This document shows, piece after piece, positions 1 through 64,000 of a stretch of 64,000 nucleotides of DNA. The translations under genes and the position numbers were made by a program. The notes under the pieces were generated by a model. It did not search any database. It was not told the origin of the DNA and saw nothing but the letters and a program-made list of their open reading frames with translations. The stretch covers positions 4,448,001-4,512,000 of the forward strand of contig OY820905.2 of the NCBI GenBank assembly GCA_963555755.3, in the 5' to 3' direction. The number at the start of each line of letters is the position of its first letter. The first letter of the stretch is position 1. The stretch is from Nitrospirales bacterium. GTDB taxonomy: Bacteria > Nitrospirota > Nitrospiria > Nitrospirales > UBA8639.

Positions 1-186
1 GTGGCTGTCGTGGCCCTACAAAGGAGGGGAGTGAAAAACCCCAGAAGTGACCCACACGATTTGGAGAAGAGCCCCTTTTAAAATTAGGATTTTTAAATCC
101 GAAAGAACTAGACACCCCCGGAAGGGGTGAGCCCACGAGTGTTCTGGCGATGGGGGTACCCCTGTTTGTGTGAGCTGAAGGGTTAA

Positions 187-365
187 GGACCTGAGCGAAA
201 ATAACTTGAACAATTTCGCGCCAAAATTTGGGTTGGATTTGGACGAAAGATTGAGAAAAACCCGAGGCATAGCACAGCTATGTTGAGGGTTTGTCGATTG
301 AGGCCCGTTCAAAGATGGCCCGAAGATTGGATGCGAAATTGTTCAAGTTATTTTCTCTCAGGTCC
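187..365. mobile_element. MITE family A, copy 1 (179 bp)
   Basis: TIRs GGACCTGAGCGAAAATAACTTGAACAATTTCGC / GCGAAATTGTTCAAGTTATTTTCTCTCAGGTCC, flanked TAA/TAA; five more related copies in the window. Confidence 0.9.
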
Positions 366-394
366 TAAGCCTTGGTGAGGGAAACCCGGAGGGA

Positions 395-679
395 ATGGCT
401 ATGACGATTCAAGAACAGAATGGCCGTGCAGTTTTACAGTCGGAGGGTGAGTTGACAATCGTTGAAGTGGCAGAATTTCGAGAGGCGTTCCTGGCGCTGA
501 GTGCAAAGCCAGGGCAGCTTGAGCTGAACTTGGCCAATATTGAACGAGTGGATTCCTCGAGTGTGCAGTTGGTTGTCGCAGCATGTTAAGAAATAGCCCT
601 GCATATTACGGATGTTTCTCCAGGTGTTCAGGAGCAGTTCGACATGATTGGCTGCGGAAAATTTTTAAATGGGGAATAA
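395..679 (+). pseudogene. STAS-domain protein with internal nonsense codon
   Basis: RBS GGAGG; GELTI..EFREAF..VDSSSVQL STAS pattern; TAA at 587-589, then 29 more in-frame codons (EIALHITDVSPGVQEQFDMIG..) to TAA at 679. Confidence 0.7.
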
Positions 680-731
680 AGACGGGAAACGGAAGACATG
701 AGAAGTAAGGAATACAGAATGGGGGAGGCGT

Positions 732-1103
732 ATGAGTAAGACAGTCTTAGTCGTTGATGATTCAGTGTCCATGCGACACATGGTGACCTTTACGCTTAAG
801 GGGGCAGGGTATGAGGTCGTCGAGGCTGGTGATGGGAAAGAAGCCGTGGCGATACTCAATGGAGGAGCCAAGCCTCACTTGGTGATCACCGATCTCAATA
901 TGCCGAATATGGATGGCATTGCACTCATTAAAGAAATTCGAGGCATGGCCGCCCACAAGTTTACTCCCGTGCTCATGTTGACCACCGAATCCGCGGACGG
1001 CAAGAAAAAGGAAGGCCAATCAGCCGGAGCCACCGGCTGGATCGTGAAACCCTTTAATCCCGACCAAATGCTGGCCACTATTAAGAAAGTGTTGCCGGAG
1101 TAG
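732..1103 (+). CDS. cheY: Chemotaxis response regulator CheY
   Basis: Single REC domain: VVDD, TDLNMP, LTT, KPF; RBS GGAGG. Confidence 0.92.
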   Translation: MSKTVLVVDDSVSMRHMVTFTLKGAGYEVVEAGDGKEAVAILNGGAKPHLVITDLNMPNMDGIALIKEIRGMAAHKFTPVLMLTTESADGKKKEGQSAGATGWIVKPFNPDQMLATIKKVLPE

Positions 1104-1146
1104 GGGCGGGAAACGGAAGGCGGGAGGCGAATACAAAGGAGCTTCC

Positions 1147-1232
1147 CCTTTTCAACATTCCCCGAAAAGGATCGGAAGATCTGGCCACATCCAGCGCATC
1201 CGCAGTAGATTCGTCTAATCTCGGACAGGCTC
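1147..1232. mobile_element. Truncated composite: family F end joined to right half of family D
   Basis: TTTTCAACATTCCCCG-AAAA-GGAT...CTAATCTCGGACAGGCTC-CTAG; same junction as at 62134. Confidence 0.8.
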
Positions 1233-1299
1233 CTAGATCAGACAAGCCGCAGTGAGTTTACCGAGCACTATCATCGAAGGTGCAGCCCGACAAACTAAA

Positions 1300-1440
1300 G
1301 GGCACCTCTACAAACCAGGCATTTTTTGTGAGGGCAAGGAAGCCGCGCGCGGAAAACCGGAGTGTATGGGCGAATACATGAGGATGTGAGCACGCGGCTG
1401 ACGCCGCCATCACGGAAAAGGACGGTTTTTAGAGGTGCCC
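1300..1440. mobile_element. MITE family G, copy 1 (141 bp)
   Basis: TIRs GGGCACCTCTACAAACC / GGTTTTTAGAGGTGCCC; flanks TAAA/TCAA; inverted copy at 10215-10355. Confidence 0.88.
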
Positions 1441-1565
1441 TCAAATTTCAAATGACCACAATGCTGGGAGCTGGGCCATGCGACCTTTTGCATGGGCATG
1501 ATCCGTTTGAAACATTCGGGTTTTGGACTTCAGATTTGTTTCGGATTTCGAGATTCGAATTTCGA
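1441..1565. repeat. Heptamer-arm element H1 (allele lacking the insert seen in H2)
   Basis: CAAATTTCAAATGAC..GTTTGAAACATT..TTTCGGATTTCGAGATTCG; spacer similar to 8741-8816. Confidence 0.8.
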
Positions 1566-1644
1566 GGTTAGGAAAATTTGTTGGAGTGAGGTGTGAGAAA
1601 TACGAGGCAGGGGTAACAACGCTTTGTATTCACTCTTGACGGGT

Positions 1645-2589
1645 TCATCACTCCTTACGCGCTCTTGAATTGGGCGCCGTAGATTTTTCCACAAAGCCGC
1701 AATGAGACATTACGGTAGGTCTGGAAGAGCAAGCCCAGGATCTGATTCAAAAAGTCAAAGCTGCCGCACAAGCCACGGTTCGGCTCGAAAACAGGTACGG
1801 GCGCATCACGATGGGTTCCGAAAACCGATCGTCCACTTGGCCATGTTGAAAACAACGGACATGATTATTGCCATCGGGGCTTCAACAGGGGGCACGGAAG
1901 CCCTGCGGGTCATTCTGGAAGTTTTGCCCCCCGATGCCCTGTCAATCATTATTACTCAACCCATGCCTGAACGATTTACCAAACATTTCGCCGATCGGTT
2001 CAATCAAGAATTTGAGTCAAAGAAGCCGAAGAGGGGGGATAGTGCGACTCCTGGCCAAGCGATAATCGCTCTAGGCAGTGATCAATTGAGACGAAGCGGG
2101 GCACGATATCACGTGCACATCAATCAAGTTCCACCTGTCAATCGGCACCGGTCCTCCATGAATGTGATGTTTCGATCAGTTGCACACAGTGCCGGGAGTC
2201 ATAGTCTCGGGGTGCTTCTCACGGTAATGGGAAATGACGGGGCCGTAGGACCTGCGAGAAAATAACTTGAACAATCTCGCATCCAATCTTCGGGCCATCT
2301 TTGAACGGGCCTCAATCGAAAAACCCTCACCATAGCTGTGCTATGCCTCGAGTGTTTCTCAATCGTTCCGTCCAAATCCGACCCAAATTTTGGCGCGATA
2401 TTGATCAAGTTATTTTCTCGCAGGTCCTTAGAGATGAAGCAAGCTGGCGCCTTTACCATAGCCCAAGATGAAGACAGTTGTGTGGTGTTTGGTATGCCCA
2501 AGGAGGCCATTAAGGCCGGCGGCGTCGATAAAATCTTGCCATTGGATGAAATCCCATCCGTCATGCTGGAGCGGATTTCTCGGACATAA
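1645..2589 (+). pseudogene. cheB: cheB pseudogene, 5' truncated, frameshifted and MITE-interrupted
   Basis: Remnants ALELGAVDF.TKP, IGASTGG, TQPMP (normally QHMP), MGNDGA | MITE | [24 protein letters not shown]. Confidence 0.9.
2248..2427. mobile_element. MITE family A, copy 2, inside cheB
   Basis: GGACCTGCGAGAAAATAACTTG...CAAGTTATTTTCTCGCAGGTCC; flanks GTA/TTA. Confidence 0.9.
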
Positions 2590-2598
2590 ATATGCCTA

Positions 2599-2626
2599 TC
2601 AAGCTCTAAGAGCATTGAACCGATAC
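2599..2626 (+). promoter_or_regulatory. Candidate sigma-28 promoter
   Basis: TCAAG-N15-ACCGATAC upstream of the STAS gene. Confidence 0.55.
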
Positions 2627-2771
2627 GCTATGGAGGTGTCCTGAAGGATATGTATGACGAGGTTCGATCCCGAATTCGTATTCTCGATTGGGGTGTAACA
2701 TCCATCCTCATACATCATTCATCAGATTCGATTGATGCGTGCAGACTGTACATTTTGCCAGGGAGGACGCT

Positions 2772-3128
2772 ATGGAGTTAACAGAACGTCAGCAGGGGAC
2801 AGTAACAGTGTTAGATATCAAGGGCCGGTTTGATTTTGGAGCCCGTCGGGAATTTAAAGAGGCCATGGACCGCATTCAACAAGCTGGCTGCCGGCATGTG
2901 ATTCTCAATATCGAAGGTGTCTCGTTTGTCGATAGTTCGGCCTTAGGCTTGCTAGTTGTGGCGCACCAAAATCTGAAACTCAAAAACGGACGCATTTCCT
3001 TGGTGAATCCACAGTCGTATGTCCGGCAGATTTTGGATCTGGCCAACGTGCCAAGAATGATCCCGGTGTTTGCGACCATTCAAGAAGCCTGCTCGGGATT
3101 TGATCAGCCTGCTGCCGTAGCCCAATAA
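2772..3128 (+). CDS. Anti-sigma-factor antagonist (STAS)
   Basis: GRFD..FVDSSALGLL with the phosphorylatable Ser motif; RBS GGAGG before ATG 2772. Confidence 0.9.
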   Translation: MELTERQQGTVTVLDIKGRFDFGARREFKEAMDRIQQAGCRHVILNIEGVSFVDSSALGLLVVAHQNLKLKNGRISLVNPQSYVRQILDLANVPRMIPVFATIQEACSGFDQPAAVAQ

Positions 3129-3285
3129 GGGTTCGCGCAAGAATAACATCCTATGTTTGGGTGTTGAGGCGCCTGTCTGGCAAGGCGCGAGGACTGCGCA
3201 TACTCTCGGTATGGAAAGGACGAGCCACGCTGCCAGACGGGATGGATCGACGCCCAAACATAGGATGTTATTCTTGCGCGAACCC
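3129..3285. mobile_element. MITE family E, copy 1 (157 bp)
   Basis: Long perfect TIR GGGTTCGCGCAAGAATAACATCCTATGTTTGGG; TAA/TAA duplication of the STAS stop codon. Confidence 0.92.
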
Positions 3286-3540
3286 TAAAGTCGGGCCGGC
3301 CTCAGAGGTATGTTGACCGGTTGTTGAGGCCACCTGGCCCGTGATCATGGGAACACGCCGCAAGGTTTTAGAACGAATGGTCTGTTCTTGGTGCTGAAGC
3401 TCGTACACAGTCTTTTCCGTTTACCTCCACGGAAATGACCTGTGGTCGTCGAGGCTGTTCCTATCCATGTCCAATCCTCTCTGGAGTCTATTGAACGGAG
3501 AAACGGCAAGTTGGATCACAAAAGTCCGCGCAAGCTCTTA

Positions 3541-3720
3541 GGACCTGCGAGAAAATAACTTGATCAATCTCGCATCCAATCTTCGGGCCATCTTTGAACG
3601 GGCCTCAATCGAAAAACCCTCACCATAGCTGTGCTATGCCTCGAGTGTTTCTCAATCGTTCCGTCCAAATCCGACCCAAATCTTGGCGCGATATTGATCA
3701 AGTTATTCTCTCGCAGGTCC
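3541..3720. mobile_element. MITE family A, copy 3
   Basis: Nearly identical to copy 2; TTA/TTA flanks. Confidence 0.92.
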
Positions 3721-3723
3721 TTA

Positions 3724-3986
3724 GGGTCCGTCACGAAATAACCGGGACAATTGGCCGAGACGATTTTGGAGCGAGCCAAGGAGCGAAGAGCGCGCATACC
3801 GGGAGTATGGAAGCGATGAGCGACGCGGGCGGAGCCCAAAAGCGTCCGGCCCTTCGGGGAGGCCCATCTTTGGCCCGGGGCGGCGTTGCTCCTCGGTCAC
3901 AGAGCCCCGCTAGGCTCCCTCGTCGCGCCTTGCCCCGATCACAAATCTGGGCCTCCCAATTGTCCCGGTTATTTCGTGACGGACCC
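3724..3986. mobile_element. MITE family B (263 bp)
   Basis: Perfect TIR GGGTCCGTCACGAAATAACCGGGACAATTGG; flanks TTA/TGA; abuts copy A3. Confidence 0.88.
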
Positions 3987-4247
3987 TGAGCGCACCTGGC
4001 AAGATAAAAAAATGTCTTATCACCACCGAGGTGACCACGACTTTTTGTATTTCCCCATGCACACCAATATCTTACACGGCTGTTTTGCGTCCAACTGCCG
4101 TTTCTAGGTTGAATCAGGTAAAACCGTCAGGAACCTGGGACCGGGGATTAGTCGCTTGTTGCTGGACGTTCGGCACTGGAAAAGGAAGGCAAAGATCCTT
4201 ATGCACGAGCAACTAGCGACCAGCACCTAGCAACTCTTCAAGGCAAG

Positions 4248-5597
4248 ATGAAAAAACAGATTCCGTTAGATCAGCTCAAGCCCGGCATGTATCTTCTCAG
4301 CATGGACCAAAGTTGGTGGAAAACCCCCTTCCTGGTTCACCATCGATTTATCAAAAATGACGGAGAAATTGAAAAGATCCGGAAGGCTGGCGTTCAGTTC
4401 GTGGTCATTGATGAGTCAAAAGGCTTGCGTGATGAACCACCCGAATCTCTCGAATCTTCCGATCAATGCGATGCAGGCCTTTCTTCTGGAGGGCAGATTG
4501 AACTCTCGAGACTCGAGAGTGATCCCCTTCGCAATAATGAGTACGTTCACGAGGAGGTTTCTTCCTCCAACAGTACCGATACCCTCCCTTCAGCCCTGTT
4601 GTCTGACCAAGAGCAGGGGGCGTCCAAGTCAGAAATTCTAAAGATTGCACCCCAAGATGCTGCCCGTCAGGTTCGTACTGCCGCTGTTCGTGCCGTCGAA
4701 CAGGTGTTTGAAGGCGTGCGGTCCGGAGAACCACTTAATCATCCCCTCCTCGAGAAAATGGCACGTGCCCTCGTTCAACAGGTCGTGGATGATCCTCGAG
4801 CCTTTCCTCAGTTGGTGTTGGTTGGGAACCTCGCCGCCGTGGATAAGCATCTCTACAGCCATGTGGTGGATGTGTGCGCGCTTGCCGTGGTGCTCGGGAT
4901 CGAAATGGGATGGGAAGAACAAGAGTTACAGGCATTGGCACTGGGTGGCTTGCTCCATGATGTCGGATATATTCGGTTGCCAAATAATCTAGTGCGGAAT
5001 AGAAAACATGCAGGAAAGGCCGACCGCGTGTTGTTGGACACACATTCCGAGGTGGGACACTCCATTGTCAAACTCTCCTCGGACCTTTCGCTGGATGTCA
5101 AACAGATCATTCTGGAACACCATGAACGATTAGATGGGTCCGGAGAGCCTCACGGGTTGACTGGCGAGAGGCTTTCACCCTTGGGTCAAGTCGTCGGTCT
5201 TGTCGATCAATTTGATAAACTGACCAGCAACTGGGGAATGGGGCCGTTGCGTTCGTCAGCGCTGGTCTTGAGGGATCTCTATCAGGAAGCCAAGGACGGT
5301 CGTTTCCCTCTGCGTCCCATTGAACGCTTGATCCAATGCCTGGGCGTGTATCCCATCGGGAGTTTGGTCGAGCTTTCTACCGGGGAGCAGGGTGTTGTCA
5401 TCAGGACGAATCCCTCGAGCTTGCTGAAACCCACAATCAAATTGATCGTGGGGGCTGACCATCTTCCGTATCCGGCACCATGGAATATTGACCTCGCCTG
5501 TCCGGTATCCGGTGAGCCCGATCGATCGATTCGATCAGTGCTAAATGCCAATCAGGAACAGATCCAAGTCAAAAAATATTTTACTGTGGGCGTGTAG
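4248..5597 (+). CDS. HD-GYP domain protein with DUF3391-like N-terminus
   Basis: LKPGMY..W.KTPF N-terminus; LLHDVG; HHERLDGSGEP; GVYPIGSLVELSTGE. Confidence 0.88.
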   Translation: MKKQIPLDQLKPGMYLLSMDQSWWKTPFLVHHRFIKNDGEIEKIRKAGVQFVVIDESKGLRDEPPESLESSDQCDAGLSSGGQIELSRLESDPLRNNEYVHEEVSSSNSTDTLPSALLSDQEQGASKSEILKIAPQDAARQVRTAAVRAVEQVFEGVRSGEPLNHPLLEKMARALVQQVVDDPRAFPQLVLVGNLAAVDKHLYSHVVDVCALAVVLGIEMGWEEQELQALALGGLLHDVGYIRLPNNLVRNRKHAGKADRVLLDTHSEVGHSIVKLSSDLSLDVKQIILEHHERLDGSGEPHGLTGERLSPLGQVVGLVDQFDKLTSNWGMGPLRSSALVLRDLYQEAKDGRFPLRPIERLIQCLGVYPIGSLVELSTGEQGVVIRTNPSSLLKPTIKLIVGADHLPYPAPWNIDLACPVSGEPDRSIRSVLNANQEQIQVKKYFTVGV

Positions 5598-5665
5598 GTG
5601 AAGCGTCATAACCTTTCGGCACGCATCACGCTTTACGCTCCACTGATTCGGAAGAAAGCTTTTTG

Positions 5666-8600
5666 ATGTCGCACAGGACTCCCTCACACTCACCGCAGGC
5701 TTCGATAGAGCAAGAATTGCGGTGGTTTCACGCGTCGAATCGGGCTGTGCTTAATTCCTTAGCGATAGCGGTGTGTACACTCGATCGCAGTGGTGCCGTG
5801 GAGTCGTTGAATCAGGAAGCTGTTCGGTTATTAGGATGGGGCGAATCCACCTGCCGTGGCCGATCCTTTCATGATCTCACCCAGTGTTCGTCCATGGTGG
5901 TGGGTAAGTCGTCTCAGGATGTCTGCCCCATTGCTGACGTGTTACAGACAGGCGAATCTCTGTGGGTCCCTCGAGTAGGTTTGATGAGCCGGAGTAGAGA
6001 CTGGCTCATGGTCGAACTGACCTGTACTCCCCTTGTTGATGAAGGGGCATCTGGTGTCGTGCTGAGTTTCCGGGATTTAGCGACTCAGATTCAGATGGAA
6101 GATGACCTGCATCGTCTCGCCTCGATTCCAGATGAAAGCCCGTTTCCCATCGTGGAGTTCAACATTCAAGCCAATATGTTGTATGCCAATCCTTCCATGA
6201 CTCGACTTATGGAACAAGCGGGATTTCGTGAAGAAGGATTCTCTGCGGCATTGCCCACTGATGTGCAAACCATCGTGGAACGATGTTTGACCCTCGGGGT
6301 GTCCGAACACGATGTCGAGGTCGATGTGGGAAGGAAGCAATATGCCTGGTTGTTTTGTCCGTTAAAAGATTTACAGCTTGTTCGAGGGTACGGCATTGAT
6401 ATCACAGAGCGGAAGCAAGCTGCCGATGAACTTGGAGCGTTTGTGGAGGTGTTAGGCCAAAAGAACCATGAGTTGGACGAGGCTCTCACCAAGGCCGAGG
6501 CAGCTACCCAAGCCAAAGCCGCCTTCCTCGCTATGATGAGCCATGAAATTCGCACCCCGTTAAATGGGATCATTGGTATGACGTCCCTGCTGACAGACAG
6601 TTCCTTGACCCCCGAACAACGCGAAGATGCCGATACGATTCAGAAATCCGCTGAAGGGCTCTTGAGGATTATTAATGATATTTTGGATTTCTCGAAGATC
6701 GAAGCCGGGAGATTGGATTTCGAAGTCATTGACTTCGATCCGCATACCTTGCTTGAGGATGTCTTGGACTTGTTGGCGCTGCGGGCCCACGACAAAGGGC
6801 TGCATTTGGCCGGGCGGGTCCTTTCGGATGTGCCGTCCTGTCTTCGAGGTGACCCCATGCGGTTGCGGCAAATTTTCACCAACCTCATTGGGAATGCGAT
6901 CAAGTTTACTGATCACGGGGAGGTTGTCGTTGAAATCCATGCAAGGGGTTGTGACACGATCAGCGAATCGGAAGGTGGTCCCGAAGGGGAGGACCTGGTG
7001 GTACTGCATTGTACCGTTTGTGATACAGGAATCGGGATTTCTCCTGAAGGGCAACGGCGGTTATTTCAGCCATTTTCTCAAGCCGATTCCACGACCACAC
7101 GCAAGTATGGGGGAACGGGGTTGGGGTTAGCGATTTCCAAACAATTAGTCGAGTTAATGGGGGGAACCATTGGGGTGTGGTCCATGCCAGATCAGGGGAG
7201 CGAATTCTGGACCATCCTCCCGTTTGCGTCCCAATCACACCGTCCCATTTCAGAACCGTTACCCGAATTTCGCCTACTCCAAGGCCGTTCGGTCTTGCTG
7301 CTTGAATCCCATGAACCAACGAAAGTGGGAATTGAGGAATTGTTGAAGGCCATCAATGTCTCCTGTCAGAGCAAGGACTCCCTTGCTGGCGCCCTTCAAG
7401 CTCTGCGCGAAAGGCCTATCCATTCCCAGATGTATGATATGGCCCTCATTGATTGTGAGGGATGTGGGGATGATCCGAAACGCCTCATTCAGGAGTTGAG
7501 GCAGGCGATGGGAGAATCAATTGTGCCCCTGGTCCCCCTTCTTCGTGGGAATCGTAAGGGGAGTGAGCTGGCCGTTGAGGCTGGTGGAGCCTTATGGCTG
7601 ACCAAACCCGTGCGTCGATCGCGACTGTATAAATGTTTGCATGCGCTCATACATCAGCCGGAGGCTTCTGTCAGTCGAGAGTCGTTACCGGCGGATGTAG
7701 ATACGGTTTTGGCACAAGGTCGACCCTCGTCCCACGCCTTTCAAGGCCGGATTTTGGTGGCTGAGGATAATCCCATTAACCTCAAGGTGGTCGTGGGCAT
7801 GTTGAACAAAACGGGAGTGGTGGTTGATACCGTCACGAACGGGAGGGAAGCCTGCGAAGCGGTGGCGAAGCAATCCTACGACCTGGTGTTCATGGACTGG
7901 CAAATGCCGCAGATGGATGGCCTCCAAGCCACGGTAGAAATACGGAGACGAGAGGCGGCAGGCCGTGAAGCGTTAAGCGTGAAGCGTCATGAGAACGACG
8001 ATGATTCTTCTCACGCATTACGGATCACGCCTCACGAGACTTCTCCGTCTCACGTCCCCATTGTAGCCATGACGGCCAATTCTATGCCTGGTGATCGGGA
8101 GAAATGTCTGGCGGCAGGCATGGATGAGTATTTGGTCAAGCCGCTTCGCCTGTCGGCGGTGGTCGAGGTGTTAGCGAACTGGTTAACTCCTCAAGGGGCT
8201 GGATCGCATGTGGAACCGGATCACGAAACAGAACCGGGGTTCAGAAAAGCGGTGGATGGGGACGATAAGAGAAGAACAGAGGGGTGTGGAGAAACTTCAA
8301 CTCATTCCCATACGTTATGGGATCCAACTATCGCGCTTTCTCATATGGATGAGGATCACGTCCTGCTACAGGAGTTAATAGCACTGTTTATGGAGACCGG
8401 CCCCGCGACGCTCTCAAAGATTCGGGAGGCCCTCGATAATCAAGATTACGTGATGGCTGAACGATCCGCGCATACGCTCAAAGGTTCACTCGGGGCGTTT
8501 CGTGCGAAATCGGTGCAGGCCTGTGCAGGGGAATTGGAACGACTCGCGTCTGAGCATCGGTCCGACAGCGTTGAGTCTGTGTATCAGCAGTTGTCTGAAA

Positions 8601-8677
8601 GCACGGTACAGCTCCTTCAGGAATTTCATGAATATGTGAATAATAGTAAGGAGTCAGAAGTAAGGAGTGAGAAGTGA
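5666..8677 (+). CDS. Hybrid sensor histidine kinase (PAS-HisKA-HATPase-REC-REC-Hpt)
   Basis: MSHEIRTPLNG, NLIGNAIKF, DTGIGI, GGTGLGL, FMDWQMP, AHTLKGS. Confidence 0.95.
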   Translation: MSHRTPSHSPQASIEQELRWFHASNRAVLNSLAIAVCTLDRSGAVESLNQEAVRLLGWGESTCRGRSFHDLTQCSSMVVGKSSQDVCPIADVLQTGESLWVPRVGLMSRSRDWLMVELTCTPLVDEGASGVVLSFRDLATQIQMEDDLHRLASIPDESPFPIVEFNIQANMLYANPSMTRLMEQAGFREEGFSAALPTDVQTIVERCLTLGVSEHDVEVDVGRKQYAWLFCPLKDLQLVRGYGIDITERKQAADELGAFVEVLGQKNHELDEALTKAEAATQAKAAFLAMMSHEIRTPLNGIIGMTSLLTDSSLTPEQREDADTIQKSAEGLLRIINDILDFSKIEAGRLDFEVIDFDPHTLLEDVLDLLALRAHDKGLHLAGRVLSDVPSCLRGDPMRLRQIFTNLIGNAIKFTDHGEVVVEIHARGCDTISESEGGPEGEDLVVLHCTVCDTGIGISPEGQRRLFQPFSQADSTTTRKYGGTGLGLAISKQLVELMGGTIGVWSMPDQGSEFWTILPFASQSHRPISEPLPEFRLLQGRSVLLLESHEPTKVGIEELLKAINVSCQSKDSLAGALQALRERPIHSQMYDMALIDCEGCGDDPKRLIQELRQAMGESIVPLVPLLRGNRKGSELAVEAGGALWLTKPVRRSRLYKCLHALIHQPEASVSRESLPADVDTVLAQGRPSSHAFQGRILVAEDNPINLKVVVGMLNKTGVVVDTVTNGREACEAVAKQSYDLVFMDWQMPQMDGLQATVEIRRREAAGREALSVKRHENDDDSSHALRITPHETSPSHVPIVAMTANSMPGDREKCLAAGMDEYLVKPLRLSAVVEVLANWLTPQGAGSHVEPDHETEPGFRKAVDGDDKRRTEGCGETSTHSHTLWDPTIALSHMDEDHVLLQELIALFMETGPATLSKIREALDNQDYVMAERSAHTLKGSLGAFRAKSVQACAGELERLASEHRSDSVESVYQQLSESTVQLLQEFHEYVNNSKESEVRSEK

Positions 8678-8701
8678 TGTCCTGTGGAGAAATACATGGG
8701 A

Positions 8702-9016
8702 CAAATTCGAAACTCGAAATCCGAAACACATTCAAATGTTCAAATTTCAAATGACTCAAACGCTAAGAGCTGGGCCACGTGACCTTTTGCGTTAGTATGA
8801 TCCGTTTGAAACATTGCGTCGCAGCGTAAGTGATTCAAGAACAACACAGGTTCATGGGTTCCCGGTTCATGGTTGGAGAAAGATGAAGGTCAAACCTAGA
8901 ACGGTGAACCTTATAACCTGACTCCAGAGCGTTTGTGAGACAAGGGAAGTCATTTGAAACATTGGGGCTTTGGATTTCGGATGTGTTTCGGATTTCGAGA
9001 TTCGGATTTCAAATTT
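8702..9016. repeat. Heptamer-arm element H2 with internal insert I
   Basis: CGAAACTCGAAATCCGAAAC.. / ..TTTCGGATTTCGAGATTCGGATTTC arms; insert 8817-8952 between two TTTGAAACATTG. Confidence 0.85.
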
Positions 9017-9026
9017 AGGGAACCTT

Positions 9027-9995
9027 ATGTCTAAACCGTCTGACACGTCTGAAATGGTATTAGTGGTTGATGATGATCCTGTCACCTTGGAATGTTTAAT
9101 GGAGACAGTGCGATTGTTCGGTTTAGGAGTATGTGCGGCTTCGGATGGAGTGCAGGCTCTGCGGATGTTTGAAGAACACCAGCCGAGTATCGTGTTGACA
9201 GATGTTCGGATGCCGAACATGGATGGATTGGCGTTGACACATCAGGTGAAGGCGCGGCGTCCTGATTGCCCTGTGATCATCGTGACCGGATATGGAGACG
9301 AATCCACAACCGTGGCGGCCTTGAAAGCCGGGGCCTCCGATTTCTTGCATAAACCGTTTCAACTTTCGGAGTTAAAAAATACCTTACAGCGGACCCTCTC
9401 GCTTGTTCGAGCGCGGTCCATGGAAACCCAGGCCCTCCAGTCATTGACGAAGCTGACGTGGTCGTTCGAAATCGAGAATGACCTTGAATCGTTAGGTGGG
9501 ATTCTGACGGTCATGCTCAGACCGATTGATGTCTGGTTGTCCGAGGCTGGTCAATTGCATGTGCGAATGGGACTGCAGGAGTTACTCATCAATGCTGTCG
9601 AGCATGGGAATTTGGGTATTTCCGCTGAGGAAAAAGGTGAGGCACTGATGAATGATACGTATGACGCCTTGCTAGACGAACGGCGTCACCTGCCCATCAA
9701 TGCCACACGTCGTGTGAAGGTGTGGATGGAACATGATGCGGCCACTCACACGTTTCATTGCCGAATTTGCGATGAGGGGGAGGGGTTTGATTGGGCGCCG
9801 CTCCTTCAGAGTAATGCCGAAGCGATTCCCTCCCTCGCGGGATCCGGGCGAGGAATTTTTTTAGTCAAAACCCTCATCCCGCACATCCAATATTTTGGCC
9901 GAGGGAACGAAGTCGCGCTGACCGTTCAGTATGGTGGAGTGGTAACACGAGAGGAGTCAGGAGTCAAAAGTCAGGCGTCAGGTATGGGGAGCTAA
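9027..9995 (+). CDS. Response regulator fused to an RsbW-like anti-sigma/Ser kinase HATPase domain
   Basis: REC (VVDDD, TDVRMP, KPF) plus LQELLINAVEHGN, ICDEGEGFD, GSGRGIFL. Confidence 0.88.
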   Translation: MSKPSDTSEMVLVVDDDPVTLECLMETVRLFGLGVCAASDGVQALRMFEEHQPSIVLTDVRMPNMDGLALTHQVKARRPDCPVIIVTGYGDESTTVAALKAGASDFLHKPFQLSELKNTLQRTLSLVRARSMETQALQSLTKLTWSFEIENDLESLGGILTVMLRPIDVWLSEAGQLHVRMGLQELLINAVEHGNLGISAEEKGEALMNDTYDALLDERRHLPINATRRVKVWMEHDAATHTFHCRICDEGEGFDWAPLLQSNAEAIPSLAGSGRGIFLVKTLIPHIQYFGRGNEVALTVQYGGVVTREESGVKSQASGMGS

Positions 9996-10045
9996 CAATA
10001 AAGAGATTTCTCACCTTTCACTCTTCACTCCTGACTATTTCCTTA

Positions 10046-10367
10046 AACTCGAAATCCGAAACACATCCGAAACCCAACACTCGAATGTTTCAAACAGGGT
10101 CCTTTGATCGAAAGGGCTCAGTCCCTATTCGTCCCTTGTCATTTCGACCCTTGGGAGAAATCTCGGTTTCGCATTCACCCAACATTACGTTGGCAAGTGA
10201 CATTCGAGTTTTGAGGGCACCTCTAAAAACCGTCCTTTTCCGTGATGGCGGCGTCAGCCGCGTGCTCAAATCCTCATGTATTCGCCCATACATTCCGGTT
10301 TTCCGCGCGCGGCTTCCTTGCCCTCACATAAAATGCCTGGTTTTTAGAGGTACCCTTGAATTTGTTC
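10046..10367. repeat. Heptamer-arm element H3 interrupted by MITE G
   Basis: AAACTCGAAATCCGAAACAC..GAATGTTTCAAAC..CATTCGAGTTTTGA[G]TTGAATTTGTT. Confidence 0.7.
10215..10355. mobile_element. MITE family G, copy 2
   Basis: Reverse complement of 1300-1440; TTGA/TTGA duplication. Confidence 0.9.
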
Positions 10368-10425
10368 CACACTATCCATACGGATATAACCTAAAAACAA
10401 AATTGTCGAGGTGGTGCATATTTCC

Positions 10426-10453
10426 TTAAGTTTGGCATACCCCTCTCCGATAA
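10426..10453 (+). promoter_or_regulatory. Sigma-28 (FliA) promoter of the chemotaxis operon
   Basis: TTAAG-N15-TCCGATAA, 37 nt before ATG 10491. Confidence 0.75.
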
Positions 10454-10490
10454 TTCAAGCAACATAAATCAGTCATAACGAGGTTACAAC

Positions 10491-10697
10491 ATGAGAGATC
10501 TTCTTACATTGGGTGAAGTCTCATCGTTTCTGAAGGTGCCGAAATCCACGATCTACAAACTCGCCCGTGAGCGGCGGCTTCCTGGTCATAAAGTAGGGAA
10601 GCACTGGCGCTTTGTCCGAGAAGAGATTGAGTCGTGGGTCCAAGGCGCTGGAATCGAAGCGGCTTCCCAAACTCCCGCATCAACGAATCAGTCATAG
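10491..10697 (+). CDS. Excisionase-like helix-turn-helix DNA-binding protein
   Basis: LLTLGEVSSFLKVPKSTIYKLA..LPGHKVGKHWRF (HTH_17 pattern); RBS GAGG. Confidence 0.88.
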   Translation: MRDLLTLGEVSSFLKVPKSTIYKLARERRLPGHKVGKHWRFVREEIESWVQGAGIEAASQTPASTNQS

Positions 10698-10884
10698 CGC
10701 GCCATGCTCATCCTGACGGGTTGGAGAAGCAACGATCTTGTCTGGCCAGGGTTCCCACGGCCACGTGTGGCAGCGTGAAGGGACCCTGAAGGGCAGATGT
10801 TTCAAGGCCTATCCTGGGCAGACGTGTCACGCTGGTCCCCATGATAGGGGGCGCGATTGAGTTGATGGGACATCTCAACGAAGA

Positions 10885-12834
10885 GTGGCGGTGATGGCAC
10901 CTGTTTTGGCAACGACCTTTCTCCATGATGGGGATCCCTTAGTTCGGCGTTCAGCGGTAGAAGCATTACATCCTGACGCCTGTGCCGATGAGGGTGAGCG
11001 CTCCGCGGCTATTGAATCGCTAGTCTGTGTTTTGAGTGATCCGCATGTGGCTGTCCAAGAAGCCGCCATGGCTGCCTTGGTGATGTTTGATTCTGGCCTT
11101 GTTGCCACGCACCTCCTTCCTGTTTTGCACAGTACCGTACAACATCGGAATGTGGCCATTGAAGTTCTTCAACGATTAAGCCCCACGGCTCTCCCGGTTC
11201 TCTTTCGTGCGGTGCCCGATTCTGACAAGCATATCCGTAAGTTTATTGTCGATATTGTTGGGCATATTGGAAGTCCCTCTGCGGTCGATGGCCTGTTGGA
11301 GTTCGTGCACGATTCGTGTCCGAATGTCCGTGCGACCGTCTGCGGATCACTAGGGGTGTTGGGTGATCAACGTGCGGTGGGTCCGTTAATTCGTATGGTT
11401 CAAGACCCGGAAGAATGGGTCATGTTTAGTGCGATCAACGCCTTGGGGATTCTGAAGAATGGTGAGGCGGTGCCCATGCTGCGGGGGCTGTTGTCTGTTG
11501 AGGACAGTGCGATTCGTTGTGCGGTTGTCGAGGCGTTAGGCGCCATTGGTGATCCTCAGGTGTTACCAGACTTGTTGCCTATGCTGCCAACCGCTCGGAT
11601 TCCACTTCGGAATGTGCTGTTTGTCACGATCATGGAACTGGTCGGAGATCAGGCTGAAGTCTTTCAGCGAGAAGAAATGCGGGATTATCTGTTTGCTGGA
11701 TTGGTCCAAGCGTTGAAGACCAGAGAACCGGAAGTGCAATTAGCGGCTCTCCATGGGCTGCGTTTGATCGGGAATACGAGAGCCACTGGCGCCTTGTTAT
11801 CTTTTCTGGAGGGTCAACGGGCCGGAGAAGAGGAACTTGAAGCTGCGGTGCTCCATGCCCTGACCCAGATTGGGGATGAAGACGAGTTGCTTCAGGCAGC
11901 GAGGAACGGATCTGAACGCGTGGCATTACTGTGTATTGACGCGCTTTCAACTCGTCGAGTGATCCATGCTGTTCCTGTCTTAAGCCAATTGGTGGTTCAC
12001 TCAGAGAATAGAGAAATTCGTCGAGCGGCATTAGTGGCGTTAGGTCGCATAGGGATCGAGGAAAGCGGGGAGTCGGCAGTCTTAGTGGCCCTTCAAGATC
12101 GCAGTGGGTGTGTCAGGAAGGAAGCCGCGAGAATTGTGGCTGAAAAAAAGATTCAGGATGCTGGCCATGCATTATGGAGTCGATTAGATCATGAACCGTA
12201 TCCCGACGTCCTTGTTGAGCAAGTCCGAGCCATCATCAATCTCGAATGTCAAGATCGAGTGACCATCCTTCGAGGGTTACTCGATCTTGATCGCCCAGAA
12301 GTCAGAGAAGCCGCGATTGCTCATTGGCCTGATATTCACGATCCAAGGGTTCGACAGCTGTTGGATGACCATGTGGATGATTCCGATTGGCACGTGCGCT
12401 TGTGCATCGTAGAACGATTGGTCGTGGAGCAGGACGAAACTCTGTTGGATATGTTTATTACGGCTTCCGCGGATCCACATCCCTATGTCAGGCAAGCCGC
12501 AGTTCAGGCAGTGGGTCAATTTTCAGGAGAGGCGGTGTGTGTCACCTTACGCACCGCGGTGATCAGTGACCCAGATATGTGGGTGCGTACTCGTGCCGTC
12601 GAGCAACTGGTGAAACTTCATGATGTGGATGCCTGTCAGATGTTGACACACATCCTTAAGGATTCGCCTGTTCCTCTCCAAATTGCCATCGTCAGAGCCC
12701 TAGGGACCATAGGCAACAGTACTGTGGTAGAGATACTTCAGGAGATGCAATCCCACGAAGAATCAGAAATCGAAGAAGCCGAATCTAGGAGCCTGTCCAA
12801 GATTAGGGATCGTCGCGAGGGGGTGATGGTTTGA
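10885..12834 (+). CDS. HEAT/PBS-lyase repeat protein; C-terminus replaced by MITE D
   Basis: Many D....VR..A..ALG repeats; start uncertain; last ~15 codons come from the MITE. Confidence 0.85.
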   Translation: MAVMAPVLATTFLHDGDPLVRRSAVEALHPDACADEGERSAAIESLVCVLSDPHVAVQEAAMAALVMFDSGLVATHLLPVLHSTVQHRNVAIEVLQRLSPTALPVLFRAVPDSDKHIRKFIVDIVGHIGSPSAVDGLLEFVHDSCPNVRATVCGSLGVLGDQRAVGPLIRMVQDPEEWVMFSAINALGILKNGEAVPMLRGLLSVEDSAIRCAVVEALGAIGDPQVLPDLLPMLPTARIPLRNVLFVTIMELVGDQAEVFQREEMRDYLFAGLVQALKTREPEVQLAALHGLRLIGNTRATGALLSFLEGQRAGEEELEAAVLHALTQIGDEDELLQAARNGSERVALLCIDALSTRRVIHAVPVLSQLVVHSENREIRRAALVALGRIGIEESGESAVLVALQDRSGCVRKEAARIVAEKKIQDAGHALWSRLDHEPYPDVLVEQVRAIINLECQDRVTILRGLLDLDRPEVREAAIAHWPDIHDPRVRQLLDDHVDDSDWHVRLCIVERLVVEQDETLLDMFITASADPHPYVRQAAVQAVGQFSGEAVCVTLRTAVISDPDMWVRTRAVEQLVKLHDVDACQMLTHILKDSPVPLQIAIVRALGTIGNSTVVEILQEMQSHEESEIEEAESRSLSKIRDRREGVMV

Positions 12835-12948
12835 GTCAGATGTTTCGATCGTTTGAGGCGAATAGTGATGACTATGTAACGAAAAGGATCGAAAGATCTG
12901 GCCAAATCCAGCGCACCCGCAGTAGATCCGCTAATCTTGGACAGGCTC
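12789..12948. mobile_element. MITE family D (160 bp)
   Basis: TIR GAGCCTGTCCAAGATTAG / CTAATCTTGGACAGGCTC; flanks CTAG/CTCG. Confidence 0.9.
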
Positions 12949-13000
12949 CTCGTGCTCTACGCCAATTGACGACTCCTATTTCCCCACCTGAGGTGTCGGT

Positions 13001-14043
13001 ATGACGGTCGCCATGACCCAAGATACCTTTCATCGTCTTCGGGCCATGATCTATACCAAAAGTGGATTGGAGTTTCCAGAATCCAAAAAGTATTTACTCG
13101 AGAGTCGTCTGAAACAACGGCTAGCCGACACTCACTGCCGAACCTATGAAGAGTACTTCAATTACTTGCGATTTGATCCCAATCGGGACAAAGAACTGAT
13201 CGAGTTGTTTAACTGTGTGACGACCAATGAAACCTATTTTTTTCGAGACCATACTCAGATCGATTGCTTTCGGCAGTTGATCCTTCCTCACGCGATCAAA
13301 GAACGGGAAAAAATCGCAAACTTCGAATGTGGTGTGCAGGCTGTTCTTCGGGTGAGGAACCTTTCACGCTGGCCATGGTGGTGGCAGAAGAATTTCCGTC
13401 ATTGGCTGGATGGAATATTGAAATTCTTGGGACGGATATCAGTGAGCACATTTTGGCATTGGCGCGGCGAGGGGTGTATGGATCCTATTCGGTTCGGAAT
13501 GGGCCGCCTACCTATTTGCGGAAATATTTCGCGGCAAGTGAAGGCCAATATACCGTGGGGCCGACCTTACGGAAAATGGTGAAGTTTTCGAGTGTCAATT
13601 TATTTGACTCAGTGCAGATGCGTGCGTTTCGAGACATCGACGTGATCTTTTGCCGTAATGTGTTGATCTACTTTGACCAAGAGGCCAAACGAAAAATTGT
13701 GACGAGTTTTTATGATGCTCTGCTGGATTCCGGCGTATTGGTGATTGGGTTTTCCGAGTCACTGAGCGGGGTGAATCGTTTGTTTCTACCCCTTCCCTGG
13801 AATAAAACCGTCATGTACGGCAAGGCCAGCTCCACGGTTGCTGCTCCCTATACTACCCTGGCGAGTGCTGGCCTTGCTTCTCCATCGTTCCAAAGTGTGG
13901 GACGTGGTGATACGCGATCCGGAGGCGTCTCTATTTATTCACCCATGTCTTCTCCCATACCGACAGATGTCCCTGTTCCAAACACCATTTCCGGGTCAGG
14001 TATTGGCGGTGGAGGGGGAAAGCTAAAGAGAGAACCCCGATGA
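13001..14043 (+). pseudogene. cheR: Chemotaxis methyltransferase CheR, frameshifted (or sequencing error)
   Basis: N-half TTNETYFFRD in one frame; WCAGCSSGEEP, GTDIS, IFCRNVLIYFD in another; one extra A in the A6 run at 13308-13313 restores the frame. Confidence 0.9.
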
Positions 14044-14465
14044 AACCGATAATGGATGAAACACACCCTGGGTCCGTGATTTTAATCGTGGATGATTGCC
14101 GAATGACCCGTCGATTGCTGTCAATGTATCTCAGGGGAGCTGGGTATGAGGTGATAGTCGCGGAAAACGGGTTAGACGCGTTGGAGAAATTGGGACGAGA
14201 GTCGTGTGCGGTCGTGATTACGGATTTGAATATGCCGCAAATGAATGGGATTGAATTGAGACGCTCACTCAAGGATCACCCGTGCTACCAGGATCTTCCC
14301 GTGATCATGTTGACGACGCAAGGCGAAGAGCGGGAACGAAATAGTGGATTGGAGGCGGGTGTGTCGGCCTTTTTAACCAAACCGATTACGCAGGAATTGT
14401 TGATCACGGAAATTGCCCGAGTGCTACCACCAGCATGTAAGGCGGTTCCGGCGCCCATGGCCTAA
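14040..14465 (+). CDS. CheY-like single-domain response regulator
   Basis: IVDD, TDLNMP, LTT, KP. Confidence 0.88.
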
Positions 14466-14499
14466 AAAGATTCGGATAACGATTTACGGGAGACTACAC

Positions 14500-14901
14500 A
14501 TGTCAAATTTAGATCTCACGCTCAAAGTGTTGGTTGTGGATGATATGTCCACCATGCGGCGGATCCTCAAAAATGTCTTGAAGCAGATTGGGTACACGGA
14601 TCTTCATGAAGCAGAAGATGGAGCGGTTGGGCTCAAGAAACTCAGGGAAGGTGGATTTGGTCTCGTAGTCTCGGATTGGAATATGCCTGTCATGTCGGGG
14701 ATTGAGCTGTTGCGGGCTATTCGTGCTGATTCGGACATAAAACATTTGCCGGTCCTTATGGTGACCGCCGAAGCGCAAAAAGAAAATATCATCGAGGCCG
14801 TCCAGGCCGGCGTCAATAATTATGTCGTTAAGCCATTTACGGCGGATGCGCTGTTGGAGAAATTGGAAAATATCTTTGCCAAAAAGACCGTCAACGCCTA
14901 A
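14500..14901 (+). CDS. cheY: Chemotaxis response regulator CheY (motor-binding type)
   Basis: [30 protein letters not shown]. Confidence 0.95.
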
Positions 14902-15919
14902 CGCTGGCACATTGATTGGTCGGGCCGTGGTTCGTCAAATCATGCCTGTGGTTGCGGTAGCCAAGCAAGCCTCAGAAGGGGATCTTACGGCACGAGTGCC
15001 TGTTACAGCACAAGACGAGCTAGGAGAAATTGGACAGGCGTTCAATAAATTTTTGGACAATTTAAACGTGATGATTGGGCAAACAGCACAAGTTGCACAT
15101 ACCATGGCCGCGGCGGCAGAGGAATTGTCCGTCAATGGAACGCGAGTCGCGCAAGCGAGTCGTGAACAATCCAGCCAATCGACTCAAGTGGCCTCGTCGG
15201 TTGAGGAGATGTCCGCGACAGCCAATGAAATGACCAGGAACGCAAAGGTTATGGCTTCTACGGCGAAGGAACTCAATGGGACGGCTGTCAAAGGTGGTGA
15301 AGTCGTGACCAATTCGATGAGAGGGATGGAAGCGGTCGCTAGCACGATGCAAGTGTCTGCGGGACGTATTCAATCGTTAGGGCAGCAATCCCAACAAATC
15401 GGGGAAATCATTCGGGTCATCGAAGATATTGCCGACCAAACCAATTTATTAGCGTTGAATGCGGCGATTGAGGCTGCCCGAGCCGGTGAACAGGGCCGGG
15501 GATTTGCTGTGGTTGCCGACGAAGTTCGAAAGCTGGCCGAACGAACAGGGAAAGCGACCAAAGAGATTGGCGCGGTGATTGAAACTGTTCTGACTGGAAC
15601 TAAAGAAGCCGTTGCATCCATGGAAACGGGGACGATTGAGGTGCAAACCGGCATGCAATTAGTCAATGAAGCCGGTTTACGCTTAACGGAAATTGTGACT
15701 GGTGTGCAAAAAGTCACGGAAATGGTACAGCAGCTTGCTAGATCGATTGATGAGCAAACGAACGCCACGGAACAAATTGCCGGAGGCATTCAATCGGTCG
15801 CGGGCCTCAGTCAGCAAAATGAGAACAGTGTCGAACAAGTGGTGGGGGCGACGACTGACCTGTCGAATTTAGCCGCACGGCTCCAAAGCGACTTACAGCG
15901 ATTTCAGTTGAATTCATGA
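14902..15919 (+). pseudogene. Methyl-accepting chemotaxis protein, N-terminally truncated (HAMP + MA only)
   Basis: [58 protein letters not shown]; no RBS, TM or sensor region. Confidence 0.75.
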
Positions 15920-15981
15920 GAATAGTCAGGAGTGAGGAGTGTGGGAGAAAGGTGTGAAGAGTTGAGAGTGAGGAGTAAAGA

Positions 15982-17178
15982 GTGAGGAGTACGGATAAAC
16001 CGATTCGGGTCTTGGTGGTCGATGACTCGGCGTTCATGCGCAAGGCTATTGCCAACATGTTGGGTGAGTCTTCAGACTTCGTGGTCATTGATACGGCACG
16101 AAATGGGGATGAGGCGTTGGCGAAAGTCGCGACTCTGAAGCCGGATGTGATGACGTTAGATATCGATATGCCCGGGATGGATGGCTTAACCGTCCTTAAA
16201 CGAGTGATGGCCGCGCATCCGCTTCCGGTGGTGATAGTGAGTAGCCTGACCGAAGATGGTGCTCAGGTTACGATTCGAGCATTAGAACTCGGTGCGGTAG
16301 ATTTTGTCTCCAAGCATTTAGGCGGATCGGCACTCAAAATTTCCGACATTCGTGTTCTGCTACATCAGAAGGTGAGAGCCGCGGCCAAGGCCATTGGAAA
16401 AGTGGGACGACCTTCGAGTGAGGTGCAACACGTGTCCAAGCCTCTCACTTCGATCCATACGCATACACCACAGGCCTCGTTTTCGGCTTCACCCACGAAT
16501 TCCTTGGCGTCGCCGGTTCAGACATTTTCACGGCGTGCGTATTATGAAGCGAGCGGCTTGTCCCCACTGCTGGCCCTTGGGTGTTCGACCGGTGGTCCAC
16601 AGGCCCTGCAACAGGTGCTGACCCAATTGCCATCTGATTTTCCTGGGGCCGTCATTGTGGTGCAGCATATGCCAAAAATTTTTACCAAATCGTTTGCCGA
16701 ACGGCTGAACCAATTGTGCACGCTTGAAGTTCGTGAGGCTGAAGAGGGTGACGAGGTCGTGCCAGGAACTATTTTGCTTGGACCAGGAGGACAGCATCTC
16801 ACGTTGGAATGGCGTGGCACCAAAGTGATGACTCATGTCAGTGATCAACCTGTTCATCTGCCCTATCGTCCATCAGTCGATCTGATGATGCAATCCGCCG
16901 CAAAGATTTTTGAACAAAAAGTTCTCGGCGTGGTCATGACGGGGATGGGGCAAGATGGCTTGGAAGGGGTTCGAGCCATTAAGGCTCACGGTGGGACCGT
17001 GTTGGCTCAAGATGAAGCCAGCAGCATTGTGTATGGAATGCCCAAAGCGGTGGAGGAAAGTGGGTGTGCTGACAAAGTGGTCTCTTTATCCCGAATGGCG
17101 CATGAAATTCAATCGGTAATGGCGCTGAAAGACAGTATGTCTTCGCGTGAGGCTCTGTTGGTTCGTGCTTCAATATAG
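15982..17178 (+). CDS. cheB: Chemotaxis methylesterase CheB
   Basis: REC domain plus GCSTGGP, VQHMP, TGMGQDG; catalytic triad intact. Confidence 0.95.
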   Translation: MRSTDKPIRVLVVDDSAFMRKAIANMLGESSDFVVIDTARNGDEALAKVATLKPDVMTLDIDMPGMDGLTVLKRVMAAHPLPVVIVSSLTEDGAQVTIRALELGAVDFVSKHLGGSALKISDIRVLLHQKVRAAAKAIGKVGRPSSEVQHVSKPLTSIHTHTPQASFSASPTNSLASPVQTFSRRAYYEASGLSPLLALGCSTGGPQALQQVLTQLPSDFPGAVIVVQHMPKIFTKSFAERLNQLCTLEVREAEEGDEVVPGTILLGPGGQHLTLEWRGTKVMTHVSDQPVHLPYRPSVDLMMQSAAKIFEQKVLGVVMTGMGQDGLEGVRAIKAHGGTVLAQDEASSIVYGMPKAVEESGCADKVVSLSRMAHEIQSVMALKDSMSSREALLVRASI

Positions 17179-17305
17179 ACGGGAAACGGAAGGCGGGAGG
17201 CGGGAGATGGAAGGCGGAAGAAGATGGAAGACGACTTTTTCTTCTCCCTAACGTTTCCCGCCTCACGTCTTACGCCTTCCGATATGTGCAGAGGAGGAAA
17301 TATCC

Positions 17306-17776
17306 ATGAATCAAACAGCTGATGGCATTGGTTCGACAACCGATAGCATGGATTCAATGGATGAAGTGTTTCAAGTCGTGAGTTTTGAGATTGGGGACGA
17401 GGAATATGCTGTTGATATTCTTGAGGTTCAGGAAATTATTCGTATGGTCGAGATCACTCCGGTCCCGAAGGCTCCCCACTATGTCGAAGGTGTGATCAAT
17501 TTTCGAGGCAAGGTCATCCCTATTATTGATATACGACTTCGATTTGGAATGTCCGTGGCTGAGCGTACCAATGAAACTCGTATTGTCGTGGTGGATGTGT
17601 CACGAATTATAATAGGGATTATTGTGGATTCGGTTTCTGAAGTCCTCCGCATCCCTTCGAATCTCATTGAACCTTCCCCGAGTGGAAAACAAGGTGGAAC
17701 GGAATTTCATAAAGGTGTGGGTCGTGTGGATGGCCGGATATTGAGCTTGCTGAGTTTGGACAGACTTCTGGGATAA
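17306..17776 (+). CDS. cheW: CheW adaptor
   Basis: EEYAVDILEVQEII..ITPVP..GVINFRGKVIPIID. Confidence 0.95.
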   Translation: MNQTADGIGSTTDSMDSMDEVFQVVSFEIGDEEYAVDILEVQEIIRMVEITPVPKAPHYVEGVINFRGKVIPIIDIRLRFGMSVAERTNETRIVVVDVSRIIIGIIVDSVSEVLRIPSNLIEPSPSGKQGGTEFHKGVGRVDGRILSLLSLDRLLG

Positions 17777-17814
17777 GGGATGGCGTTCTAGGTTCGTGCC
17801 ATAGGTATATCGTC

Positions 17815-18579
17815 ATGGATATTCTTTCAATAATCGGAATGATTCTTTCCTTGGGCGCCATTTTTTGGGGGCAACATCTCGAGGGCGGCCATATCGGTTC
17901 GATCCTGCAGTTCACGGCGTTCATTATCGTCGCGGGGGGGACGCTTGGTGCCGTGATGCTTCAAACACCCATGCCTGCGTTCATCAAAGCCATCAAGTCG
18001 CTGAGCATGGTGTTTACCAATGTGCATGTGGATATGAAGGGGATGATCGCCCAACTGGTAGCATTATCGAATCTCAGTCGAAAACAAGGCTTATTAGCGC
18101 TAGAGGGGAAATTGAAAATGTTGGACGATCCTTTGTTAAAAAAGGGTCTGCAGATGGTGGTGGATGGAACTGAGCCAACGAAAATCCGAGAGATTCTGGA
18201 TGTCGAAGTCGAGATGTTCGAAGAAGAATACGTCAACGTCGGTAAGGTGTATGATGCGTTGGGTGGGTATGCACCTACGGTCGGGATTATTGGCGCAGTG
18301 CTCGGCTTGATTCACGTCATGGAAAATTTGGCCGATCCCTCGGCGTTAGGGGGAGGTATTGCCGTGGCCTTTGTCGCCACGGTGTATGGCGTTGGCGCGG
18401 CCAATCTGTTCTTTCTACCCTTTGGTGGAAAAATCAAATCGAAGGTCAAAGACCTCGTGATGTTCCGCATCATGACTATTGAAGGGTTGGTTTCACTTGC
18501 TCAGGGTGAAAACCCGCGGATGATCGAAGAAAAACTCAGTGGCTATCTTCCTGAAAAGGATCGCCCAGTGATTGGGTAA
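17815..18579 (+). CDS. motA: Flagellar stator MotA
   Basis: TM helices; RKQGLLALE; YAPTVGIIGAVLGLI. Confidence 0.93.
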   Translation: MDILSIIGMILSLGAIFWGQHLEGGHIGSILQFTAFIIVAGGTLGAVMLQTPMPAFIKAIKSLSMVFTNVHVDMKGMIAQLVALSNLSRKQGLLALEGKLKMLDDPLLKKGLQMVVDGTEPTKIREILDVEVEMFEEEYVNVGKVYDALGGYAPTVGIIGAVLGLIHVMENLADPSALGGGIAVAFVATVYGVGAANLFFLPFGGKIKSKVKDLVMFRIMTIEGLVSLAQGENPRMIEEKLSGYLPEKDRPVIG

Positions 18580-18619
18580 ATTATCGTCAAACGATCCGCC
18601 CGAATACAGCTCTCTTCCC

Positions 18620-19369
18620 ATGGCTCGAAAGAAAAAACACGAAGAACATGACAATAATGACCGGTGGCTGGTGTCCTATGCCGATTTTATTACCCTCCTC
18701 TTTGCCTTTTTTGTCGTCATGTACTCCGTGTCGTCAGTGAACGAAGGGAAATATCGCGTCATGAGTGAATCCATGGTTCTAGCCTTTACCAATCAAAAAC
18801 CCTTGGGGCAAATGTCAGTTGTGGAATTGCCGCTCGAAAAATCAACGCCGGAGATGGAAAAACAAATCCAGGATCGTCCGAATGACTTTCAAGTATATAT
18901 GAAGATGGCCGTTGCGTTGGGTGCGCTCGATATTAGTAGCTCCGACGTGTCGATCCAAAATTCCGCACGGGGTATTTCCATTAAAATTAAAGATGAAGTG
19001 GCGTTTGATAGTGGTAGTGTGCAGATGAAGCGAGAAATCACTGAGGTGTTGGATTTGATAGCGGCTCTTGTCAAGGATTTGCCGAATCTGATTAGTATTG
19101 AGGGCCATACGGATACGATTCCGATTCGGAGTGTGCAATTTCCCTCAAATTGGGAATTGTCCGCCTCTCGAGCAGCGGCACTTGTCCGATATTTTGTGAA
19201 TCAGCATCAGTTACGTTCAGAGCGTTTTTCAGCGACAGGATATGGCGGAGAGCGTCCTCTTGAAAGTAATGCGACCCCGGAAGGGCGTTCAGCCAATCGT
19301 CGTGTCGAAATCGTCATTTTGCGAGAAACCGCCATTCCAACAGGCAATCGGCTTCCCTCCTTGTCGTAA
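18620..19369 (+). CDS. motB: Flagellar stator MotB
   Basis: WLVSYADFITLL; EGHTD..NWELSASRA..NRRVEI. Confidence 0.95.
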   Translation: MARKKKHEEHDNNDRWLVSYADFITLLFAFFVVMYSVSSVNEGKYRVMSESMVLAFTNQKPLGQMSVVELPLEKSTPEMEKQIQDRPNDFQVYMKMAVALGALDISSSDVSIQNSARGISIKIKDEVAFDSGSVQMKREITEVLDLIAALVKDLPNLISIEGHTDTIPIRSVQFPSNWELSASRAAALVRYFVNQHQLRSERFSATGYGGERPLESNATPEGRSANRRVEIVILRETAIPTGNRLPSLS

Positions 19370-19725
19370 TTCCTTGCCCTCTGTTCATTGCAGACGTATT
19401 TCGAGTCTCGTCGTTTGTGAATCAAACGTGTGTTCTCTCCTGGGCGGCGAAGCGCTTTCGGCCTTCGTAGCTGATGGGCTACGAACGACTCCTCTTGTGA
19501 TTCCCTGGGCAAAAATATTCTGAACGGCAGGTTCTGCCTAGAACCGGATGCCACCTCGCCAAGCAAATTTCCCAGATTCATCGCTCCCTTTAAATGTTCG
19601 GACAAGACAGTCCGTGTGGCATAAGCCTGTGCCTATGCCGTATAGGTGAGAGGGCAGAGTTATCGTGAGTTCTTCTGGGCTTTCCAGACCCAAATATTCG
19701 GAAAGTAGCCAAGGCGATAAAAAGT

Positions 19726-19741
19726 TGGCATGGGCGTTGCT
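19726..19741 (+). promoter_or_regulatory. Sigma-54 promoter of the flgF operon
   Basis: TGGCATG-GGCG-TTGCT matches the -24/-12 consensus. Confidence 0.75.
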
Positions 19742-19868
19742 ACCTTTGGAACAACGAGGAATGTCAAGAGTGAGTGGTAAGGTAGGGGGGGTAGGAACGG
19801 ATTCCCTGTTTTGTACTCCTTACTATGTATTCTGTACTCCTTATTTTTTCCATCAGGAGGTGTATGCG

Positions 19869-20594
19869 ATGAATCGAGGAGTCTATCCGCTGGTGGCGGG
19901 AGCCATTACTCAGGAACGTCAATTAGAATTGCTCGCGCATAATATCGGTAACATTCATACGACGGGTTTCAAGAAAGACCAAGCGGTGTTTGGAACGATT
20001 CTGGCACAGTCAGTGGGGCGACCTGTGGCGGGCTTTGACCTCTTTCCGCAAGTGGCTACTGTGCTACCCGATACCAGTCAGGGGACACTCCGGCATACAG
20101 GTAATCATATGGATGTTGGGCTGGAAGGTGAGGGATATCTTGTCGTGTCCACGCAGGCTGGTCCGCGGCATTTTCGAGGAGGGTCACTCAAAATTAATTC
20201 CAACGGCGAGTTAGCCACTCTATTGGGGGATCCGGTGTTGGGTAAGAATGGGCCCATTACGATACCTCAGGGCACCATGAATATTGACCGGCAGGGTGTG
20301 ATTCGCGTGGGTGGACGTCAAGTGGGTCAGTTGCGGATTGAACGGCTGGTGTCTTCGACGATACCGGTAAAAACTGGGGACCTGTACTGGGAAGTTCCTT
20401 CACAGAAACAGGTGGTGGATGCGCCGAATACACAAGTATTTCAAGGGAGTCTTGAGCAAGCGAATATCAATCCCAGCCTGGAGTTGATCAACATGATTAG
20501 GGTCACGCGGAGTTATGAACAAATGCAAAAGGCCATTCAAACCATGGATGAGATGACGGGACAAATGATTCAGTCAGCTCGGACGCAGGGGTAG
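19869..20594 (+). CDS. flgF: Flagellar rod protein FlgF
   Basis: AHNIGNIHTTGFKK; QGSLEQANIN; RBS CAGGAGG. Confidence 0.9.
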   Translation: MNRGVYPLVAGAITQERQLELLAHNIGNIHTTGFKKDQAVFGTILAQSVGRPVAGFDLFPQVATVLPDTSQGTLRHTGNHMDVGLEGEGYLVVSTQAGPRHFRGGSLKINSNGELATLLGDPVLGKNGPITIPQGTMNIDRQGVIRVGGRQVGQLRIERLVSSTIPVKTGDLYWEVPSQKQVVDAPNTQVFQGSLEQANINPSLELINMIRVTRSYEQMQKAIQTMDEMTGQMIQSARTQG

Positions 20595-20735
20595 GTGAAG
20601 GCCGTGATGCGTGACACGTGATGCGTGAAGCGTAGAGAAAAAGAAGGTCTGGCTTCGACGCATCACGCTTCACGAAATTCCTGTAGAACATGAATATGAG
20701 AACAAAAGATACACCATCGTTAGGAGGATAAGATC

Positions 20736-21527
20736 ATGCTTCGTGCAATGCATACGGCCGCAACGGGCATGGCTGCTCAACAACTCAATATTGACACGAT
20801 TGCCCATAATCTCGCCAACGTGAATACCAACGGGTTTAAACGCAGTCGAGCGGAATTTGCGGATCTGTTGTATCAGATTCAACGACTCCCAGGGTCGAAC
20901 GCGTCAAATGTCGGTATCTTTCCCGTTGGAATTCAGGTGGGTGCCGGGGTGCGTCCTGTGACGGTGTCCAAAGAAAATATTCAAGGTAATCTCCGTCTCA
21001 CGGACAATGCCTTGGATATGGCGATCGAAGGGCAAGGGTTTTTCCAAATCCAACGCCCTGATGGAACGACGATGTATACACGGGCTGGTTCCTTTAAGCA
21101 GGACAATACCGGTAATTTGGTGACGGGAGACGGAGATCCCATGGTGCCAAATATCACGATTCCGTCCGGGGCATTGCAAATTGACATTGGCCAGGATGGG
21201 ACGGTGTCCGTCCTGCTTCCCGGTGTGACCACAGCCACGCAGGTCGGGCAAATTCAACTGGTTCGGTTTGACAATCCCTCGGGTTTGGTTGGGCAGGGCG
21301 GTAATTTATTTTTGGAGAGTACGGCTTCCGGCGCGGCTCAGGCAGGAACTCCCGGATTTTCAACGGGCTTTGGATTTATTCGCCAGGGCTTTCTTGAAGC
21401 GTCAAATGTCAATATCGCTGATGAGTTGGTCAATATGATCATTGCGCAACGAAGCTATGAAATTAATGCGAAAGCCATTCAAACGGCGGATGACATGATG
21501 CAGGTGGTGAACAACCTTAAACGGTAA
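20736..21527 (+). CDS. flgG: Distal rod protein FlgG
   Basis: AHNLANVNTNGFK; YTRAGSF; QGFLEASNV. Confidence 0.96.
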   Translation: MLRAMHTAATGMAAQQLNIDTIAHNLANVNTNGFKRSRAEFADLLYQIQRLPGSNASNVGIFPVGIQVGAGVRPVTVSKENIQGNLRLTDNALDMAIEGQGFFQIQRPDGTTMYTRAGSFKQDNTGNLVTGDGDPMVPNITIPSGALQIDIGQDGTVSVLLPGVTTATQVGQIQLVRFDNPSGLVGQGGNLFLESTASGAAQAGTPGFSTGFGFIRQGFLEASNVNIADELVNMIIAQRSYEINAKAIQTADDMMQVVNNLKR

Positions 21528-21593
21528 GCGGTGAATAGAAGAGAGTCGGGAGTCAAAAGTGAAGAGTAAGGCTCTGCACGGAAGTATGTTGAA

Positions 21594-21901
21594 CAAATCC
21601 GAATACCGAAAATCCGAAACCCGAATCTCGAAATCCGAAACACATTCAAATGTTCAAATTTCACATGACTCAAACGCCGGAGGACAAACAGTACGAGCTT
21701 GAAGGTCGAGTATGCCAATTCGCTCGCTCTGCCCAAATGATCTGTTTGAAACATTGCGTCGCAGCGTAAGTGATTCAAGAACAACACAGGTTCATGGGTT
21801 CCCGGTTCATGGTTGGAGAAAGATGAAGGTCAAACCTAGAACCTAGAACGGTGAACCTTATAACCTGTGGATTTGTTTCGGATTTCGAGATTAGGATTTC
21901 G
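21594..21901. repeat. Heptamer-arm element H4 with four-helix-bundle-like relic and insert I
   Basis: Inverted near-copy of 25135-25433. Confidence 0.88.
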
Positions 21902-21949
21902 TATTACACCACTAACATTATCATGAAAAACAAGAAGGAGGTGGAAAGC

Positions 21950-22699
21950 ATGTGGTGGCTCAGGATCGGAATGTGTGCCATGTTCGTGTTCGCGGCTCCA
22001 TTGTTGACTGTGGCCGAGAACAGATCACCTATTCCCGTGGTGACCACCTCAGCGTCTACCCAATCCGTGACTCCACAACAATTTCAGCGCACTCTCGAAA
22101 AACAATTTCGTCAACAATTTTCCATGGAAAATGTTGATTTCTCCGTCAAGATTCTTTTCCCGAAACAACCTATTGTGGTTCCCAAGGGTCGGGTGGGTAT
22201 TCAGATTCCTCCAGATACGATGAATGGACGAACCGGCCGACGTTCTATTCGGGGGGCGGTGCACGTCAATGAACAGTTCGAGCAAATGGTGAATCTCGTT
22301 GCGGACATTTCCGCCCACATGCAGGTGGTGGCGCCCATCCGTTTTATCAAGGCTCGAGAAATCCTCCAACCTGAAGATATTCACTTGATCGATGTCGCGT
22401 TGCCCGCGCTCCGACATAATTTTTTGCCACACGAGGATATGGCGATTGGAAAAAAGGCGGTGCGGCATCTTTCACCCAATCTCCCTATTCAGCAACCCTA
22501 TCTCGCCGAGCCACCTGTAATTCATAAAGGCGATCGGGTGGTGCTGGAAGTACGCCAGGGTAGCTTGATCGTGCAAACGGTGGGTATCGCCAAAGAATCG
22601 GGAGAACCCGGAAAAACCATCGCGGTGAAAAACCAGGCGTCTGGTCGTGAAGTCATTGGCCAAGTGGTGCATGCCGGGCTTGTCAAGGTGTTGTTTTGA
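21950..22699 (+). CDS. flgA: P-ring assembly chaperone FlgA
   Basis: Signal peptide; SAF domain; GKTIAVKNQASGREV; RBS AAGGAGGT. Confidence 0.88.
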   Translation: MWWLRIGMCAMFVFAAPLLTVAENRSPIPVVTTSASTQSVTPQQFQRTLEKQFRQQFSMENVDFSVKILFPKQPIVVPKGRVGIQIPPDTMNGRTGRRSIRGAVHVNEQFEQMVNLVADISAHMQVVAPIRFIKAREILQPEDIHLIDVALPALRHNFLPHEDMAIGKKAVRHLSPNLPIQQPYLAEPPVIHKGDRVVLEVRQGSLIVQTVGIAKESGEPGKTIAVKNQASGREVIGQVVHAGLVKVLF

Positions 22700-23403
22700 G
22701 TGAATGGCTGAACCGGTTGCCGTGTGTACTGCGAGTGGGGTTTCCATTGGTGATCCTGCTCTTTGCTACGGCATGCGACAAATCCCTGCCGATTTTCCAA
22801 GAGAAAGACGAGAAGATGCCGGATCTACTGATGATGGACCTCCCCCGTACTTCAGGGTCATTATGGCAGGCCGGGAATGGACGGGCGTACATGTTCGAAG
22901 ATCTGCGGGCGAGTCGAGTGGGAGACATTGTGATTGTTCAGATCGTGGAACAACATAAAGGGTCTAAGAGGGCCAATACGGATGTGGATCGTGAGTCTAC
23001 CTACGATGGGAGCCTCGGAGGTTCGTTTTTCGGATTGAATAATTTGGCATCCGTCTTTGTCGATGGAATAGAACTCAATGCAAGTACCAAAAACGAATTT
23101 GAGGGCTCAGGATCAACGAGTCGGGAAGATACCTTAACGGGAACCATTGCGGCCCGTGTGGTGGAAGTGTTGCCCAATGGGGATATGCGGATCATGGGTC
23201 GTCGAGAGGTGACGGTCAACAGCGAGAAGCAAACCATGACCCTCTCCGGGATTGTCCGCCGGATTGATTTAGATACGTCCAATACCGTGCTGTCTTCCTC
23301 TATTGCAGAAGCGATAATCGAGTATTCGGGCCTGGGTGTAGTTGACGACGTCCAACGACCGGGTTGGGGGATCCGTATTCTAGATTGGATCATTCCGTTG
23401 TAA
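22696..23403 (+). CDS. flgH: L-ring lipoprotein FlgH
   Basis: Lipobox ATAC; RASRVGDIV; VLPNGDM. Confidence 0.95.
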   Translation: MSEWLNRLPCVLRVGFPLVILLFATACDKSLPIFQEKDEKMPDLLMMDLPRTSGSLWQAGNGRAYMFEDLRASRVGDIVIVQIVEQHKGSKRANTDVDRESTYDGSLGGSFFGLNNLASVFVDGIELNASTKNEFEGSGSTSREDTLTGTIAARVVEVLPNGDMRIMGRREVTVNSEKQTMTLSGIVRRIDLDTSNTVLSSSIAEAIIEYSGLGVVDDVQRPGWGIRILDWIIPL

Positions 23404-23529
23404 AGATCGGTCGCTCGTGGTGAGTTGTTTGTTGTTCGTTGTTCGTCGCGAGTACTTGGGATCGTACAGTCCTCTTTCTTACTAGCGACGAGCAACCAGC
23501 GACTATTTTCCTCATGAGGTACTGCTAAG

Positions 23530-24660
23530 GTGAAGAGATTCCAGCAACCATGTTTTCTGATCGTCGCACTCATCTTGGCTCTCTTAGGAGGGGATGGGTG
23601 GAATTCCACTGAGGCCGCTCGAATCAAGGATTTTACCTCGATTGAGGGCGTTCGTGACAACCAATTGATCGGGTACGGGCTTGTTGTGGGGTTGGACCGA
23701 ACCGGTGATTCGGTCGTCGGTGGACAATTTACGGCACAGGCGATTATTTCGATGCTCAACAACATGGGGATTAATTTAAAAATTGATCCGAATCAGTTGC
23801 TGACCCGGAACACGGCCTCCGTGATTGTGACGGCGAAATTGCCTCCCTTTGCCAGACCAGGGATCAAGTTGGATGTCCAAGTGTCTTCACTGGCCAATGC
23901 GAAAAGTTTAAAGGGTGGCACGTTGTTGATGACTCCCTTGAAGGCTCCGAATCAAGAAGTCTATGCCGTGGCGCAAGGGCCGATATCGACGTCCGGGTTT
24001 GGCGGGGGTGGGGCGGGAACGTCGGTCACAAAAAATCAGCAATCGGGCGGGATTGTGCCGAGTGGCGCCATTGTGGAAAAGACCGTGGAATTACACATCG
24101 AAGACTGGGATTCATTTTCTTTGGGGTTGCAACAAGCGGATTTTACGACGTCGCTCCGAATCGCGGAAGTGATCAATACTCATCTTGGTGAAGGCATTGC
24201 CACTCCCGTGAGTTCCGGGCAAGTGCTGGTGACTGTACCCGATGCTTTTAAAGGAAAAATTGTACAGTTGATCGCCGCCGTAGAAGGGTTGGATGTCAAG
24301 GTGGACGTTCGAGCCAAGGTGGTCGTGAATGAACGCACGGGAACGATTGTGATGGGGGAACACGTGCGTTTGTCGAGCATGGCGGTCTCTCATGGGAATC
24401 TGACGATCAAAATCAAGACGAGTTTTACTGTATCGCAACCAGGACCGGCTAGCTTTGGCGGGGAAACCGTTGTGACACCGGAGGTCGAAGCCACGATTGA
24501 CGAAGAAAATGGTCGCGTGATTCAGGTGGATGGTTCCATTACCTTGGGTGATTTGGTGAAAGCCTTGAATTCTGTAGGCGTGACTCCCCGTGACCTTGTC
24601 GCTGTGTTGACTGCGGCAAAAGCCGCCGGGGCACTTCAAGCCGATTTGGAAATGATGTAG
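23530..24660 (+). CDS. flgI: P-ring protein FlgI
   Basis: ARIKD..GVRDNQLIGYGLVVGL; NERTGTIV. Confidence 0.97.
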   Translation: MKRFQQPCFLIVALILALLGGDGWNSTEAARIKDFTSIEGVRDNQLIGYGLVVGLDRTGDSVVGGQFTAQAIISMLNNMGINLKIDPNQLLTRNTASVIVTAKLPPFARPGIKLDVQVSSLANAKSLKGGTLLMTPLKAPNQEVYAVAQGPISTSGFGGGGAGTSVTKNQQSGGIVPSGAIVEKTVELHIEDWDSFSLGLQQADFTTSLRIAEVINTHLGEGIATPVSSGQVLVTVPDAFKGKIVQLIAAVEGLDVKVDVRAKVVVNERTGTIVMGEHVRLSSMAVSHGNLTIKIKTSFTVSQPGPASFGGETVVTPEVEATIDEENGRVIQVDGSITLGDLVKALNSVGVTPRDLVAVLTAAKAAGALQADLEMM

Positions 24661-24779
24661 TACGTCGCTTGTCGCTGGTTGCTCGAAAAAATTGGGGTTG
24701 AAGGGTCCCCGTACCAGCAACTGGCGACGAGCCACTGGGGACGAGCAACCAGCAACTGTTATCTTCGAGGAGGGGGCTT

Positions 24780-25121
24780 ATGATTCCTGGAGTTGAAGGA
24801 CTCGTTGCACAAGCAACAGATCATGCGTTTGCAGATGGCCGCATTGAGGCCATCAAAAGTGACATTCAGGAGGGAAAAATTAAAAAAGCGAGTGAAGAAT
24901 TTGAAGCGTATTTTATTTCTTACCTACTCAAAGTGATGAGAGAGACCGTACCGAAGGGTCTTTTCACGGAAAACAAGATGGGAGAGGTGTTTCAATCTTT
25001 TTATGATGAAGCGATTGGCAAGGAATCCGCAAAGATTGGGGGGTTTGGCTTAGCGCAGTACATTGAGGCGAAACTGCGTGAAGATGACGTGATCTTCAGT
25101 CGGGAAGGCAAAATTGAATAG
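24780..25121 (+). CDS. flgJ: FlgJ (rod-binding domain only)
   Basis: ASEEFEAYFI..LKVMRETVP..GFGLA. Confidence 0.88.
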   Translation: MIPGVEGLVAQATDHAFADGRIEAIKSDIQEGKIKKASEEFEAYFISYLLKVMRETVPKGLFTENKMGEVFQSFYDEAIGKESAKIGGFGLAQYIEAKLREDDVIFSREGKIE

Positions 25122-25134
25122 CCGGGATGAGGAC

Positions 25135-25433
25135 GGAAATTCGAAATCAGAATATCGACATTCGAAACACATCCACAGGTTATAAGGTTCACCGTTCTAG
25201 GTTCTAGGTTTGACCTTCATCTTTCTCCAACCATGAACCGGGAACCCATGAACCTGTGTTGTTCTTGAATCACTTACGCTGCGACGCAATGTTTCAAACA
25301 GATCATTTGGGCAGAGCGAGCGAATTGGCATACTCGACCTTCAAGCTCATACTGTTTGTCTTCCGGTGTTTGAGTCATGTGAAATTTGAACATTTGAATT
25401 TGTTTCGGATTTCGACATTCGGATTTCGGATTT
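25135..25433. repeat. Heptamer-arm element H5
   Basis: Reverse complement of H4, including insert I at 25176-25286. Confidence 0.88.
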
Positions 25434-25519
25434 GATGATAACGTAGCCTTATCAGGCTCTCCTGATGAACTTCGCCTTGGATGTTATGGCATCGAACCTT
25501 GGGCAACGAGCACCCTTAC

Positions 25520-25547
25520 TTAAGTTATAACGGCCTATAACCGATAA
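25520..25547 (+). promoter_or_regulatory. Sigma-28 promoter of flgM
   Basis: TTAAG-N15-ACCGATAA. Confidence 0.8.
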
Positions 25548-25569
25548 TAACGGTAAGGAGGATTCTCAA

Positions 25570-25887
25570 ATGGCTATATCAGGATCTGATCCTGTCAATG
25601 ATTTGAATCAAGCATTGTTTGGGGTGCGTCGCCCACAAGGAGGGGACAAACGTACAGGGGATGCCTCAACAACTCCATCCGTCGGAAGGATTGGGGATAC
25701 CGTTGCCTTCTCTCCTGGAATTATGGAACGAGAAGCGGTGGTCAATCAAATCCGAGCATTACCGGATATCCGTGTTGAGCAATTGGCCTCGGTTCAACAG
25801 GCTCTTGCTTCAGGGCAACTCCATGTGGATGGGGACCGTCTCGCCGCCGGTGTCATTCGGGAAATAGTGTTAAACGCCGTGGTTTAG
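25570..25887 (+). CDS. flgM: Anti-sigma-28 factor FlgM
   Basis: DTVAFS..PDIRVEQL..ALASGQLHVD..LA; lies between flgJ and flgN. Confidence 0.88.
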   Translation: MAISGSDPVNDLNQALFGVRRPQGGDKRTGDASTTPSVGRIGDTVAFSPGIMEREAVVNQIRALPDIRVEQLASVQQALASGQLHVDGDRLAAGVIREIVLNAVV

Positions 25888-26398
25888 GACCTGAGAGAAA
25901 ATAACTTGGACACTATCGCGCCAAGATTTGGGTCGGATTTGGACGGAACGATTGAGAAACACCCGAGGCCTAGCACAGCGATGGTGAGGGTGTTTCGATT
26001 GAGGCCCGTTCAACCTAGAAACGGCAGTTGGGCGCAAAAAAGACGTGTAAGAAATTGGTGTGCATGGTGCAATACAAAAAGTCGTGGTCACCTCGGTGGT
26101 GATGAGACCTTTTTGTATTGTGCGAGGAGCCTGTCCGAGATTAGCGATCGTGACGAGGGGGGGCTGGTTTGAGTCAGATGTTTCGATCGTTTGAGGCGAA
26201 TAGTGGTGACTATTTAACGAAAAGGATCGAAAGATCTGGCCAAATCCAGCGCACCCGCAGTAGATCGGTCTAATCTTGGACAGGCTCCTTGGTGCGCCAA
26301 GAGCTTGCGCGGACTTTTGTGATCCAACTGCTGCTTCTAGGTTCAATGATGGCCCGAAGATTGGATGCGAGATATCCAAGTTATTTTCTCTCAGGTCC
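25887..26398. mobile_element. MITE A copy 4 containing C (26014-26341) containing D (26127-26287)
   Basis: A ends with TTA/TTA; C with TTCAA/TTCAA; D TIRs GAGCCTGTCC/GGACAGGCTC. Confidence 0.9.
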
Positions 26399-26576
26399 TT
26401 AATGGGGTATTGAAATATTCAAAGATGGGTGGTCCATTATGTGTAGGCCTTCAGTCGTCGCTCGTATCTCGTGAAAGAACGACATACGAGATACGCTTCA
26501 CGAATCACGTCTCACGCTTCACGTTCACAAAGAACGGAGCGAATTGTGTGGTCCCATTTTTGGAGGACATCTGCCA

Positions 26577-27077
26577 ATGAATGCCACGGGTGTATGGGGT
26601 GATCTCCTTGGGACCCTCCGTTCTGAACGGACGACCTACCATCACCTCTCCACGTTGTTGATGCAAGAGCAGGATGCGTTGCGCCGGATGGCGTCTGATC
26701 TGTTACTCGATATTACCGAGAAAAAGAAAATGGTGTTGTCGGACTTGCGTGACTTGGATGCCCGTCGATTGGCCTTGTTCGAGACGCTGTTGGGTTCTCA
26801 GCTCATTCAGACGCCCCTTGATTGGCTCCCGCACCTCACCAAGGCTCAGGCGCCTTGGGGAGGACAGGCTTCCGCTGAATTCCGAGATGTGCTCAAAGTC
26901 GCGCGTCTTGTCGCTGATCAAGGTCGCCAAAACGCGGAACTGACCCATCGTGGTTTGAGCATCGTTCGTGAGGCCTTGCGTCTGATTCATGGAGGAGGGA
27001 ATCAGGAGCCTATATACGAGGGGTCGGGAGAAATTCGATTGCCCTCGGTGACTTCATCGTTAAGTGTGCACGGATAA
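26577..27077 (+). CDS. flgN: Flagellar export chaperone FlgN
   Basis: Helical protein between flgM and flgK; N..L and late Y..SG motifs. Confidence 0.8.
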   Translation: MNATGVWGDLLGTLRSERTTYHHLSTLLMQEQDALRRMASDLLLDITEKKKMVLSDLRDLDARRLALFETLLGSQLIQTPLDWLPHLTKAQAPWGGQASAEFRDVLKVARLVADQGRQNAELTHRGLSIVREALRLIHGGGNQEPIYEGSGEIRLPSVTSSLSVHG

Positions 27078-27089
27078 CCATTCGAGATT

Positions 27090-28748
27090 ATGGCAGGCAT
27101 CAACACCATATTCGAAATTGGGCGGACCGGGATTCAAGCCAGTCAGCAGGGACTCGCAGCGGCCTCCCACAATATTGCCAATGTCGGGACCGATGGATTC
27201 TCACGTCAGCGGGCCATACTGGAAGCCGGTCGCCCTCAAGGTGGAGTGATTTCGACTGGCGTCCGGGTCACGGATGTCATACGTCTGGTGGATCTGTTTA
27301 TCGAAGCCCAGCTGACGGCTACGACGCAAGATGTTGGGCGCCTCACTATTCGTCATGATCTCTTGTCACGGGTAGAAACGGTTTTTTTGGAAACGGAAAC
27401 AGGAGGCATGAACACGGCCATTGATCGGCTCTTCAATGCGTTCCGCGATCTCTCGACGTTTCCAGAAGAAAGCTCTCACCGGACGTTGGTCATCAATGAA
27501 GCTCAAGCATTAGTCGATACGATTAACCTTGCTGCGGGCACGCTCTCGCAAATCCGCACGGATATTGATGACACGATTGGCCAGAACTTATCCATGGTCA
27601 ACACCATTGCGTCCCAAATTGCCGATCTCAATGGCCAAATTCATGTTGCCGAATCCAGTGGAAGAACAGCCAATGATTTGCGAGACCGACGGGCCTTCTT
27701 GGTGAACGCCATGGCCGAGTTGGTCAATATTGAAACTGTCGAAATGACCAATGGGCTAGCTATCATGGTGGGAGGGCAGCTCCTCGTGACTGGGGACCGG
27801 AATAATACGCTCGTTCAAGTTTCAGACGCGGATAACCTGGGTATGAATGATGTGGCGGTTCAACGAAAGGATGGCACCAAGTTTGTTGTGACCTCAAAAA
27901 TCACCGACGGTGAAATTGCTGGCCGGTTGACGGTTCGGGATACCGACATTCAGGGCTATCAGGATCGGTTGGATCGATTAACCGCGGTGTTGGTGAATGA
28001 AATTAATCAACAACATGCAGCCGGATATGGACTGGACGGGACCACCGGTAATTTGCTGTTTTCGGCATTAAGTCCCGATGCTCCCCTTCCGAAGGACACG
28101 AATACCGGAGGAGCAGCCGGTACATCGACGACTGTCTTAACGGCAGCTTCATTAACCATGGATTCCTACGAAATTCAATTTACCAGCGCCTCGGTCTTTA
28201 ATGTGGTGAATGTGACGGATAATACCACGGTGCTCAGTGCCCAAGCCTATACATCAGGGGCAACCATTACGTTTGAGGGGCTGGGCGTCGTGATTACGAA
28301 TAGCAGTGGCGCGCCGGCGACGGGAGATATTTTCACCCTGAGTGCACACAAAGGGGCCGCGAGTGATATGGCGGTGAGTGTGAGTGACACGGATAAAGTG
28401 GCGGCGTCTTCTACTTCAACGGGTGTTCCGGGAAATAACGTCAATGCTATCGCGCTCATTGCCATTCAATCCACCAGTCAAAGTACCTTGGGCAGTGTCA
28501 ATTTGGACGACTATCACGCCGTGACCGTCGGGGATGTGGGTAGCGATACGTTTTTGGCTGGTCTTCAACGAGATTCAAAACAGATTGAAATGGATCAAGT
28601 CACGTCGTTGAGAGAAAGTGTGTCAGGAGTCAACTTAGATGAGGAGCTGACTCGGCTCTTGGAGTTCCAACGTGCGTTTGAAGCCTCCGCACGTCTCATC
28701 GCGACTGCTGATGAATTATTTCAAACGGTTTTAAATTTGGGCCGATAG
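27090..28748 (+). CDS. flgK: Hook-filament junction protein FlgK
   Basis: SHNIANV.TDGFSRQ; SVSGVNLDEE. Confidence 0.96.
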   Translation: MAGINTIFEIGRTGIQASQQGLAAASHNIANVGTDGFSRQRAILEAGRPQGGVISTGVRVTDVIRLVDLFIEAQLTATTQDVGRLTIRHDLLSRVETVFLETETGGMNTAIDRLFNAFRDLSTFPEESSHRTLVINEAQALVDTINLAAGTLSQIRTDIDDTIGQNLSMVNTIASQIADLNGQIHVAESSGRTANDLRDRRAFLVNAMAELVNIETVEMTNGLAIMVGGQLLVTGDRNNTLVQVSDADNLGMNDVAVQRKDGTKFVVTSKITDGEIAGRLTVRDTDIQGYQDRLDRLTAVLVNEINQQHAAGYGLDGTTGNLLFSALSPDAPLPKDTNTGGAAGTSTTVLTAASLTMDSYEIQFTSASVFNVVNVTDNTTVLSAQAYTSGATITFEGLGVVITNSSGAPATGDIFTLSAHKGAASDMAVSVSDTDKVAASSTSTGVPGNNVNAIALIAIQSTSQSTLGSVNLDDYHAVTVGDVGSDTFLAGLQRDSKQIEMDQVTSLRESVSGVNLDEELTRLLEFQRAFEASARLIATADELFQTVLNLGR

Positions 28749-28917
28749 GGCGTCAGAACGCGTGATGCGTGAAGCGTAATGCGTGATGCGAAAGACGAGA
28801 GACAAGGGCCTTGAAGACTCATGGGTGATTCGTAAAGGGTGAAGGGGGAAGAATGTTGAGTATGAATCTTCACGCTTCACGCATCACGGATCACGCTTCA
28901 CGAAAAGGCATCTGATT

Positions 28918-30339
28918 ATGCGTGTCACGAATCAACAACAGATCGACCTTGTAATGGGGTATTATCAGCGGATTCAGACGAATCTTGCCCACGTGCAGGA
29001 AGCATTGGCTTCGGGCAAGAAAGTCAATCGTCCTTCCGATGAACCGATTGCCTACGAGCAGATCATGAAGTTCCGCACTGTCCTGAATAACATTGCCAAG
29101 CGATCCCTGTCGGTTCATGAAGCGGTCTCACGGTTAAATTTGTCCGAAAGCGTGATTGGATCAGCGGAAACGATTGCTCTACGGGGGAGAGAGATTGCGT
29201 TGCAAGAGCGCAATGCCACCAGTTCAGCTACGACACGCCAAGCTGTTGCGAAAGAAGTTCATCAACTCCTGCTCAGTTTGGTGGATACAGCGAATACCAA
29301 GATCAATGAGCGATATCTGTTCTCCGGGTTTGAAACCCAAACAGCTGCCTTTGGCCTTTCGACCTTGGTTTCATCTTCTGGACGCAGTCCATCCATTTCA
29401 GCCAATGATGATAATACGGGAACGACTTCATCAACCGTGGTGATTCAAACCGCGAGTTCTCTCACGGGGAATGAATATAAAATCACCTTTTCCAATTCGA
29501 CCACCTTTGATGTCAAAAATCTTACAACGGGTGCAACAACATTAAGCAGCCAGACCTATACGTCTGGGGCCAATATTGATTTCGATGGTCTCAGAGTCGT
29601 GTTCACCGATAATCCAAGTGGTCCCTTGGGTGATGATGAATTTCAAATCACGGCGCATAATCCCTCGGACGCGACGATTACCGCCTCGATAAGCACAGCC
29701 TCTGTCCTACAACCGAATGTCTATGAAATTCGATTTACCAGCACGTCGGCCTTTGACATTGTGAATTTGACCGATAATCAGGTGTTATCGACCGGCAATG
29801 CCTATACCTCGGCCGCCAATATCGTCTTTGCTGGGATAACGGCTGTCATTACTGATGGGACGGTCACCCCTCAGGCAGGCGACCTCTTCCGGGTCCGTCC
29901 TAACTATAGTTACCAAGGTGACACCGGAAGCATTGCGGTTGAATACGAAGATGGAAAGACTATTGCCTCGAATGTTGTGGGAAGCCAAGTTTTTTCAGGA
30001 CCTGATGTCGATGTGTTCGCTACGTTGCAAGATTTGGAACAAGCGTTGCTCACCAATACCCCTTCGGACCTCGCCACGGTTATTACCAGTTTCACGACGG
30101 GGCTGGATCAGCTCACGGATGCCAGAGCGGATATTGGATCAAAAGTGAATCGTCTTGATCGCTTGGCGGAAGGGTTAGATCTACTCGCTGTGACGACACA
30201 AGGTGAACGGTCGGCCATTGAAGATACGGATTTCGCTCAAGCGGCGACGCAATTGACGACGTTGGAATTAAGCCTGGAAGCCTCGCTGTTGGTCCTCAGT
30301 CGGCAGTTCAACATCAGCCTGTTGAACTATCTTCGTTAA
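28918..30339 (+). CDS. flgL: Hook-filament junction protein FlgL
   Basis: MRVT..SGKKVNRPSD; RYLFSG; SLLNYLR. Confidence 0.95.
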   Translation: MRVTNQQQIDLVMGYYQRIQTNLAHVQEALASGKKVNRPSDEPIAYEQIMKFRTVLNNIAKRSLSVHEAVSRLNLSESVIGSAETIALRGREIALQERNATSSATTRQAVAKEVHQLLLSLVDTANTKINERYLFSGFETQTAAFGLSTLVSSSGRSPSISANDDNTGTTSSTVVIQTASSLTGNEYKITFSNSTTFDVKNLTTGATTLSSQTYTSGANIDFDGLRVVFTDNPSGPLGDDEFQITAHNPSDATITASISTASVLQPNVYEIRFTSTSAFDIVNLTDNQVLSTGNAYTSAANIVFAGITAVITDGTVTPQAGDLFRVRPNYSYQGDTGSIAVEYEDGKTIASNVVGSQVFSGPDVDVFATLQDLEQALLTNTPSDLATVITSFTTGLDQLTDARADIGSKVNRLDRLAEGLDLLAVTTQGERSAIEDTDFAQAATQLTTLELSLEASLLVLSRQFNISLLNYLR

Positions 30340-30377
30340 GCACGATCTTGGCAGTTCATGGACAATATCGCACATCC

Positions 30378-30405
30378 TTTAGTTTTTCTGTCCCTTAACC
30401 GAAAA
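30378..30405 (+). promoter_or_regulatory. Candidate sigma-28 promoter
   Basis: TTTAG-N15-ACCGAAAA upstream of the diguanylate cyclase. Confidence 0.45.
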
Positions 30406-30536
30406 GAATCTTAGTGGCCAGGAAGGCTTCCTCCCAACAACCCGACCGACGTGTTCGTCATGAAATCATGCATGGTCGGCGGACGTCCTTCCTGGATCCC
30501 TCACGCAACCGGTGAGCAAAAAAAAGGAACAGAAGT

Positions 30537-31484
30537 ATGGATATCCTGATTGCTGATGATGATCCAGTCTCATTGCACTTGCTGAAGGCCAAGTTGTTGA
30601 AATGGGACTATCAGGTGACCATTTGTACGGATGGTCAAGAGGCGTGGAAGATTTTGCAGTCGGAGACTCCGCCGGACTTGGCCATTTTGGATTGGATGAT
30701 GCCCGGATTAGATGGGGTGCAAATTTGCCGGAACGTTCGGGTCCATCGAAGTACGCCCTATATCTATTTGTTGTTGCTTACCTCTCGTGGGGATACCGCG
30801 GATCTTGTCGCGGGTATGGAAGCCGGAGCGGATGACTATCTGACCAAACCCTTCAATGTGGAAGAGCTTGAGGTGCGACTCCGTGCAGGCCGCCGGATTT
30901 TGGATCTTCAGGCCGAGCTGCTGGATGCCCAGGAATCGCTTCGTATTCAGGCCACGCATGATCCCTTAACCGGCATCTGGAATCGTGGAGCTATCCTGGA
31001 AAATATGGACCGGGAGTTAGCACGGGCACAACGCGAACAGCGCCCCATCAGCGTCATTCTTGTGGATCTTGATAATTTCAAGACCATTAATGATACCCAT
31101 GGACATTTGGTTGGGGATGCTGTCCTCGTGGAAGCGAGTCAGCGCATGCGCGCGTGTGTTCGTCCCTATGACTCTGTAGGGCGATATGGGGGAGAGGAAT
31201 TTCTCATTGTGTTGCCCGGAAGCGACGCCAGTGAGGCGCTCAATGAGGCGTCTCGGGTGAAAACGGCAGTGGGCGGACAGCCGTATGTGACCTCGGAGGT
31301 ATCCGTGTCCGTGACCTGTAGCCAGGGCGTGACGACATGGACGAGTCCCACACAAGGAGATATCGAAAGTCTTCTGAAAGCCGCGGATGGTGGAATGTAC
31401 TTGGCGAAATATAGTGGACGCAATCGGGTGGAATATTTTGAAGTTGATCGGCAGAGTTCTGGGACTCAGGTTCCCACATCATGA
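30537..31484 (+). CDS. REC-GGDEF diguanylate cyclase
   Basis: LDWMMP; DPLTG; RPYD I-site; GGEEF. Confidence 0.95.
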   Translation: MDILIADDDPVSLHLLKAKLLKWDYQVTICTDGQEAWKILQSETPPDLAILDWMMPGLDGVQICRNVRVHRSTPYIYLLLLTSRGDTADLVAGMEAGADDYLTKPFNVEELEVRLRAGRRILDLQAELLDAQESLRIQATHDPLTGIWNRGAILENMDRELARAQREQRPISVILVDLDNFKTINDTHGHLVGDAVLVEASQRMRACVRPYDSVGRYGGEEFLIVLPGSDASEALNEASRVKTAVGGQPYVTSEVSVSVTCSQGVTTWTSPTQGDIESLLKAADGGMYLAKYSGRNRVEYFEVDRQSSGTQVPTS

Positions 31485-31490
31485 ATCTTA

Positions 31491-31647
31491 GGGTTCGCGA
31501 AAGAATAACTTCCCATGTTTGGGCGTCGATCCATCCCGTCTGCCGGCGTTGCTCGTCCTTTCCATACGAGGAGTATGCGCAGTCCTCGCGCCTTGCCAGA
31601 CAGGCGCCTCAACACCCAAACATGGGAAGTTATTCTTTCGCGAACCC
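31491..31647. mobile_element. MITE family E, copy 2
   Basis: TIR GGGTTCGCGAAAGAATAACTTCCCATGTTTGGG; flanks TTA/TTG. Confidence 0.92.
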
Positions 31648-31668
31648 TTGCATGAGATCATACTGATT

Positions 31669-34014
31669 ATGTCACGCGTTCTGATTGTTCATCGTGATGC
31701 GGTGCAACGGCATTTTCTGGCTACCTTCCTGGAGCATGAAGGGTTTGAGGTCGCTCAAAGTGCCACGGCTGAAGATGCCCGCCGCCTTCTTAGCGGACAG
31801 GCTTCTATCCATGCCATGTTGGTTGACCTTGATGGGGCAAGCGTGAGTGACGGGGAGTATGGTCAATTGTTTCGTCATGCCCATGATGCTCGGTTTGCCG
31901 GCATCCCGTTTCTGTGTGTGTCCTCGCGTTTGTCAAAGATTGAGGGGGAGCGCATCGCCGCCTTTCTGGGTGGGCATGCATTTGTTTCCCTGCCAGTTGA
32001 GCCTGCCTCGTTACGACAGGGACTGGCTCAGGTCCTTGAGGGGAAGAAGCTGGGGGCTTCGCCACAGGTACTGCTAGTGGGAAATGCCATTGAGTGGTCT
32101 GCCGTCCAGGCTCTGATCTTTCGACAACATGGCTGGTCGGTTGGGGAATGCCAAGGGGCGAGTGATGTTGCGTCGTACATTGCGGCCCATTCCCCCGATC
32201 TCATCGTCATCCATCACCCTGTCCTGGAACACACGAGTTTGCAGTGGGTGCCTGAGTTAAAAAGACAGTCGTCGTCCGCCAGAATATTTGTGGCCACAGC
32301 CGATCCAGAATCACAGTTAGCCTTGGAGTTCCTCCAGTACGGTGCAAACGAATTCGTGCGCGGATATCTTAACCAAGCCTCTCTTGATGTGTTGTTCCCC
32401 AAGGTGGAGCACGAACGAGTCGGCTACCGTAGGTCATGGGAAGGTAGAGACGTTTCATCAGGTCCCAGTCAATCTACCGAGGAAATCAAAAAATTTCTCC
32501 GTGAGTTCGACGAGATCGTGATCCTGACCGATGATGAGGGAGTGATTGTTGATATCAATGCCTATGGGAGTCGAGTCCTCGATTGGCCGGTTGAAGAAAT
32601 CCGTGGACATACGTTGACGATGCTTGAACCCTCTGGACCGTTGAATTGGCCTTCTTCCGTGCAGGGTGTTGGGCAACACCGGGAGACTCGGTTTCGGACT
32701 CGAGGGGGTGCGACCATAGAGCTGCTGGTCTCTGGCTATCCGGTGTGTTGGAACGATGGAGTCAGGTGTATTCTTGTGGCGAAAAACGTACAAGAACTGG
32801 CTTTTCTCCGAACTGAAGTGCAGAGATTACAGGAGCAGGTGGAGCAATTACAAGAACTGGAGTCAGTCGGAAAGCTGGCGGGAGGCATTGCCCATGATGT
32901 CAATAATATTCTGACGGCCATTCAGGGGCATGCCAGTCTCCTCGCGCATAAAGGATCCACGGATACTTCGATCCAACAACCTGTGAAAGTCATTCGTCAA
33001 GCGGTTCATCGCGGACAAGAGCTGACGGCACAACTTCTCGGTACGGCACGGCGAGAGAACGAACGTCGATCGTCTCTCAACGTGCATGACACGATTGAAG
33101 AAGTGCTTGCCCTCCTCTCTGGCGATCGGGCCAATGGAATTCAGATTACCAGAGAATTTGAGGCTCGAGATTCCTGGATCAAGGGGAATGCCCGGCAACT
33201 GCATCAGGTCTTGTTAAACCTTATCGTGAACGCCTGTGATGCCATGCCGGAAGGGGGAACGATCACGATTGCCACGGTTTCCTATTTACAAGGAGACCTC
33301 ACTGGTCACCAGGCCTTCCCTCTTCAAGGACATCCCTTTTTAGAAATTCGTGTGACGGACTCAGGATGTGGTATCCCGGATGAACTCCGACAGGCTGTGT
33401 TTGAGCCATTTTTTTCGACCAAACCTTCTACGAAGGGATCGGGAATGGGGTTAGCCATCGTCAAAGAGATCGTGGAAGCGCATGGTGGTCGAATCACCAT
33501 GTCCAGCCAGGTCAATCACGGCACGTCCTTTCACCTCTATTTCCCACAAGTCCAACAGACTCAGTCTGATCTGATCCACTTGCCCACTGTGTTGGGGAGG
33601 CCCAATCCAAGAATTCTTGTTGTGGATGATGAGCCCCTTGTCGTGGAAACCACAGCGGAAATGTTGCGACTCTTTGAATGCGAACCGCGGGTTGTTCCCA
33701 GTGGTGAAGAGGCGATTGCATGGTATCGAGAACATCCCGACGAGATTGACTTGATTGTGTTGGATCTCTCCATGCCGTCGATGAGTGGGGAAGATTGTTT
33801 CCAAGGACTTCGGGCGATTAACCCCTCGGTGAAGGTGGTGTTTGCCAGTGGGGCTGAGAAATTTTTTCCCGTTCAACAGCTCATCGACGACGGTTTGGCA
33901 GGGTTTGTGCAAAAGCCTTTTGATGTTGAGGATTTGTCTCAGGCCCTCAAGAAGGTGTGCGTGAACGATCGGGAAGATGCTTCGTATGCCCTGTCCGGTC
34001 TTTCGGCAACATGA
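31669..34014 (+). CDS. Hybrid histidine kinase (two degenerate REC, PAS, HisKA, HATPase, REC)
   Basis: AGGIAHDVNN, NACDAM, DSGCGI, EPFFSTK..GSGMGL, C-terminal VVDDE..LDLSMP..KPF. Confidence 0.93.
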   Translation: MSRVLIVHRDAVQRHFLATFLEHEGFEVAQSATAEDARRLLSGQASIHAMLVDLDGASVSDGEYGQLFRHAHDARFAGIPFLCVSSRLSKIEGERIAAFLGGHAFVSLPVEPASLRQGLAQVLEGKKLGASPQVLLVGNAIEWSAVQALIFRQHGWSVGECQGASDVASYIAAHSPDLIVIHHPVLEHTSLQWVPELKRQSSSARIFVATADPESQLALEFLQYGANEFVRGYLNQASLDVLFPKVEHERVGYRRSWEGRDVSSGPSQSTEEIKKFLREFDEIVILTDDEGVIVDINAYGSRVLDWPVEEIRGHTLTMLEPSGPLNWPSSVQGVGQHRETRFRTRGGATIELLVSGYPVCWNDGVRCILVAKNVQELAFLRTEVQRLQEQVEQLQELESVGKLAGGIAHDVNNILTAIQGHASLLAHKGSTDTSIQQPVKVIRQAVHRGQELTAQLLGTARRENERRSSLNVHDTIEEVLALLSGDRANGIQITREFEARDSWIKGNARQLHQVLLNLIVNACDAMPEGGTITIATVSYLQGDLTGHQAFPLQGHPFLEIRVTDSGCGIPDELRQAVFEPFFSTKPSTKGSGMGLAIVKEIVEAHGGRITMSSQVNHGTSFHLYFPQVQQTQSDLIHLPTVLGRPNPRILVVDDEPLVVETTAEMLRLFECEPRVVPSGEEAIAWYREHPDEIDLIVLDLSMPSMSGEDCFQGLRAINPSVKVVFASGAEKFFPVQQLIDDGLAGFVQKPFDVEDLSQALKKVCVNDREDASYALSGLSAT

Positions 34015-34038
34015 GGGAAGGAATCTAACTTCTTGAAA

Positions 34039-34160
34039 GGGAACGTTGAAAAAAGCCGCCAGCGGCGTTCTCGCCATTTTGCCGTGCTCACGTACTCCAT
34101 GTACGCTCCGCGCGTCAAAATGGGTGCGGCCTTGCTGGACGGACTTTTTTGAACATTCCC
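34039..34160. mobile_element. MITE-like family F, copy 1 (122 bp)
   Basis: GGGAACGTTGAAAAAAG / CTTTTTTGAACATTCCC; inverted copy at 61568-61689. Confidence 0.88.
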
Positions 34161-34178
34161 TGAAAGGTGAGTGACTCT

Positions 34179-34661
34179 ATGGTGGAAATTGTGACGAGTC
34201 GATTCGGTCCTTTGGAGATCCCGGACGAAGATGTGCTCACGTTCCAAGCCGGATTGATCGGGTTTAGCCAACATACCCGGTTTTCCTTGCTTGGGGGGGG
34301 GCGAGGGCTAGGGTATGAATGGCTGCAATCTCTCGATGACGGGAATATCGCTTTTGTGGTGGTACAGCCTGGGTTAATCAAGCCGGATTATCATATCCAG
34401 ATTCAGGATGACGCCTTGCATGAAATCGAGTTCCAAGAAGGGGATGATGTGGTGGTATTATCGATCGTGACCATTCCGCCGAACGAACCTGAAAAAGCCA
34501 CCGTGAATTTGCAAGGGCCTCTGATCATCAATGCCACGCGGAATCGGGGAAAACAAATCATTCTCAACGAGTCATTTCCCATTCGGTATCCCTTAAATTC
34601 CGCTAAACCCGAGGTTGAGCAAGAAGTGGAAAATCCTGCGCAAACCGCAGTGAATACCTAG
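34179..34661 (+). CDS. fliW: Flagellar assembly factor FliW
   Basis: TSRFG..GLIGF..WLQS..TVNLQGPLIIN. Confidence 0.95.
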   Translation: MVEIVTSRFGPLEIPDEDVLTFQAGLIGFSQHTRFSLLGGGRGLGYEWLQSLDDGNIAFVVVQPGLIKPDYHIQIQDDALHEIEFQEGDDVVVLSIVTIPPNEPEKATVNLQGPLIINATRNRGKQIILNESFPIRYPLNSAKPEVEQEVENPAQTAVNT

Positions 34662-34722
34662 TGTAGATGGTGCGCTGAAGACAAGTATGAAATTTTGACG
34701 TTTGTCTGCCAAGGAGGGCGAC

Positions 34723-34977
34723 ATGTTAATTTTGACTCGCAAGGAAGGCGAAGGAATCCGTCTCGGGGACGATATTCGAATAGTGCTTGTCCAGTTGAGA
34801 GGCAATCAGGTGAGACTCGGGATCGAGTGCCCGAAAAACATGCGTGTGCTACGGGATGAATTGTATCAAGCGGTTTGCAAGGAAAACCTCGCGGCGATGG
34901 CTGCTGATCCGACGCATGTGCCAGATCTGACCATACATATCCTTCCGCAAACTTCCAATGATTCTCCGAATCCCTAG
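34723..34977 (+). CDS. csrA: Carbon storage regulator CsrA
   Basis: MLILTRKEGEGIRLGDDI..VRLGIECP..RDE. Confidence 0.95.
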   Translation: MLILTRKEGEGIRLGDDIRIVLVQLRGNQVRLGIECPKNMRVLRDELYQAVCKENLAAMAADPTHVPDLTIHILPQTSNDSPNP

Positions 34978-35192
34978 TCTCGTTGCTCGTCTCTCGTCGC
35001 TCGAAAAAAATGAACCTACAGTCACCAGCGACTAGTGACTAATTTGCCTCCCGGTCAAATTTTCCTATCCCGTTTGAGTGGGACATCCTGTTCCTGGGTC
35101 GCGGGTGAGTGCCACTGCCCGTCAATTCACCGTTTGATGCTCGAATGACGTCAAGTCTGACAACGAATCTCACAAAACCAACAGAAAAAGTG

Positions 35193-35208
35193 TGGCACGG
35201 ATATTGGA
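35193..35208 (+). promoter_or_regulatory. Possible sigma-54 promoter of the pse operon
   Basis: TGGCACG-GATA-TTGGA; the -12 GC is GG here. Confidence 0.4.
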
Positions 35209-35255
35209 AGGTATCACCAAGAGAACCTGTTGCCTCAGGAAGGAGTGTCTCTGCA

Positions 35256-36332
35256 ATGGCCAAAAATTTATCGAGTCTCATCCAGCGAAATCTTCAGGGC
35301 AAGACCATTTTGTTAACGGGAGGAACAGGGTCATTTGGTCAACGGTTGACCAAGATCTTGGTCGAGCACTTCTCGTTTAAAGCCCTGAGGATCTTTAGCC
35401 GCGACGAGTTGAAACAGCACGATATGGCTCGCCAGTTCACTGATGATCGGATTCGGTTTTTTATTGGCGATGTGCGGGATGCGAGTCGAGTGGAACGAGC
35501 GGCGCAGGGGGCAAACGTGATTATTCACGCAGCCGCGATGAAACAAGTCCCGATCTGCGAATACAATCCGTTTGAAGCGGTACGGACGAACGTGCTCGGC
35601 GCCCAAAATCTCATTGATGCGGCGATTGATCAACATGTGCAACAAATTTTGGCCCTGAGTACGGATAAAGCGGTGAATCCGATTAACCTCTATGGCGCCA
35701 CAAAGCTCTGTGCCGAACGTATTTTTATTCAGGGGAATAGTTATGCTGGTACGCGGCCCACCCGGATGAGCTGTGTCCGTTATGGGAATGTGCTGGGAAG
35801 CCGTGGCAGTGTGGTGCCAATCTTCGAGTTTCAACGGAGCCAAGGCAACGTTACGGTAACGGATAAGCGGATGACGCGGTTCTGGCTGACATTGGATCAA
35901 GCGGCCTGGTTTGTATTGCGCTCCCTCACACTTGCCCGTGGTGGAGAAATCTTCGTGCCCAAAATCCCTAGTATTAGGATTTTGGATTTGGTTGAGGCTA
36001 TGGCGCCGGACTGTTCCATCCAATATATAGGGCTTCGGCCGGGAGAAAAGCTTCACGAAGTCCTGTTGACTGAAGATGAGAGTCGGCATGCGATGGAATA
36101 TGACGATTTGTTTACGATTCTTCCTGAATATCAATCGTGGCAGGGGCGGGCACGCGAAGGGACTGCGGGAAGACGCCGATCCCTTCCCGAAGGCTTCCGG
36201 TACAGCAGTGACAACAACACCCACTGGCTGTGCGTTCCCGAACTAAGAACTCTCTTAGTGCAAAATGGGTTTAGTACGGGAACCTTAGCGAACAAGAAGT
36301 CTCGCGGGTTGGTGGTGTATGCAAAAGTTTGA
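35256..36332 (+). CDS. pseB: UDP-GlcNAc 4,6-dehydratase (inverting)
   Basis: TGGTGSFG, FSRDELKQ, STDKA..NLYGATK, RYGNV.GSRGSV. Confidence 0.95.
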   Translation: MAKNLSSLIQRNLQGKTILLTGGTGSFGQRLTKILVEHFSFKALRIFSRDELKQHDMARQFTDDRIRFFIGDVRDASRVERAAQGANVIIHAAAMKQVPICEYNPFEAVRTNVLGAQNLIDAAIDQHVQQILALSTDKAVNPINLYGATKLCAERIFIQGNSYAGTRPTRMSCVRYGNVLGSRGSVVPIFEFQRSQGNVTVTDKRMTRFWLTLDQAAWFVLRSLTLARGGEIFVPKIPSIRILDLVEAMAPDCSIQYIGLRPGEKLHEVLLTEDESRHAMEYDDLFTILPEYQSWQGRAREGTAGRRRSLPEGFRYSSDNNTHWLCVPELRTLLVQNGFSTGTLANKKSRGLVVYAKV

Positions 36333-36337
36333 GGCTC

Positions 36338-37747
36338 ATGATTCCCTACGGACGGCACAGTATTGACGACGCTGACATCGCTGCAGTGGTGGATGTCTTG
36401 GCATCGGATTGGTTGACCACGGGGCCGACACTTGTCGAGTTCGAACAGGCGGTGGCCCATACGGTAGATGCACCAGAGGCTGTTGCTGTTTCCAATGGAA
36501 CCGCTGCGCTTCATTGCGCGATACATGCCATTGGATTGCAACCGGGAGATGAAGTCATTCTCCCGCCGCTCACGTTCGTGGCCACCGCCAATGCCATTGT
36601 GATGTGTGGGGGTGTGCCGGTGTTTTCCGATGTCGATCCCGAGACTCTGTTACTCGATCCTCAAGCCGTTGAAGAGAAAGTGACTCCTCGAACCAAGGCT
36701 ATCCTTGCGGTGGATTATGCGGGACAACCATGTGACTACCATGCGCTTCGTCATATTGCGAAGCGGCACGGGTTGGTCCTTATGGCTGACGCCTGCCACG
36801 CCTTAGGGGCTTCGCTTCATGGTTGCCCAGTGGGTTCGTTGGCTGACCTCACGATCTTTAGTTTTCATCCGGTGAAGGCCATGACCACAGGCGAAGGTGG
36901 AATGGTGGTCACGCAGCAACCCGAGTATGCCAACCGGATGCGAATCTTTCGCAACCATGGCATTACCACGGATCATCAAGAACGGTTGGCGAGACAGACG
37001 TGGGAATATCAGATGATCTGTTTGGGCATGAATTACCGATTGACAGATTTTCAATGTGCGTTGGGGCTGAGCCAGTTACGGAAACTTCAGAGGTGGGTCA
37101 TGCGTCGCCAGACCATTGCCTCTCAGTATGACAACGCTTTGGCCACTATTCCTGGGATTCATCCGGTCTTGGCCCGTTCTGGTGTGTCTCATGCCTACCA
37201 TTTGTATGTGATTCAGGTCGAGAAAGAAAAGTTTGGAGTAGACCGCGGCACCTTGTTTTCGTTACTGCGAGAACAAGGGATCGGCGTTCAGGTGCATTAC
37301 ATTCCCGTACATTTACAACCGTTTTATCAAAATCAATTTGGAACAGGTCCGGGGCTGTGCCCGATTGCAGAGGCAGCATACGAAAAGATGCTTTCCCTTC
37401 CGATTTATCCGTTACTTCAAGATCAAGAAGTTGATGGAATTGTTAACGCTATTCAAAAGGAGGCAAAAAGAATGTCAACGTTTAGTTTGAGTGATCCAAA
37501 CCTTAGCTCAAGCATTAGAGGGCTTTTCCTTTTCCGAATAGGTCAACGAGTATGTCCCCTTCACCAGGATGGGAGACCAGATCTTGGTAAGGTAGGGGAA
37601 GTCATTGATGGAGAATTAAAAGTTGCGAATCCTGAAAAAGCCGGGTCGCGTGGTGAGACCTATCAGGTCCGCTTAGAGAATGGTGAAGTTATAGCCCTAA
37701 ATTTTCCTGAAATAACTGAGGCCCCAGAAATGGTATCCCAGGCGTAA
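36338..37747 (+). CDS. pseC: PseC/DegT aminotransferase with ~91 aa C-terminal extension
   Basis: IPYGRHSI, SFHPVK..TTGEGG, VQVHYIPV. Confidence 0.93.
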   Translation: MIPYGRHSIDDADIAAVVDVLASDWLTTGPTLVEFEQAVAHTVDAPEAVAVSNGTAALHCAIHAIGLQPGDEVILPPLTFVATANAIVMCGGVPVFSDVDPETLLLDPQAVEEKVTPRTKAILAVDYAGQPCDYHALRHIAKRHGLVLMADACHALGASLHGCPVGSLADLTIFSFHPVKAMTTGEGGMVVTQQPEYANRMRIFRNHGITTDHQERLARQTWEYQMICLGMNYRLTDFQCALGLSQLRKLQRWVMRRQTIASQYDNALATIPGIHPVLARSGVSHAYHLYVIQVEKEKFGVDRGTLFSLLREQGIGVQVHYIPVHLQPFYQNQFGTGPGLCPIAEAAYEKMLSLPIYPLLQDQEVDGIVNAIQKEAKRMSTFSLSDPNLSSSIRGLFLFRIGQRVCPLHQDGRPDLGKVGEVIDGELKVANPEKAGSRGETYQVRLENGEVIALNFPEITEAPEMVSQA

Positions 37748-37785
37748 GCTGTTCAATGTGCAAATGAATTTCCCAAAAGAAAATA

Positions 37786-38679
37786 ATGGTTCAGAAATTA
37801 AATCCTAGAAACATTTCTTTCGTCGCAGAAGTCTCAAGTAATCATCACCAAGACTTGGAGCGGTGTTTTTCGTTTATCGATCGCGCCGCTGCCATAGGAT
37901 GTGCGGCAGTCAAGTTTCAGTTGTTTAAAATACGCGAGCTCTTTGCACCTGCAGCATTCGAACACAATGAGGCGCTGTTGCGGCGGGAACAATGGGAATT
38001 GCCAGTGTCCTTCATCCCGCAATTGGCTGATCGATGTTGTCAACAACGCATTCAATTTTCTTGCACACCTTTTTATCTGGAGGCTGTGACGGAACTCGAA
38101 CCGTATATTGATTTTTACAAGGTCGCCTCATACGAGTTGTTGTGGGACGATTTGCTCAAGGCTTGTGCTCGAACTGGAAAACCCGTGGTGCTCTCCACGG
38201 GGATGGCGACACTCGATGAAGTGGTCCATGCCACAAGGATAGTGCGCGACGCCGGATGTCACGATCTGACGGTGTTGCACTGTGTCTCCGGGTACCCCGC
38301 TGCTCCCGATGAGTGCAATCTCTCCTGCATCGAGACACTCCGCGGACAGTGCGGATGTTTGGTTGGGTGGTCGGACCATACGGTCAACCCTGCGGTGATT
38401 CATCGCGCGGTGCATCGATGGGGCGCCACGATGGTGGAATTTCATTTGGACTTGGATCAACAGGGTGAAGAATATCAGTCTGGGCATTGCTGGCTTCCGG
38501 AAGAAATCGCTCCAGTGATTCAAAGTCTGGGCTGTGGTTTTGGTGCCGATGGGCATGGCGAAAAAGTGCCAACCGCCAGTGAGATGGATGAGCGCCAATG
38601 GCGTGCCGATCCTGTCGATGGTTTACGACCGCTTCAAGAAGTGAGGGAAGCATGGAAACAACCAGCCAGCGTCCTGTAG
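37786..38679 (+). CDS. pseI: NeuB/PseI-family nonulosonate synthase (no C-terminal SAF domain apparent)
   Basis: AEVSSNH, VKFQ, KVAS, STGMA, LHCVSGYP, GWSDHT; pseI assigned from context. Confidence 0.8.
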   Translation: MVQKLNPRNISFVAEVSSNHHQDLERCFSFIDRAAAIGCAAVKFQLFKIRELFAPAAFEHNEALLRREQWELPVSFIPQLADRCCQQRIQFSCTPFYLEAVTELEPYIDFYKVASYELLWDDLLKACARTGKPVVLSTGMATLDEVVHATRIVRDAGCHDLTVLHCVSGYPAAPDECNLSCIETLRGQCGCLVGWSDHTVNPAVIHRAVHRWGATMVEFHLDLDQQGEEYQSGHCWLPEEIAPVIQSLGCGFGADGHGEKVPTASEMDERQWRADPVDGLRPLQEVREAWKQPASVL

Positions 38680-39431
38680 CGATTGTGCAGGCTCGGATGG
38701 GCTCGACCCGCTTGCCGGGAAAAGTCATGCGATCTCTGATCGGGAGGCCAGTTCTCTGGCATGTCGTGGATCGTCTCCGGTTCTGTCAGAACATCGGTGC
38801 GATCGTCGTCGCCACGACAACTGAGCGGGAAGACGATGTTATTGATGAGTGGTGTTGTGCGCATTGGGTTCGATGCTTTCGTGGGAGCCAAGAGGATGTC
38901 CTCGATCGCTATTATCACGCCGCGAAGTTTTATCAGGCGGCTTCCATCCTTCGGATCACTGCAGATTGTCCGGCCCTCGATCCCGTGGTGGTTGATGAAT
39001 TGCTGAGCCAATATGAGGCCCATGCCTATGATGCTTGTGGATTAGCGGGAGGATTCCCTGATGGACTGGATTGTGAGGTGATGTCATTCTCTGCGTTAGA
39101 ACGAGCGTGGAAGGAAGCCGAGATGGCATCGGAGCGTGAGCACGTCACACCCTATATTCATGCACACCCTGATCTCTTTCGCGTGGGAAAATTTGAGCGA
39201 TTTTACAATCTTGCACATCATCGATGGACGCTTGACGAAGAACCGGATTTCCATTTTCTGGAGCGAGTGTTTCATCGCTTGTATCAGGAAGATCGCCCGT
39301 TTCTGACGTCGGATATTTTGGCCCTGTTAGAGCGTGAGCCTGCATTGATGGACATCAATCAAGGGATCACTCGAAACGAAGGCTATCTCCGATCCCTTCA
39401 ATCCGATTATCGTGTCGGTTCAAGGACCTGA
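38652..39431 (+). CDS. SpsF/PseF-like cytidylyltransferase
   Basis: QARMGSTRLPGK, RGSQEDVLDR, RITADCP, REHVT. Confidence 0.9.
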   Translation: METTSQRPVAIVQARMGSTRLPGKVMRSLIGRPVLWHVVDRLRFCQNIGAIVVATTTEREDDVIDEWCCAHWVRCFRGSQEDVLDRYYHAAKFYQAASILRITADCPALDPVVVDELLSQYEAHAYDACGLAGGFPDGLDCEVMSFSALERAWKEAEMASEREHVTPYIHAHPDLFRVGKFERFYNLAHHRWTLDEEPDFHFLERVFHRLYQEDRPFLTSDILALLEREPALMDINQGITRNEGYLRSLQSDYRVGSRT

Positions 39432-39602
39432 GAGAAAATAACTTGGACATCTTGCATCCAATCTTCGGGCCGTCTTTGAACGGGCCTCAATCGAAAAACC
39501 CTCAACATAGCTGTGCTATGCCTCGGGTTTTTCTCAATCGTTCCGTCCAAATCCGACCCAAATCTTGGCGCGAGATTGTCCAAGATATTTTCTCTCAGGT
39601 CC
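39424..39602. mobile_element. MITE family A, copy 5
   Basis: GGACCTGAGAGAAAATAACTTGG..CTCAGGTCC; flanks CAA/TAA; supplies the stop codon of the upstream gene. Confidence 0.9.
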
Positions 39603-39614
39603 TAAGGGGTTAAT

Positions 39615-40973
39615 ATGGTTGCCCTTACTCATTCATCTCCTCTTGCGGTTTCTCCCGAACGGAAATCTTCCGGACAACGGTTGTATGACAAGGCCAAACG
39701 GCTGATTCCCGGGGGCACGCAATTGTTGTCCAAGCGGCCGGAATTAATTTTGCCGGAGCAGTGGCCTGTGTATTATGCCCAGGCGAAGGGCATTGACGTC
39801 ATCGATCTCGACGGCAACGTGTATAAAGATATGAGCCTCATGGGAGTTGGGGCCTGTGTGTTGGGCTATGCCGATCCTGAAGTCGATGGGGCGGTCAAAG
39901 CGGCGGTGGACCATGGCGTGATGTGTACGCTCAATGCACCGGAAGAAGTGGAATTAGCCGAATTATTGTGTGAACTGCATCCCTGGGCTCAGATGGTACG
40001 GTATGCCAAGACCGGTGGGGAAGCCATGGCCATCGCGGTGCGTATAGCACGGGCACATACCGCACGAGAGAAGGTGGCCTTTTGTGGCTATCATGGGTGG
40101 GCGGACTGGTACCTGGCTGCCAATCTTGGCGATGACGATGCGCTTGATGGTCATTTATTACCTGGCTTGGAACCAGCAGGGGTGCCCAGAGGGTTACGGG
40201 GGACAGCATTGCCCTTCCATTATAATCGGATCGATCAATTGCGAAAGATTGTGGATGAACATCGAGACGATGTGGCGGCGATTGTGATGGAACCGCAACG
40301 GGGCCAGAGTCCTGACCCCGGATTTCTGGAAAATGTTCGGGATCTCGCCAGACAAACCGGCGCGGTGTTGATCTTTGATGAAATTACCACCGGGTTTCGG
40401 ATGACCACCGGAGGCATTCATCTCCTGTTGGGGGTGGCGCCGGATATCGCGGTGTTCGCCAAAGGCATGGCGAATGGATATCCCATGGCTGCAATTCTTG
40501 GTACGTCGACGGTCATGGAGTCGGCGCAACGCACCTTCATCAGCAGTACGAATTGGACGGAACGAATCGGACCCGTGGCGGCGTTGGCCACCATTCGGAA
40601 GCATCGGCGCGAACACGTCGCCTCCCATCTGATCATGATTGGGAATATGGTCAAAATGGGATGGCGAAAGGCTGCGGAACATGTTGGGCTTCGAATCTAC
40701 TTGGAGGGCCTGCCGAGTTTAGCGCATTTTGGGTTTAACCATAGCGATCATATTAACCTGACGACATTGTTTTCCCAATTGATGTTGGAGAAGGGTTTCC
40801 TGGCTTGCGACCAGTTCAAACCGTCCTATGCCCATGAGATTGATGATATTGCCGAATATTTGGAAGCGGTATCGGATGCGTTCTTAACGATTGCCGAAGC
40901 CGTGGCCTGGGGTGATGTGGAGCGACACTTAAAAGGCCCTCCGGCGCAAAAAGGATTTTATCGTCTGACATGA
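39615..40973 (+). CDS. Class III PLP aminotransferase (GSA-aminomutase-like)
   Basis: LIPGG..SKRP, GYHGW, LIFDEITTGFR, FAKGMANG. Confidence 0.92.
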   Translation: MVALTHSSPLAVSPERKSSGQRLYDKAKRLIPGGTQLLSKRPELILPEQWPVYYAQAKGIDVIDLDGNVYKDMSLMGVGACVLGYADPEVDGAVKAAVDHGVMCTLNAPEEVELAELLCELHPWAQMVRYAKTGGEAMAIAVRIARAHTAREKVAFCGYHGWADWYLAANLGDDDALDGHLLPGLEPAGVPRGLRGTALPFHYNRIDQLRKIVDEHRDDVAAIVMEPQRGQSPDPGFLENVRDLARQTGAVLIFDEITTGFRMTTGGIHLLLGVAPDIAVFAKGMANGYPMAAILGTSTVMESAQRTFISSTNWTERIGPVAALATIRKHRREHVASHLIMIGNMVKMGWRKAAEHVGLRIYLEGLPSLAHFGFNHSDHINLTTLFSQLMLEKGFLACDQFKPSYAHEIDDIAEYLEAVSDAFLTIAEAVAWGDVERHLKGPPAQKGFYRLT

Positions 40974-41033
40974 TGATGCAGACCGTGGTCATGTATCATT
41001 CCGTCATTCTCAACTATCGCAGAGTCAGAAGAC

Positions 41034-42119
41034 ATGGGCCAGGACACTTCACCAATCATTCTCATTCGATGTGATGGAAGTTATGATGTTGGCTTAGGGC
41101 ATGTGATTCGTTGCCTAGCGTTAGCAGATGAACTGTGTTCTGTTCATGAATGTCGGGTGAAGTTTCTTATGCGATATGGTCCTGAAGGAATTGATATGGC
41201 GCGAACTCACGGGTATTCCGTGCTCACGCCTGGGCATGAAATACAGGCACACGATATCACCTGGCCCCTCAGTCTGATTCGTCGTGCCCCAGTAGATATG
41301 GTGGTGTTTGATATTCGTGATGACTTTCCCCGACATGCGATGGACTCCTTGCGAGAAAGCGGAACGGTAGTAGCTGTGATCGATGATATCAGTCCCCGGT
41401 GTTTGTCAGCAGACTTGGGCTTTTTCCCGCCAGTGCCGCAACTCGACCGTATTGATTGGAGAGGAAGTCCTGGTCAGCGTTTTGTGGGGTGGGAGTGGGT
41501 GCTGTTACGGCGAGATATTCGAGAATTACAAAATGTGTCAAAACCCCAACAAGAAAAAGTGCAAGTTCTTGTGACCATGGGTGGAAGTGATCCGCATGGG
41601 TTTACGCTCAAAGCTATCCGGGCTTGTCAAAGGGTGAGGACGAACATTGAAGTGAAAGTCGTTCTTGGCCCGGGGTTTTCAGCTCACCAAGAATTGCAGA
41701 AACTCGTGAATGGGTTGAACGATCATATGCAAATTTATTCGAATATCAAAAATCTTCCGGAGCTGATTCATCAGTCTGATTTGGTCGTAGGGGCTTTTGG
41801 AAATACGGCCTATGAGGCTGCGGCCTTGAAACGATTTGGGATGTATCTGTGTGGAACACCGGACCATGTGGAATCCGCATCACGATATATGCAGGCAGGC
41901 TTTGGTGTGTCCTTAGGGCTGGGTAGTGAAGTGACTGATGAGCAGTTAGCCCTGGCAATCGGAAAATATTCGAACTCTTCGTTGGAGATTAGCATCGACC
42001 AACCAGGCACGAATGACAATTCAATTGATGGTTTAGGCGTGACCAGGATTGCGGAAAAACTCGTTCAGGAGATACATGGCTCGCGAAATGGAATCCAGCA
42101 GGCAGTGGCAGCAACATAG
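41034..42119 (+). CDS. pseG: PseG/SpsG-like UDP-sugar hydrolase
   Basis: RCDG..GLGHVIRCLALA; VTMGGSDP; IDGLG..RI. Confidence 0.85.
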   Translation: MGQDTSPIILIRCDGSYDVGLGHVIRCLALADELCSVHECRVKFLMRYGPEGIDMARTHGYSVLTPGHEIQAHDITWPLSLIRRAPVDMVVFDIRDDFPRHAMDSLRESGTVVAVIDDISPRCLSADLGFFPPVPQLDRIDWRGSPGQRFVGWEWVLLRRDIRELQNVSKPQQEKVQVLVTMGGSDPHGFTLKAIRACQRVRTNIEVKVVLGPGFSAHQELQKLVNGLNDHMQIYSNIKNLPELIHQSDLVVGAFGNTAYEAAALKRFGMYLCGTPDHVESASRYMQAGFGVSLGLGSEVTDEQLALAIGKYSNSSLEISIDQPGTNDNSIDGLGVTRIAEKLVQEIHGSRNGIQQAVAAT

Positions 42120-43011
42120 TGGCTTGGTGCTTGATCGTGTCAATGAGTTTGATGTGATTGAGTGCCTGTCTTGTGGTTACAAACATGTCGTGCCGATTCC
42201 CACTCAAGAGGAATTAGAGCAGGTCTATCGTGAAGATTATTATTCTCATGAAAAACCCTTGTATTTGGATGAACATCAGGAAGATTTGGATTGGTGGAAT
42301 CTTGTCTATGACGAACGCTATGACTACCTAGAGTCTCAACTTCCAGGGGAATCAAGAAGTCTTGTAGATATTGGCTCTGGGCCAGGCTATTTTCTTCTTC
42401 GAGGAAAGGCCCGTGGGTGGAAAACGACTGGAGTTGAGCCGTCAAAGCGTGCGGCCGCTCATAGCCGAGACCTTGGGTTAGATGTTCGAGAAGGGTTTGT
42501 GGATGAGCCCTTGGTGAAATCGTTGGGTACTTTCGATGTGGTCTATTTGCATGAGGTATTGGAACATATCCCGAATCCTGCTTCTTTGTTATCGATCGTG
42601 ACTCAATTACTCAAACCTGGAGGCATTCTGTGTGTCATTGTTCCCAATGATTATAATCCCCTTCAAAAGGCACTGAGAACGACCATGAACTTTGAGCCCT
42701 GGTGGCTCGCGCCACCGCATCATATTAATTATTTTGATCATGAGTCGTTGCTGACATTGTTGAAAAACCAGGGGTTCGGCATTCTTTCCCGAAGCTCCAC
42801 GTTTCCGATTGAATTGTTTCTGCTGATGGGGATGAACTATGTCGGAGATTCCTCCATGGGGCGCATGGTTCATCGGCAAAGAAAAAACATGGAATTGAAC
42901 CTGACAAAAATTGGTTGTGCTGAATGGAAACAACGTACATACCAGGCATTTGCGCAACAAGGCATTGGTCGAGAGGTTGTCGTGTACGCACGCTTGGCCT
43001 CGTTCGAATAA
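42076..43011 (+). CDS. Class I SAM-dependent methyltransferase
   Basis: CLSCG, VDIGSGPG, EVLEHIPNP, VPN, PHHINYF. Confidence 0.9.
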   Translation: MAREMESSRQWQQHSGLVLDRVNEFDVIECLSCGYKHVVPIPTQEELEQVYREDYYSHEKPLYLDEHQEDLDWWNLVYDERYDYLESQLPGESRSLVDIGSGPGYFLLRGKARGWKTTGVEPSKRAAAHSRDLGLDVREGFVDEPLVKSLGTFDVVYLHEVLEHIPNPASLLSIVTQLLKPGGILCVIVPNDYNPLQKALRTTMNFEPWWLAPPHHINYFDHESLLTLLKNQGFGILSRSSTFPIELFLLMGMNYVGDSSMGRMVHRQRKNMELNLTKIGCAEWKQRTYQAFAQQGIGREVVVYARLASFE

Positions 43012-43029
43012 ACGGCTTCCATATGTGAC

Positions 43030-43920
43030 GTGTTACAAAATATGAATAATTTGTATCAGGACATAGATTGCAAATTCCTTCTTATTGGACGAGGGTCAAT
43101 TGGTAGGAAGCATGAACAGAATGCCCACGTTTTAGGCGCACAGATCGTTACCGTTGATCCTGACCCAAAACAGGAAGCCGACTTTCATACTGTTGAACAG
43201 GCAATGGCTTCTTGTGGGGAAGATTTTTTCTCCCATGCCCTTGTGGCTTCTCCTGTGCAATGTCATTACGCCACCCTTCGACAGTTATTAGAGTATCGGG
43301 TGCCGGCAATTCTTGTGGAAAAACCGCTGGTGTTGCCAGAAGAACTCGCGTTAGTTCGTGCACTGTCGTCGCATTCATCACACCAATCAGTGTTTGTGGG
43401 TTTTAATTGGCGGTTTAATTCTGCAGTTCAACATCTCAAACAAGAAATAGTACGTGGTGCCCTCGGTCCCATTCATGTGGTGCAGTTGTGGGCGCGGGAA
43501 TGGGTGCCCCGTTACCATGGACATGTGGTCCTGGAAAGTGGATCTCATATTTTGGACACCGCACGGTACTTGCTTGGGAACATGAGAGTGGTCGGAGCAC
43601 ATGTGAGTCAGCATGGAATGTTGGGGGATGCCGATGAGGCTGGGTCCTTTTTATTGGAAAGTGAGTGTGGCGCTCATGTATCGGTCCATGTCAATTTTAT
43701 TCATTTCGGGTCCTATGACTATACGATTAACATTCAAGGAGAGATTGACAGTGTGAGCTGTCAACCTGATCGTTTTGAACCTATGCACCTGCGAGAGCTT
43801 GAAGCGTTTTTCCAGGGCAACCCAACGGTGTTGGCGACCTTAGACGATGGTGTGAAAAATATGGAATTATTAGAGGGCATTCTCGTGCCTGGGAGTGGTG
43901 CGATGGCACATGCGAGGTAA
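43030..43920 (+). CDS. Gfo/Idh/MocA oxidoreductase
   Basis: IGRGSIG, VEKP, GFNWRF, SHILD. Confidence 0.88.
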   Translation: MLQNMNNLYQDIDCKFLLIGRGSIGRKHEQNAHVLGAQIVTVDPDPKQEADFHTVEQAMASCGEDFFSHALVASPVQCHYATLRQLLEYRVPAILVEKPLVLPEELALVRALSSHSSHQSVFVGFNWRFNSAVQHLKQEIVRGALGPIHVVQLWAREWVPRYHGHVVLESGSHILDTARYLLGNMRVVGAHVSQHGMLGDADEAGSFLLESECGAHVSVHVNFIHFGSYDYTINIQGEIDSVSCQPDRFEPMHLRELEAFFQGNPTVLATLDDGVKNMELLEGILVPGSGAMAHAR

Positions 43921-43947
43921 TGTAGGCAATCAAGGAATCTCATATCT

Positions 43948-45147
43948 ATGCTACTGGTGAATCCTCAAACCGCGTTTCAATGGACGGGGCCGTTGGATAT
44001 TAACGGGGTTCCGATGAAAGGGATCCGTGAAAAACAAGGTCATTCGTTTACTCGGATTGGATACCTGGCAGGAAAAGAATCTGCTGCCTGTGACCCTGAT
44101 GAAGTAGGGAGTCTCCATCGGCAGCAGCTTCGTCCCCTGTCCAAGCCAACGTTGCTTCAAGCTCGACAAGAATATGCTCAACGGCAGGTGCCAACTTTTC
44201 CGCGCTATTTTATTATCGAGCCGACCAATGTGTGCAATAAGGTCTGTCCCTTTTGTACCATTAATGTCATGGACCGAAGAGATGCGGATGGAAAAGTGGT
44301 CAAGGGATTTATGCCCTGGGGAACCTTCATGAGGTTGATGGAGGAAACCCGGCACTATCCGGTGTATGGAATCAGTTTGTATCAACTTGGCGAGTCGTTC
44401 CTATGGCATGGAAAAGATGAGTCAGGTCGAACACTCAATATCTCGGATATGGTCAATGCCGCAAAACGAGTTGGGGGTTTTCGTGCCGTGAATCTCTCAA
44501 CAAATGGTGACGTGCCAAACTTGGCGTGTATCTTCGATTCTGAATTGGATGATTTAATTATCTCAATCGATGGAATGACGAAACGTGTGTACGAGGAAAA
44601 CCGGCCCGGAGCTTCCGGATTGGAAACCTTTGAACGAACCATTGATCGAGTGCGTGAATTTTTGGAGGCCAAACAACAGAGGGGGCTCTCCAAACCCTTT
44701 GTCCGAATGCAAATTATCAATAAAGATAATACGGCTGATCAAATCGTGGACTTCATTCGGCATTGGATGGACGTGCCTGGAGTCGATGATGTGTTTATCA
44801 AGGATTTGGATTCGATGCGAAGTTGGTTGGGGAGCGCGGTGGTGGATGATGAGGAGGATCGTTTGAAAGCCGAGCGAGTGGCCCTCATGCCTTGTCAGCA
44901 TTTGTTTGCCATTGGGTCAATGGTGGTGAATGGTGATTTAAATGGATGCTGTCATGATGCGCAAACTCAGCTTGTTCAAACCGTGACCTTGCCGGATGGT
45001 CGGACGGGAAATGCCAACATTCACAATATGTCATTTGCCGATTGGTGGAATGGTGCGTTTATGACGGAACTGAGAGGTGAACATTGCGAGGGCCATTTCC
45101 GAATGCCTTGCCGGGATTGTCGGGAGCGTGACCCATGGTTGGGTTAA
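43948..45147 (+). CDS. Radical SAM protein with SPASM/Twitch-like domain
   Basis: EPTNVCNKVCPFC (CxxxCxxC), STNG, ISIDG, C-terminal C..GCC..CRDC. Confidence 0.92.
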   Translation: MLLVNPQTAFQWTGPLDINGVPMKGIREKQGHSFTRIGYLAGKESAACDPDEVGSLHRQQLRPLSKPTLLQARQEYAQRQVPTFPRYFIIEPTNVCNKVCPFCTINVMDRRDADGKVVKGFMPWGTFMRLMEETRHYPVYGISLYQLGESFLWHGKDESGRTLNISDMVNAAKRVGGFRAVNLSTNGDVPNLACIFDSELDDLIISIDGMTKRVYEENRPGASGLETFERTIDRVREFLEAKQQRGLSKPFVRMQIINKDNTADQIVDFIRHWMDVPGVDDVFIKDLDSMRSWLGSAVVDDEEDRLKAERVALMPCQHLFAIGSMVVNGDLNGCCHDAQTQLVQTVTLPDGRTGNANIHNMSFADWWNGAFMTELRGEHCEGHFRMPCRDCRERDPWLG

Positions 45148-45764
45148 AAGGAAAAACGGCTTGTCTTTCTCGAAATGGTCGAGGAGGCATTGGGTCTATT
45201 CTCCGCGAGTCTTTGATGAAGTCCGGAGTCACAATCCTGGATGATGGTGAATCTCCTGAGGCGGTAGATTTTGCTATTTGCACGGCAGGGAAAATGTTTG
45301 TGCGGGATCCGGGAACGTTGGCGGAGGATGAAGTCAATCAATTGTATGATGCGAACTATTTCTTCCCCCGAATGTTTACGGAACGGCATATCCAAGCCAT
45401 GCGGACTGCCAAGAAACCTGGAATCATTTTGCATGTGGGATCCAACGCGTCGCGATACGGAAATCTCGGCGCCGCCGATTATGCAGCGATGAAGGCCGGG
45501 CTTGCGAAGTATTTGGAATTGCGTGGGCAAAGTGTTCGAGGAGATGGCATACGGTTATCGTTGATTAATCTTGGCGCAGTGGACTCAGAGTTTTGGGGGA
45601 AGGTGTGCCAATCCGCGGATCCGGCGTTATTGAAAACCATTATGCCGGCTCCGGAAAAAGCCCTGACGTTGGAAGAAGTCTCTGACTTGCTCTTAGCGGT
45701 TCTTCAGATGCCCACACGGTTAGTTGTGAAAGATGCCCTGGTCGTGAGTGCCGACTTTCAATAA
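45135..45764 (+). CDS. Short-chain dehydrogenase/reductase
   Basis: GRGGIG, VGS, YAAMK (YxxxK). Confidence 0.85.
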   Translation: MVGLKGKTACLSRNGRGGIGSILRESLMKSGVTILDDGESPEAVDFAICTAGKMFVRDPGTLAEDEVNQLYDANYFFPRMFTERHIQAMRTAKKPGIILHVGSNASRYGNLGAADYAAMKAGLAKYLELRGQSVRGDGIRLSLINLGAVDSEFWGKVCQSADPALLKTIMPAPEKALTLEEVSDLLLAVLQMPTRLVVKDALVVSADFQ

Positions 45765-45893
45765 ACGGGCTGTTGGTCATCTGTCCCAGTCGATTCTCGT
45801 TCTGCTTGATGAGCCTCTCTCTCTTCGTGATTCAGGGATGTGGCGAAATCAGACCTATCATGTGACCGTTACCAGGAGTGTCATCATTACGAG

Positions 45894-47135
45894 ATGAGTA
45901 GTTCTCACAAAAAGCGATTGCTCTTGGTCGGGGCAGGACAAGAACAAATTGCCGCGATCAAGGCCGCTTATGAAATGGATCTGTTTGTTATTGCGGTCGA
46001 TGGCAATCCGCGGGCTCCGGGGTTGCGACTTGCCCATCAAGGCATCTGCGGAGATATTCGAAATGTCGAATATCTGACCCAGCTTGGGAAACATGAACAC
46101 GTCCATGGGATATTTAGTCATGCCGTAGATTTGCCACATGTCGTCGCATCGGTCGCTCAACAATTAGGCCTTCCTGGACTTGCCCCTGACGTGGCCGTTC
46201 GGGCCACGAATAAGTGGCGTCGCTATCAATGTTTGGAGTCGCATGGAGTCCCGTGTCCCACGTTTGCCCTGGTGCATTCAATCGAGGAGGCACAGGGCGT
46301 GGCGGCGGAGTTTGGCTATCCTGTGGTGCTCAAGCCCTTGGAAAGTGCGGGTGCACGTGGCGTGCGTAAGGTCACTACTGTTGGTGAGCTTGATACGGCA
46401 TTCCGGTGCGCATTGAAATTTTCTTCTGAACCCTCTGTGCTTGTTGAGGAGTTTCTCCAGGGGTGGGAGATCAGCACAGAATCCGTCATCGTCGATGGCT
46501 GTATTGTGACCACGGGTTTTGCCGACCGGAATTATATCTCAAAGGAACGATTTGCTCCGTATTTCATTGAGGATGGGCATACGATTCCATCGGTTTTGCC
46601 TCATGACCAACAAGCCCGAGTGGTGAAGGTCGTTGAACAAGCCATTCGATCTCTTGATATTCACTGGGGCGTGGCAAAGGGCGATGTGATTCTTGGGGAT
46701 TCCGGCCCTGTCATTTTGGAAATGGCGCCTCGGACAAGTGGGGGACGATTTTGTGCTGACATGGTGCCGTTGGCCACAGGCATAAACATTTTGCCCACTC
46801 TTATTTCGATGGCTGTTGGTGATGAGGTTTCTGAGGGAGGACTCAGTCCAAAATTTCGACGAGGTGCCGCTCAGCGATTTATATTTCCAGACCCTGGTGA
46901 AATAGTCGGCATACATGGGGTTGAAACCGCTCGCGGTCTTCCAGGAATGTACGACGTTATGTTGCGAAATGATATGACCATGGGAAAAATGGTTTCTCCG
47001 GTGACGAATCATAGTGACCGAATTGGCCATGTGATTGCTTCTGGAGACACAAGAGAAGAAGCTGTGCGGAATGCCGAACATGCCATCCACACGATTCGAA
47101 TTGAGACGAGGTCTTTAGCCGGAGTCGAGACATGA
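45894..47135 (+). CDS. ATP-grasp protein
   Basis: NKW, GYPVVLKP..GARGV, VEEFLQG.EIS, LEMAPRTSGG. Confidence 0.9.
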   Translation: MSSSHKKRLLLVGAGQEQIAAIKAAYEMDLFVIAVDGNPRAPGLRLAHQGICGDIRNVEYLTQLGKHEHVHGIFSHAVDLPHVVASVAQQLGLPGLAPDVAVRATNKWRRYQCLESHGVPCPTFALVHSIEEAQGVAAEFGYPVVLKPLESAGARGVRKVTTVGELDTAFRCALKFSSEPSVLVEEFLQGWEISTESVIVDGCIVTTGFADRNYISKERFAPYFIEDGHTIPSVLPHDQQARVVKVVEQAIRSLDIHWGVAKGDVILGDSGPVILEMAPRTSGGRFCADMVPLATGINILPTLISMAVGDEVSEGGLSPKFRRGAAQRFIFPDPGEIVGIHGVETARGLPGMYDVMLRNDMTMGKMVSPVTNHSDRIGHVIASGDTREEAVRNAEHAIHTIRIETRSLAGVET

Positions 47136-48337
47136 TGGGGCAGCCTGTTGAGGTGCTGATTGTCGGGACGGGGATGTATGTCTGCGGTCGTGGCACTGAC
47201 GGGTATGGGACCATCTTACCCAGTGTGATGCAAGCGTATCGTGATGGATTGGTCAGCCGAATAGTGGTCGCTGGCACCCGAGAGTCCTCCATCAAGTTTC
47301 TCAACAATCAAGTCGAGGCATTACGCCAGCAATTAGGGATTGATGTAGAGGTTGAGGGGTATCCGAAATCGGGAAATGATCCCGAGGCGTATCGAAAGGC
47401 CCTTACTCAACTTGGGCCACGAAGCTGTGTGATCGTTGCGGTGCCTGACCATCTGCATGGTCCCATCGCTCGAGAGATGTTGGAGGCGAATCAACCGGTT
47501 ATGCTCGTGAAGCCTTTCACGCCGACAGTCAAAGAAGGGCAGGAGTTATGCCAATTGGCACGGGCTAAAAATCTCTATGGGGTTGTTGAATTTCATAAGC
47601 GATGGGATTTAGCCAACAGAAAACTCCAGGAGGTGATCGAGCACAAACGATTGGGTATTCCGTTGTATGCGCTTGTAGAATTCAGTCAGCGAAAACGTGT
47701 TCCACAAGAAATATTTGGGAGTTGGGTCGAGCAGACGAATGTGTTTCAGTATCTTGGGGTTCATTATGTTGATCTCCTGGCCCATGTTTTTAAAGCGATA
47801 CCACAACGTGCCATGGCGGTTGGACAATCAGCCTATCTCAATGGTTGTGGGAAACATACGCAAGATTCCATTCAAGCAATAGTAGAGTGGGCCATTCCAG
47901 GATCGGTCACGCCGTTTGTTTCCATGTTTTTGGTGAACTGGGTAGATCCGAATTCTTCCTCCGCCATGTCCTATCAGGCGATTAAGGTTATTGGAACCAA
48001 AGGTCGTTACGAAAGTGATCAAAAATGTCGTGGCCAACAACTCGTGACAGACGATGACGGAATAGAGGACATCAATCCTTACTTCACGCAATCGTATTCC
48101 TATGGGACAGAGGGCCGAAAGGAATACCTTGGCTATGGTATTGAGAGTATTCGAACCTTTTTAGATGATGTGTGGCGCTTACTTGAAAAGACAGTCACTC
48201 TTGAGGAACTGGAACAATCCCGTCCCACCTTTCAACAGGCATTGATTTCAACAGCGGTAACCGAAGCGGTTGGGCAGAGTCTGGAGTGCGGAGGTATTTG
48301 GATACCCATAAAGAATGTGTCGGAAGCTATGGCCTGA
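47132..48337 (+). CDS. Gfo/Idh/MocA oxidoreductase
   Basis: VGTG, VPDHLH, VKP, HKRWD, GVHYVD. Confidence 0.85.
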   Translation: MMGQPVEVLIVGTGMYVCGRGTDGYGTILPSVMQAYRDGLVSRIVVAGTRESSIKFLNNQVEALRQQLGIDVEVEGYPKSGNDPEAYRKALTQLGPRSCVIVAVPDHLHGPIAREMLEANQPVMLVKPFTPTVKEGQELCQLARAKNLYGVVEFHKRWDLANRKLQEVIEHKRLGIPLYALVEFSQRKRVPQEIFGSWVEQTNVFQYLGVHYVDLLAHVFKAIPQRAMAVGQSAYLNGCGKHTQDSIQAIVEWAIPGSVTPFVSMFLVNWVDPNSSSAMSYQAIKVIGTKGRYESDQKCRGQQLVTDDDGIEDINPYFTQSYSYGTEGRKEYLGYGIESIRTFLDDVWRLLEKTVTLEELEQSRPTFQQALISTAVTEAVGQSLECGGIWIPIKNVSEAMA

Positions 48338-48351
48338 GAGAAGAGGTGTTC
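48309..48351 (+). repeat. Direct repeat, left copy
   Basis: TAAAGAATGTGTCGGAAGCTATGGCCTGAGAGAAG(AG)GTGTTC; 41/43 identical to 49059-49101. Confidence 0.95.
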
Positions 48352-48478
48352 CTCCAGATTGATGGTCTCGAGGAGGACCTCTTCGGAATGTCTCCGTGAC
48401 CACCTTGATGAAGTCCGCCGTGAGTGCCGGTGGTTGTGGCAGGAGAATACCCGTCTGCGGGGCATGAGTTTCTGGTCT

Positions 48479-48730
48479 TTACCTTGTGGTCAGAGATTCC
48501 TCAACCGCCTTTCGAATATATTTCTGGTAAGAGACGCCTTGTTCGCTGGCCTTTTTTCGGACTTCAAAAAGCAGTTCAGGGGGAAAGCGTAGATTGACCT
48601 TTTCTGTTTTCGGAAGAAATTCGAATGTCACCCGTTGGGCTTTTCTGGGGTCAATATAGTCAGTCAGATCCTGTTCCAGAAACTGTTCAACTTCTTTATC
48701 GGATTTAAATTTCGGCGATTTTTTCTTCAT
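48479..48730 (-). CDS. brnA: BrnA/CopG-type antitoxin
   Basis: PKFKSDKE..DLTDY..VNLRFP..A...GVSYQKYIR. Confidence 0.85.
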   Translation of the reverse strand: MKKKSPKFKSDKEVEQFLEQDLTDYIDPRKAQRVTFEFLPKTEKVNLRFPPELLFEVRKKASEQGVSYQKYIRKAVEESLTTR

Positions 48731-49013
48731 ATTCCTTAGCCTCCTTCTTGTGCATGTGCCTGGCACTGATGGGCCTGATCAGTGTTTCAGCATCCTGGAT
48801 ACGAAAGGTAAAAGCTACAAGCATGGGCCTCCCTTTGGGAGACGGGCCATAGGCGATATATCTTTCTTCCGATTGGGAGTGATGGATATCCGGTATGACA
48901 AACAGGCCACTCTGCTGGAAAAATTCTTCGATTCCCTTAGGGCGAAGGCCGTGTTTACAGCACTTGTGCTTGTTGGCAGAATCCCAATCAAATCCTAGAG
49001 CCTGTATTTTCAT
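48705..49013 (-). CDS. brnT: BrnT-family ribonuclease toxin
   Basis: FDWD..N..KHG..EERY..G..FT.R..IRPISAR. Confidence 0.92.
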   Translation of the reverse strand: MKIQALGFDWDSANKHKCCKHGLRPKGIEEFFQQSGLFVIPDIHHSQSEERYIAYGPSPKGRPMLVAFTFRIQDAETLIRPISARHMHKKEAKEYEEKIAEI

Positions 49014-49058
49014 GTTATCATAAGCCTATTCTTTTGTCCATACATTTGTCAACTCATT

Positions 49059-49101
49059 TAAAGAATGTGTCGGAAGCTATGGCCTGAGAGAAGGCGTGTT
49101 C
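49059..49101 (+). repeat. Direct repeat, right copy
   Basis: Offset exactly 750 bp from the left copy. Confidence 0.95.
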
Positions 49102-49127
49102 TTTTCCCATCCTTCGCCATGTATTCC

Positions 49128-49155
49128 TCATGTTTTAACGGAAAATAACCGATAA
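49128..49155 (+). promoter_or_regulatory. Weak candidate sigma-28 promoter
   Basis: TCATG-N15-ACCGATAA, only 7 nt before the GH57 start. Confidence 0.4.
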
Positions 49156-49162
49156 GAATGAA

Positions 49163-51190
49163 GTGCAACTGTATGCAATTTTCCATCTGAACCTCCTGTA
49201 TTCATCCATTAAAGAAGAACAACGGTATGAAGTGCTGCACTGTTGCTATTGGCCATTACTCCGTTTGGCCCAAGACCTTAACCTTCCCATTGGCATTGAA
49301 GCCTCCGGGCTCACCCTTGAAATTGCTGAGGCTTTGGATCCTGCTTGGGTCCAGACATTGCGTCATCTAGTGACTGAGGGGTCTTGTGAATGGCTTGGTA
49401 GTGGTTACACGCAGCTGATTGGCCCTTTGGTGCCAGCTCAGGTCAATGCCAAGAATCTTCAATTAGGTCATGAAGTATATGAACGTCTTCTTGGTCTGCG
49501 CCCGAAGGTGGCGTTTGTCAATGAACAAGCGTATTCCGCAGGCCTCGTTCAGCACTACCTGAATGCCGGCTACCAAGCCATTGTGATGGAGTGGGAGAAT
49601 CCTGCCCATAATCATCCAGAGTGGGATCCAGCGTGGCAGTATCTTCCGCAACGAGCCTGTGGTTTGGATGGCGAGAGTATCCCGATAATTTGGAATACAT
49701 CCCTCTCCTTTCAAAAGTTCCAGCGTTATGTACATGGGGAAATGAACTTACCTCACTACATTGAATATGTGGCCCAACATCGTTCGGACCGTGTAAGAGC
49801 GTTTTCCGTGTATGGGAATGATGCGGAAGTTTTCGGTTTTCGCCCTGGGCGATATGAAACAGAAGCGCCTCTTCATCCGGAAAGAGAATGGACACGAATC
49901 CAGGAGGCCTTTCGTACTATTCATGCGGACCCACGATTTGAATTTGTGACACCTAGCCAAGTTCTTAACCTGGAAGCTCTTCCAGGAGCTGGTCATTATT
50001 TGACCTTGGAATCTGTTTCGAGTCCTGTCCCTGTAAAAAAACAAGCCAAGTATAACCTGCTTCGCTGGGCGGTGACGGGGCGGGATGATTCTCAAATTAA
50101 TGCAAGGTGTTGGCAAATCTATGAATGGTTTCAAGGAAAAGATTCTGTCACACCACAAGCCTGGCGAGAGTTGTGTTATCTCTGGAGCAGTGATTTCCGC
50201 ACACACATTTCTCCGAAGCGATGGCAGGCTTTTCAATCTCAATTGGAGACTGTTCAACAAGCCTTTGTGGATAAGGCTACTCAATCTCATAAGAAGAAAG
50301 AAGCCATTCCGACGAGAAGATCCTTATCCAAACAGTGGGTAATCCACCGGGATCGTACCATGGTGACGGTTGAAACAGATTGTGTAAAGCTTCGAGTAAA
50401 TTGTTTGAAAGGGTTGGCGATTGACGGGCTTTGGATAAAACAGGTATCAGATTTTCCATTAATTGGGACTCTGCCACATGGATTTTATCACGACATTTCC
50501 ATGGGAGCTGATTACTTTTCCGGACATCTCGTATTCGAATCTCCTGTGCAACCCAAGGTGACAGATTTATCACCTGTTGAGCCAATCGTTGAGTCAATGG
50601 ATGGAAATGCCGTTGTCAAGATTAGTGGCAGTATTGCCACTAAGTTCGGGATGATTCGAAAAGAATTGGTCATTGCCGGCGATGGTCAGGTCACGCTTCG
50701 ATATGATTTAGATTGGAGGGAAGTTCCCCCTGGGGCTCTTCGATTGGGCCATGTGACTCTTCATCCATCTGCCTATGATGTAGAAGATCTCATATTTGAA
50801 ACCCACAATGGTGGATATAGTCCAGAGACGTTTCCTCTAAAAGATTGTTCCGTGGATCATGGACGTCCGGTCTCATTTCTTGTATCAGCCAACAATGGTT
50901 TTGGGTACACCGAGGGAAGTTTAGTATTTCGGGATACACGAACTAGCATCCGTGTGCAAAGTCGCCAGTCCCAAGGGTATGTCATTCCTCTCTTATCTGT
51001 GCATCCCGTGTCACCTTCCTATTTTTGTCGCATCAGTTTTTCCGCCATGGAATTCGATGACACCACTCGTGATCCTATAGCCCGAACACGTCGGGAGGTG
51101 TACGAATTTATGCTTTCGGCAAAGCGGGAAACACCTTCTCGCGTTCTGCAGGATCAACAGGAAGGGATTGTATCGGCAGTATCATGTTGA
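49163..51190 (+). CDS. Glycoside hydrolase family 57-like protein
   Basis: FHLNL, CYWPLL, GSGYTQ.IGPLV, NEQAYS, DAEVF, WSSDF. Confidence 0.75.
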   Translation: MQLYAIFHLNLLYSSIKEEQRYEVLHCCYWPLLRLAQDLNLPIGIEASGLTLEIAEALDPAWVQTLRHLVTEGSCEWLGSGYTQLIGPLVPAQVNAKNLQLGHEVYERLLGLRPKVAFVNEQAYSAGLVQHYLNAGYQAIVMEWENPAHNHPEWDPAWQYLPQRACGLDGESIPIIWNTSLSFQKFQRYVHGEMNLPHYIEYVAQHRSDRVRAFSVYGNDAEVFGFRPGRYETEAPLHPEREWTRIQEAFRTIHADPRFEFVTPSQVLNLEALPGAGHYLTLESVSSPVPVKKQAKYNLLRWAVTGRDDSQINARCWQIYEWFQGKDSVTPQAWRELCYLWSSDFRTHISPKRWQAFQSQLETVQQAFVDKATQSHKKKEAIPTRRSLSKQWVIHRDRTMVTVETDCVKLRVNCLKGLAIDGLWIKQVSDFPLIGTLPHGFYHDISMGADYFSGHLVFESPVQPKVTDLSPVEPIVESMDGNAVVKISGSIATKFGMIRKELVIAGDGQVTLRYDLDWREVPPGALRLGHVTLHPSAYDVEDLIFETHNGGYSPETFPLKDCSVDHGRPVSFLVSANNGFGYTEGSLVFRDTRTSIRVQSRQSQGYVIPLLSVHPVSPSYFCRISFSAMEFDDTTRDPIARTRREVYEFMLSAKRETPSRVLQDQQEGIVSAVSC

Positions 51191-52227
51191 ATTCACCAAC
51201 ACAGGAGAACATGCTTTGTTCCGAAACAGGAAGAAGTCGTGCTGGAACTGAGCGCAAGCATATCACTATCGCCAAAGATCCGACTCGCCATTTAGCGTTC
51301 CCTGATGTGTGCCAGGCACGATCAGGTGAGATGTATGTCGTGTATCGGGACGGTCAGCAACATGTCGATCAGTCGGGTCGAGTCATGGTTGTTCAAGGAT
51401 CGGGCTCTGCCGAACAGTGGGAATTTGGTCAGCCTATGGTCGTGTGTGATACAGATTGGGATGATCGAGATCCATCCATTGTTGAACTGTCCAATGGATC
51501 GCTTCTTATTAATTTTTTTCGATTGAATATTGCGACCAAGGAATTGAAATTATCACTGACCCAGTCTTGGGATAAAGGAGAGACCTGGTCAGAGCCATGG
51601 GATGTGCACGTTCCAGGATTTACCAATACCTTGGCCGTGAGTGATGCGATTGTGGAATTGCCATCTGGAGAATGCCTGATGGCGGTCTATGGAGTATCGA
51701 ATTCAGGGGAGAGTGGATCGTTTGTGTTGAGATCCCAAGATACGGGGAAAACGTGGCCTGATGTCATACCGGTAGCCGTCGCAGACGCTCCCATTTATGA
51801 AGAGCCTGCGTTGGTGTATCGGGAGAATGGGCAACTTGTGACCTTGTTAAGAACAGATAATCGTGGGTTGGGGTATGTGTATCAGATGACTTCTTTTGAT
51901 GATGGCTACACTTGGAGTCAACCGGAACGTTTAGATCTTTGGGGATACCCTTCTGATTTGGTGGCATTGGCAAATGGTGAGTTGCTTGCCACGTATGGAT
52001 ATCGTCAGTTGCCAACCGGGATTCGATACTGTCTCGCCAAAGGACCAAACCGTTGGTCTATTCGTCAAGAAAGAATCCTTCGGTCAGATGGTCATGATGG
52101 AGGAGAGGTAGGCTATCCATCTTCTGTTGAGTTAGGAGGGGGCGAAGTTGTGACGGTCTATTATTTTACAGACCCATGTGGAGGCATGCCCTATATTGCA
52201 GGGACCGTCTTTCGATATGAATCTTAG
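51184..52227 (+). CDS. Sialidase-like BNR/Asp-box protein, no signal peptide apparent
   Basis: AFP; Asp-boxes SWDKGETW, SQDTGKTW, SFDDGYTW; GYPS. Confidence 0.85.
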   Translation: MLNSPTQENMLCSETGRSRAGTERKHITIAKDPTRHLAFPDVCQARSGEMYVVYRDGQQHVDQSGRVMVVQGSGSAEQWEFGQPMVVCDTDWDDRDPSIVELSNGSLLINFFRLNIATKELKLSLTQSWDKGETWSEPWDVHVPGFTNTLAVSDAIVELPSGECLMAVYGVSNSGESGSFVLRSQDTGKTWPDVIPVAVADAPIYEEPALVYRENGQLVTLLRTDNRGLGYVYQMTSFDDGYTWSQPERLDLWGYPSDLVALANGELLATYGYRQLPTGIRYCLAKGPNRWSIRQERILRSDGHDGGEVGYPSSVELGGGEVVTVYYFTDPCGGMPYIAGTVFRYES

Positions 52228-52383
52228 GGTTCGCGCAAGAATAACTTCCCATGTTTTGGCGTCGATCCATCCCGTCTGGCGGCGTTGCTCGTCCTTTCCA
52301 TACGAGGAGTATGCGCAGTCCTCGCGCCTTGCCAGACCGGCGTCTCAGCACCCAAACAGGGGAAGTTATTCTTGCGCGAACCC
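52227..52383. mobile_element. MITE family E, copy 3
   Basis: GGGTTCGCGCAAGAATAACTTCCC..GGGAAGTTATTCTTGCGCGAACCC; flanks TTA/ATA. Confidence 0.92.
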
Positions 52384-52398
52384 ATAGCAGGTACGTCT

Positions 52399-55071
52399 AT
52401 GACCATTTATCAGAAAAACCTTAAGGCCCTCAGTATTCACCATCCAGAATTGGTCGAACTCTTGAACGGTGAGATCTCCGTTGCCCATATACAAGTATTG
52501 CGAGCCAAAAGCGGAGCCCGTCGTCTTCTGGTTCGTGGAGAATCAGGGGCAGCTGTGGCTATACACAATGAAAGCGATCCTGAAGGGGTCGCACAGCGCA
52601 CGGCAAAAAAAATCTCCCATCGCCAAGGGGTGTTGGTATTGCTGGGAATGGGATTAGGGTACCTTGCCAAACTTCTCGGTCAGCGTGTCAACGAAGAGTT
52701 AGCCTTGCTGGTGTATGAAGCCGACCCCGGCATTTTTAAAACAGCCATGGAATACGTGGATTTAACGAAACTCTTAAATTCCTCCATGGTGAAAATTCTT
52801 GTTGGGAGTGAGGCCAACGTAGGGTCTTGGTGTTATAGCTATATGCTGAAAACTTTCGGGCATGTTCATGTGATTTCCTATGAACCAGCATTTCGGGCGG
52901 CTCCGACGGTGTACCATCAAAAACGAGATAAGGAATTATTGCCCTATACTCAAATCAATCTTATTAATCATGCTACGGCGAATCATTTAGGCCCGCTTTT
53001 CGTTCGAGGGATGTTGGAAGCTATTCCGCATGTGGTCAGGGTCCCTGGAGTGAATCGATTGCGCAATCTTTTCGCCGGCAAGCCAGCTATCCTCATTGCT
53101 GCCGGACCATCGTTAGGAAAAAATGTCCATTACTTGAAATCGGCAAAGGGGCGCGCTGTTCTTATTTCTGCGGATACGGTGTTAGGGTATCTCTTGGCCC
53201 GTGGGATCATTCCAGATTTTGTGGTGAGCGTGGATCCTCAAGATGAAACATATACGAAGTACCATGGTGTTGATATTCCTAGTGAGTTGGCTTTGGTTTT
53301 TCATCCGTCCTGTAACGCAGAGATTGTGAAACATTTTCCTGGGCCAAAATATGTGAGTGCCAGCAGTATGGGAATCTATCAATGGCTACAGAATTTCTGG
53401 CCAGAAAAGGGAAGCGTGGAACAAGATGTGCAATGTCAAGTGCATCTAGGATTTAATCTTGCACAATGGCTTGGCTGTGATCCTATCATTATCGTGGGAC
53501 ACGATCTCTGCTACACAGATGATTTGATGCATGTCAAAGGTGGAAGCTATCTCACAAGAGAAGAAGAAGACAAGCACGTGGCTGAAGGGGTGAACACCCG
53601 TAATATATTTGGACAGATTGTCGGAACCTATCCTGTTTTTTGGGGATACAAGGCCACGATGGAACGAAAAATCGAGGCTTTTCCAGGCCGAGTCGTGAAT
53701 GCGACGGAGGGTGGGGTCAACTTACAAGGAGCAGAAAATCTTCTTTTTCAAGATGCCTTTGCGGAATGTTGGGCTGGAGAAGTTATTGATGTCGGTCAAT
53801 CCCTTCGAAAAGTGAATCAGAGCTGTGTGGAAAGCCCGGACTGGGAAGGTCTTCTTCAGGAGCTGAGAGATCGGGCAAGAGATTATTTTAGGCTTGAGCG
53901 GGTGTCCAAACGGTTATGTTCGCTTATGGACAAAATAGAAAAACATGTGGAGGGAACCCAAGAGATTGATCACAATCTTAGCAAGCTGACGAATCAAGCC
54001 GAACGGCTCACGCAGCAAGTCCCTCGGTATGGTACAGCACTCGGGCTTCTTCAGTTGATTGATTTTCGGTTAGAGGAATATATGTGGAAGGAGAAGACCG
54101 ATGCCATCGATTCCATAGAAGACCCACTCGATCGACTGAGGAAACAGCTTAATCGAGGCCGACGTTTTTATGGCGATGTGATGAAGGCCATTGCCTTTTT
54201 TCGACCGGATTTGAAACGGTTAGAGGAACGACTAGAGTGTCAGTGGAAGCAAGAGTTGAGGAATGAGCCTGGTCTTGCGATCGCGTCTAGGTTGGATAGG
54301 ACAGAAGAACTTATCTCTATTGGACTGTTTGATGCGGCCTCGCAATTAATTTCTCCACTGTTGGAGTCTGAGAGACAAGCTTCGACAGAGCCTCGATTAG
54401 CCCTTTTGAGTCTTCGTGTTCCCCTTACACTGAATCAAATCAGTCTTGCCTGGAAACGATCTCAAGAATTTAGGACGTTACTTTCTGTCACTTCTGAGGG
54501 GAAGGACTTGATGGCCCAAGCCAAAACTTTATGGGTTACTTGGCAAAAAAAGCAGCAGGAAGTCAATATATTGGGCAGTCTTTCCTCATCCCCTACCATG
54601 GAATCCGGAAATTTTTATTTTCGAGCTGGAAACCATACACGAGCGGCTCAACACTACAAGAACTTTTCAGAATCTTCCAATATCGATGATGCGGTTCGTG
54701 GAGAAGCACTGTATAGGCTTTCAAAGGCGTACCAGGCTTTAGGAGATATGATGGCTTCAGTTGAGGCTTTGGAAGGTGCGATGCTAGCCAGTCCAGCCGA
54801 TCCACGAGTGTATTATGACCTTGGGGTGCTTTCTCTCCAAGAACAACGAGTGGAGGTGGCTGAGCAGTTTTTCGAGAAAGGCACAGAAGTCGCCCTTGAG
54901 GATCCTGCTTTTTGTGAGGCAGTTGGGGCCGTGTTCGCTGCGGCGGGAGCTCATGAACAGGCTATACAATTTTTTGAGAGAGCCTTGATGCAGTGTCCTC
55001 AAGATCCTGACCTGATAAAAAAAATTGCGCAATCCTGCCAGGCCTTTGGTGAACCGGTTCACCTGGTCTAA
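52399..55071 (+). CDS. maf: Maf-family (DUF115) flagellin glycosyltransferase with C-terminal TPRs
   Basis: IYQKNLKAL, GMGLGY, AAGPSLGKN, GIIPDFVVSVDP, LGCDPIIIVGHDL, NATEGG; TPR helices. Confidence 0.88.
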   Translation: MTIYQKNLKALSIHHPELVELLNGEISVAHIQVLRAKSGARRLLVRGESGAAVAIHNESDPEGVAQRTAKKISHRQGVLVLLGMGLGYLAKLLGQRVNEELALLVYEADPGIFKTAMEYVDLTKLLNSSMVKILVGSEANVGSWCYSYMLKTFGHVHVISYEPAFRAAPTVYHQKRDKELLPYTQINLINHATANHLGPLFVRGMLEAIPHVVRVPGVNRLRNLFAGKPAILIAAGPSLGKNVHYLKSAKGRAVLISADTVLGYLLARGIIPDFVVSVDPQDETYTKYHGVDIPSELALVFHPSCNAEIVKHFPGPKYVSASSMGIYQWLQNFWPEKGSVEQDVQCQVHLGFNLAQWLGCDPIIIVGHDLCYTDDLMHVKGGSYLTREEEDKHVAEGVNTRNIFGQIVGTYPVFWGYKATMERKIEAFPGRVVNATEGGVNLQGAENLLFQDAFAECWAGEVIDVGQSLRKVNQSCVESPDWEGLLQELRDRARDYFRLERVSKRLCSLMDKIEKHVEGTQEIDHNLSKLTNQAERLTQQVPRYGTALGLLQLIDFRLEEYMWKEKTDAIDSIEDPLDRLRKQLNRGRRFYGDVMKAIAFFRPDLKRLEERLECQWKQELRNEPGLAIASRLDRTEELISIGLFDAASQLISPLLESERQASTEPRLALLSLRVPLTLNQISLAWKRSQEFRTLLSVTSEGKDLMAQAKTLWVTWQKKQQEVNILGSLSSSPTMESGNFYFRAGNHTRAAQHYKNFSESSNIDDAVRGEALYRLSKAYQALGDMMASVEALEGAMLASPADPRVYYDLGVLSLQEQRVEVAEQFFEKGTEVALEDPAFCEAVGAVFAAAGAHEQAIQFFERALMQCPQDPDLIKKIAQSCQAFGEPVHLV

Positions 55072-55338
55072 AACCGCATGTCATCCATTCAAAAAAAACA
55101 CATAAAAACAATAGGTTACAGCATTGGTTTTTCCAAAAAGATTCCTCCAAGGATGTGCCAGATGGGCTGGCTTTCAGATTGTACTATGAGAGACCGATAG
55201 AGGTTCTAGCAAGGGAAAGCATTAAAGCAATAAAGATGCGAACGGGGCCTTCCGAAAAGGAAGCCAAGCATTTTTAAGGCGGAAAAGAATATTGACCAAG
55301 ATGATAATGATGCCACGAAAGGCAACATAACCCCTATC

Positions 55339-55354
55339 GATTCAAGGAGGAATC
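55339..55354 (+). promoter_or_regulatory. CsrA-type binding hairpin over the fliC ribosome-binding site
   Basis: GATTC-AAGGAG-GAATC: 5-bp stem with ANGGAN hexaloop. Confidence 0.7.
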
Positions 55355-55357
55355 AAC

Positions 55358-57178
55358 ATGCCACTTATTGTTAATACCAACATTGCCAGTCTCAATACCC
55401 AACGGCAATTGACTATTGCCAACAACGCCATTAACAAATCTCTTGAGCGGTTATCTTCAGGGTTGAGGATTAATCGTGCATCCGACGACGCTGCGGGTTT
55501 GGCCATTGCCACAAGATTGCAAGCGCAAGTTCGTGGTCTCCAACAAGCTTCTCGGAATGCCAACAATGCGATTTCGTTAGTGCAAACCGCAGAAGGTGCG
55601 CTCAATTCGGTCACCAACATTTTACAGCGGCTTCGTGAATTGGCCGTGCAAGCCGCTTCTGACGATAATACAGACCAAGATCGAGTGGCTCTCAATAATG
55701 AAGCCACACAGTTACGTGATGAGTTAACACGATTGGCGCAAACCGTGGAGTTCAACGGTACGACATTGTTGGATGGGAGTTTTAGTGGGAAAAAATTCCA
55801 AATTGGTGCCAATGCGGATCAAACCCTGACTTTTGAAATCGCTGACGTCCGAGCCACGGCTATTGGACAATTTGCGACGCTGGCCGCTAATGTCGGAGAC
55901 GGTATAGCTTCACCTACCAGCGATGGCGTAGGGAATCTTTCTTCAGGTGAATTCAGCATTAATGGAACTGATGTGTTGGCCACCTCAAATAGTGATGATC
56001 AGGTTTCGGTCCTTCAACTCGGTGGGCAAAACCTCGACTCGGCTGTAGTCAGTGGTGGTACGATATATAATTCGAATATTACCAGTGCATCACTCTTTGT
56101 GAATGGGACAACTATTGATCTAAGCGCCCTAGTTGGTTCAAGTATCGCTTCTCTGGTGGTAGACATTGCGTCACTGGTGAATTCGGCTTCTATTACAAAT
56201 GTGACGGCTCGGGTGATTGAAACCAGCAACCTGATTTTGGAGGCCACGGCTGGAAACAATTTAGTGCTTGGAGCCAGTAACACAGGTGCCACCGTATTCA
56301 GTCTGGCGGCTGACTTAGCCACTGCGTTGGGCATTGGGAGTGGGTTTGTAGGTTCTACTGGAACCACGAGTGCAATCACCACCTACAATGGACAGTCTTC
56401 TTCGTTGGCTAAAGCAGCGGCAATTAATGGAATTAAGTCAACAACCGGTGTGACTGCCACAGTCCAATCCAATTCCGTCACCTTCACACTGTCCGTCGCA
56501 TCCAGTTCAATTTCTTCCGGTGATTTTTTTATTAATGGCACGAACATTGGAGCCGTCGACGTTTCCACAAATGATTCCAACGGGGCCCTTGCTGCGGCCA
56601 TTAACGCGCAGTCGGGTACTACTGGTGTGAAGGCAACGGTATCTTCAGGAAAGTTAACGCTGACCGCAAGTGATGGACGGAATATTACCTTTGGCGCCAC
56701 AAGCGCAGCTCAGGCGGCATTGGGGAATAGCGGTGATGTGACGTTTACAGGAAAGGTCGGTATTGTCCGTGGCTCAATCACCCTGACCTCGACGAGTAAC
56801 TTTACGGTTGCTGGGACGACAGCCGATATCGGGGGAATTGCCACTACTACTTTTGTCGCTTCTGGGAATTTGAGCACCCTGGCCATTACGAGTCGGTTGC
56901 AAGCGAATACGGCCATCACCCAACTTGATTCGGCCTTAGATACTGTCAATGCGATTCGGGCGAGCATCGGTGCGGTGCAGAGCCGACTCAATACGGCCAT
57001 CTCATTCTTGGATAATGCCGCTGAGAATCAGGCGGCATCTGAATCTCGAATCCGGGATGCCGACTTCGCCCTTGAAACGGCCCAATTTACCCGGGCTCAG
57101 ATTTTGGTACAGGCGGCAACCGCGATTTTGGCTCAGGCGAATGCTCAGCCACAGATTGCTTTACAGTTGCTGCAGTAG
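55358..57178 (+). CDS. fliC: Flagellin
   Basis: NTNIASL..ERLSSGLRINRASDDAAGLAI; SRIRDADFA.E; Ser/Thr-rich variable region. Confidence 0.98.
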   Translation: MPLIVNTNIASLNTQRQLTIANNAINKSLERLSSGLRINRASDDAAGLAIATRLQAQVRGLQQASRNANNAISLVQTAEGALNSVTNILQRLRELAVQAASDDNTDQDRVALNNEATQLRDELTRLAQTVEFNGTTLLDGSFSGKKFQIGANADQTLTFEIADVRATAIGQFATLAANVGDGIASPTSDGVGNLSSGEFSINGTDVLATSNSDDQVSVLQLGGQNLDSAVVSGGTIYNSNITSASLFVNGTTIDLSALVGSSIASLVVDIASLVNSASITNVTARVIETSNLILEATAGNNLVLGASNTGATVFSLAADLATALGIGSGFVGSTGTTSAITTYNGQSSSLAKAAAINGIKSTTGVTATVQSNSVTFTLSVASSSISSGDFFINGTNIGAVDVSTNDSNGALAAAINAQSGTTGVKATVSSGKLTLTASDGRNITFGATSAAQAALGNSGDVTFTGKVGIVRGSITLTSTSNFTVAGTTADIGGIATTTFVASGNLSTLAITSRLQANTAITQLDSALDTVNAIRASIGAVQSRLNTAISFLDNAAENQAASESRIRDADFALETAQFTRAQILVQAATAILAQANAQPQIALQLLQ

Positions 57179-57334
57179 ATAGCATGGTAGGAGGAAAGGG
57201 TTTGCCATGATTGGTGAGACCTCTCCCAACCCTTTTCGTTGCTTTCATGCTTGGTTCTTTTGTTGATGATCAGGAAAGTTCAGAGGTCGTGGGAATCGAG
57301 CTGGCCCTTGGTGGGCCATTTCTGAGAGATGTTT

Positions 57335-57742
57335 ATGGAGGAATTCAGTGTCATAAGAGCATTCGGCCAATCGACACCTGGTCCTCCCAAGCCTCCTGCT
57401 GTTCCTTCACGACTTCCCAAACTTGGTGGAAGTGAAACCAAGGTTGCAGGTTTGCCGGGAGCGGGGGGAGAGAGTGTAGGCGCTACTTCTCAATCTCCCA
57501 AAAGTGTCAGTTCGGCTGAAGTGAAACCTGCCGTTGAGGATTTAAATCTTCAGTTGGAAATAGCCAATCGTATACTTCGGTTTTAGGTCGATGAGACTAT
57601 CAAGGAAATCAAGGTTCTGGTCATTGACGAAGAAACTGGAGAGGTCGTGAGGACCATACCCCCGGAAGCTTCCATAAGGTTTGCCGCCAATGGGCACCAC
57701 GTGGGCTCTTTACGGTACAGGGGTAATCCCATTCTTGATTGA
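57335..57742 (+). pseudogene. flaG: FlaG with in-frame amber stop
   Basis: LRF*VDE..VIDEETGEVVRTIPPE; TAG at 57584-57586 precedes the FlaG signature. Confidence 0.85.
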
Positions 57743-57799
57743 ATAGGGGACAGTCGGGTATTTGCGCAGTGCGCATGACTTCAGGAGGAAGAATGTAGC

Positions 57800-60157
57800 A
57801 TGGGGCTAGCCACGGCAACCGGACTCATATCCGGCATCAACTTCACTGAAGTCGTCAGTCAGCTGGCTGAACTCGAGTCTCGCCCTATTCTTCTTCTCCA
57901 ATCGAAAAAAGCCGATCTCCAAACCGTCAGTGCTGAGCTGAGTACGCTCAGTGTGAAACTGTCCGCCCTACAAACTGCGGCGAGTAGTCTCTCCTCGTTT
58001 TCCAATTTTAATACCAATACCGTTTCGGTGACCCAGACCACGTCTGGAGTCGCGTTATTATCCGCTACCGTGGATAGCACGGCCATTCCCGGGACGTCGC
58101 AAGTCAAGGTCAACCAATTGGCCCAAACCCATTCGGTTGCTTCGCAGGGATTCGTGGATGATGATACCACGGCAGTGGCCAGTGCAGCGGGTACCCTGAA
58201 ATTTAAGGTGGGAACAGCTGGAGCCGTGACCTCCGTCAGCGTGACCACCGAAACCACCCTGGTTCAGTTGCGCGATGCGATCAATGGTGCCAATGGATCG
58301 GTCAACGCATCGATTATTAATGATGGATCCGGCTCTAATCCCTATCGGTTGGTTCTGACTGCGAAAGATTCAGGGGCAGCCAATACGATATCGATTACGA
58401 GTAATCCTACGACATTAGATTTCACGAATAAACAAGTGGAAGCAGCCTTTGCCAAGACGACCAATAGTTATTCCGGAACGGTGTCGTCGAATTCAGGGAA
58501 TAATTATCTTGGAACCACTAACAAAACGTTTCTGGTGGAGATTGTGGCTGGAGGTGACCCAGGGACGGCGACCTATAAATATTCGATTGATGGCGGCATA
58601 ACATTTTTAGGTGCAAGTGGAGCTGCCTATGTCGCTGGGTCGAATGAAATTACGACGCAGACGGCTTTGACCCTTTACATTGATGGCCAAGCATCGACCA
58701 GTACGACAGAAGGTCAAAACGAAGGTGTCCAAATATCCTTTGGTGCATCCTCAGGGGATCTTGTTGCTGGGGACCAATTCACCATTGATGTCTTTAATCC
58801 TACGTTACAGGATCCGAAAGATGCAGTCATTGAAGTCGGAACCCTGACCATCACCAAATCCTCAAACACCATCTCAGACGTGATTCAGGGAGTCACGTTA
58901 GATCTCCTACAGGCTGGAGCCAGCACTGATACCATTGAGGTGAAAGTATCCAATGATACAAGCGGAATCAAAAGCCAAGTGGATAGTTTTATTTCTGCCT
59001 ATAACGATGTGATCAGGTATTTGCAAGATCAACTGTCTTTCGACCCCGAAGACCCAGAGACCAGCACCGCCAAGCCGTTGCTAGGCGATGGCACGGCAAT
59101 TACTTTAAATCGGAAATTACAAGACCTCATTGGTTCAACCGTGCCTGGGGCGAGCAGCGGGTTGAACAGTTTGGCCCAACTCGGGGTGTCCACTGATACG
59201 GATACCTCTGAAATCAGTTTGGATGATTCGAAGTTTCAGGCTGCTCTTGCCCTAAGCCTCACCGATGTCACGCGGCTCTTTATTGGGATTGGAGTTCCCA
59301 CAAATTCCCAGATTGAATTCGTGAGTAAAACGGATGACACCGATCCGGGAACCTATGGGCTCGTGATCAATACGGCACCGACTCGGGCTACCGTTGATGC
59401 CGATCATGCTATCCAATCTGGTGGGATTGCCGCTCAAGAAGTCATATCGGTGAATGTATTTACCAATGCGACCTCTACGAGTGATCCCCCCACGACCGTT
59501 CAAATCACCGCAGTGGCTGGCAGTACGGTGAATGATATTGTCAATGCCTTAAACAGTGCCTTTGCGACAACGGGCATTGACATCAGTGCCTCGAACAACA
59601 ATGGCGCCATCCGGATACGATCGGCTAAGTATGGTGATGATGTCAAGATTCAAGTGCTTTCTGATAAGGATAATTCCTCCAATCAATCAGGGCTAGGGAC
59701 GGCAGGTAGTACTTTCAAGGAAAATACGGGCGTGAACATCGCCGGCACGATTAACGGGTTTAAGGCCAATGGGAAGGGGGCGGTCCTCACCAGTGGGTCA
59801 GGGTCTGGTGAGGATGGCCTTTCAGTCAGAGCCGAAGTCTCAACCACAGGAAATTTTGGGACTATTACGGTGTCCTCAGGTGTTGCGGATCGGATGGGCG
59901 CATTGATAGCCACGATCGTCGACACCTCGAATGGAACGATTAAAATTCGACAGGACGGCATTGCAGGCACTGTTGAAGATATTGACGAGCAAATCCAGAG
60001 AAAATCAATCTTGGTAGCTGCCTTTGAACAGCGGACGCTTGAAAAATTTCAACGGTTGGAGCTGTTGTTGGCCCAGTTCCAAACGCAAAGCAATGCCCTC
60101 GCTGCAGGGTTAGCCGGTATTCAAGGCCTTCAAACACAAATCAACAATCGTCGATAG
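57800..60157 (+). CDS. fliD: Filament cap FliD
   Basis: GLISGINF..V.QL; VNQLAQ; SNTISDVIQGVTLDL. Confidence 0.95.
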   Translation: MGLATATGLISGINFTEVVSQLAELESRPILLLQSKKADLQTVSAELSTLSVKLSALQTAASSLSSFSNFNTNTVSVTQTTSGVALLSATVDSTAIPGTSQVKVNQLAQTHSVASQGFVDDDTTAVASAAGTLKFKVGTAGAVTSVSVTTETTLVQLRDAINGANGSVNASIINDGSGSNPYRLVLTAKDSGAANTISITSNPTTLDFTNKQVEAAFAKTTNSYSGTVSSNSGNNYLGTTNKTFLVEIVAGGDPGTATYKYSIDGGITFLGASGAAYVAGSNEITTQTALTLYIDGQASTSTTEGQNEGVQISFGASSGDLVAGDQFTIDVFNPTLQDPKDAVIEVGTLTITKSSNTISDVIQGVTLDLLQAGASTDTIEVKVSNDTSGIKSQVDSFISAYNDVIRYLQDQLSFDPEDPETSTAKPLLGDGTAITLNRKLQDLIGSTVPGASSGLNSLAQLGVSTDTDTSEISLDDSKFQAALALSLTDVTRLFIGIGVPTNSQIEFVSKTDDTDPGTYGLVINTAPTRATVDADHAIQSGGIAAQEVISVNVFTNATSTSDPPTTVQITAVAGSTVNDIVNALNSAFATTGIDISASNNNGAIRIRSAKYGDDVKIQVLSDKDNSSNQSGLGTAGSTFKENTGVNIAGTINGFKANGKGAVLTSGSGSGEDGLSVRAEVSTTGNFGTITVSSGVADRMGALIATIVDTSNGTIKIRQDGIAGTVEDIDEQIQRKSILVAAFEQRTLEKFQRLELLLAQFQTQSNALAAGLAGIQGLQTQINNRR

Positions 60158-60162
60158 GCTTT

Positions 60163-60597
60163 TTGGTTGTGAATTCCCAACTTCAGATTTATCGTCAGCA
60201 GCAAGTCCAGCATGAAATTGAACAGGCGTCGCCCGTTCGGCTTGTCGTCATGCTGTATGACAAAGCCATGTCGCTTCTTCGGCAAGCCGTGCTCCATATC
60301 GATCGGAATAATGTCAAAGCCAAAGGTGAAGCCCTCAATCGGGTCGTGGAGATCATAGGGGAATTGCAGGCTGTCCTGAATGGGGAAGAGGGGGGAGTGG
60401 TCGCACAAAACTTGGATGCCATGTATGAATTCATGATTCGATCGGTCACCTTGGCCAATTTGAATAACGACCCCCAACCCCTTGATGGTGTCTTGATGGT
60501 GTTGGAAGAATTGCGAAAAGGCTGGCAAGAACTTGAACAGATGACTCAAGACGGCGAGGTTGCCGCTGTGACCAGTCCACTCAACAGCGTGGGGTAG
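60163..60597 (+). CDS. fliS: Flagellin chaperone FliS
   Basis: Y..QASPVRLVVMLYD..NLDAMYEF..ELRKGW. Confidence 0.95.
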   Translation: MVVNSQLQIYRQQQVQHEIEQASPVRLVVMLYDKAMSLLRQAVLHIDRNNVKAKGEALNRVVEIIGELQAVLNGEEGGVVAQNLDAMYEFMIRSVTLANLNNDPQPLDGVLMVLEELRKGWQELEQMTQDGEVAAVTSPLNSVG

Positions 60598-60742
60598 AAA
60601 CTTGGTAACTACGCAGGTGGATAGACTGAAGGCTGAAGGCTTTTAGGGGGAAATCATGCGTGATCATACAACACGTCGGGCATTTCTGAGTGATAGCCTT
60701 CAGCCTTCAGCCTACATGCCTGAGTAGTCACGAAACTTGCTT

Positions 60743-61270
60743 ATGTCGAACATCCCTACATTCATTGAACAGCATCAAGCCTATCTTCATCTTCAACAAC
60801 AGATCTCGAAGGCGATCCATAACCGTGACGAGAGCCTATTGGTCCAATTGAAACAGGTGAGCCATGAATTATTCGCTCAACTTGATGCGGCCAGGAAAGA
60901 ACTCGTAACGGCCACTGGCTCTGCATGGCCCAATCAGTTTTTTCCTCAATCAGATCTTGCCCAATTGGTTCAGCTCATGGAACAGGCTCAGCGACATGTC
61001 CAAGAAAACGAAACGGCCCTTCAAACCTGGTTAGGCCAAATGAAGGTCGATATCCAACACTATCAGACGTCTCAATCACAACGTGGAGTGTTGGCAGCCT
61101 ATATCCAGCAAAGGCAAGCTGGATCCCACCGAACCACTGCATTTGAACACGATACGCTCTCTCCTGAGTCGTTGGATGTCGCCCCATCCCCAACGATCCC
61201 GTCGAGTCCTTGGGTGGTCCCTCCCAAAGATCCGGAAATGGTGGGACACCAAGTCAACGAACAATCCTAA
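60743..61270 (+). CDS. Helical hypothetical protein, possibly FliT-like
   Basis: Gln-rich helices directly after fliS; function inferred from position only. Confidence 0.6.
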   Translation: MSNIPTFIEQHQAYLHLQQQISKAIHNRDESLLVQLKQVSHELFAQLDAARKELVTATGSAWPNQFFPQSDLAQLVQLMEQAQRHVQENETALQTWLGQMKVDIQHYQTSQSQRGVLAAYIQQRQAGSHRTTAFEHDTLSPESLDVAPSPTIPSSPWVVPPKDPEMVGHQVNEQS

Positions 61271-61449
61271 GGGCCTGTGAAACAATAACTTAGACATCTC
61301 GCATTCCATATTCGGGCCATCTTTGAACGCGCCTCAATCGAAAAAACCTCAACATAGGCCTGCTATGTCTCGGCTTTTTCTCAATCGTTACGTCCAAATC
61401 TGACCCAAATCTGGACGCGATCTTGTCCAAGTTATTGTTTCACCGGCCC
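61271..61449. mobile_element. MITE family A variant (179 bp)
   Basis: TIR GGGCCTGTGAAACAATAACTT / AAGTTATTGTTTCACCGGCCC; body homologous to A; TAA/TAA on a stop codon. Confidence 0.88.
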
Positions 61450-61567
61450 TAATATTCCTTCTGGTGTCCAGACTAAATGTGTTTCTGTCTTTCCTGGTTG
61501 GGTCTGTCGAATATTTCATGACAAAAACCCACAAATGCGCCAGGACATACGACCAACATCAGTGAGA

Positions 61568-61689
61568 GGGAATGTTCAAAAAAGTCCGTCCAGCAAGGCC
61601 GCAGCCCTTTTGACGCGCGGAGCGTACTCTCAGTACGTGAGCACGGCAAAATGGCGAGAACGCCGCTGGCGGCTTTTTTCAACATTCCC
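61568..61689. mobile_element. MITE-like family F, copy 2
   Basis: Reverse complement of 34039-34160 with few changes. Confidence 0.88.
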
Positions 61690-61911
61690 CGGTTGTCAAT
61701 TCTTTGACCTGGATGTGTCAAAAAGTCAGGGATTTTGCTCCATACCGTTCATAAGTTTCGGTGTGGGGCGAGTTCTGTCACTGATAAGGGTGGAACAAAA
61801 ATTGCTTTGTATATCTTAGAGTTACACAGGCGGGTTGGGGGCATATGGTGTTGAGGCCTCAAGTGGCTCAAAAATTGCTAGATATCTAGTGGAGCGAGAG
61901 AGACGCTCTAG

Positions 61912-62202
61912 GAGCCTGTCCGAGATTAGCGATCGTTGCGAGGGTGTGCTGGTTTGAGTCAGATGTTTCGATTGTGTGAGGCGAATAGTGGGACTATTCA
62001 ACGAAAACAGGAAATGCTCAAAAAGCCTGCCCTCGCGGAGGCGGGGGGCCGTCCAGCAAGCCCGAGGACGCAGCTGGCTTGTCTGCCGTAGCCTTGGCGA
62101 AGGAGGCTGTGGCGGCCTTTTTCAACATTCCCCGAAAAGGATGGGGAAATCTGGCCAACTCCGGCGCATCCGCAGTAGATTCGTCTAATCTGGGACAGGT
62201 TT
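61912..62202. mobile_element. MITE D with F-like element nested at 62008-62134
   Basis: CTAG/CTAG flanks; inner element CAGGAAATG..CATTCCCCG with AAAA/AAAA duplication. Confidence 0.88.
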
Positions 62203-62247
62203 CTAGCTGCGTGAGCCGGTGAGAATGCGTTGGTTTATTGATTCTCT

Positions 62248-62580
62248 ATGAAAAACCAAAACACTCAAGACTCTGTGGCCCAGAAAGAGGTTCCTTGGCT
62301 CGATGAATATTGGGTGTCAAAAATGCCTATTGTGTTGCATGCCCTAGCCAATAAATTGCTTCCGATTATGGCCTTTTCGGATTTGGGTTCCCGGCGTTGT
62401 GACGATCCACAACTTCGTGAGTATTTTGACAAGATCCGTAAGGCGGCTGCCGACTCTCGAGAGTTCATTAATCAACTTCGGCAAGAATTTCAACAGAATC
62501 AGCCACAGAGTCAGCCACAGAGTCAGATGAACCCGTCCGAACCTATTCGTTCCTCATCCGACGACGGGCTGGTATCATGA
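62248..62580 (+). CDS. Small protein resembling a stand-alone HisKA/DHp hairpin
   Basis: LHALANKLLPIMAFSDL..REYFDKIRKAA resembles an H-box helix pair. Confidence 0.55.
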   Translation: MKNQNTQDSVAQKEVPWLDEYWVSKMPIVLHALANKLLPIMAFSDLGSRRCDDPQLREYFDKIRKAAADSREFINQLRQEFQQNQPQSQPQSQMNPSEPIRSSSDDGLVS

Positions 62581-62915
62581 GTGTTGATGATGGTGTCATG
62601 GTCGTCATGTATCGGTGGGTGGTGCTTGTGCAAAGGTCACGAATGAAATGAGTGTCTTACTTTTTATGTTTTGGCGGCGAAGGTGGAAAAACCGGTGCTT
62701 ATGGGAATGGCGTCCCTGGGAAAAATTGTAACCCTGGGCCCGGCCCTGACCCAAAAAGGGCCGAATTTGTAATGGGTGACGCGTCATGCGTGATGAGTAA
62801 GGAGGCAAGAAGGTGAAAGTTAACACGACTCCTCCGCTTCACATATCACACTTCACGTCTTTCAAAGAACGCCGCGGACGCCCTTTTTCAACATTCCCCA
62901 GAAAGGACGGGAAGG

Positions 62916-63533
62916 ATGAGTGACCACCCGCTGAATGAATCCCAGAATGATGAGCGACGACAGGATTTTCGCGCCGATGTGTCCATGTGCATCTCGGTCG
63001 ATATGCCGTTGGCCCTTTCTTACGAGCCGGTCACCCCAGGCAATGGGTACTCGATGCCATGGCAATGGGATGACTTAGCGGTGTCACCTGATTTGGTGAA
63101 GGCCATGGTCAAACAAGTGGATTTGGTGACTCAGGAGCCCATGTTACTGCAAATGCTCACACGGATTGATTGGATGCTAACGACCGTCATGAAAATCTTG
63201 GGAAAAGACCATCATGTGCAACAAGCCTTTCCTGAATTTTTAACCGCCAATGTGAGCGGGTCGGGTATTCGATTCGTGGGTCGGCAAGAATTTCAGGTCA
63301 ACAACCATTTGGTGCTTCGAATGATACTTCGGCCTTTTGTCCCCATCCAGGCCTTGGCCAAAGTTCTTCGAGTTCGGACGGTGACGGTTGACGGCGAATC
63401 CCGATGGGAAGCCGCCTGTGAATTTTCAGAGATCGGACCTGATGATCGGGAAGCCATCATCCGGCATGTCTTGCGCGCTCAAGCGGTCCTGCAACGTCAA
63501 CGTCAGGCTAGTGAAGAAGCCGTAACGCTCTAG
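62916..63533 (+). CDS. PilZ-domain c-di-GMP receptor
   Basis: ERRQDFR (RxxxR) and NVSGSG (N/DxSxxG). Confidence 0.88.
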   Translation: MSDHPLNESQNDERRQDFRADVSMCISVDMPLALSYEPVTPGNGYSMPWQWDDLAVSPDLVKAMVKQVDLVTQEPMLLQMLTRIDWMLTTVMKILGKDHHVQQAFPEFLTANVSGSGIRFVGRQEFQVNNHLVLRMILRPFVPIQALAKVLRVRTVTVDGESRWEAACEFSEIGPDDREAIIRHVLRAQAVLQRQRQASEEAVTL

Positions 63534-63648
63534 TTCGTCGCTGGTTGCTAGTACCTTCGGATCTTTAGCACCTCTTTTTTTTCTAGCAACCAGCGACGAG
63601 AAACGAGCGACTGATAATCTTCCGAGTGGTTGTGGAAAGTCCTGATGC

Positions 63649-64000
63649 ATGGTGGTCATGGGATGTCCAATTGGACCAAGTGCTGAAAAAGGTTGGGGTG
63701 GACGTTCCCAGCCTTGGTCTATGGGACTGCTCGTCTATGTCGTGTGGGTTGCGAGTTTGATCCTTGGCTGTGCCGAGGTCGAGAATCCAACGGTCCTTCC
63801 TACAGCCATCCATGATCCAGCCTCCCTGCCCTCTGTTGTCACTCTTCAGCCGGTTTCTCCACCGTATTCCCTCGCCATCCTTCCCTTTGAAGATTATTCC
63901 AATCGACCTGATTTGAGTTGGTTGCGACAAGGTTTGCCCGACATGTTGGTCACGGACTTGGCACTGCTTCCGGGGGTTCGAGTCGTGTCACGGCATCGGC
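63649..64000 (+). CDS. Partial lipoprotein, CsgG/FlgO/TolB-N-like; runs off the window
   Basis: Open frame with lipobox LILGC then LAILPFED..WLRQGLPDMLVTDL..VRVVSR; start uncertain. Confidence 0.7.
   Translation, partial: MVVMGCPIGPSAEKGWGGRSQPWSMGLLVYVVWVASLILGCAEVENPTVLPTAIHDPASLPSVVTLQPVSPPYSLAILPFEDYSNRPDLSWLRQGLPDMLVTDLALLPGVRVVSRHR

Follow-up and report, generated by a model that had tools for sequence, protein, structure and literature searches.

The window analysed here, the whole 64,000-nucleotide stretch of a Nitrospirales genome, contains many short repeats, and these are high-copy MITEs whose terminal repeats and target duplications are particular to each family. Family A was found as a 179-bp element at 187..365 (+), with a TNA duplication, and as copies at 2248..2427, 3541..3720, 39424..39602 and 61271..61449 (all -). 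Family G was present as a 141-bp element at 1300..1440 (+), with IS5-type ends and a 4-bp duplication, and again at 10215..10355 (-), while family E gave a 157-bp element at 3129..3285 (+), with a TNA duplication, and copies at 31491..31647 and 52227..52383 (both -). The 263-bp family B element, composed of two arms, lies at 3724..3986 (+) and is adjoined by the A copy at 3541; both sit within a family C element that their insertions have split, part of which is at 3990..4108 (-). A 162-bp family D element with IS1182-type ends, a TA duplication and a hairpin was located at 12788..12949 (+), the right-hand part of a D remnant with an F right end at 1146..1233 (+), and a D element with a nested, internally deleted F variant (62010-62132) at 61911..62203 (+). 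Family F itself appeared as a short element at 34039..34160 (-), flanked by the 5-bp duplication TGAAA, and as a long one at 61500..61689 (+). Finally, a nest at 25887..26398 (+) consists of an A element (25887-26398) enclosing a C element (26014-26341, TTCAA duplicated), which in turn encloses a D element (26126-26288).

Genome-wide, the MITE families have 39-160 full-length copies each, with element sizes of 121-263 bp and no transposase gene inside. Terminal inverted repeats are present, corresponding to the outer repeat in long F, and the length of the duplicated target is fixed per family at 2-5 bp. A 3-bp TNA duplication was observed in 45/69 copies of family A and 33/69 of family E, a 4-bp duplication in 75/94 copies of G, a TA duplication in 14/30 copies of D, and a target duplication in 39/54 copies of C; the duplication of family B itself was weak (6/33). 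The ends of family D match an IS1182 of its own genome at 17/18, and this intact IS1182 is the putative cognate helper for D in the source genome. The G ends match IS5 elements from other samples, also at 17/18, and those of A and B are probably of the ISAzo13 type, judging from a 14/18 match to an ISAzo13 element. Matches were weak for E (11/18) and F (12/18), and no IS match was found for the C ends. Neither an ISAzo13 transposase nor the cognate IS5 transposase was found in the source assembly, although G copies used as queries were 97% identical to each other.

In a single contig of a related strain (record 1 of run X1, which may be DNA), the sites of the A copy at 61271 and of long F, including its spacer, are empty. 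Nesting is rampant among the MITEs, and family C occurs in nests together with A, B and D. What looked like autonomous elements bounded by A, E, F or D ends were IS1634, IS630, IS110 and IS5 copies lying inside MITEs, and A-end matches in other genomes (17 loci examined) were mostly chance or A copies, one of them (L308) being ISAzo13. Among 251 genomes of the phylum, the source genome alone had the E-end pattern, and family E therefore appears to be without an autonomous partner. BLAST searches of plasmids with the E and A ends gave chance-level matches only, and those with the F core short partial matches only (13 records).

A sequence-only reading of this DNA had proposed that several of these families share one ERIC-like layout, AAGG followed by a stem-loop and RACGC. 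The stems it quoted all lie at the coordinates implied by that layout: 34091-34105 (-) and 61623-61637 (+) for F; 1363-1378 (+) and 10277-10292 (-) for G; 3199-3213 (+), 31563-31577 (-) and 52299-52313 (-) for E; 3795-3809 (+) for B; 268-282, 2331-2345, 3624-3638, 39506-39520 and 61353-61367 for A; and 26199-26214 (N6 loop) and 61984-61998 (N5 loop) for D. The full layout holds in F, G, E and B with small departures in single copies, such as CACGC instead of RACGC in E at 3199 and GGAA instead of GGAG in G at 10277; the stem is mismatched in D at 12788 and altered in A at 25887. That reading had overlooked a second B core on the opposite strand, the start of the F unit upstream of the hairpin, and the nesting of C. 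When contig C1 was scanned genome-wide with a descriptor of this layout (AAGG, a 5-bp stem with TA, a loop of 4-6 nt, RACGC), 543 sites were found against about 3 expected under an order-3 Markov model, an excess that is not due to chance. They comprised 256 F, 122 E, 118 G, 42 B and 2 B/E sites, with 3 outside these families; since copies within a family are not independent, the 540 family sites count as four families and not as 540 events.

Model searches indicated that the strand-specific stem-loop core is homologous in F, G, E and B. The F model recognised the full G cores at 10215 and at about 1328-1411 (E 5.5e-5 and 8.4e-5), the E cores in the copies at 52227, 3129 (3174-3237) and 31491 (E 0.004, 0.021 and 0.21), and B arm 2 at 3876-3939 (-) (E 0.41). 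With an ERIC model, the top ranks in the window were F, F, G and G, the short F element with its full core scoring E 0.024 and family B 0.8, and the best E value genome-wide was 8e-4. Membership is thus graded: it is clear for F and G and moderate to weak for E and B, and A has the apical module only (255-295 in the copy at 187, F model E about 1), whereas family D gave no match with either model at E<=10. The idea of one fold under different IS-type ends was in this way borne out for the first four families, but only for the tip of A and not for D. Cargo other than the core was also found between G-type ends. The core was not found inside the autonomous elements searched, and families C and D are similarly numerous without a detectable core, indicating that it is dispensable for MITE success. 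Rfam 15 gave no match at the gathering score in the window, and the two matches obtained in 1-4200 at E<=5 were at chance level. In B, a UNCG-like hexamer (36/36 matched copies) was dropped as an RNA signature because it falls where the two arms meet and, in reverse complement, reads as a GNA DNA loop; a similarity between the apical stem and XerC/D dif arms was rejected, as the loops range from 4 to 8 nt.

Analysis of long F showed that the F mobile unit usually begins about 70 nt upstream of the hairpin. In the window copy, the outer left end is at 61500, and a 68-nt drifting spacer separates it from an inner terminal repeat at 61568, followed by the core at about 61587-61670 and the right end at 61689. 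The 5-bp duplication was exact in 56/106 long copies and agreed at four or more of the five positions in 71/106, against 5% in the control; an initial view that F lacks a target duplication was discarded once the outer left end had been located. In matched pairs, identity was 62% in the spacer and 90% in the core. The right end agrees with the inner repeat in 74/106 copies and with the true left end in 2/106, and 70 loop variants were seen in 297 sites. A promoter in the spacer, judged by eye, was not convincing.

Within the core, mutations arise freely and rarely spread. The G.T to A.C variant ratio was 104:97 in single copies and 78:46 among variants common to at least three copies (p 0.005), and shared variants stood to single ones at 22:70 in the unpaired motif, at 24:11 in the apical loop (p 7e-6) and at 46:71 in the unpaired positions elsewhere (p 0.025), these p values being overstated by shared ancestry, by shared variants that may be ancestral and by saturation, which inflates the loop ratio. 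Single-copy variants look neutral. The earlier suggestion of selection for shape is thus upheld as far as selection on the core goes, but specific unpaired nucleotides are selected as well. RNA and DNA folding parameters favoured the same strand, in 73/79 and 74/79 cases; in F and B, the core strand folded no better than the opposite one. Both results count against the explanation preferred below.

On balance, with modest confidence, we suggest that the core is likely a cis-acting module, which probably works at the donor site while its DNA is transiently single-stranded and raises the chance that its own element is copied by a DDE transposase supplied in trans; as the working form, single-stranded DNA is somewhat preferred over RNA. 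The core strand would fold when unpaired, on the lagging-strand template or in a transcription bubble, and its purine-rich internal loops, i.e., the tandem G.A beside G.T under the 5-bp stem and the AAGG/RACGC loop, would be read by a putative conserved host factor. Such a fold may favour transposase engagement near the fork, where cut-and-paste, once the gap is repaired from the sister, would leave a net gain of copies. Elements would likely acquire new ends through nested insertion, by capturing a terminal repeat close by, and long F seems to be a case of this.

The core could instead work as RNA in host transcripts, kept by host-level selection as a nuclease-processing or stability signal or as an insertion-tolerance shield. 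The G.U and tandem G.A features suit RNA, and ERIC RNA has been reported to change the stability of mRNA by way of RNase E, with an effect that depends on orientation, as summarised in PMC2229807. We consider this explanation unlikely, as no overall bias with respect to transcription or replication was found: the core is sense or antisense at 75:91 and 79:82, and 271/543 sites are on the leading strand. Skews in single families oppose each other (F 28:46 and G 15:4 in tight operons; A 36 leading to 63 lagging). Of six core-bearing elements immediately upstream of tRNA genes, 5 are in sense, and one GTDB element (L059) directly precedes a 16S gene, but tRNA genes (6/47) have such a neighbour about as often as protein genes do (323/3055), with no enrichment for tRNA or rRNA targeting. 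Moreover, the core holds the same share of private mutations in sense and antisense copies (31/96 and 71/203, p 0.70), and the neutral look of single-copy variants also argues against it. The RNA run X5 offered low-depth contig fragments only and speaks neither for nor against expression.

A functionless core, inherited as cargo and spread by nesting and horizontal transfer, with its arms kept complementary by hairpin-driven template switching, would agree with the rampant nesting and with the success of C and D. Template switching at quasi-palindromes yields compensatory changes without selection, and this weakens both the raw covariation and the match between the inner repeat and the right end. 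The same process would erase mismatched loops and be strand-symmetric, whereas shared variants are scarcest in the unpaired motif, and G.T exceeds A.C among shared variants only; in addition, the long-F spacer drifts much faster than the core of the same unit. This account is therefore improbable. Copying through an RNA intermediate, in which the core is bound by a reverse transcriptase of the host or of an intron and the resulting cDNA integrates at the terminal repeats, is in keeping with 35 reverse-transcriptase matches in the genome, the strand-specific fold, the fast-drifting spacer and loop, and the missing cognate transposases for A, B, E and G. It is very improbable, given fixed duplication lengths per family, consistent with DDE ends, and no 5' truncation bias (55 left-only and 40 right-only copies, F not included). 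Slightly less credible still is the reading in which a Y1 (HUH) transposase recognises the core as a REP/REPIN-like hairpin and the IS-like ends are incidental. Single-strand folding, 17 Y1 transposase matches in the genome and some GTDB copies that form tandem arrays and show no obvious terminal repeats (L056, L081, L088, L126) speak for it, but the duplications are family-specific at 2-5 bp, the ends match three DDE families, and the inverted repeats found around RAYT-like loci are a different, GGGTCA-type sequence.

The source genome makes the question of the core's role testable, since it holds the same core under different ends (F, G, E, B), the same ends around different cargo and an intact putative helper for D, while long F has a neutral spacer built in beside a conserved core. 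The claim that the structured elements are widespread was corroborated by matches beyond the source genome, including K-12 ERICs, an RPE1 element and GTDB copies. It is possible, though we put it at somewhat less than even chances, that a single ancient superfamily embraces ERIC, Rickettsia RPE1 and hairpin repeats from many phyla; its portable single-strand module would recruit a conserved host factor, boost copying by any DDE transposase and swap ends. Such a superfamily would be defined by a transposase-independent mobility enhancer and not by transposase or ends; a common core under unrelated ends would unite ERIC and RPE and revise the view of the MITE interior as a neutral IS remnant.

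Among known systems, ERIC (IRU, RU-1) of Enterobacteriaceae and Vibrionaceae is a rod-shaped non-coding MITE like the core families (PMC2229807, PMC10969869). It shares the apical loop motif and the outer AAGG/AACGC with them, with reciprocal model matches. The ERIC core quoted in the sequence-only reading was recovered in E. coli K-12 (L001), where the outer motif reads CAAGG...AACGCC, as in F, and the top 9 F-model matches among 13 K-12 loci were ERIC cores (best E 3e-5). ERIC is 127 bp long with TA termini, whereas the families here measure 121-263 bp, have unrelated ends and mostly duplicate 3-5 bp; these differences make them relatives of ERIC by their core and not ERIC members. The ERIC accounts in those two papers give its range as enterobacteria and vibrios only and, in the sections concerned, do not mention a shared core. 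Rickettsia RPE1 (TIGR01045) is similar to F in that element L101, above the RPE1 cut-off, matched the F core model (E 0.003); as described, RPE1 often lies in-frame within genes and has other ends, unlike the families here, and an F element in one frame gave no match to the TIGR01045 peptide. The reviews, in the parts that deal with them, treat ERIC and RPE as lineage-specific families with no mobilising mechanism shown, and a core common to ERIC, RPE or other MITE families was not found stated in the open papers searched, subscription papers (among them the primary ERIC and RPE reports) and ISfinder lying outside that search. The multicopy palindromic sequences of Geobacter metallireducens, compared by description, were interpreted as regulator binding sites or RNAs (PMC2700814). 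IS-derived MITEs (RUP with IS630-Spn1; Correia/NEMIS) are likewise short and gene-less, with IS-matching terminal repeats, target duplications and empty sites, and their interior is usually held to be an IS deletion remnant (PMC11602168); in contrast, the interior described here was not found in cognate autonomous elements and recurs under unrelated ends. REPINs with RAYT (PMC3116915) are also non-autonomous hairpins whose fold is proposed to be important in copying, and which cluster and attract insertions, but they need a Y1 transposase, whereas the families here have DDE-type ends and fixed duplications.

Flagellar and chemotaxis genes form a cluster in the window, as judged from 20 scanned proteins, within a 4.62-Mb genome whose mobile load is very heavy, with approximately 490 kb of high-copy repeats, 294 transposase-like loci and 35 reverse-transcriptase matches. 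Seven families of small repeats were found, with full-length copies and loci (≥40 nt, fragments included) numbering 99 and 170 for A, 39 and 63 for B, 65 and 265 for C, 44 and 181 for D, 160 and 199 for E, 132 and 319 for F, and 121 and 139 for G. Each folded as an end-to-end rod, B with two arms. Rfam gave no matches in the window. Near-identical relatives of its F elements were present in Nitrospira and Nitrospirales records, which suggests a host of that order. Other repeats were also observed in the window: a 140-bp repeat at 60597-60737, with about 34-fold BLAST coverage and missing from a related-strain contig, and a 296-nt inverted repeat (96%) at 21610-21905 and 25138-25433, which encloses 3.2 kb of flagellar genes and recurs in part at 8797-8909. 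Elsewhere on the main contig (C1 of genome G000), a distinct two-arm palindromic family was found at 2472083-2472249 and 3637149-3639922, also around an 11-copy large transposase-like gene.

The sequence-only reading had described one layout, AAGG, a 5-bp stem with its loop, and RACGC, in otherwise dissimilar families, and had likened it to the ERIC core. All the stems it quoted were found in the sequence, the quoted ERIC core was confirmed in K-12, and the layout occurred at 543 sites of the main contig, where about 3 were expected; 540 of the sites lay within F, E, G and B. A covariance model built from 21 F-type cores only, whose E-values, like those of the ERIC model, are rough, recovered both G copies (5.5e-5 and 8.4e-5), three E copies (0.004, 0.021 and 0.21), the second arm of B on the minus strand (0.41) and only the tip of A (about 1); D in the window gave no match. 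On 13 K-12 loci, the first nine matches of this model were ERIC cores (best E 3e-5). In the reciprocal search, a model of 11 K-12 ERICs placed F, F, G and G at the top four ranks of the window (E 0.024-0.25), followed by one non-element match at 0.32 and B at 0.8; its best genome-wide E was 8e-4, among the 150 of 1207 candidates scored. The core is thus homologous across families. Autonomous elements showed no core in the 5 loci of one search, and the 25 loci of another gave only two flank-level matches (E 0.25 and 0.76). Low-copy elements were seen at C1:2911406-2911490, 1279144, 1731461 and 842552, one of which joins the core to unrelated ends; in the rest, other interiors lie between ends like those of D, C or B.

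In 70 model-fitted matches, an alignment biased toward the model and with the apical stem set by the search pattern, 92% of cells were paired, compared with 62.5% after shuffling; double changes occurred at 18 of the 20 pairs. An alignment-free pair below the G.A loop was Watson-Crick in 70/79 (shuffles: mean 32, maximum 48). Since template switching can mimic covariation in palindromes, three other tests weigh more in judging selection. In the first, at pairs common to the folds of both strands, G.T and A.C were equal among single-copy changes (104:97), whereas changes common to at least three copies favoured G.T (78:46, p 0.005, a significance that like all p values here is overstated because copies have common ancestry); B alone was opposite (1:3). 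In the second, the 87 unpaired motif positions had 70 private and 22 shared mutations, compared with 11 and 24 in the apical loop (p 7e-6) and 71 and 46 at other unpaired positions (p 0.025).

The third test concerns long F. An outer end lay 66-80 nt upstream in 106 of 200 F cores, a long-F layout seen by eye in several relatives; its 5-bp duplication was exact in 56/106, and the inner repeat showed none. The right end matched the inner, uncut repeat in 74/106 and the true left end in 2/106. In matched pairs from 100 long copies, identity was 62% in the spacer and 90% in the core, although the spacer may be of more than one origin, in which case its drift is overstated.

The repeats are MITEs of the DDE type, and their ends differ between families. 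Where the end anchors were intact, duplications were of 3 bp in A (45/69 tested, of 99 copies) and E (33/69, of 160), 5 bp in C (39/54, of 65), 4 bp in G (75/94, of 121) and TA in D (14/30, of 44); B, mostly carried inside C, had them in only 6/33. The D end matched a two-copy IS1182 of the same genome at 17/18 positions, and the A and B ends matched an ISAzo13 element (TTA duplication) at 14/18; with weak best matches for E (11/18) and F (12/18), neither these two families nor C could be assigned to a transposase family. Scanning metagenome contigs for the G end gave at least 119 stretches, and the 80 examined contained five distinct 1.2-1.3 kb elements with frames of about 350 aa, the single one scanned being of the IS5 family, together with short same-ended elements carrying a core (E 0.001 in L244, 0.013 in L194) or other cargo. 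This assembly gave neither ISAzo13 nor cognate IS5 transposases (BLAST controls were recovered, the Pfam control was not), which counts against a simple picture. Two of the copies, A at 61271 and the adjoining long F, were missing from one related-strain contig. The MITEs are also landing sites for other elements: IS1634-like, IS630-like and IS5 elements were nested in A, E and D at C1:2549815-2551856, 2332331-2333548 and 2884740-2886610. At C1:1893133-1894492 and some ten similar loci, a transposase gene (343-aa frame), judged IS110-like from sequence, repeatedly occupied a single site of a small module within F elements, which suggests an IS targeting the F MITE.

We propose that the core is a cis-acting single-strand module that would be read by a host binding factor and would favour engagement by a trans-acting DDE transposase, as an enhancer, with ends swapped through nesting and end capture. 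DNA is somewhat the likelier form, through a putative ssDNA state, and RNA keeps a substantial share of the probability; RNA and DNA folding energies preferred the same strand. Retrotransposition could be considered given the reverse-transcriptase matches, but the lack of 5' truncation bias argues against it. Using our own long-frame heuristic for gene calls, core strand showed no pooled bias relative to transcription (75:91 near the upstream gene, 79:82 far), nor relative to replication (271/543), and tight operons gave opposite single-family skews (F 28:46, G 15:4). The core's proportion of private mutations was equal in sense and antisense copies. Taken together, the lack of orientation bias and this equality indicate that the filter appears to act at copying of the element, not after landing. 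No core was detected in C or D, which are successful all the same, so the core is at most an advantage and not a requirement for MITE success.

Within the phylum, 26 of 151 genomes carried F-like DNA, most of them belonging to the same order. Searching GTDB for the apical motif (16 letters) yielded at least 120 stretches; the 80 listed came from Proteobacteria, Bacillota, Bacteroidota, Desulfobacterota, Myxococcota, Planctomycetota, Fibrobacterota and others, and Rickettsia RPE1 was one of the matches. With sufficient flank, the outer AAGG/RACG motif was present in 22/83 (5.5% in shuffles) and missing in 61/83, many alphaproteobacterial copies having a different one; a strict search found terminal repeats in only 25/85. 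Direct tandem arrays of core-bearing units, some without obvious terminal repeats, were seen in L056, L081, L088, L126 and at C1:453977-454443. In Bacillus (L059), a 16S rRNA gene had a core-bearing hairpin ending immediately ahead of its conserved 5' motif, and an F element stood immediately before tRNA-Leu in L057; core-bearing elements were not enriched at tRNAs of the present genome.

In the window, paired degenerate heptamer tandem repeats formed two intergenic groups (7964-8036, 8644-8672, 9954-9982, 23481-23513, 26493-26523 and 28761-28902; 1506-1575, 8953-9022, 21862-21905 and 25389-25432), similar to the Geobacter heptanucleotide arrays (PMC2700814). A core common to ERIC, RPE and other MITEs was unreported in the consulted portions of that paper and of PMC2229807, PMC11602168, PMC10969869, PMC2267715, PMC3116915 and PMC3184786. 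Collectively, the layout first noticed from the sequence alone is real and its carriers are MITEs, a known kind of element; their core is related to that of ERIC, and the elements themselves are not ERIC by membership.

Follow-up and report, generated by a model that had tools for sequence, protein, structure and literature searches.

The 64,000-nt stretch of DNA that was analysed (the window) carries chemotaxis and flagellar genes together with HD-GYP, histidine-kinase, pseB and PilZ genes, and arrays of degenerate 7-nt units lie at many of their junctions. The genome under study is labelled G000; other G numbers denote relatives, and L numbers denote loci with a gene for a four-helix-bundle protein (4HB, PF05635). 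The elements in the window are given below, with the strand where one was assigned and with z for the fold.

1105-1130, plus strand: CGGGAGG-type left arm, directly 3' of the cheY stop (1101-1103)
1231-1302, plus strand: 72-nt relic of a 4HB gene core (SxIRQAAVSLPSTIIEGAARQTKG), among other repeated elements
4148-4236: TCGCTCG/CGAGCAA hairpin upstream of an HD-GYP gene (z -2.27)
5597-5642: short hairpin of the CGTGAAG/CTTCACG type at the stop of the HD-GYP gene (z -1.34)
7964-8036: CGTGAAG hairpin, in frame within a histidine-kinase receiver domain
8645-8677, plus strand: solo left arm of the GAGTAAG type that overlaps the stop of the kinase gene (no fold, z -0.13)
8701-9010: composite copy 1, a TTCATGG element nested in a CGAAATC (H) element
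9950-10037: GAGTCAG/CTCACTC hairpin overlapping the end of a response-regulator ORF
15924-15992, plus strand: solo GAGTGAG arm running into the called cheB GTG start at 15982 (z +0.71)
17179-17281: CGGGAGG/CCTTCCG hairpin between cheB and cheW (z -6.64)
20595-20675: CGTGAAG hairpin between flgF and flgG (z -4.19)
21599-21905, plus strand: H composite copy 2, between flgG and flgA
23410-23505: TCGCTCG hairpin between flgH and flgI (z -3.78)
24663-24757: TCGCTCG hairpin between flgI and flgJ (z -3.28)
25136-25433, minus strand: H composite copy 3, inverted, its interior near-identical to that of copy 2
26455-26527: TCTCGTA/TACGAGA hairpin and a spare CTTCACG run, upstream of flgN
28760-28902: CGTGAAG hairpin between flgK and flgL (z -4.47)
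34975-35040: TCGCTCG hairpin upstream of pseB (z -0.55)
60605-60731, plus strand: IS66-ended miniature element with 14-bp terminal inverted repeats and CTGAAGG arms
62775-62860: CGTGAAG hairpin upstream of a PilZ gene (z -0.67)
63532-63612: TCGCTCG hairpin at the PilZ stop (z -4.68)

Degenerate 7-nt runs had been pointed out in an earlier note for 16 stretches of the window, and they are present in all 16; TRF called arrays of period 7 or 14 in 10 of these and gave none at 1105, 4148, 5597, 62775 and 63532. The same note had paired most runs with a complementary run downstream, which held in part, as 8 of the 16 stretches fold at z ≤ -2.2 while the others do not reach this value. The runs at 8645-8677 and 15924-15992 proved to be solo left arms, and the run at 1105-1130 is mostly unpaired. 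At 26455-26527, which had been assigned to the CGTGAAG type, the spare run is of that type and the hairpin is not. The in-frame hairpin at 7964-8036 had been overlooked. Searches against Rfam gave no match at gathering scores within the window.

Over the whole window lag-7 identity is 0.251, which is unremarkable by itself, and the window holds 20 lag-7 arrays where 4.9 are expected. Comparison of non-coding with coding DNA across the whole G000 genome, the check proposed with the original observation, bore out the periodicity: lag-7 repeats are approximately 5-8-fold enriched in non-coding DNA, and windows with at least 11 of 14 matches occur there at 0.439/kb as compared with 0.042/kb in coding DNA. 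In non-coding DNA, control lags other than multiples of 7 gave 0.03-0.11/kb at the same threshold. In total 353 lag-7 arrays were counted, against 52, 143, 55, 59 and 108 for lags 5, 6, 8, 10 and 11, respectively. At least nine unit families are present, with copies in the hundreds that are mostly gene-less. Inverted pairing also exceeds chance and its polarity is fixed. Genome-wide and within 150 nt, CGTGARG arms form 74 forward-then-reverse pairs and none in the opposite order, the corresponding counts being 31 and 3 for CGAAATC, 11 and 0 for AAAAATG, 7 and 0 for CTGAAGG, 5 and 0 for TCGCTCG and 3 and 2 for TTCAGGG. A 3-mer-block-shuffled genome yielded no arm pairs for any of nine unit families.

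Comparison of orthologous junctions with those of relatives revealed a fast turnover, as the same junction may be filled, empty or bare and the unit type also switches. The flgI-flgJ junction holds the TCGCTCG type in G005, G006 and G003, a CGTGAAG-like array in G013 and no clear array in six other relatives. The hairpin at 4148-4236 is of the same type in G006, and an arm similar to that at 15924-15992 occurs there. Other types are found in G006 at 5597-5642 (a GAGTAAG+CGAAATC element; no element in G003), between flgF and flgG (TCTCGTA), between flgM and flgN (TCGCTCG) and at 17179-17281, where G005 has one 7-nt unit fewer. The flgH-flgI hairpin is absent in G006 and both PilZ hairpins are absent in G003, while the flgK-flgL hairpin carries two 7-nt deletions in G006 and is a remnant in G003; 7- and 14-nt indels distinguish the arms of close relatives. 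The in-frame copy at 7964-8036 is also present in G005; over the aligned stretch, G003, G016, G013 and G010 have a divergent or shorter sequence.

The hairpins had been proposed to be intercistronic structures that tune operon stoichiometry. Their position fits the first half of this proposal: 59 of the 74 CGTGARG hairpins adjoin a stop codon (mean 28.7, maximum 39 in 300 random placements), and only three lie in divergent gaps, which make up 545 of 2685 gaps (20%) in the background. Strict targeting of stop codons is not upheld, since among 13 in wide co-directional gaps six are nearer the stop and seven nearer the start, with distances taken from a crude longest-ORF gene set whose starts are over-extended. 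What can safely be stated is that CGTGARG hairpins occupy tight junctions and are avoided in divergent gaps. Many of them sit within flagellar operons. This placement, the folding of half of the 16 stretches, the presence of an RNase III gene in G000 and the arm that enters the called cheB start would all suit RNA structures selected by the host to set the relative stability of flagellar and chemotaxis cistrons or their relative translation. However, three tests for selection of a duplex on the mRNA strand were negative: G-U and A-C mismatches on the sense strand numbered 46 and 39 (p=0.52), arms paired with their own partner no better than with swapped ones (0.813 versus 0.824), and the sense fold was the stabler one in 23 of 48 cases. 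The fast turnover, the lack of a G-U bias and the lack of partner-specific pairing therefore argue against stoichiometry tuning, as do the wide gaps, the solo arms and the in-frame copy, and host-selected structures appear improbable. Intrinsic termination was also rejected, as at least six T within the next 10 nt were found for only 2 of 48 oriented CGTGARG hairpins.

All four PF05635 genes of G000 are bracketed by heptamer arms, and visual inspection of 22 4HB loci in relatives shows arms at most of them. Genes of the MRDHT clade, whose proteins are 72-100% identical and come from several phyla as labelled in the records, have both CTGAAGG arms in 48 of 72 cases and either arm in 67, compared with 1 of 179 control windows. 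Genomes with GAGTCAG arrays contain a 4HB gene in 32 of 35 cases and those without in 73 of 166, related genomes not being independent. Of 31 relatives, 6 have exact CGTRAWG triplets; G000, G002 and G008 are among them, and these three have a cognate 4HB site in common. A PF05635/TIGR02436 ORF between terminal inverted repeats is thus found in filled versions in G000 and its relatives, whereas the window holds relics only. When 32 4HB loci were compared with G000, 13 had no syntenic pair; filled and empty versions with orthologous flanks were seen in G005 and G006 versus G000 at 1,821.8 kb, and in L165 and L172 versus G000 at 511 kb. A search starting from the arms detected no 4HB gene within 200 nt of 44 arm loci (11 TCGCTCG, five of them from G000 itself; 30 GAGTGAG, each from a different one of 39 positive genomes; 3 CGGGAGG), and a filled TCGCTCG cassette was not found. 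The sole CGTGAAG-type gene among the four in G000 is interrupted; the cognate start motif of the CGTGARG type occurs at five places, one of which was looked at. The GxxExxY family (PF13366), considered as cargo, has no match in G000.

The element at 60605-60731 contains a ribosome-binding site, the first 10 codons (ATG at 60656) and the last codons and stop of an MRDHT-clade 4HB gene. It is flanked by a perfect 8-bp target duplication (60597-60604 and 60732-60739), and G003 represents the empty site, as fliS and fliT overlap there. Filled counterparts are L030 and L111, the latter a 453-bp version with a perfect target duplication. The 14-bp ends are common to an autonomous IS66 of 2413 bp that is present in G000 in 14 near-identical copies, 11 of 12 checked having perfect duplications. 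The element therefore bears both marks of an IS66-derived MITE or mobile insertion cassette (MIC), namely ends shared with an IS and an 8-bp duplication. The MRDHT start relic occurs in 22 G000 copies, of which 17 have both IS66 ends; the duplication is perfect in six of these and has at most one mismatch in eight. Filled MRDHT cassettes with IS66 ends on both sides are rare (6 of 72), and IS66-like ends are also found at two TTCAGGG copies. CGTGAAG-type hairpins, the one type for which MITE identity was tested, have neither target duplications (1 of 74 with a flanking repeat of at least 7 nt, swap mean 1.2) nor a shared interior (a spacer 12-mer common to only 13 of 74), and this identity was rejected for them.

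Relics of 4HB genes were also detected elsewhere in the window. The core relic at 1231-1302 scored 16.1 bits (E 1.4e-6) with a local HMM of 49 4HB proteins run on three frames of 1104-1700, and is the only genome-wide match to this model beyond the four 4HB genes; at the DNA level its alignment beats shuffles for one of five comparators (L199). At the same junction G013, G016 and G222 have a 4HB gene behind heptamer arms. Composite copy 1 contains a 4HB start relic at 8876-8894, and its nested part is missing at the G005 junction. Copy 2 contains two such start relics, one with YELEGR (YDLEDR-type) at 21683-21724 and one with MK at 21816-21834. One composite interior is present in three copies genome-wide, all within this window. 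Interiors seem to be exchanged between similar arms: the copy 2 site in G006 has the same outer arms around a different interior, and at the copy 3 site G005 shares the left outer arm and differs in the interior.

Based on the relics in the window, the filled and empty orthologous junctions and the match between protein clade and unit, we therefore favour the reading that heptamer arms are the termini of mobile 4HB cassettes and that the hairpins in the window are gene-less remnants of at least six families, several still with gene fragments (probability approximately 0.6). The earlier idea that one mechanism underlies several unit types is supported by this, the common factor being the 4HB cassette, which had gone unseen. 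A cassette would consist of a left arm, a ribosome-binding site, the PF05635 gene and a right arm. Each arm type brackets its own 4HB clade, and orthologous junctions are seen in filled, empty and bare states. The CTGAAGG type lies between the ends of an IS66 and is flanked by an 8-bp duplication, and it was probably moved in trans by the G000 IS66 transposase. In the other types the gene would have been deleted between the arms, with units gained and lost by 7-nt slippage. Arms of the same type may serve as homology handles by which interiors are copied between junctions, and empty hairpins as landing pads. Persistence in tight operon junctions could be explained if the hairpin is folded out of the transcript by forming a long, imperfectly paired stem; RNase III may cut this stem, in the manner of the Coxiella rRNA intervening sequence (IVS), and an effect on mRNA stability would be a by-product. 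The arrival of a first hairpin at a bare junction without duplication lies outside the cassette explanation. Several results speak against the cassette reading: the arm-first loci had no 4HB neighbour, G000 has 353 arrays to four 4HB genes and its one CGTGAAG-type gene is interrupted, CGTGARG hairpins lack target duplications and mostly a shared spacer, a filled TCGCTCG cassette was not found, and few filled MRDHT cassettes have IS66 ends on both sides.

A bolder version, which we consider unlikely, is that these elements are mRNA intervening sequences, a widespread and undescribed class. The 4HB clades would be Avd-like RNA-binding pentamers that each read their own 7-nt code, RNase III would loop cassettes out of operon transcripts, and empty hairpins would be homing sites refilled by arm-directed recombination or a borrowed reverse transcriptase (RT). 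If true, this would account for bacterial heptamer repeats generally.

It is distinctly less probable than the cassette reading that a pentameric 4HB protein binds cognate arrays and partners an RT in trans as Avd does, RNA being copied into transcript junctions, or that the arrays form a 4HB-controlled regulon. Such binding would explain the fidelity between clade and unit, the unit that stays constrained (CGT-R-A-W-G) without partner-specific pairing and the CGTGARG sites without target duplication. The 4HB protein P0001 matches the pentameric structure 2GSC (E 9e-26), Avd binds RNA together with its RT (bioRxiv 10.1101/2023.10.23.563531), and G000 has 35 RT matches. However, no RT match was found within about 90 kb of the four 4HB genes, and P0001 matches the Avd model NF033474 only weakly (33.2 bits, cut-off 80). 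The modal arm has four units and not five, as a match to a pentamer would require; 74 CGTGARG hairpins are kept in G000 without an intact cognate gene, and in Coxiella the S23p protein was reportedly not produced in vivo (PMC4990558). Least probable, by a little, is that the arrays are mutational products of 7-nt slippage and template switching that arose independently at gene ends and were acquired by 4HB genes secondarily, which would suit the lack of 4HB genes at arm-first loci, the unique spacers without duplications and the 7- and 14-nt indels, but is strained by gene start and stop relics within hairpins and opposed by the tracking of one protein clade by one unit across phyla, the fixed polarity and the filled and empty versions of the same junction.

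The cassette reading can be set beside several known systems. REP, BIME and REPIN elements with RAYT transposases are abundant intergenic hairpins in operons that far outnumber their associated gene, and carry a conserved end tetranucleotide and a short GC palindrome. Their abundance within operons and excess over the gene (353 arrays to four genes here) are shared by the present elements, whereas the units here are tandem heptamers. A RAYT link was rejected, as no lag-7 array lies within 1.2 kb of 15 of the 17 Y1_Tnp matches, and at the other two the array is over 1 kb distant. Cyanobacterial STRRs are intergenic heptamer repeats comparable to the TAACTGA repeats, and the tandem degenerate heptamers in intergenic DNA by which both are recognised are present in G000, although TAACTGA is outside its 50 commonest units. 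TAACTGA repeats occur in Beggiatoaceae, Cyanobacteria and Bacteroidetes; they were described as direct repeats for which a role in translation was proposed, and no transfer mechanism was found for them (MacGregor 2015, PMC4679880). They resemble the present arrays in having 2-6 copies of a 7-mer, an intergenic position, 7-nt strain indels and a patchy distribution; the parts of that paper covered mention no 4HB link, and the arms here are inverted pairs with cassette relics.

MITEs and MICs are moved by IS in trans, with 8-bp duplications in the case of IS66 (PMC3281130). The element at 60605-60731 resembles them in its resident IS66 ends, duplication, many copies and lack of a transposase; this fit is limited to the CTGAAGG type, and the cargo here is a 4HB gene or relic. 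PF05635 was named after its setting in the 23S rRNA IVS. The IVS of Coxiella burnetii likewise has an S23p ORF within terminal inverted repeats, tandem heptamers (GACAGAT) in strain-variable number and ORF decay; its excision by RNase III was shown in vitro, and the origin and function of IVS were called unclear (Warrier et al. 2016, PMC4990558). Unlike it, the window elements all lie between or in protein-coding genes and belong to hundreds of mostly gene-less copies in at least nine unit families. The accessory protein Avd of diversity-generating retroelements (DGR) has a homologous pentameric four-helix-bundle fold (PMC10053308, bioRxiv 10.1101/2023.10.23.563531); identity with Avd was rejected, given the score of P0001 below the cut-off and no adjacent RT in G000. 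We found no paper that connects 4HB genes beyond rRNA with heptamer arms, a link that supplementary tables could hold; the 23S rRNA IVS of Coxiella was the only published case found.

The window shows several cassette families together, in filled, gutted and bare states among close relatives, with one mobiliser identified (IS66) and signs of arm-guided exchange of interiors. These results touch on two open questions, the excess of bacterial heptamer repeats (PMC4679880) and the function of PF05635, and make direct tests possible, namely of cognate versus non-cognate binding, RNase III cleavage and refilling of empty sites. They also advise caution before such hairpins are taken for tuned regulators of operons. 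The cassette reading, if correct, would tie the long-unexplained heptamer repeats of bacteria to one protein family.

The window is filled by a cluster of chemotaxis, flagellar and flagellin-glycosylation genes (Pfam scan, 56 ORFs), in which names such as cheY and flgF, where they go beyond Pfam labels, are presumptive. The earlier note had described degenerate heptamer runs, mostly paired with a complementary run downstream, at 16 stretches, and runs were present at all 16. The lag-7 enrichment of intergenic over coding DNA that it asked for was found genome-wide (0.439 versus 0.042 windows/kb). In non-coding DNA of the host genome (G000, 4.62 Mb, the window being C1:4448001-4512000), lags 14 and 21 gave 0.394 and 0.265 windows/kb and other lags 0.03-0.11. 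G000 holds 353 lag-7 arrays, 265 of them non-coding, compared with 52-143 for five other lags, and 20 lie in the window where 4.9 are expected. The heptamer feature is real. Inverted pairing was upheld: arm order is fixed (forward-then-reverse versus opposite: CGTGARG 74 versus 0, CGAAATC 31 versus 3, AAAAATG 11 versus 0, CTGAAGG 7 versus 0, TCGCTCG 5 versus 0, TTCAGGG 3 versus 2) and a shuffled G000 genome yielded no arm pairs. The stretches at 8645 and 15924 are solo arms. Folding at z <= -2.2 was seen for 8 of the 16 stretches.

With a probability of roughly 0.6, we read the hairpins as leftovers of cassettes for a four-helix-bundle gene (4HB, PF05635) that have lost this gene, and likely as landing pads for such cassettes. 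The segment at 60605-60731 is alignable to two filled CTGAAGG elements (arms plus 4HB gene; L030, L111). At its left end the arm, the ribosome-binding site and codons 1-10 persist, and at its right end the final codons with their stop and the other arm. Its 14-bp ends are of the same type as those of a 2413-bp IS66 element containing DDE_Tnp_IS66 and a PF14236 ORF, and its 8-bp duplication is perfect; in the relative G003, fliS and fliT overlap at this junction and the insert is absent. Among 22 start-relic copies in G000, 17 have both IS66 ends and 6 a perfect 8-bp duplication; one was deleted differently and keeps the 3' end of the 4HB gene. Elsewhere, only 6 of 72 filled cassettes of the MRDHT clade, the 4HB clade going with CTGAAGG arms, have both ends (duplication in 2), and IS66 capture is therefore one route, not the rule. 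By the definitions in the consulted passages of PMC3281130, the CTGAAGG type belongs with MITEs/MICs. The IS66 element at G000:C1:996882-999294 and 13 further 2413-bp copies are 99.7-100% identical and therefore recently active; the first of its ORFs encodes 295 aa and hits PF14236 (Druantia DruA). G000 also holds a second IS66-ended miniature family without CTGAAGG arms, at these and other positions:
G000:C1:143884-144024, ~140-bp IS66-ended element
G000:C1:920040-920180, ~140-bp IS66-ended element
G000:C1:2740398-2740538, ~140-bp IS66-ended element

All four PF05635 matches in G000 are flanked on both sides by heptamer arms, of CGTGAAG (one), AAAAATG (two) and TTCAGGG (one) type. A repeat element of ~200 nt disrupts the sole CGTGAAG-type gene (L001, G000:C1:3789350-3790005), whose counterparts at this site in G002 and G008 are whole. 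Of 31 close genomes, 17 have a 4HB gene, as do 105 of the 201 genomes examined from the phylum. At 22 loci viewed by eye, most had arms, with a unit specific to each clade; automated scoring of these loci and others gave low values at some. For the MRDHT clade, sampled as the best 80 out of 532 relatives, flanks sufficed at 72 loci; both CTGAAGG arms were detected at 48 of these and either arm at 67, versus 1 of 179 control windows. The G005 protein P0001 is a TIGR02436 member that matches 2GSC (E 9e-26) and scores under the Avd cut-off; Avd homology of 4HB proteins is described in passages of PMC10053308 and bioRxiv 2023.10.23.563531.

Further 4HB debris was found in the window. A CGGGAGG arm (1105-1130) is followed by 72 nt of relic 4HB core sequence (1231-1302; E 1.4e-6 for an HMM in a local search), the sole extra match genome-wide, and in G013, G016 and G222 the orthologous cheY is followed by a 4HB gene. 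At 732-2265, the window has repeat elements and a piece of cheB downstream of cheY, and lacks the cheW, MCP and cheR genes that come after it in G013, G016 and G012; the operon therefore appears decayed. Composites of the H (CGAAATC-type) elements at 21599-21905 and 25136-25433 enclose a YDLEDR-type start relic, and an MK-type relic is present in both as well as in the composite at 8701. The cheR gene at 13001-14043 is split, with CheR_N in one ORF (13001-13582) and the catalytic domain in another that overlaps it (13264-14043), suggesting a frameshift, and a BrnT-type toxin-antitoxin ribonuclease gene lies at 48705-49013 (-) within the glycosylation cluster. Other multi-copy intergenic families, MITE-like and of 120-400 nt, with dozens of matches in G002, G005 and G006, lie in the window at:
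3125-3288, MITE-like repeat
3537-4113, MITE-like repeat
10211-10357, MITE-like repeat
12785-12950, MITE-like repeat
25884-26399, MITE-like repeat
31487-31649, MITE-like repeat
34038-34161, MITE-like repeat
61267-61689, MITE-like repeat

Comparison of junctions with relatives, as proposed earlier, gave a mixed outcome, the hairpin being present, absent or of another unit type at orthologous sites. With orthologous flanks verified, an empty H hairpin at G000:1,821.8 kb corresponds to a decayed 4HB gene in G005 and G006, and a gutted element at 511 kb to full MRDHT cassettes (L165, L172). The latter, a CTGAAGG element (G000:C1:510979-511104), shares its junction with these cassettes of distant Nitrospira records, so that the junction is an old site or has been hit more than once. 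Elsewhere relatives are filled and G000 has neither cassette nor arms (e.g. L212, L032, L038, L151); a syntenic pair was missing for 13 of 32 4HB loci compared. Arms between flgF and flgG are CGTGAAG in G000 and G005 and TCTCGTA in G006; at flgI-flgJ, four genomes carry TCGCTCG arms and G013 CGTGAAG-like ones, and six show no clear array. In G006 the flgH-flgI junction is empty and cheW-motA bears an array that G000 lacks. Gains or losses of 7- or 14-nt units were common. One composite interior occurs three times genome-wide, each time inside one 17-kb part of the window; its nested part is missing in G005 at the 8701 site, and the same outer arms enclose different interiors in G006 at flgG and G005 at flgJ. 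From these alignments, interiors would be copied between same-type arms. Exact CGTRAWG triplets were found in 6 of 31 relatives, and are abundant only in G000, G002, G005 and G006.

It is improbable that these are host hairpins setting operon stoichiometry. Of 74 hairpins of the CGTGARG type, 59 adjoin a stop codon, where random placement gives 28.7 (maximum 39) and point insertion would give 11-31%, and 3 lie in divergent gaps versus a 20% background; 13 wide gaps showed no stop-side preference. The tuning suggested earlier was not borne out in the 48 hairpins with a defined sense strand: G-U was not in excess over A-C mismatch (46 versus 39), own-partner pairing did not exceed swapped pairing (0.813 versus 0.824), the sense fold was better in 23 and a U-tract followed 2. 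CGTGARG hairpins had no target duplications and mostly unique spacers. From these tests, it therefore appears that the sequence of the unit is constrained rather than a tuned duplex in the mRNA. The GAGTGAG arm at 15924-15992 provides the motif AGGAG as well as the GTG assigned as cheB start, similarly in G006, and was possibly co-opted as a translation start. At 7964-8036 a heptamer hairpin, common to G005, is read in frame inside a receiver domain, and at L244 an in-frame run was seen by eye within a gene that we take to encode a P-type ATPase.

Across genomes, arrays and the 4HB gene go together: by hand tally, 32 of 35 genomes with GAGTCAG arrays have a 4HB gene versus 73 of 166 without, and within family f11 23 of 25 versus 15 of 28, the kin in both counts not being independent. 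Mobile DNA is abundant in G000 (35 reverse-transcriptase, 17 Y1_Tnp matches, 14 near-identical IS66 copies); the reverse-transcriptase load (PF00078), with several near-identical sets, is unusually high. When arms were picked without protein reference, none of 44 loci had an adjacent 4HB gene; gene-less arms outnumber 4HB genes in G000 by ~90 to 1, and no filled TCGCTCG cassette was found, all of which counts against the cassette reading. About as doubtful as host hairpins is that arrays are bound by 4HB proteins or borrow reverse transcriptases. Least probable is independent slippage, which fits the unit gains and losses and sits poorly with fixed arm order.

Known systems considered include STRRs and REP/RAYT elements. 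The nearest match is the IVS of Coxiella 23S rRNA, whose stem contains heptamers; it has an S23p ORF and is cut by RNase III at the first repeat (passages of PMC4990558). Location sets the window arms apart from it. Intergenic heptamers with no transfer mechanism appear in the consulted part of MacGregor 2015 (PMC4679880), and repeated intergenic hairpin sequences of Nostoc in PMC2408588, whose covered passages make no 4HB link. Heptamer-armed 4HB cassettes outside rRNA were not found described in the literature searched, supplements aside.

The probable cassette remnants are akin to IVS-like and MIC-like elements, with a mechanism partly shown. The anatomy of the CTGAAGG family is observed, and IS66 would have moved it by transposition; the other families were likely moved through arm-guided recombination. 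An RNase III gene is present in G000, and RNase III cutting of such stems has precedent in the passages seen of PMC4990558. Operons likely tolerate the hairpins as fold-out stems, which may be RNase III substrates.

Follow-up and report, generated by a model that had tools for sequence, protein, structure and literature searches.

The closest known systems to the element described here are the ORF-bearing intervening sequences of 23S rRNA, in which inverted ends form a stem around a four-helix-bundle ORF and heptamers stand before its start. In the passages of PMC4990558 that deal with the Coxiella representative, the terminal stem is cut by RNase III, tandem heptamers precede the ORF and a 176-bp ORF deletion is recorded in one strain. 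The family of these ORFs, PF05635, is reported to be homologous to Avd of the diversity-generating retroelements (PMC10053308, in its passages on Avd), elements in which a stretch is likewise replaced between homologous borders. Two further groups, the TAACTGA repeats of Beggiatoaceae (PMC4679880) and multicopy repeats of Geobacter (PMC2700814), are intergenic heptamer repeats of unknown origin, described in the main texts as tandem 7-mers by start codons in operons, some of them in inverted pairs. Their units are different from those studied here, and the main texts draw no link to a four-helix gene: the terms ‘intervening’, ‘S23’ and ‘IVP’ do not occur in that of PMC4679880, nor does ‘S23’ in that of PMC2700814. 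A four-helix gene is merely listed in the tables of PMC5524665.

The element examined here, H4, lies in a stretch of 64,000 nucleotides from the chromosome of genome G000 (G000:C1:4448001-4512000; the window, to which all bare coordinates are relative). It is placed outside rRNA, between flgG and flgA of a flagellar operon with the order flgF-flgG-[H4]-flgA-flgH-flgI-flgJ-[H5]-flgM-flgN-flgK, as assigned by Pfam and NCBIfam (Table 1). With heptamers before a four-helix ORF and inverted ends for which a long stem is predicted (z = -5.62, not equalled by any of 100 shuffles), H4 is like an ORF-bearing 23S rRNA intervening sequence in layout. However, it is not a member of that class, since it does not lie in rRNA, and an Rfam search with H4 returned one chance match far below threshold. 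The H4 family differs further in standing between protein genes, in having 42 paired copies, nearly all of them gene-less, and in its heptamer arms, which are longer, and the transposon-like ends outside them. The Coxiella element is cut by RNase III; for H4 the stem is predicted, and an RNase III domain gene is present. The single heptamer CGAAATC was seen 24 times in the window against 16 expected, a number reached by 7 of 100 shuffles and thus no clear enrichment.

Table 1. Features of H4, its copies and its neighbours, by position in the window.
Feature	Position	Strand	Basis or remark
flgG-type basal-body rod gene, upstream neighbour	20736..21527	+	Pfam
Remaining arm of an older heptamer hairpin, GAGT type	21541..21566	+	hairpin still whole at the G005 site
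Decayed outer end, type A, starting TAA	21567..21594	+	left side only; kin to the ends of a 149-copy 157-bp MITE
Left heptamer arm of H4	21595..21664	+	repeat comparison, fold
34-codon open frame, chimeric	21665..21769	+	no Shine-Dalgarno-like run upstream; Pfam/NCBIfam searches
Relic 5' end (codons 1-23) of a TIGR02436 four-helix-bundle gene	21665..21733	+	profile and DNA match
Old stop codon TGA (21738-21740) and following block	21738..21756	+	frame differs from that of the 34-aa ORF; in other copies the block stands after the last codons of the gene
Nested piece with GGTTCAT/TGAACC-type repeats	21757..21867	+	identical in H5, 94% at 8818-8920
Right (inverted) heptamer arm of H4	21868..21905	+	fold, repeat comparison
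flgA open frame, downstream neighbour	21851..22699	+	true start likely after the right arm
flgH, flgI, short flgJ	22696..25121	+	flanked by H4 and H5 in inverted orientation
H5, inverted copy between flgJ and flgM	25138..25433	-	old site, interior probably replaced
flgM	25570..25887	+	Pfam/NCBIfam
Third copy	8690..9016	+	different gene-derived part, same nested piece

Several other repeats were noted in the window. Heptamer tracts of other unit types occupy gene boundaries at 7952-7989, 8641-8680, 9947-10043, 15954-15995, 17172-17225, 20599-20680, 23409-23500, 26479-26527, 28753-28907, 34969-35003 and 62764-62810; several of them are inverted pairs, and the same unit types border intact four-helix genes in relatives. 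An arm-bearing element at 10045-10360 has at least two other repeat families inserted, a nesting that is common among copies. Downstream of flgM, 25920-26330 holds further nested repeats of the CTAGAAAC and CCTAGGAGCCTGTCC types, which also occur inside other arm elements. As inverted 96% repeats around flgA-flgH-flgI-flgJ, H4 and H5 (21595-25433) could permit inversion of the block.

The initial annotation had placed a 34-codon frame directly behind the left arm and had read it as the relic of a four-helix-bundle gene. The frame is present as described, its ATG at 21665 directly abutting the arm and its TAA ending at 21769, with a translation of 34 aa that begins MTQTPEDKQYELEGRVCQFARS. The same peptide is encoded by H5, which is, as had been stated, an inverted near-copy, with 283 of 296 bases identical (~96%) and the 178 bases of 21695-21872 without a difference. 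Direct searches with the 34-aa peptide, of the kind that the annotation had proposed, were negative: no family was matched in Pfam (E ≤ 1) or NCBIfam (E ≤ 10), and tblastn against an initial set of 34 four-helix gene loci from G000 and relatives (L001-L034) gave no real match. The peptide falls below the TIGR02436/PF05635 cut-off, as a fragment under any family threshold, and the relic is visible only with a subfamily profile.

The profile comprised 12 intact genes from a search of the phylum (14 of 301 genomes matched; L074 and L078 were left out). Residues 1-23 of the H4 peptide scored 14.1 bits over profile positions 2-24, while the best of 2000 shuffles reached 5.3. In a ranking of 169,036 six-frame segments of the chromosome, two intact genes came before H4 and H5 (ranks 3 and 4), which had E values of 0.7-1.1 at that search size. 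Likewise, comparison of the DNA with L261, a four-helix gene of the same-genus genome G006, gave 28 identical bases out of 38 and a score of 36, the maximum over 1000 shuffles being 30. Profile and DNA comparison together place the H4 codons in descent from the 5' end of a TIGR02436/PF05635 member, and the relic reading is almost certainly right. It applies to residues 1-23 only. A TGA follows the KSE codons in L033 (same-genus G005), in L261 and at C1:1917641-1917798, and matches the old stop in H4; after residue 23 the H4 frame runs out of frame past this stop and then into the nested piece, so that the 34 aa as a whole are a chimera. The peptide is likely without biological weight, and the frame would yield no working protein.

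Only L033 among the 34 loci has H4-type arms, and between them lies a gene of almost full length, broken by one frameshift and one stop. L261 is the same gene with two stops, and G000 has a 126-bp gene-less hairpin at this site. Full-length genes between the same arms therefore do exist in relatives, and with the profile match of H4 they bear out the proposed descent from a cassette of heptamer arms and a four-helix-bundle gene. The genes between these arms belong to the TIGR02436/PF05635 family (PDB 2rld): L033, L131 and L067 all exceed the TIGR02436 cut-off (3 of 3), and L131 matches 2rld with an E value of 7.5e-12. H4 keeps their first 23 codons. At gene-bearing loci the start codon sits within the arm repeats, and heptamer-type arrays were seen by eye on both sides at 14 of the 14 loci of the phylum search. 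The four PF05635 genes of G000 stand between other heptamer arms than those of H4, from which it follows that arm type goes with gene subfamily. A search of G000 for a gene of H4's own subfamily gave 0 matches at E ≤ 1e-12, with more distant members only.

Some of the gene-bearing loci showed peculiarities of their own. In L001 (G000:C1:3788129-3791404), one copy of an abundant repeat, with ends of the GGGCTGTTGAA/GGGAATGTTGAA type, interrupts a four-helix gene between GTGATGC-type arms (~1337-1525) close to the gene's start. L002 and L004 (G000:C1:3159275-3159628 and 3233663-3234016) are both intact four-helix genes, almost identical to each other and bordered by AT-rich arms; their neighbourhood is duplicated. 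In L069 (G244), a heptamer arm joins the four-helix gene in frame to an upstream gene that is ispD-like by eye.

The exact 26-base arm was found at 117 loci at least, several of them from single genomes. Full genes lie between the arms at two of the 117 listed (L088 and L131) and partial ones at two more, while 113 had no profile match, 37 of the 117 loci having only 300 bases of flank for the profile search; gene scraps are visible by eye in L085 and L162. The titles of 80 listed arm loci name Desulfobacterales and other Thermodesulfobacteriota, Planctomycetota, Patescibacteria, Aminicenantes, Verrucomicrobia, Dehalococcoidia, Gammaproteobacteria, Nitrospirota and others.

On the G000 chromosome, the 42 paired-arm copies are short and non-coding, with terminal inverted repeats. 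Six of their interiors match the 5' end of L261 and one matches its 3' end above all 300 shuffles, and the other 35 are without a significant gene scrap. The breakpoints of gene loss differ between copies, which keep different 5' and 3' scraps, in agreement with the internal deletion that had been claimed for these elements. At the L033/L261 site, where the right part of the 126-bp hairpin is closer to other copies than to L033 or L261, conversion may have produced the gene-less state as well as deletion in place. The upstream regions of cobW-like genes in G002, G003, G004 and G018 gave no four-helix match (0 of 4) and are too diverged for insertion ends to be read. A uniform subfamily of 185-194 bp, with TATAG ends and exactly 88 bases between the arm cores, includes G000:C1:1610608-1610801, 2739368-2739561 and 3695916-3696100.

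The opposite polarity, with gene-less heptamer hairpins as the original form and the four-helix gene captured occasionally, would fit the 113 of 117 listed arm loci without a profile match and the 35 local interiors without a scrap. We consider it barely credible, given that the scraps hold the first and last codons of the gene with different breakpoints, that the start codon lies inside the arm repeats and that each gene subfamily has heptamer arms of its own.

Descent from a gene-bearing cassette leaves the movement of the gene-less copies to be explained. Like bacterial MITEs, which are non-autonomous IS derivatives, they are short, multi-copy and non-coding, with inverted ends, internal loss and presence or absence between close genomes. 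Unlike MITEs, the family has a parent without a transposase, its interiors are exchanged at old sites, and its IS-like ends, of two unrelated types, lie outside the heptamer arms. REP/REPIN elements with RAYT carry GTAG/CGTC-type REP ends beside a Y1 transposase.

Outer ends were found on 30 of the 42 copies (type A on 15, type B on 16, one copy with both types; ten copies have both sides), against 1.2% and 0.4% in 3000 random windows; the 30 of 42 is no independent test, because the end motifs were read off the same copies. H4 retains one outer end, the decayed A, and H5 none. End A is also the end of a mostly 157-bp MITE, present as 149 pairs; of the 95 cases that could be called, 79 have an identical TWA to the left and right, the mark of a DDE-moved MITE. 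Target duplication is clear for this MITE alone; C1:1926472-1926743 has TTA on both sides. We take the TWA ends to be IS5-like and the TA ends to be IS630-like. The genome holds 70 DDE_Tnp_1 and 14 DDE_3 matches, and is very rich in IS copies, with families of about 40, 40, 20 and 14.

A self-comparison of G000 and searches with three transposase families showed no transposase bounded by end A or B among the matches listed, and a metagenome scan for an autonomous IS behind the outer ends gave six matches, all unrelated. A type-B-like motif stands at the end of one truncated DDE_3 gene. No outer transposon ends were seen by eye on the gene-bearing cassettes. The initial annotation had proposed a system without a classical transposase. 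With outer ends on 30 of 42 copies, in a genome with this complement of DDE genes, that claim is weakened; the searches brought up no partner transposase.

Comparison with close genomes was used to follow individual sites. From 30 of 56 arm hits of G005, 30 of 52 of G006 and 11 further loci, 37 paired elements of G005/G006 were obtained, of which 29 mapped to G000 and 8 were unmappable. At the 29 sites (one mapping, L209, is doubtful), G000 has the same interior in 4, a different interior in 11, no arm in 12 and one arm in 2. Copies are thus present or absent, or hold different interiors, at matching sites, and the family turns over fast; absence of an arm in G000 can reflect loss as well as gain. 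Clean empty sites were not obtained, those among the matches listed being too untidy to show a duplication.

The flanks and arms of the H4 site recur in G006, where they enclose a different interior; G005 shows just the older GAGT-type hairpin there, and G003 nothing. For H5, flank and arms are shared with G005, again around a different interior; all that G006 has at the site is an arm remnant of 13 bases, and G003 lacks H5. Furthermore, metagenome contigs of close strains, 1-2% different in their flanks (X8, X9, X10, X11, X13 and X17), carry the H4 interior with 0-1 differences in X8, X9, X10, X13 and X17, while at the H5 site X8 and X11 join 25172 to 25492 by 77 other letters. The loose ends seen in X11 and X17, at 21677 and 21868, resemble the interior found in G006, a hint for which another locus may be the source; X11 has no contig across the H4 interior, and this gap in cover was left out of the evidence. 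The H4 and H5 sites are thus older, with other interiors in congeners and close strains, and the likeness of the two copies is best ascribed to interior replacement at older sites and not to fresh insertion. As regards the claim that the elements are still spreading, turnover between close genomes speaks for it, but H4 and H5 themselves are not fresh insertions.

The nested 111-base piece at 21757-21867 occurs only in H4, H5 and 8818-8920, is absent at the matching G005 and G006 sites, and is similar to the start of L003, an intact four-helix gene, and to its arms; in the third copy it sits between two 12-base direct repeats (8806 and 8954). A recent exchange of interiors among these three neighbouring copies (H4, H5 and 8690-9016) may be inferred from these comparisons. 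A donor for the H4/H5 interior above ~83% identity was not found elsewhere in G000.

The same sites bear on a possible local job of H4 and H5, either as a functional 34-aa peptide or through a flip of flgA-flgH-flgI-flgJ as a motility switch. The H4 and H5 frames differ in three places, each synonymous, and the two copies are inverted around four flagellar genes. We nevertheless judge such a job very improbable: other relic copies carry stops or frameshifts, the frame lacks a Shine-Dalgarno-like run, and at the H5 site X8 and X11 lack the interior, which is different in G005 and G006. No strand-change joint was seen among the joints listed, which is weak evidence because contigs cannot span the 178 identical bases.

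Arms that persist while interiors change, as at 11 of the 15 shared sites, could instead have been kept as signals for RNA processing or stability in operons, as RNase III stems within which the interior, scrap included, drifts freely. The stability of the predicted stem, the RNase III domain gene and the Coxiella element, which is excised by RNase III and whose ORF is decaying in the account of PMC4990558, would all suit this role. Yet the elements are patchy in congeners, with 12 of 29 sites without arms and G003 without H4 and H5; pairing arms within a copy gives no significantly better match than pairing them between copies (a value reached in 1159 of 10,000 shuffles), and H5 is oriented against the operon. 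Selection of the arms for such a function appears distinctly unlikely.

A route through RNA was also considered, in which the four-helix protein, as a relative of Avd, binds the hairpin transcript and recruits a reverse transcriptase in trans, the cDNA replacing or creating copies by arm pairing and the outer transposon ends being later additions. Besides the reported homology of PF05635 and Avd, the replacement of interiors between retained arms resembles retrohoming, and G000 has 34 reverse-transcriptase (RVT_1) matches. Moreover, the gene-bearing cassettes are without outer ends by eye and yet the exact 26-base arm occurs across phyla, and 17 of 22 copies between co-directional frames share the frame direction (by crude frame calls). 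However, the sense arm shows no adenine bias (A changed at 14 of 400, T at 7 of 160 and C at 11 of 200), the subfamily gene is lacking from G000, where only distant relatives occur, and ordinary recombination accounts for the replacement. In contrast to diversity-generating retroelements, there is no neighbouring reverse transcriptase, with no RVT_1 match within the range of the window and flagellar genes as the neighbours of H4, and no template/variable repeat was seen. The RNA route is, on balance, unlikely.

The account that we prefer, and regard as moderately probable as a whole, is that H4 is a gutted cassette remnant, one of a family that picked up transposon ends and exchanges interiors via its shared arms. 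In this account, H4 would consist of inverted heptamer arms and what is left of the TIGR02436 four-helix-bundle gene they once enclosed, and it would first have inserted at a TAA within the older hairpin. Gene-less copies would be likely to reach new sites through their acquired transposon ends, on which a DDE transposase could act in trans to make new insertions, and homologous recombination or gene conversion via the shared arms would have replaced the interiors of H4 and H5. The full-length cassette exists with these arms, the gene-less copies keep different scraps, and most carry outer inverted ends. Borrowed ends and recombination, and not a new enzyme, best account for how gene-less copies spread; spread of the gene-bearing cassette between phyla lies outside the model.

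The initial annotation had called the system undescribed. Outside rRNA, no description of the cassette was found in the literature covered, which takes in little of the subscription journals. The combination of heptamers, an ORF and internal deletion is in print for the Coxiella 23S element in the passages of PMC4990558 concerned with it, so that the claim holds only outside rRNA.

For annotation, short frames such as 21665-21769 are to be treated with caution as chimeric relics. A single genus presents a life cycle of the element, with full gene, decayed gene, scraps, empty hairpin, capture of transposon ends and exchange of interiors. A far-reaching reading, which we think doubtful, would make four-helix genes with heptamer arms a self-standing selfish element that crosses phyla without a transposase, its protein chaperoning its own hairpin RNA, a borrowed reverse transcriptase copying it and the arms guiding insertion or interior replacement. 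Were this true, rRNA intervening sequences, Avd and the orphan 7-base repeats would be offshoots, and H4 and H5 would record one replacement event within one species. The H4 finding itself traces the four-helix-bundle ‘intervening sequence’ proteins and the dispersed 7-base repeat hairpins, both long-standing orphans, to a single origin, and it makes testable both how the intact cassette is carried between phyla and whether its protein binds to the arms around it.
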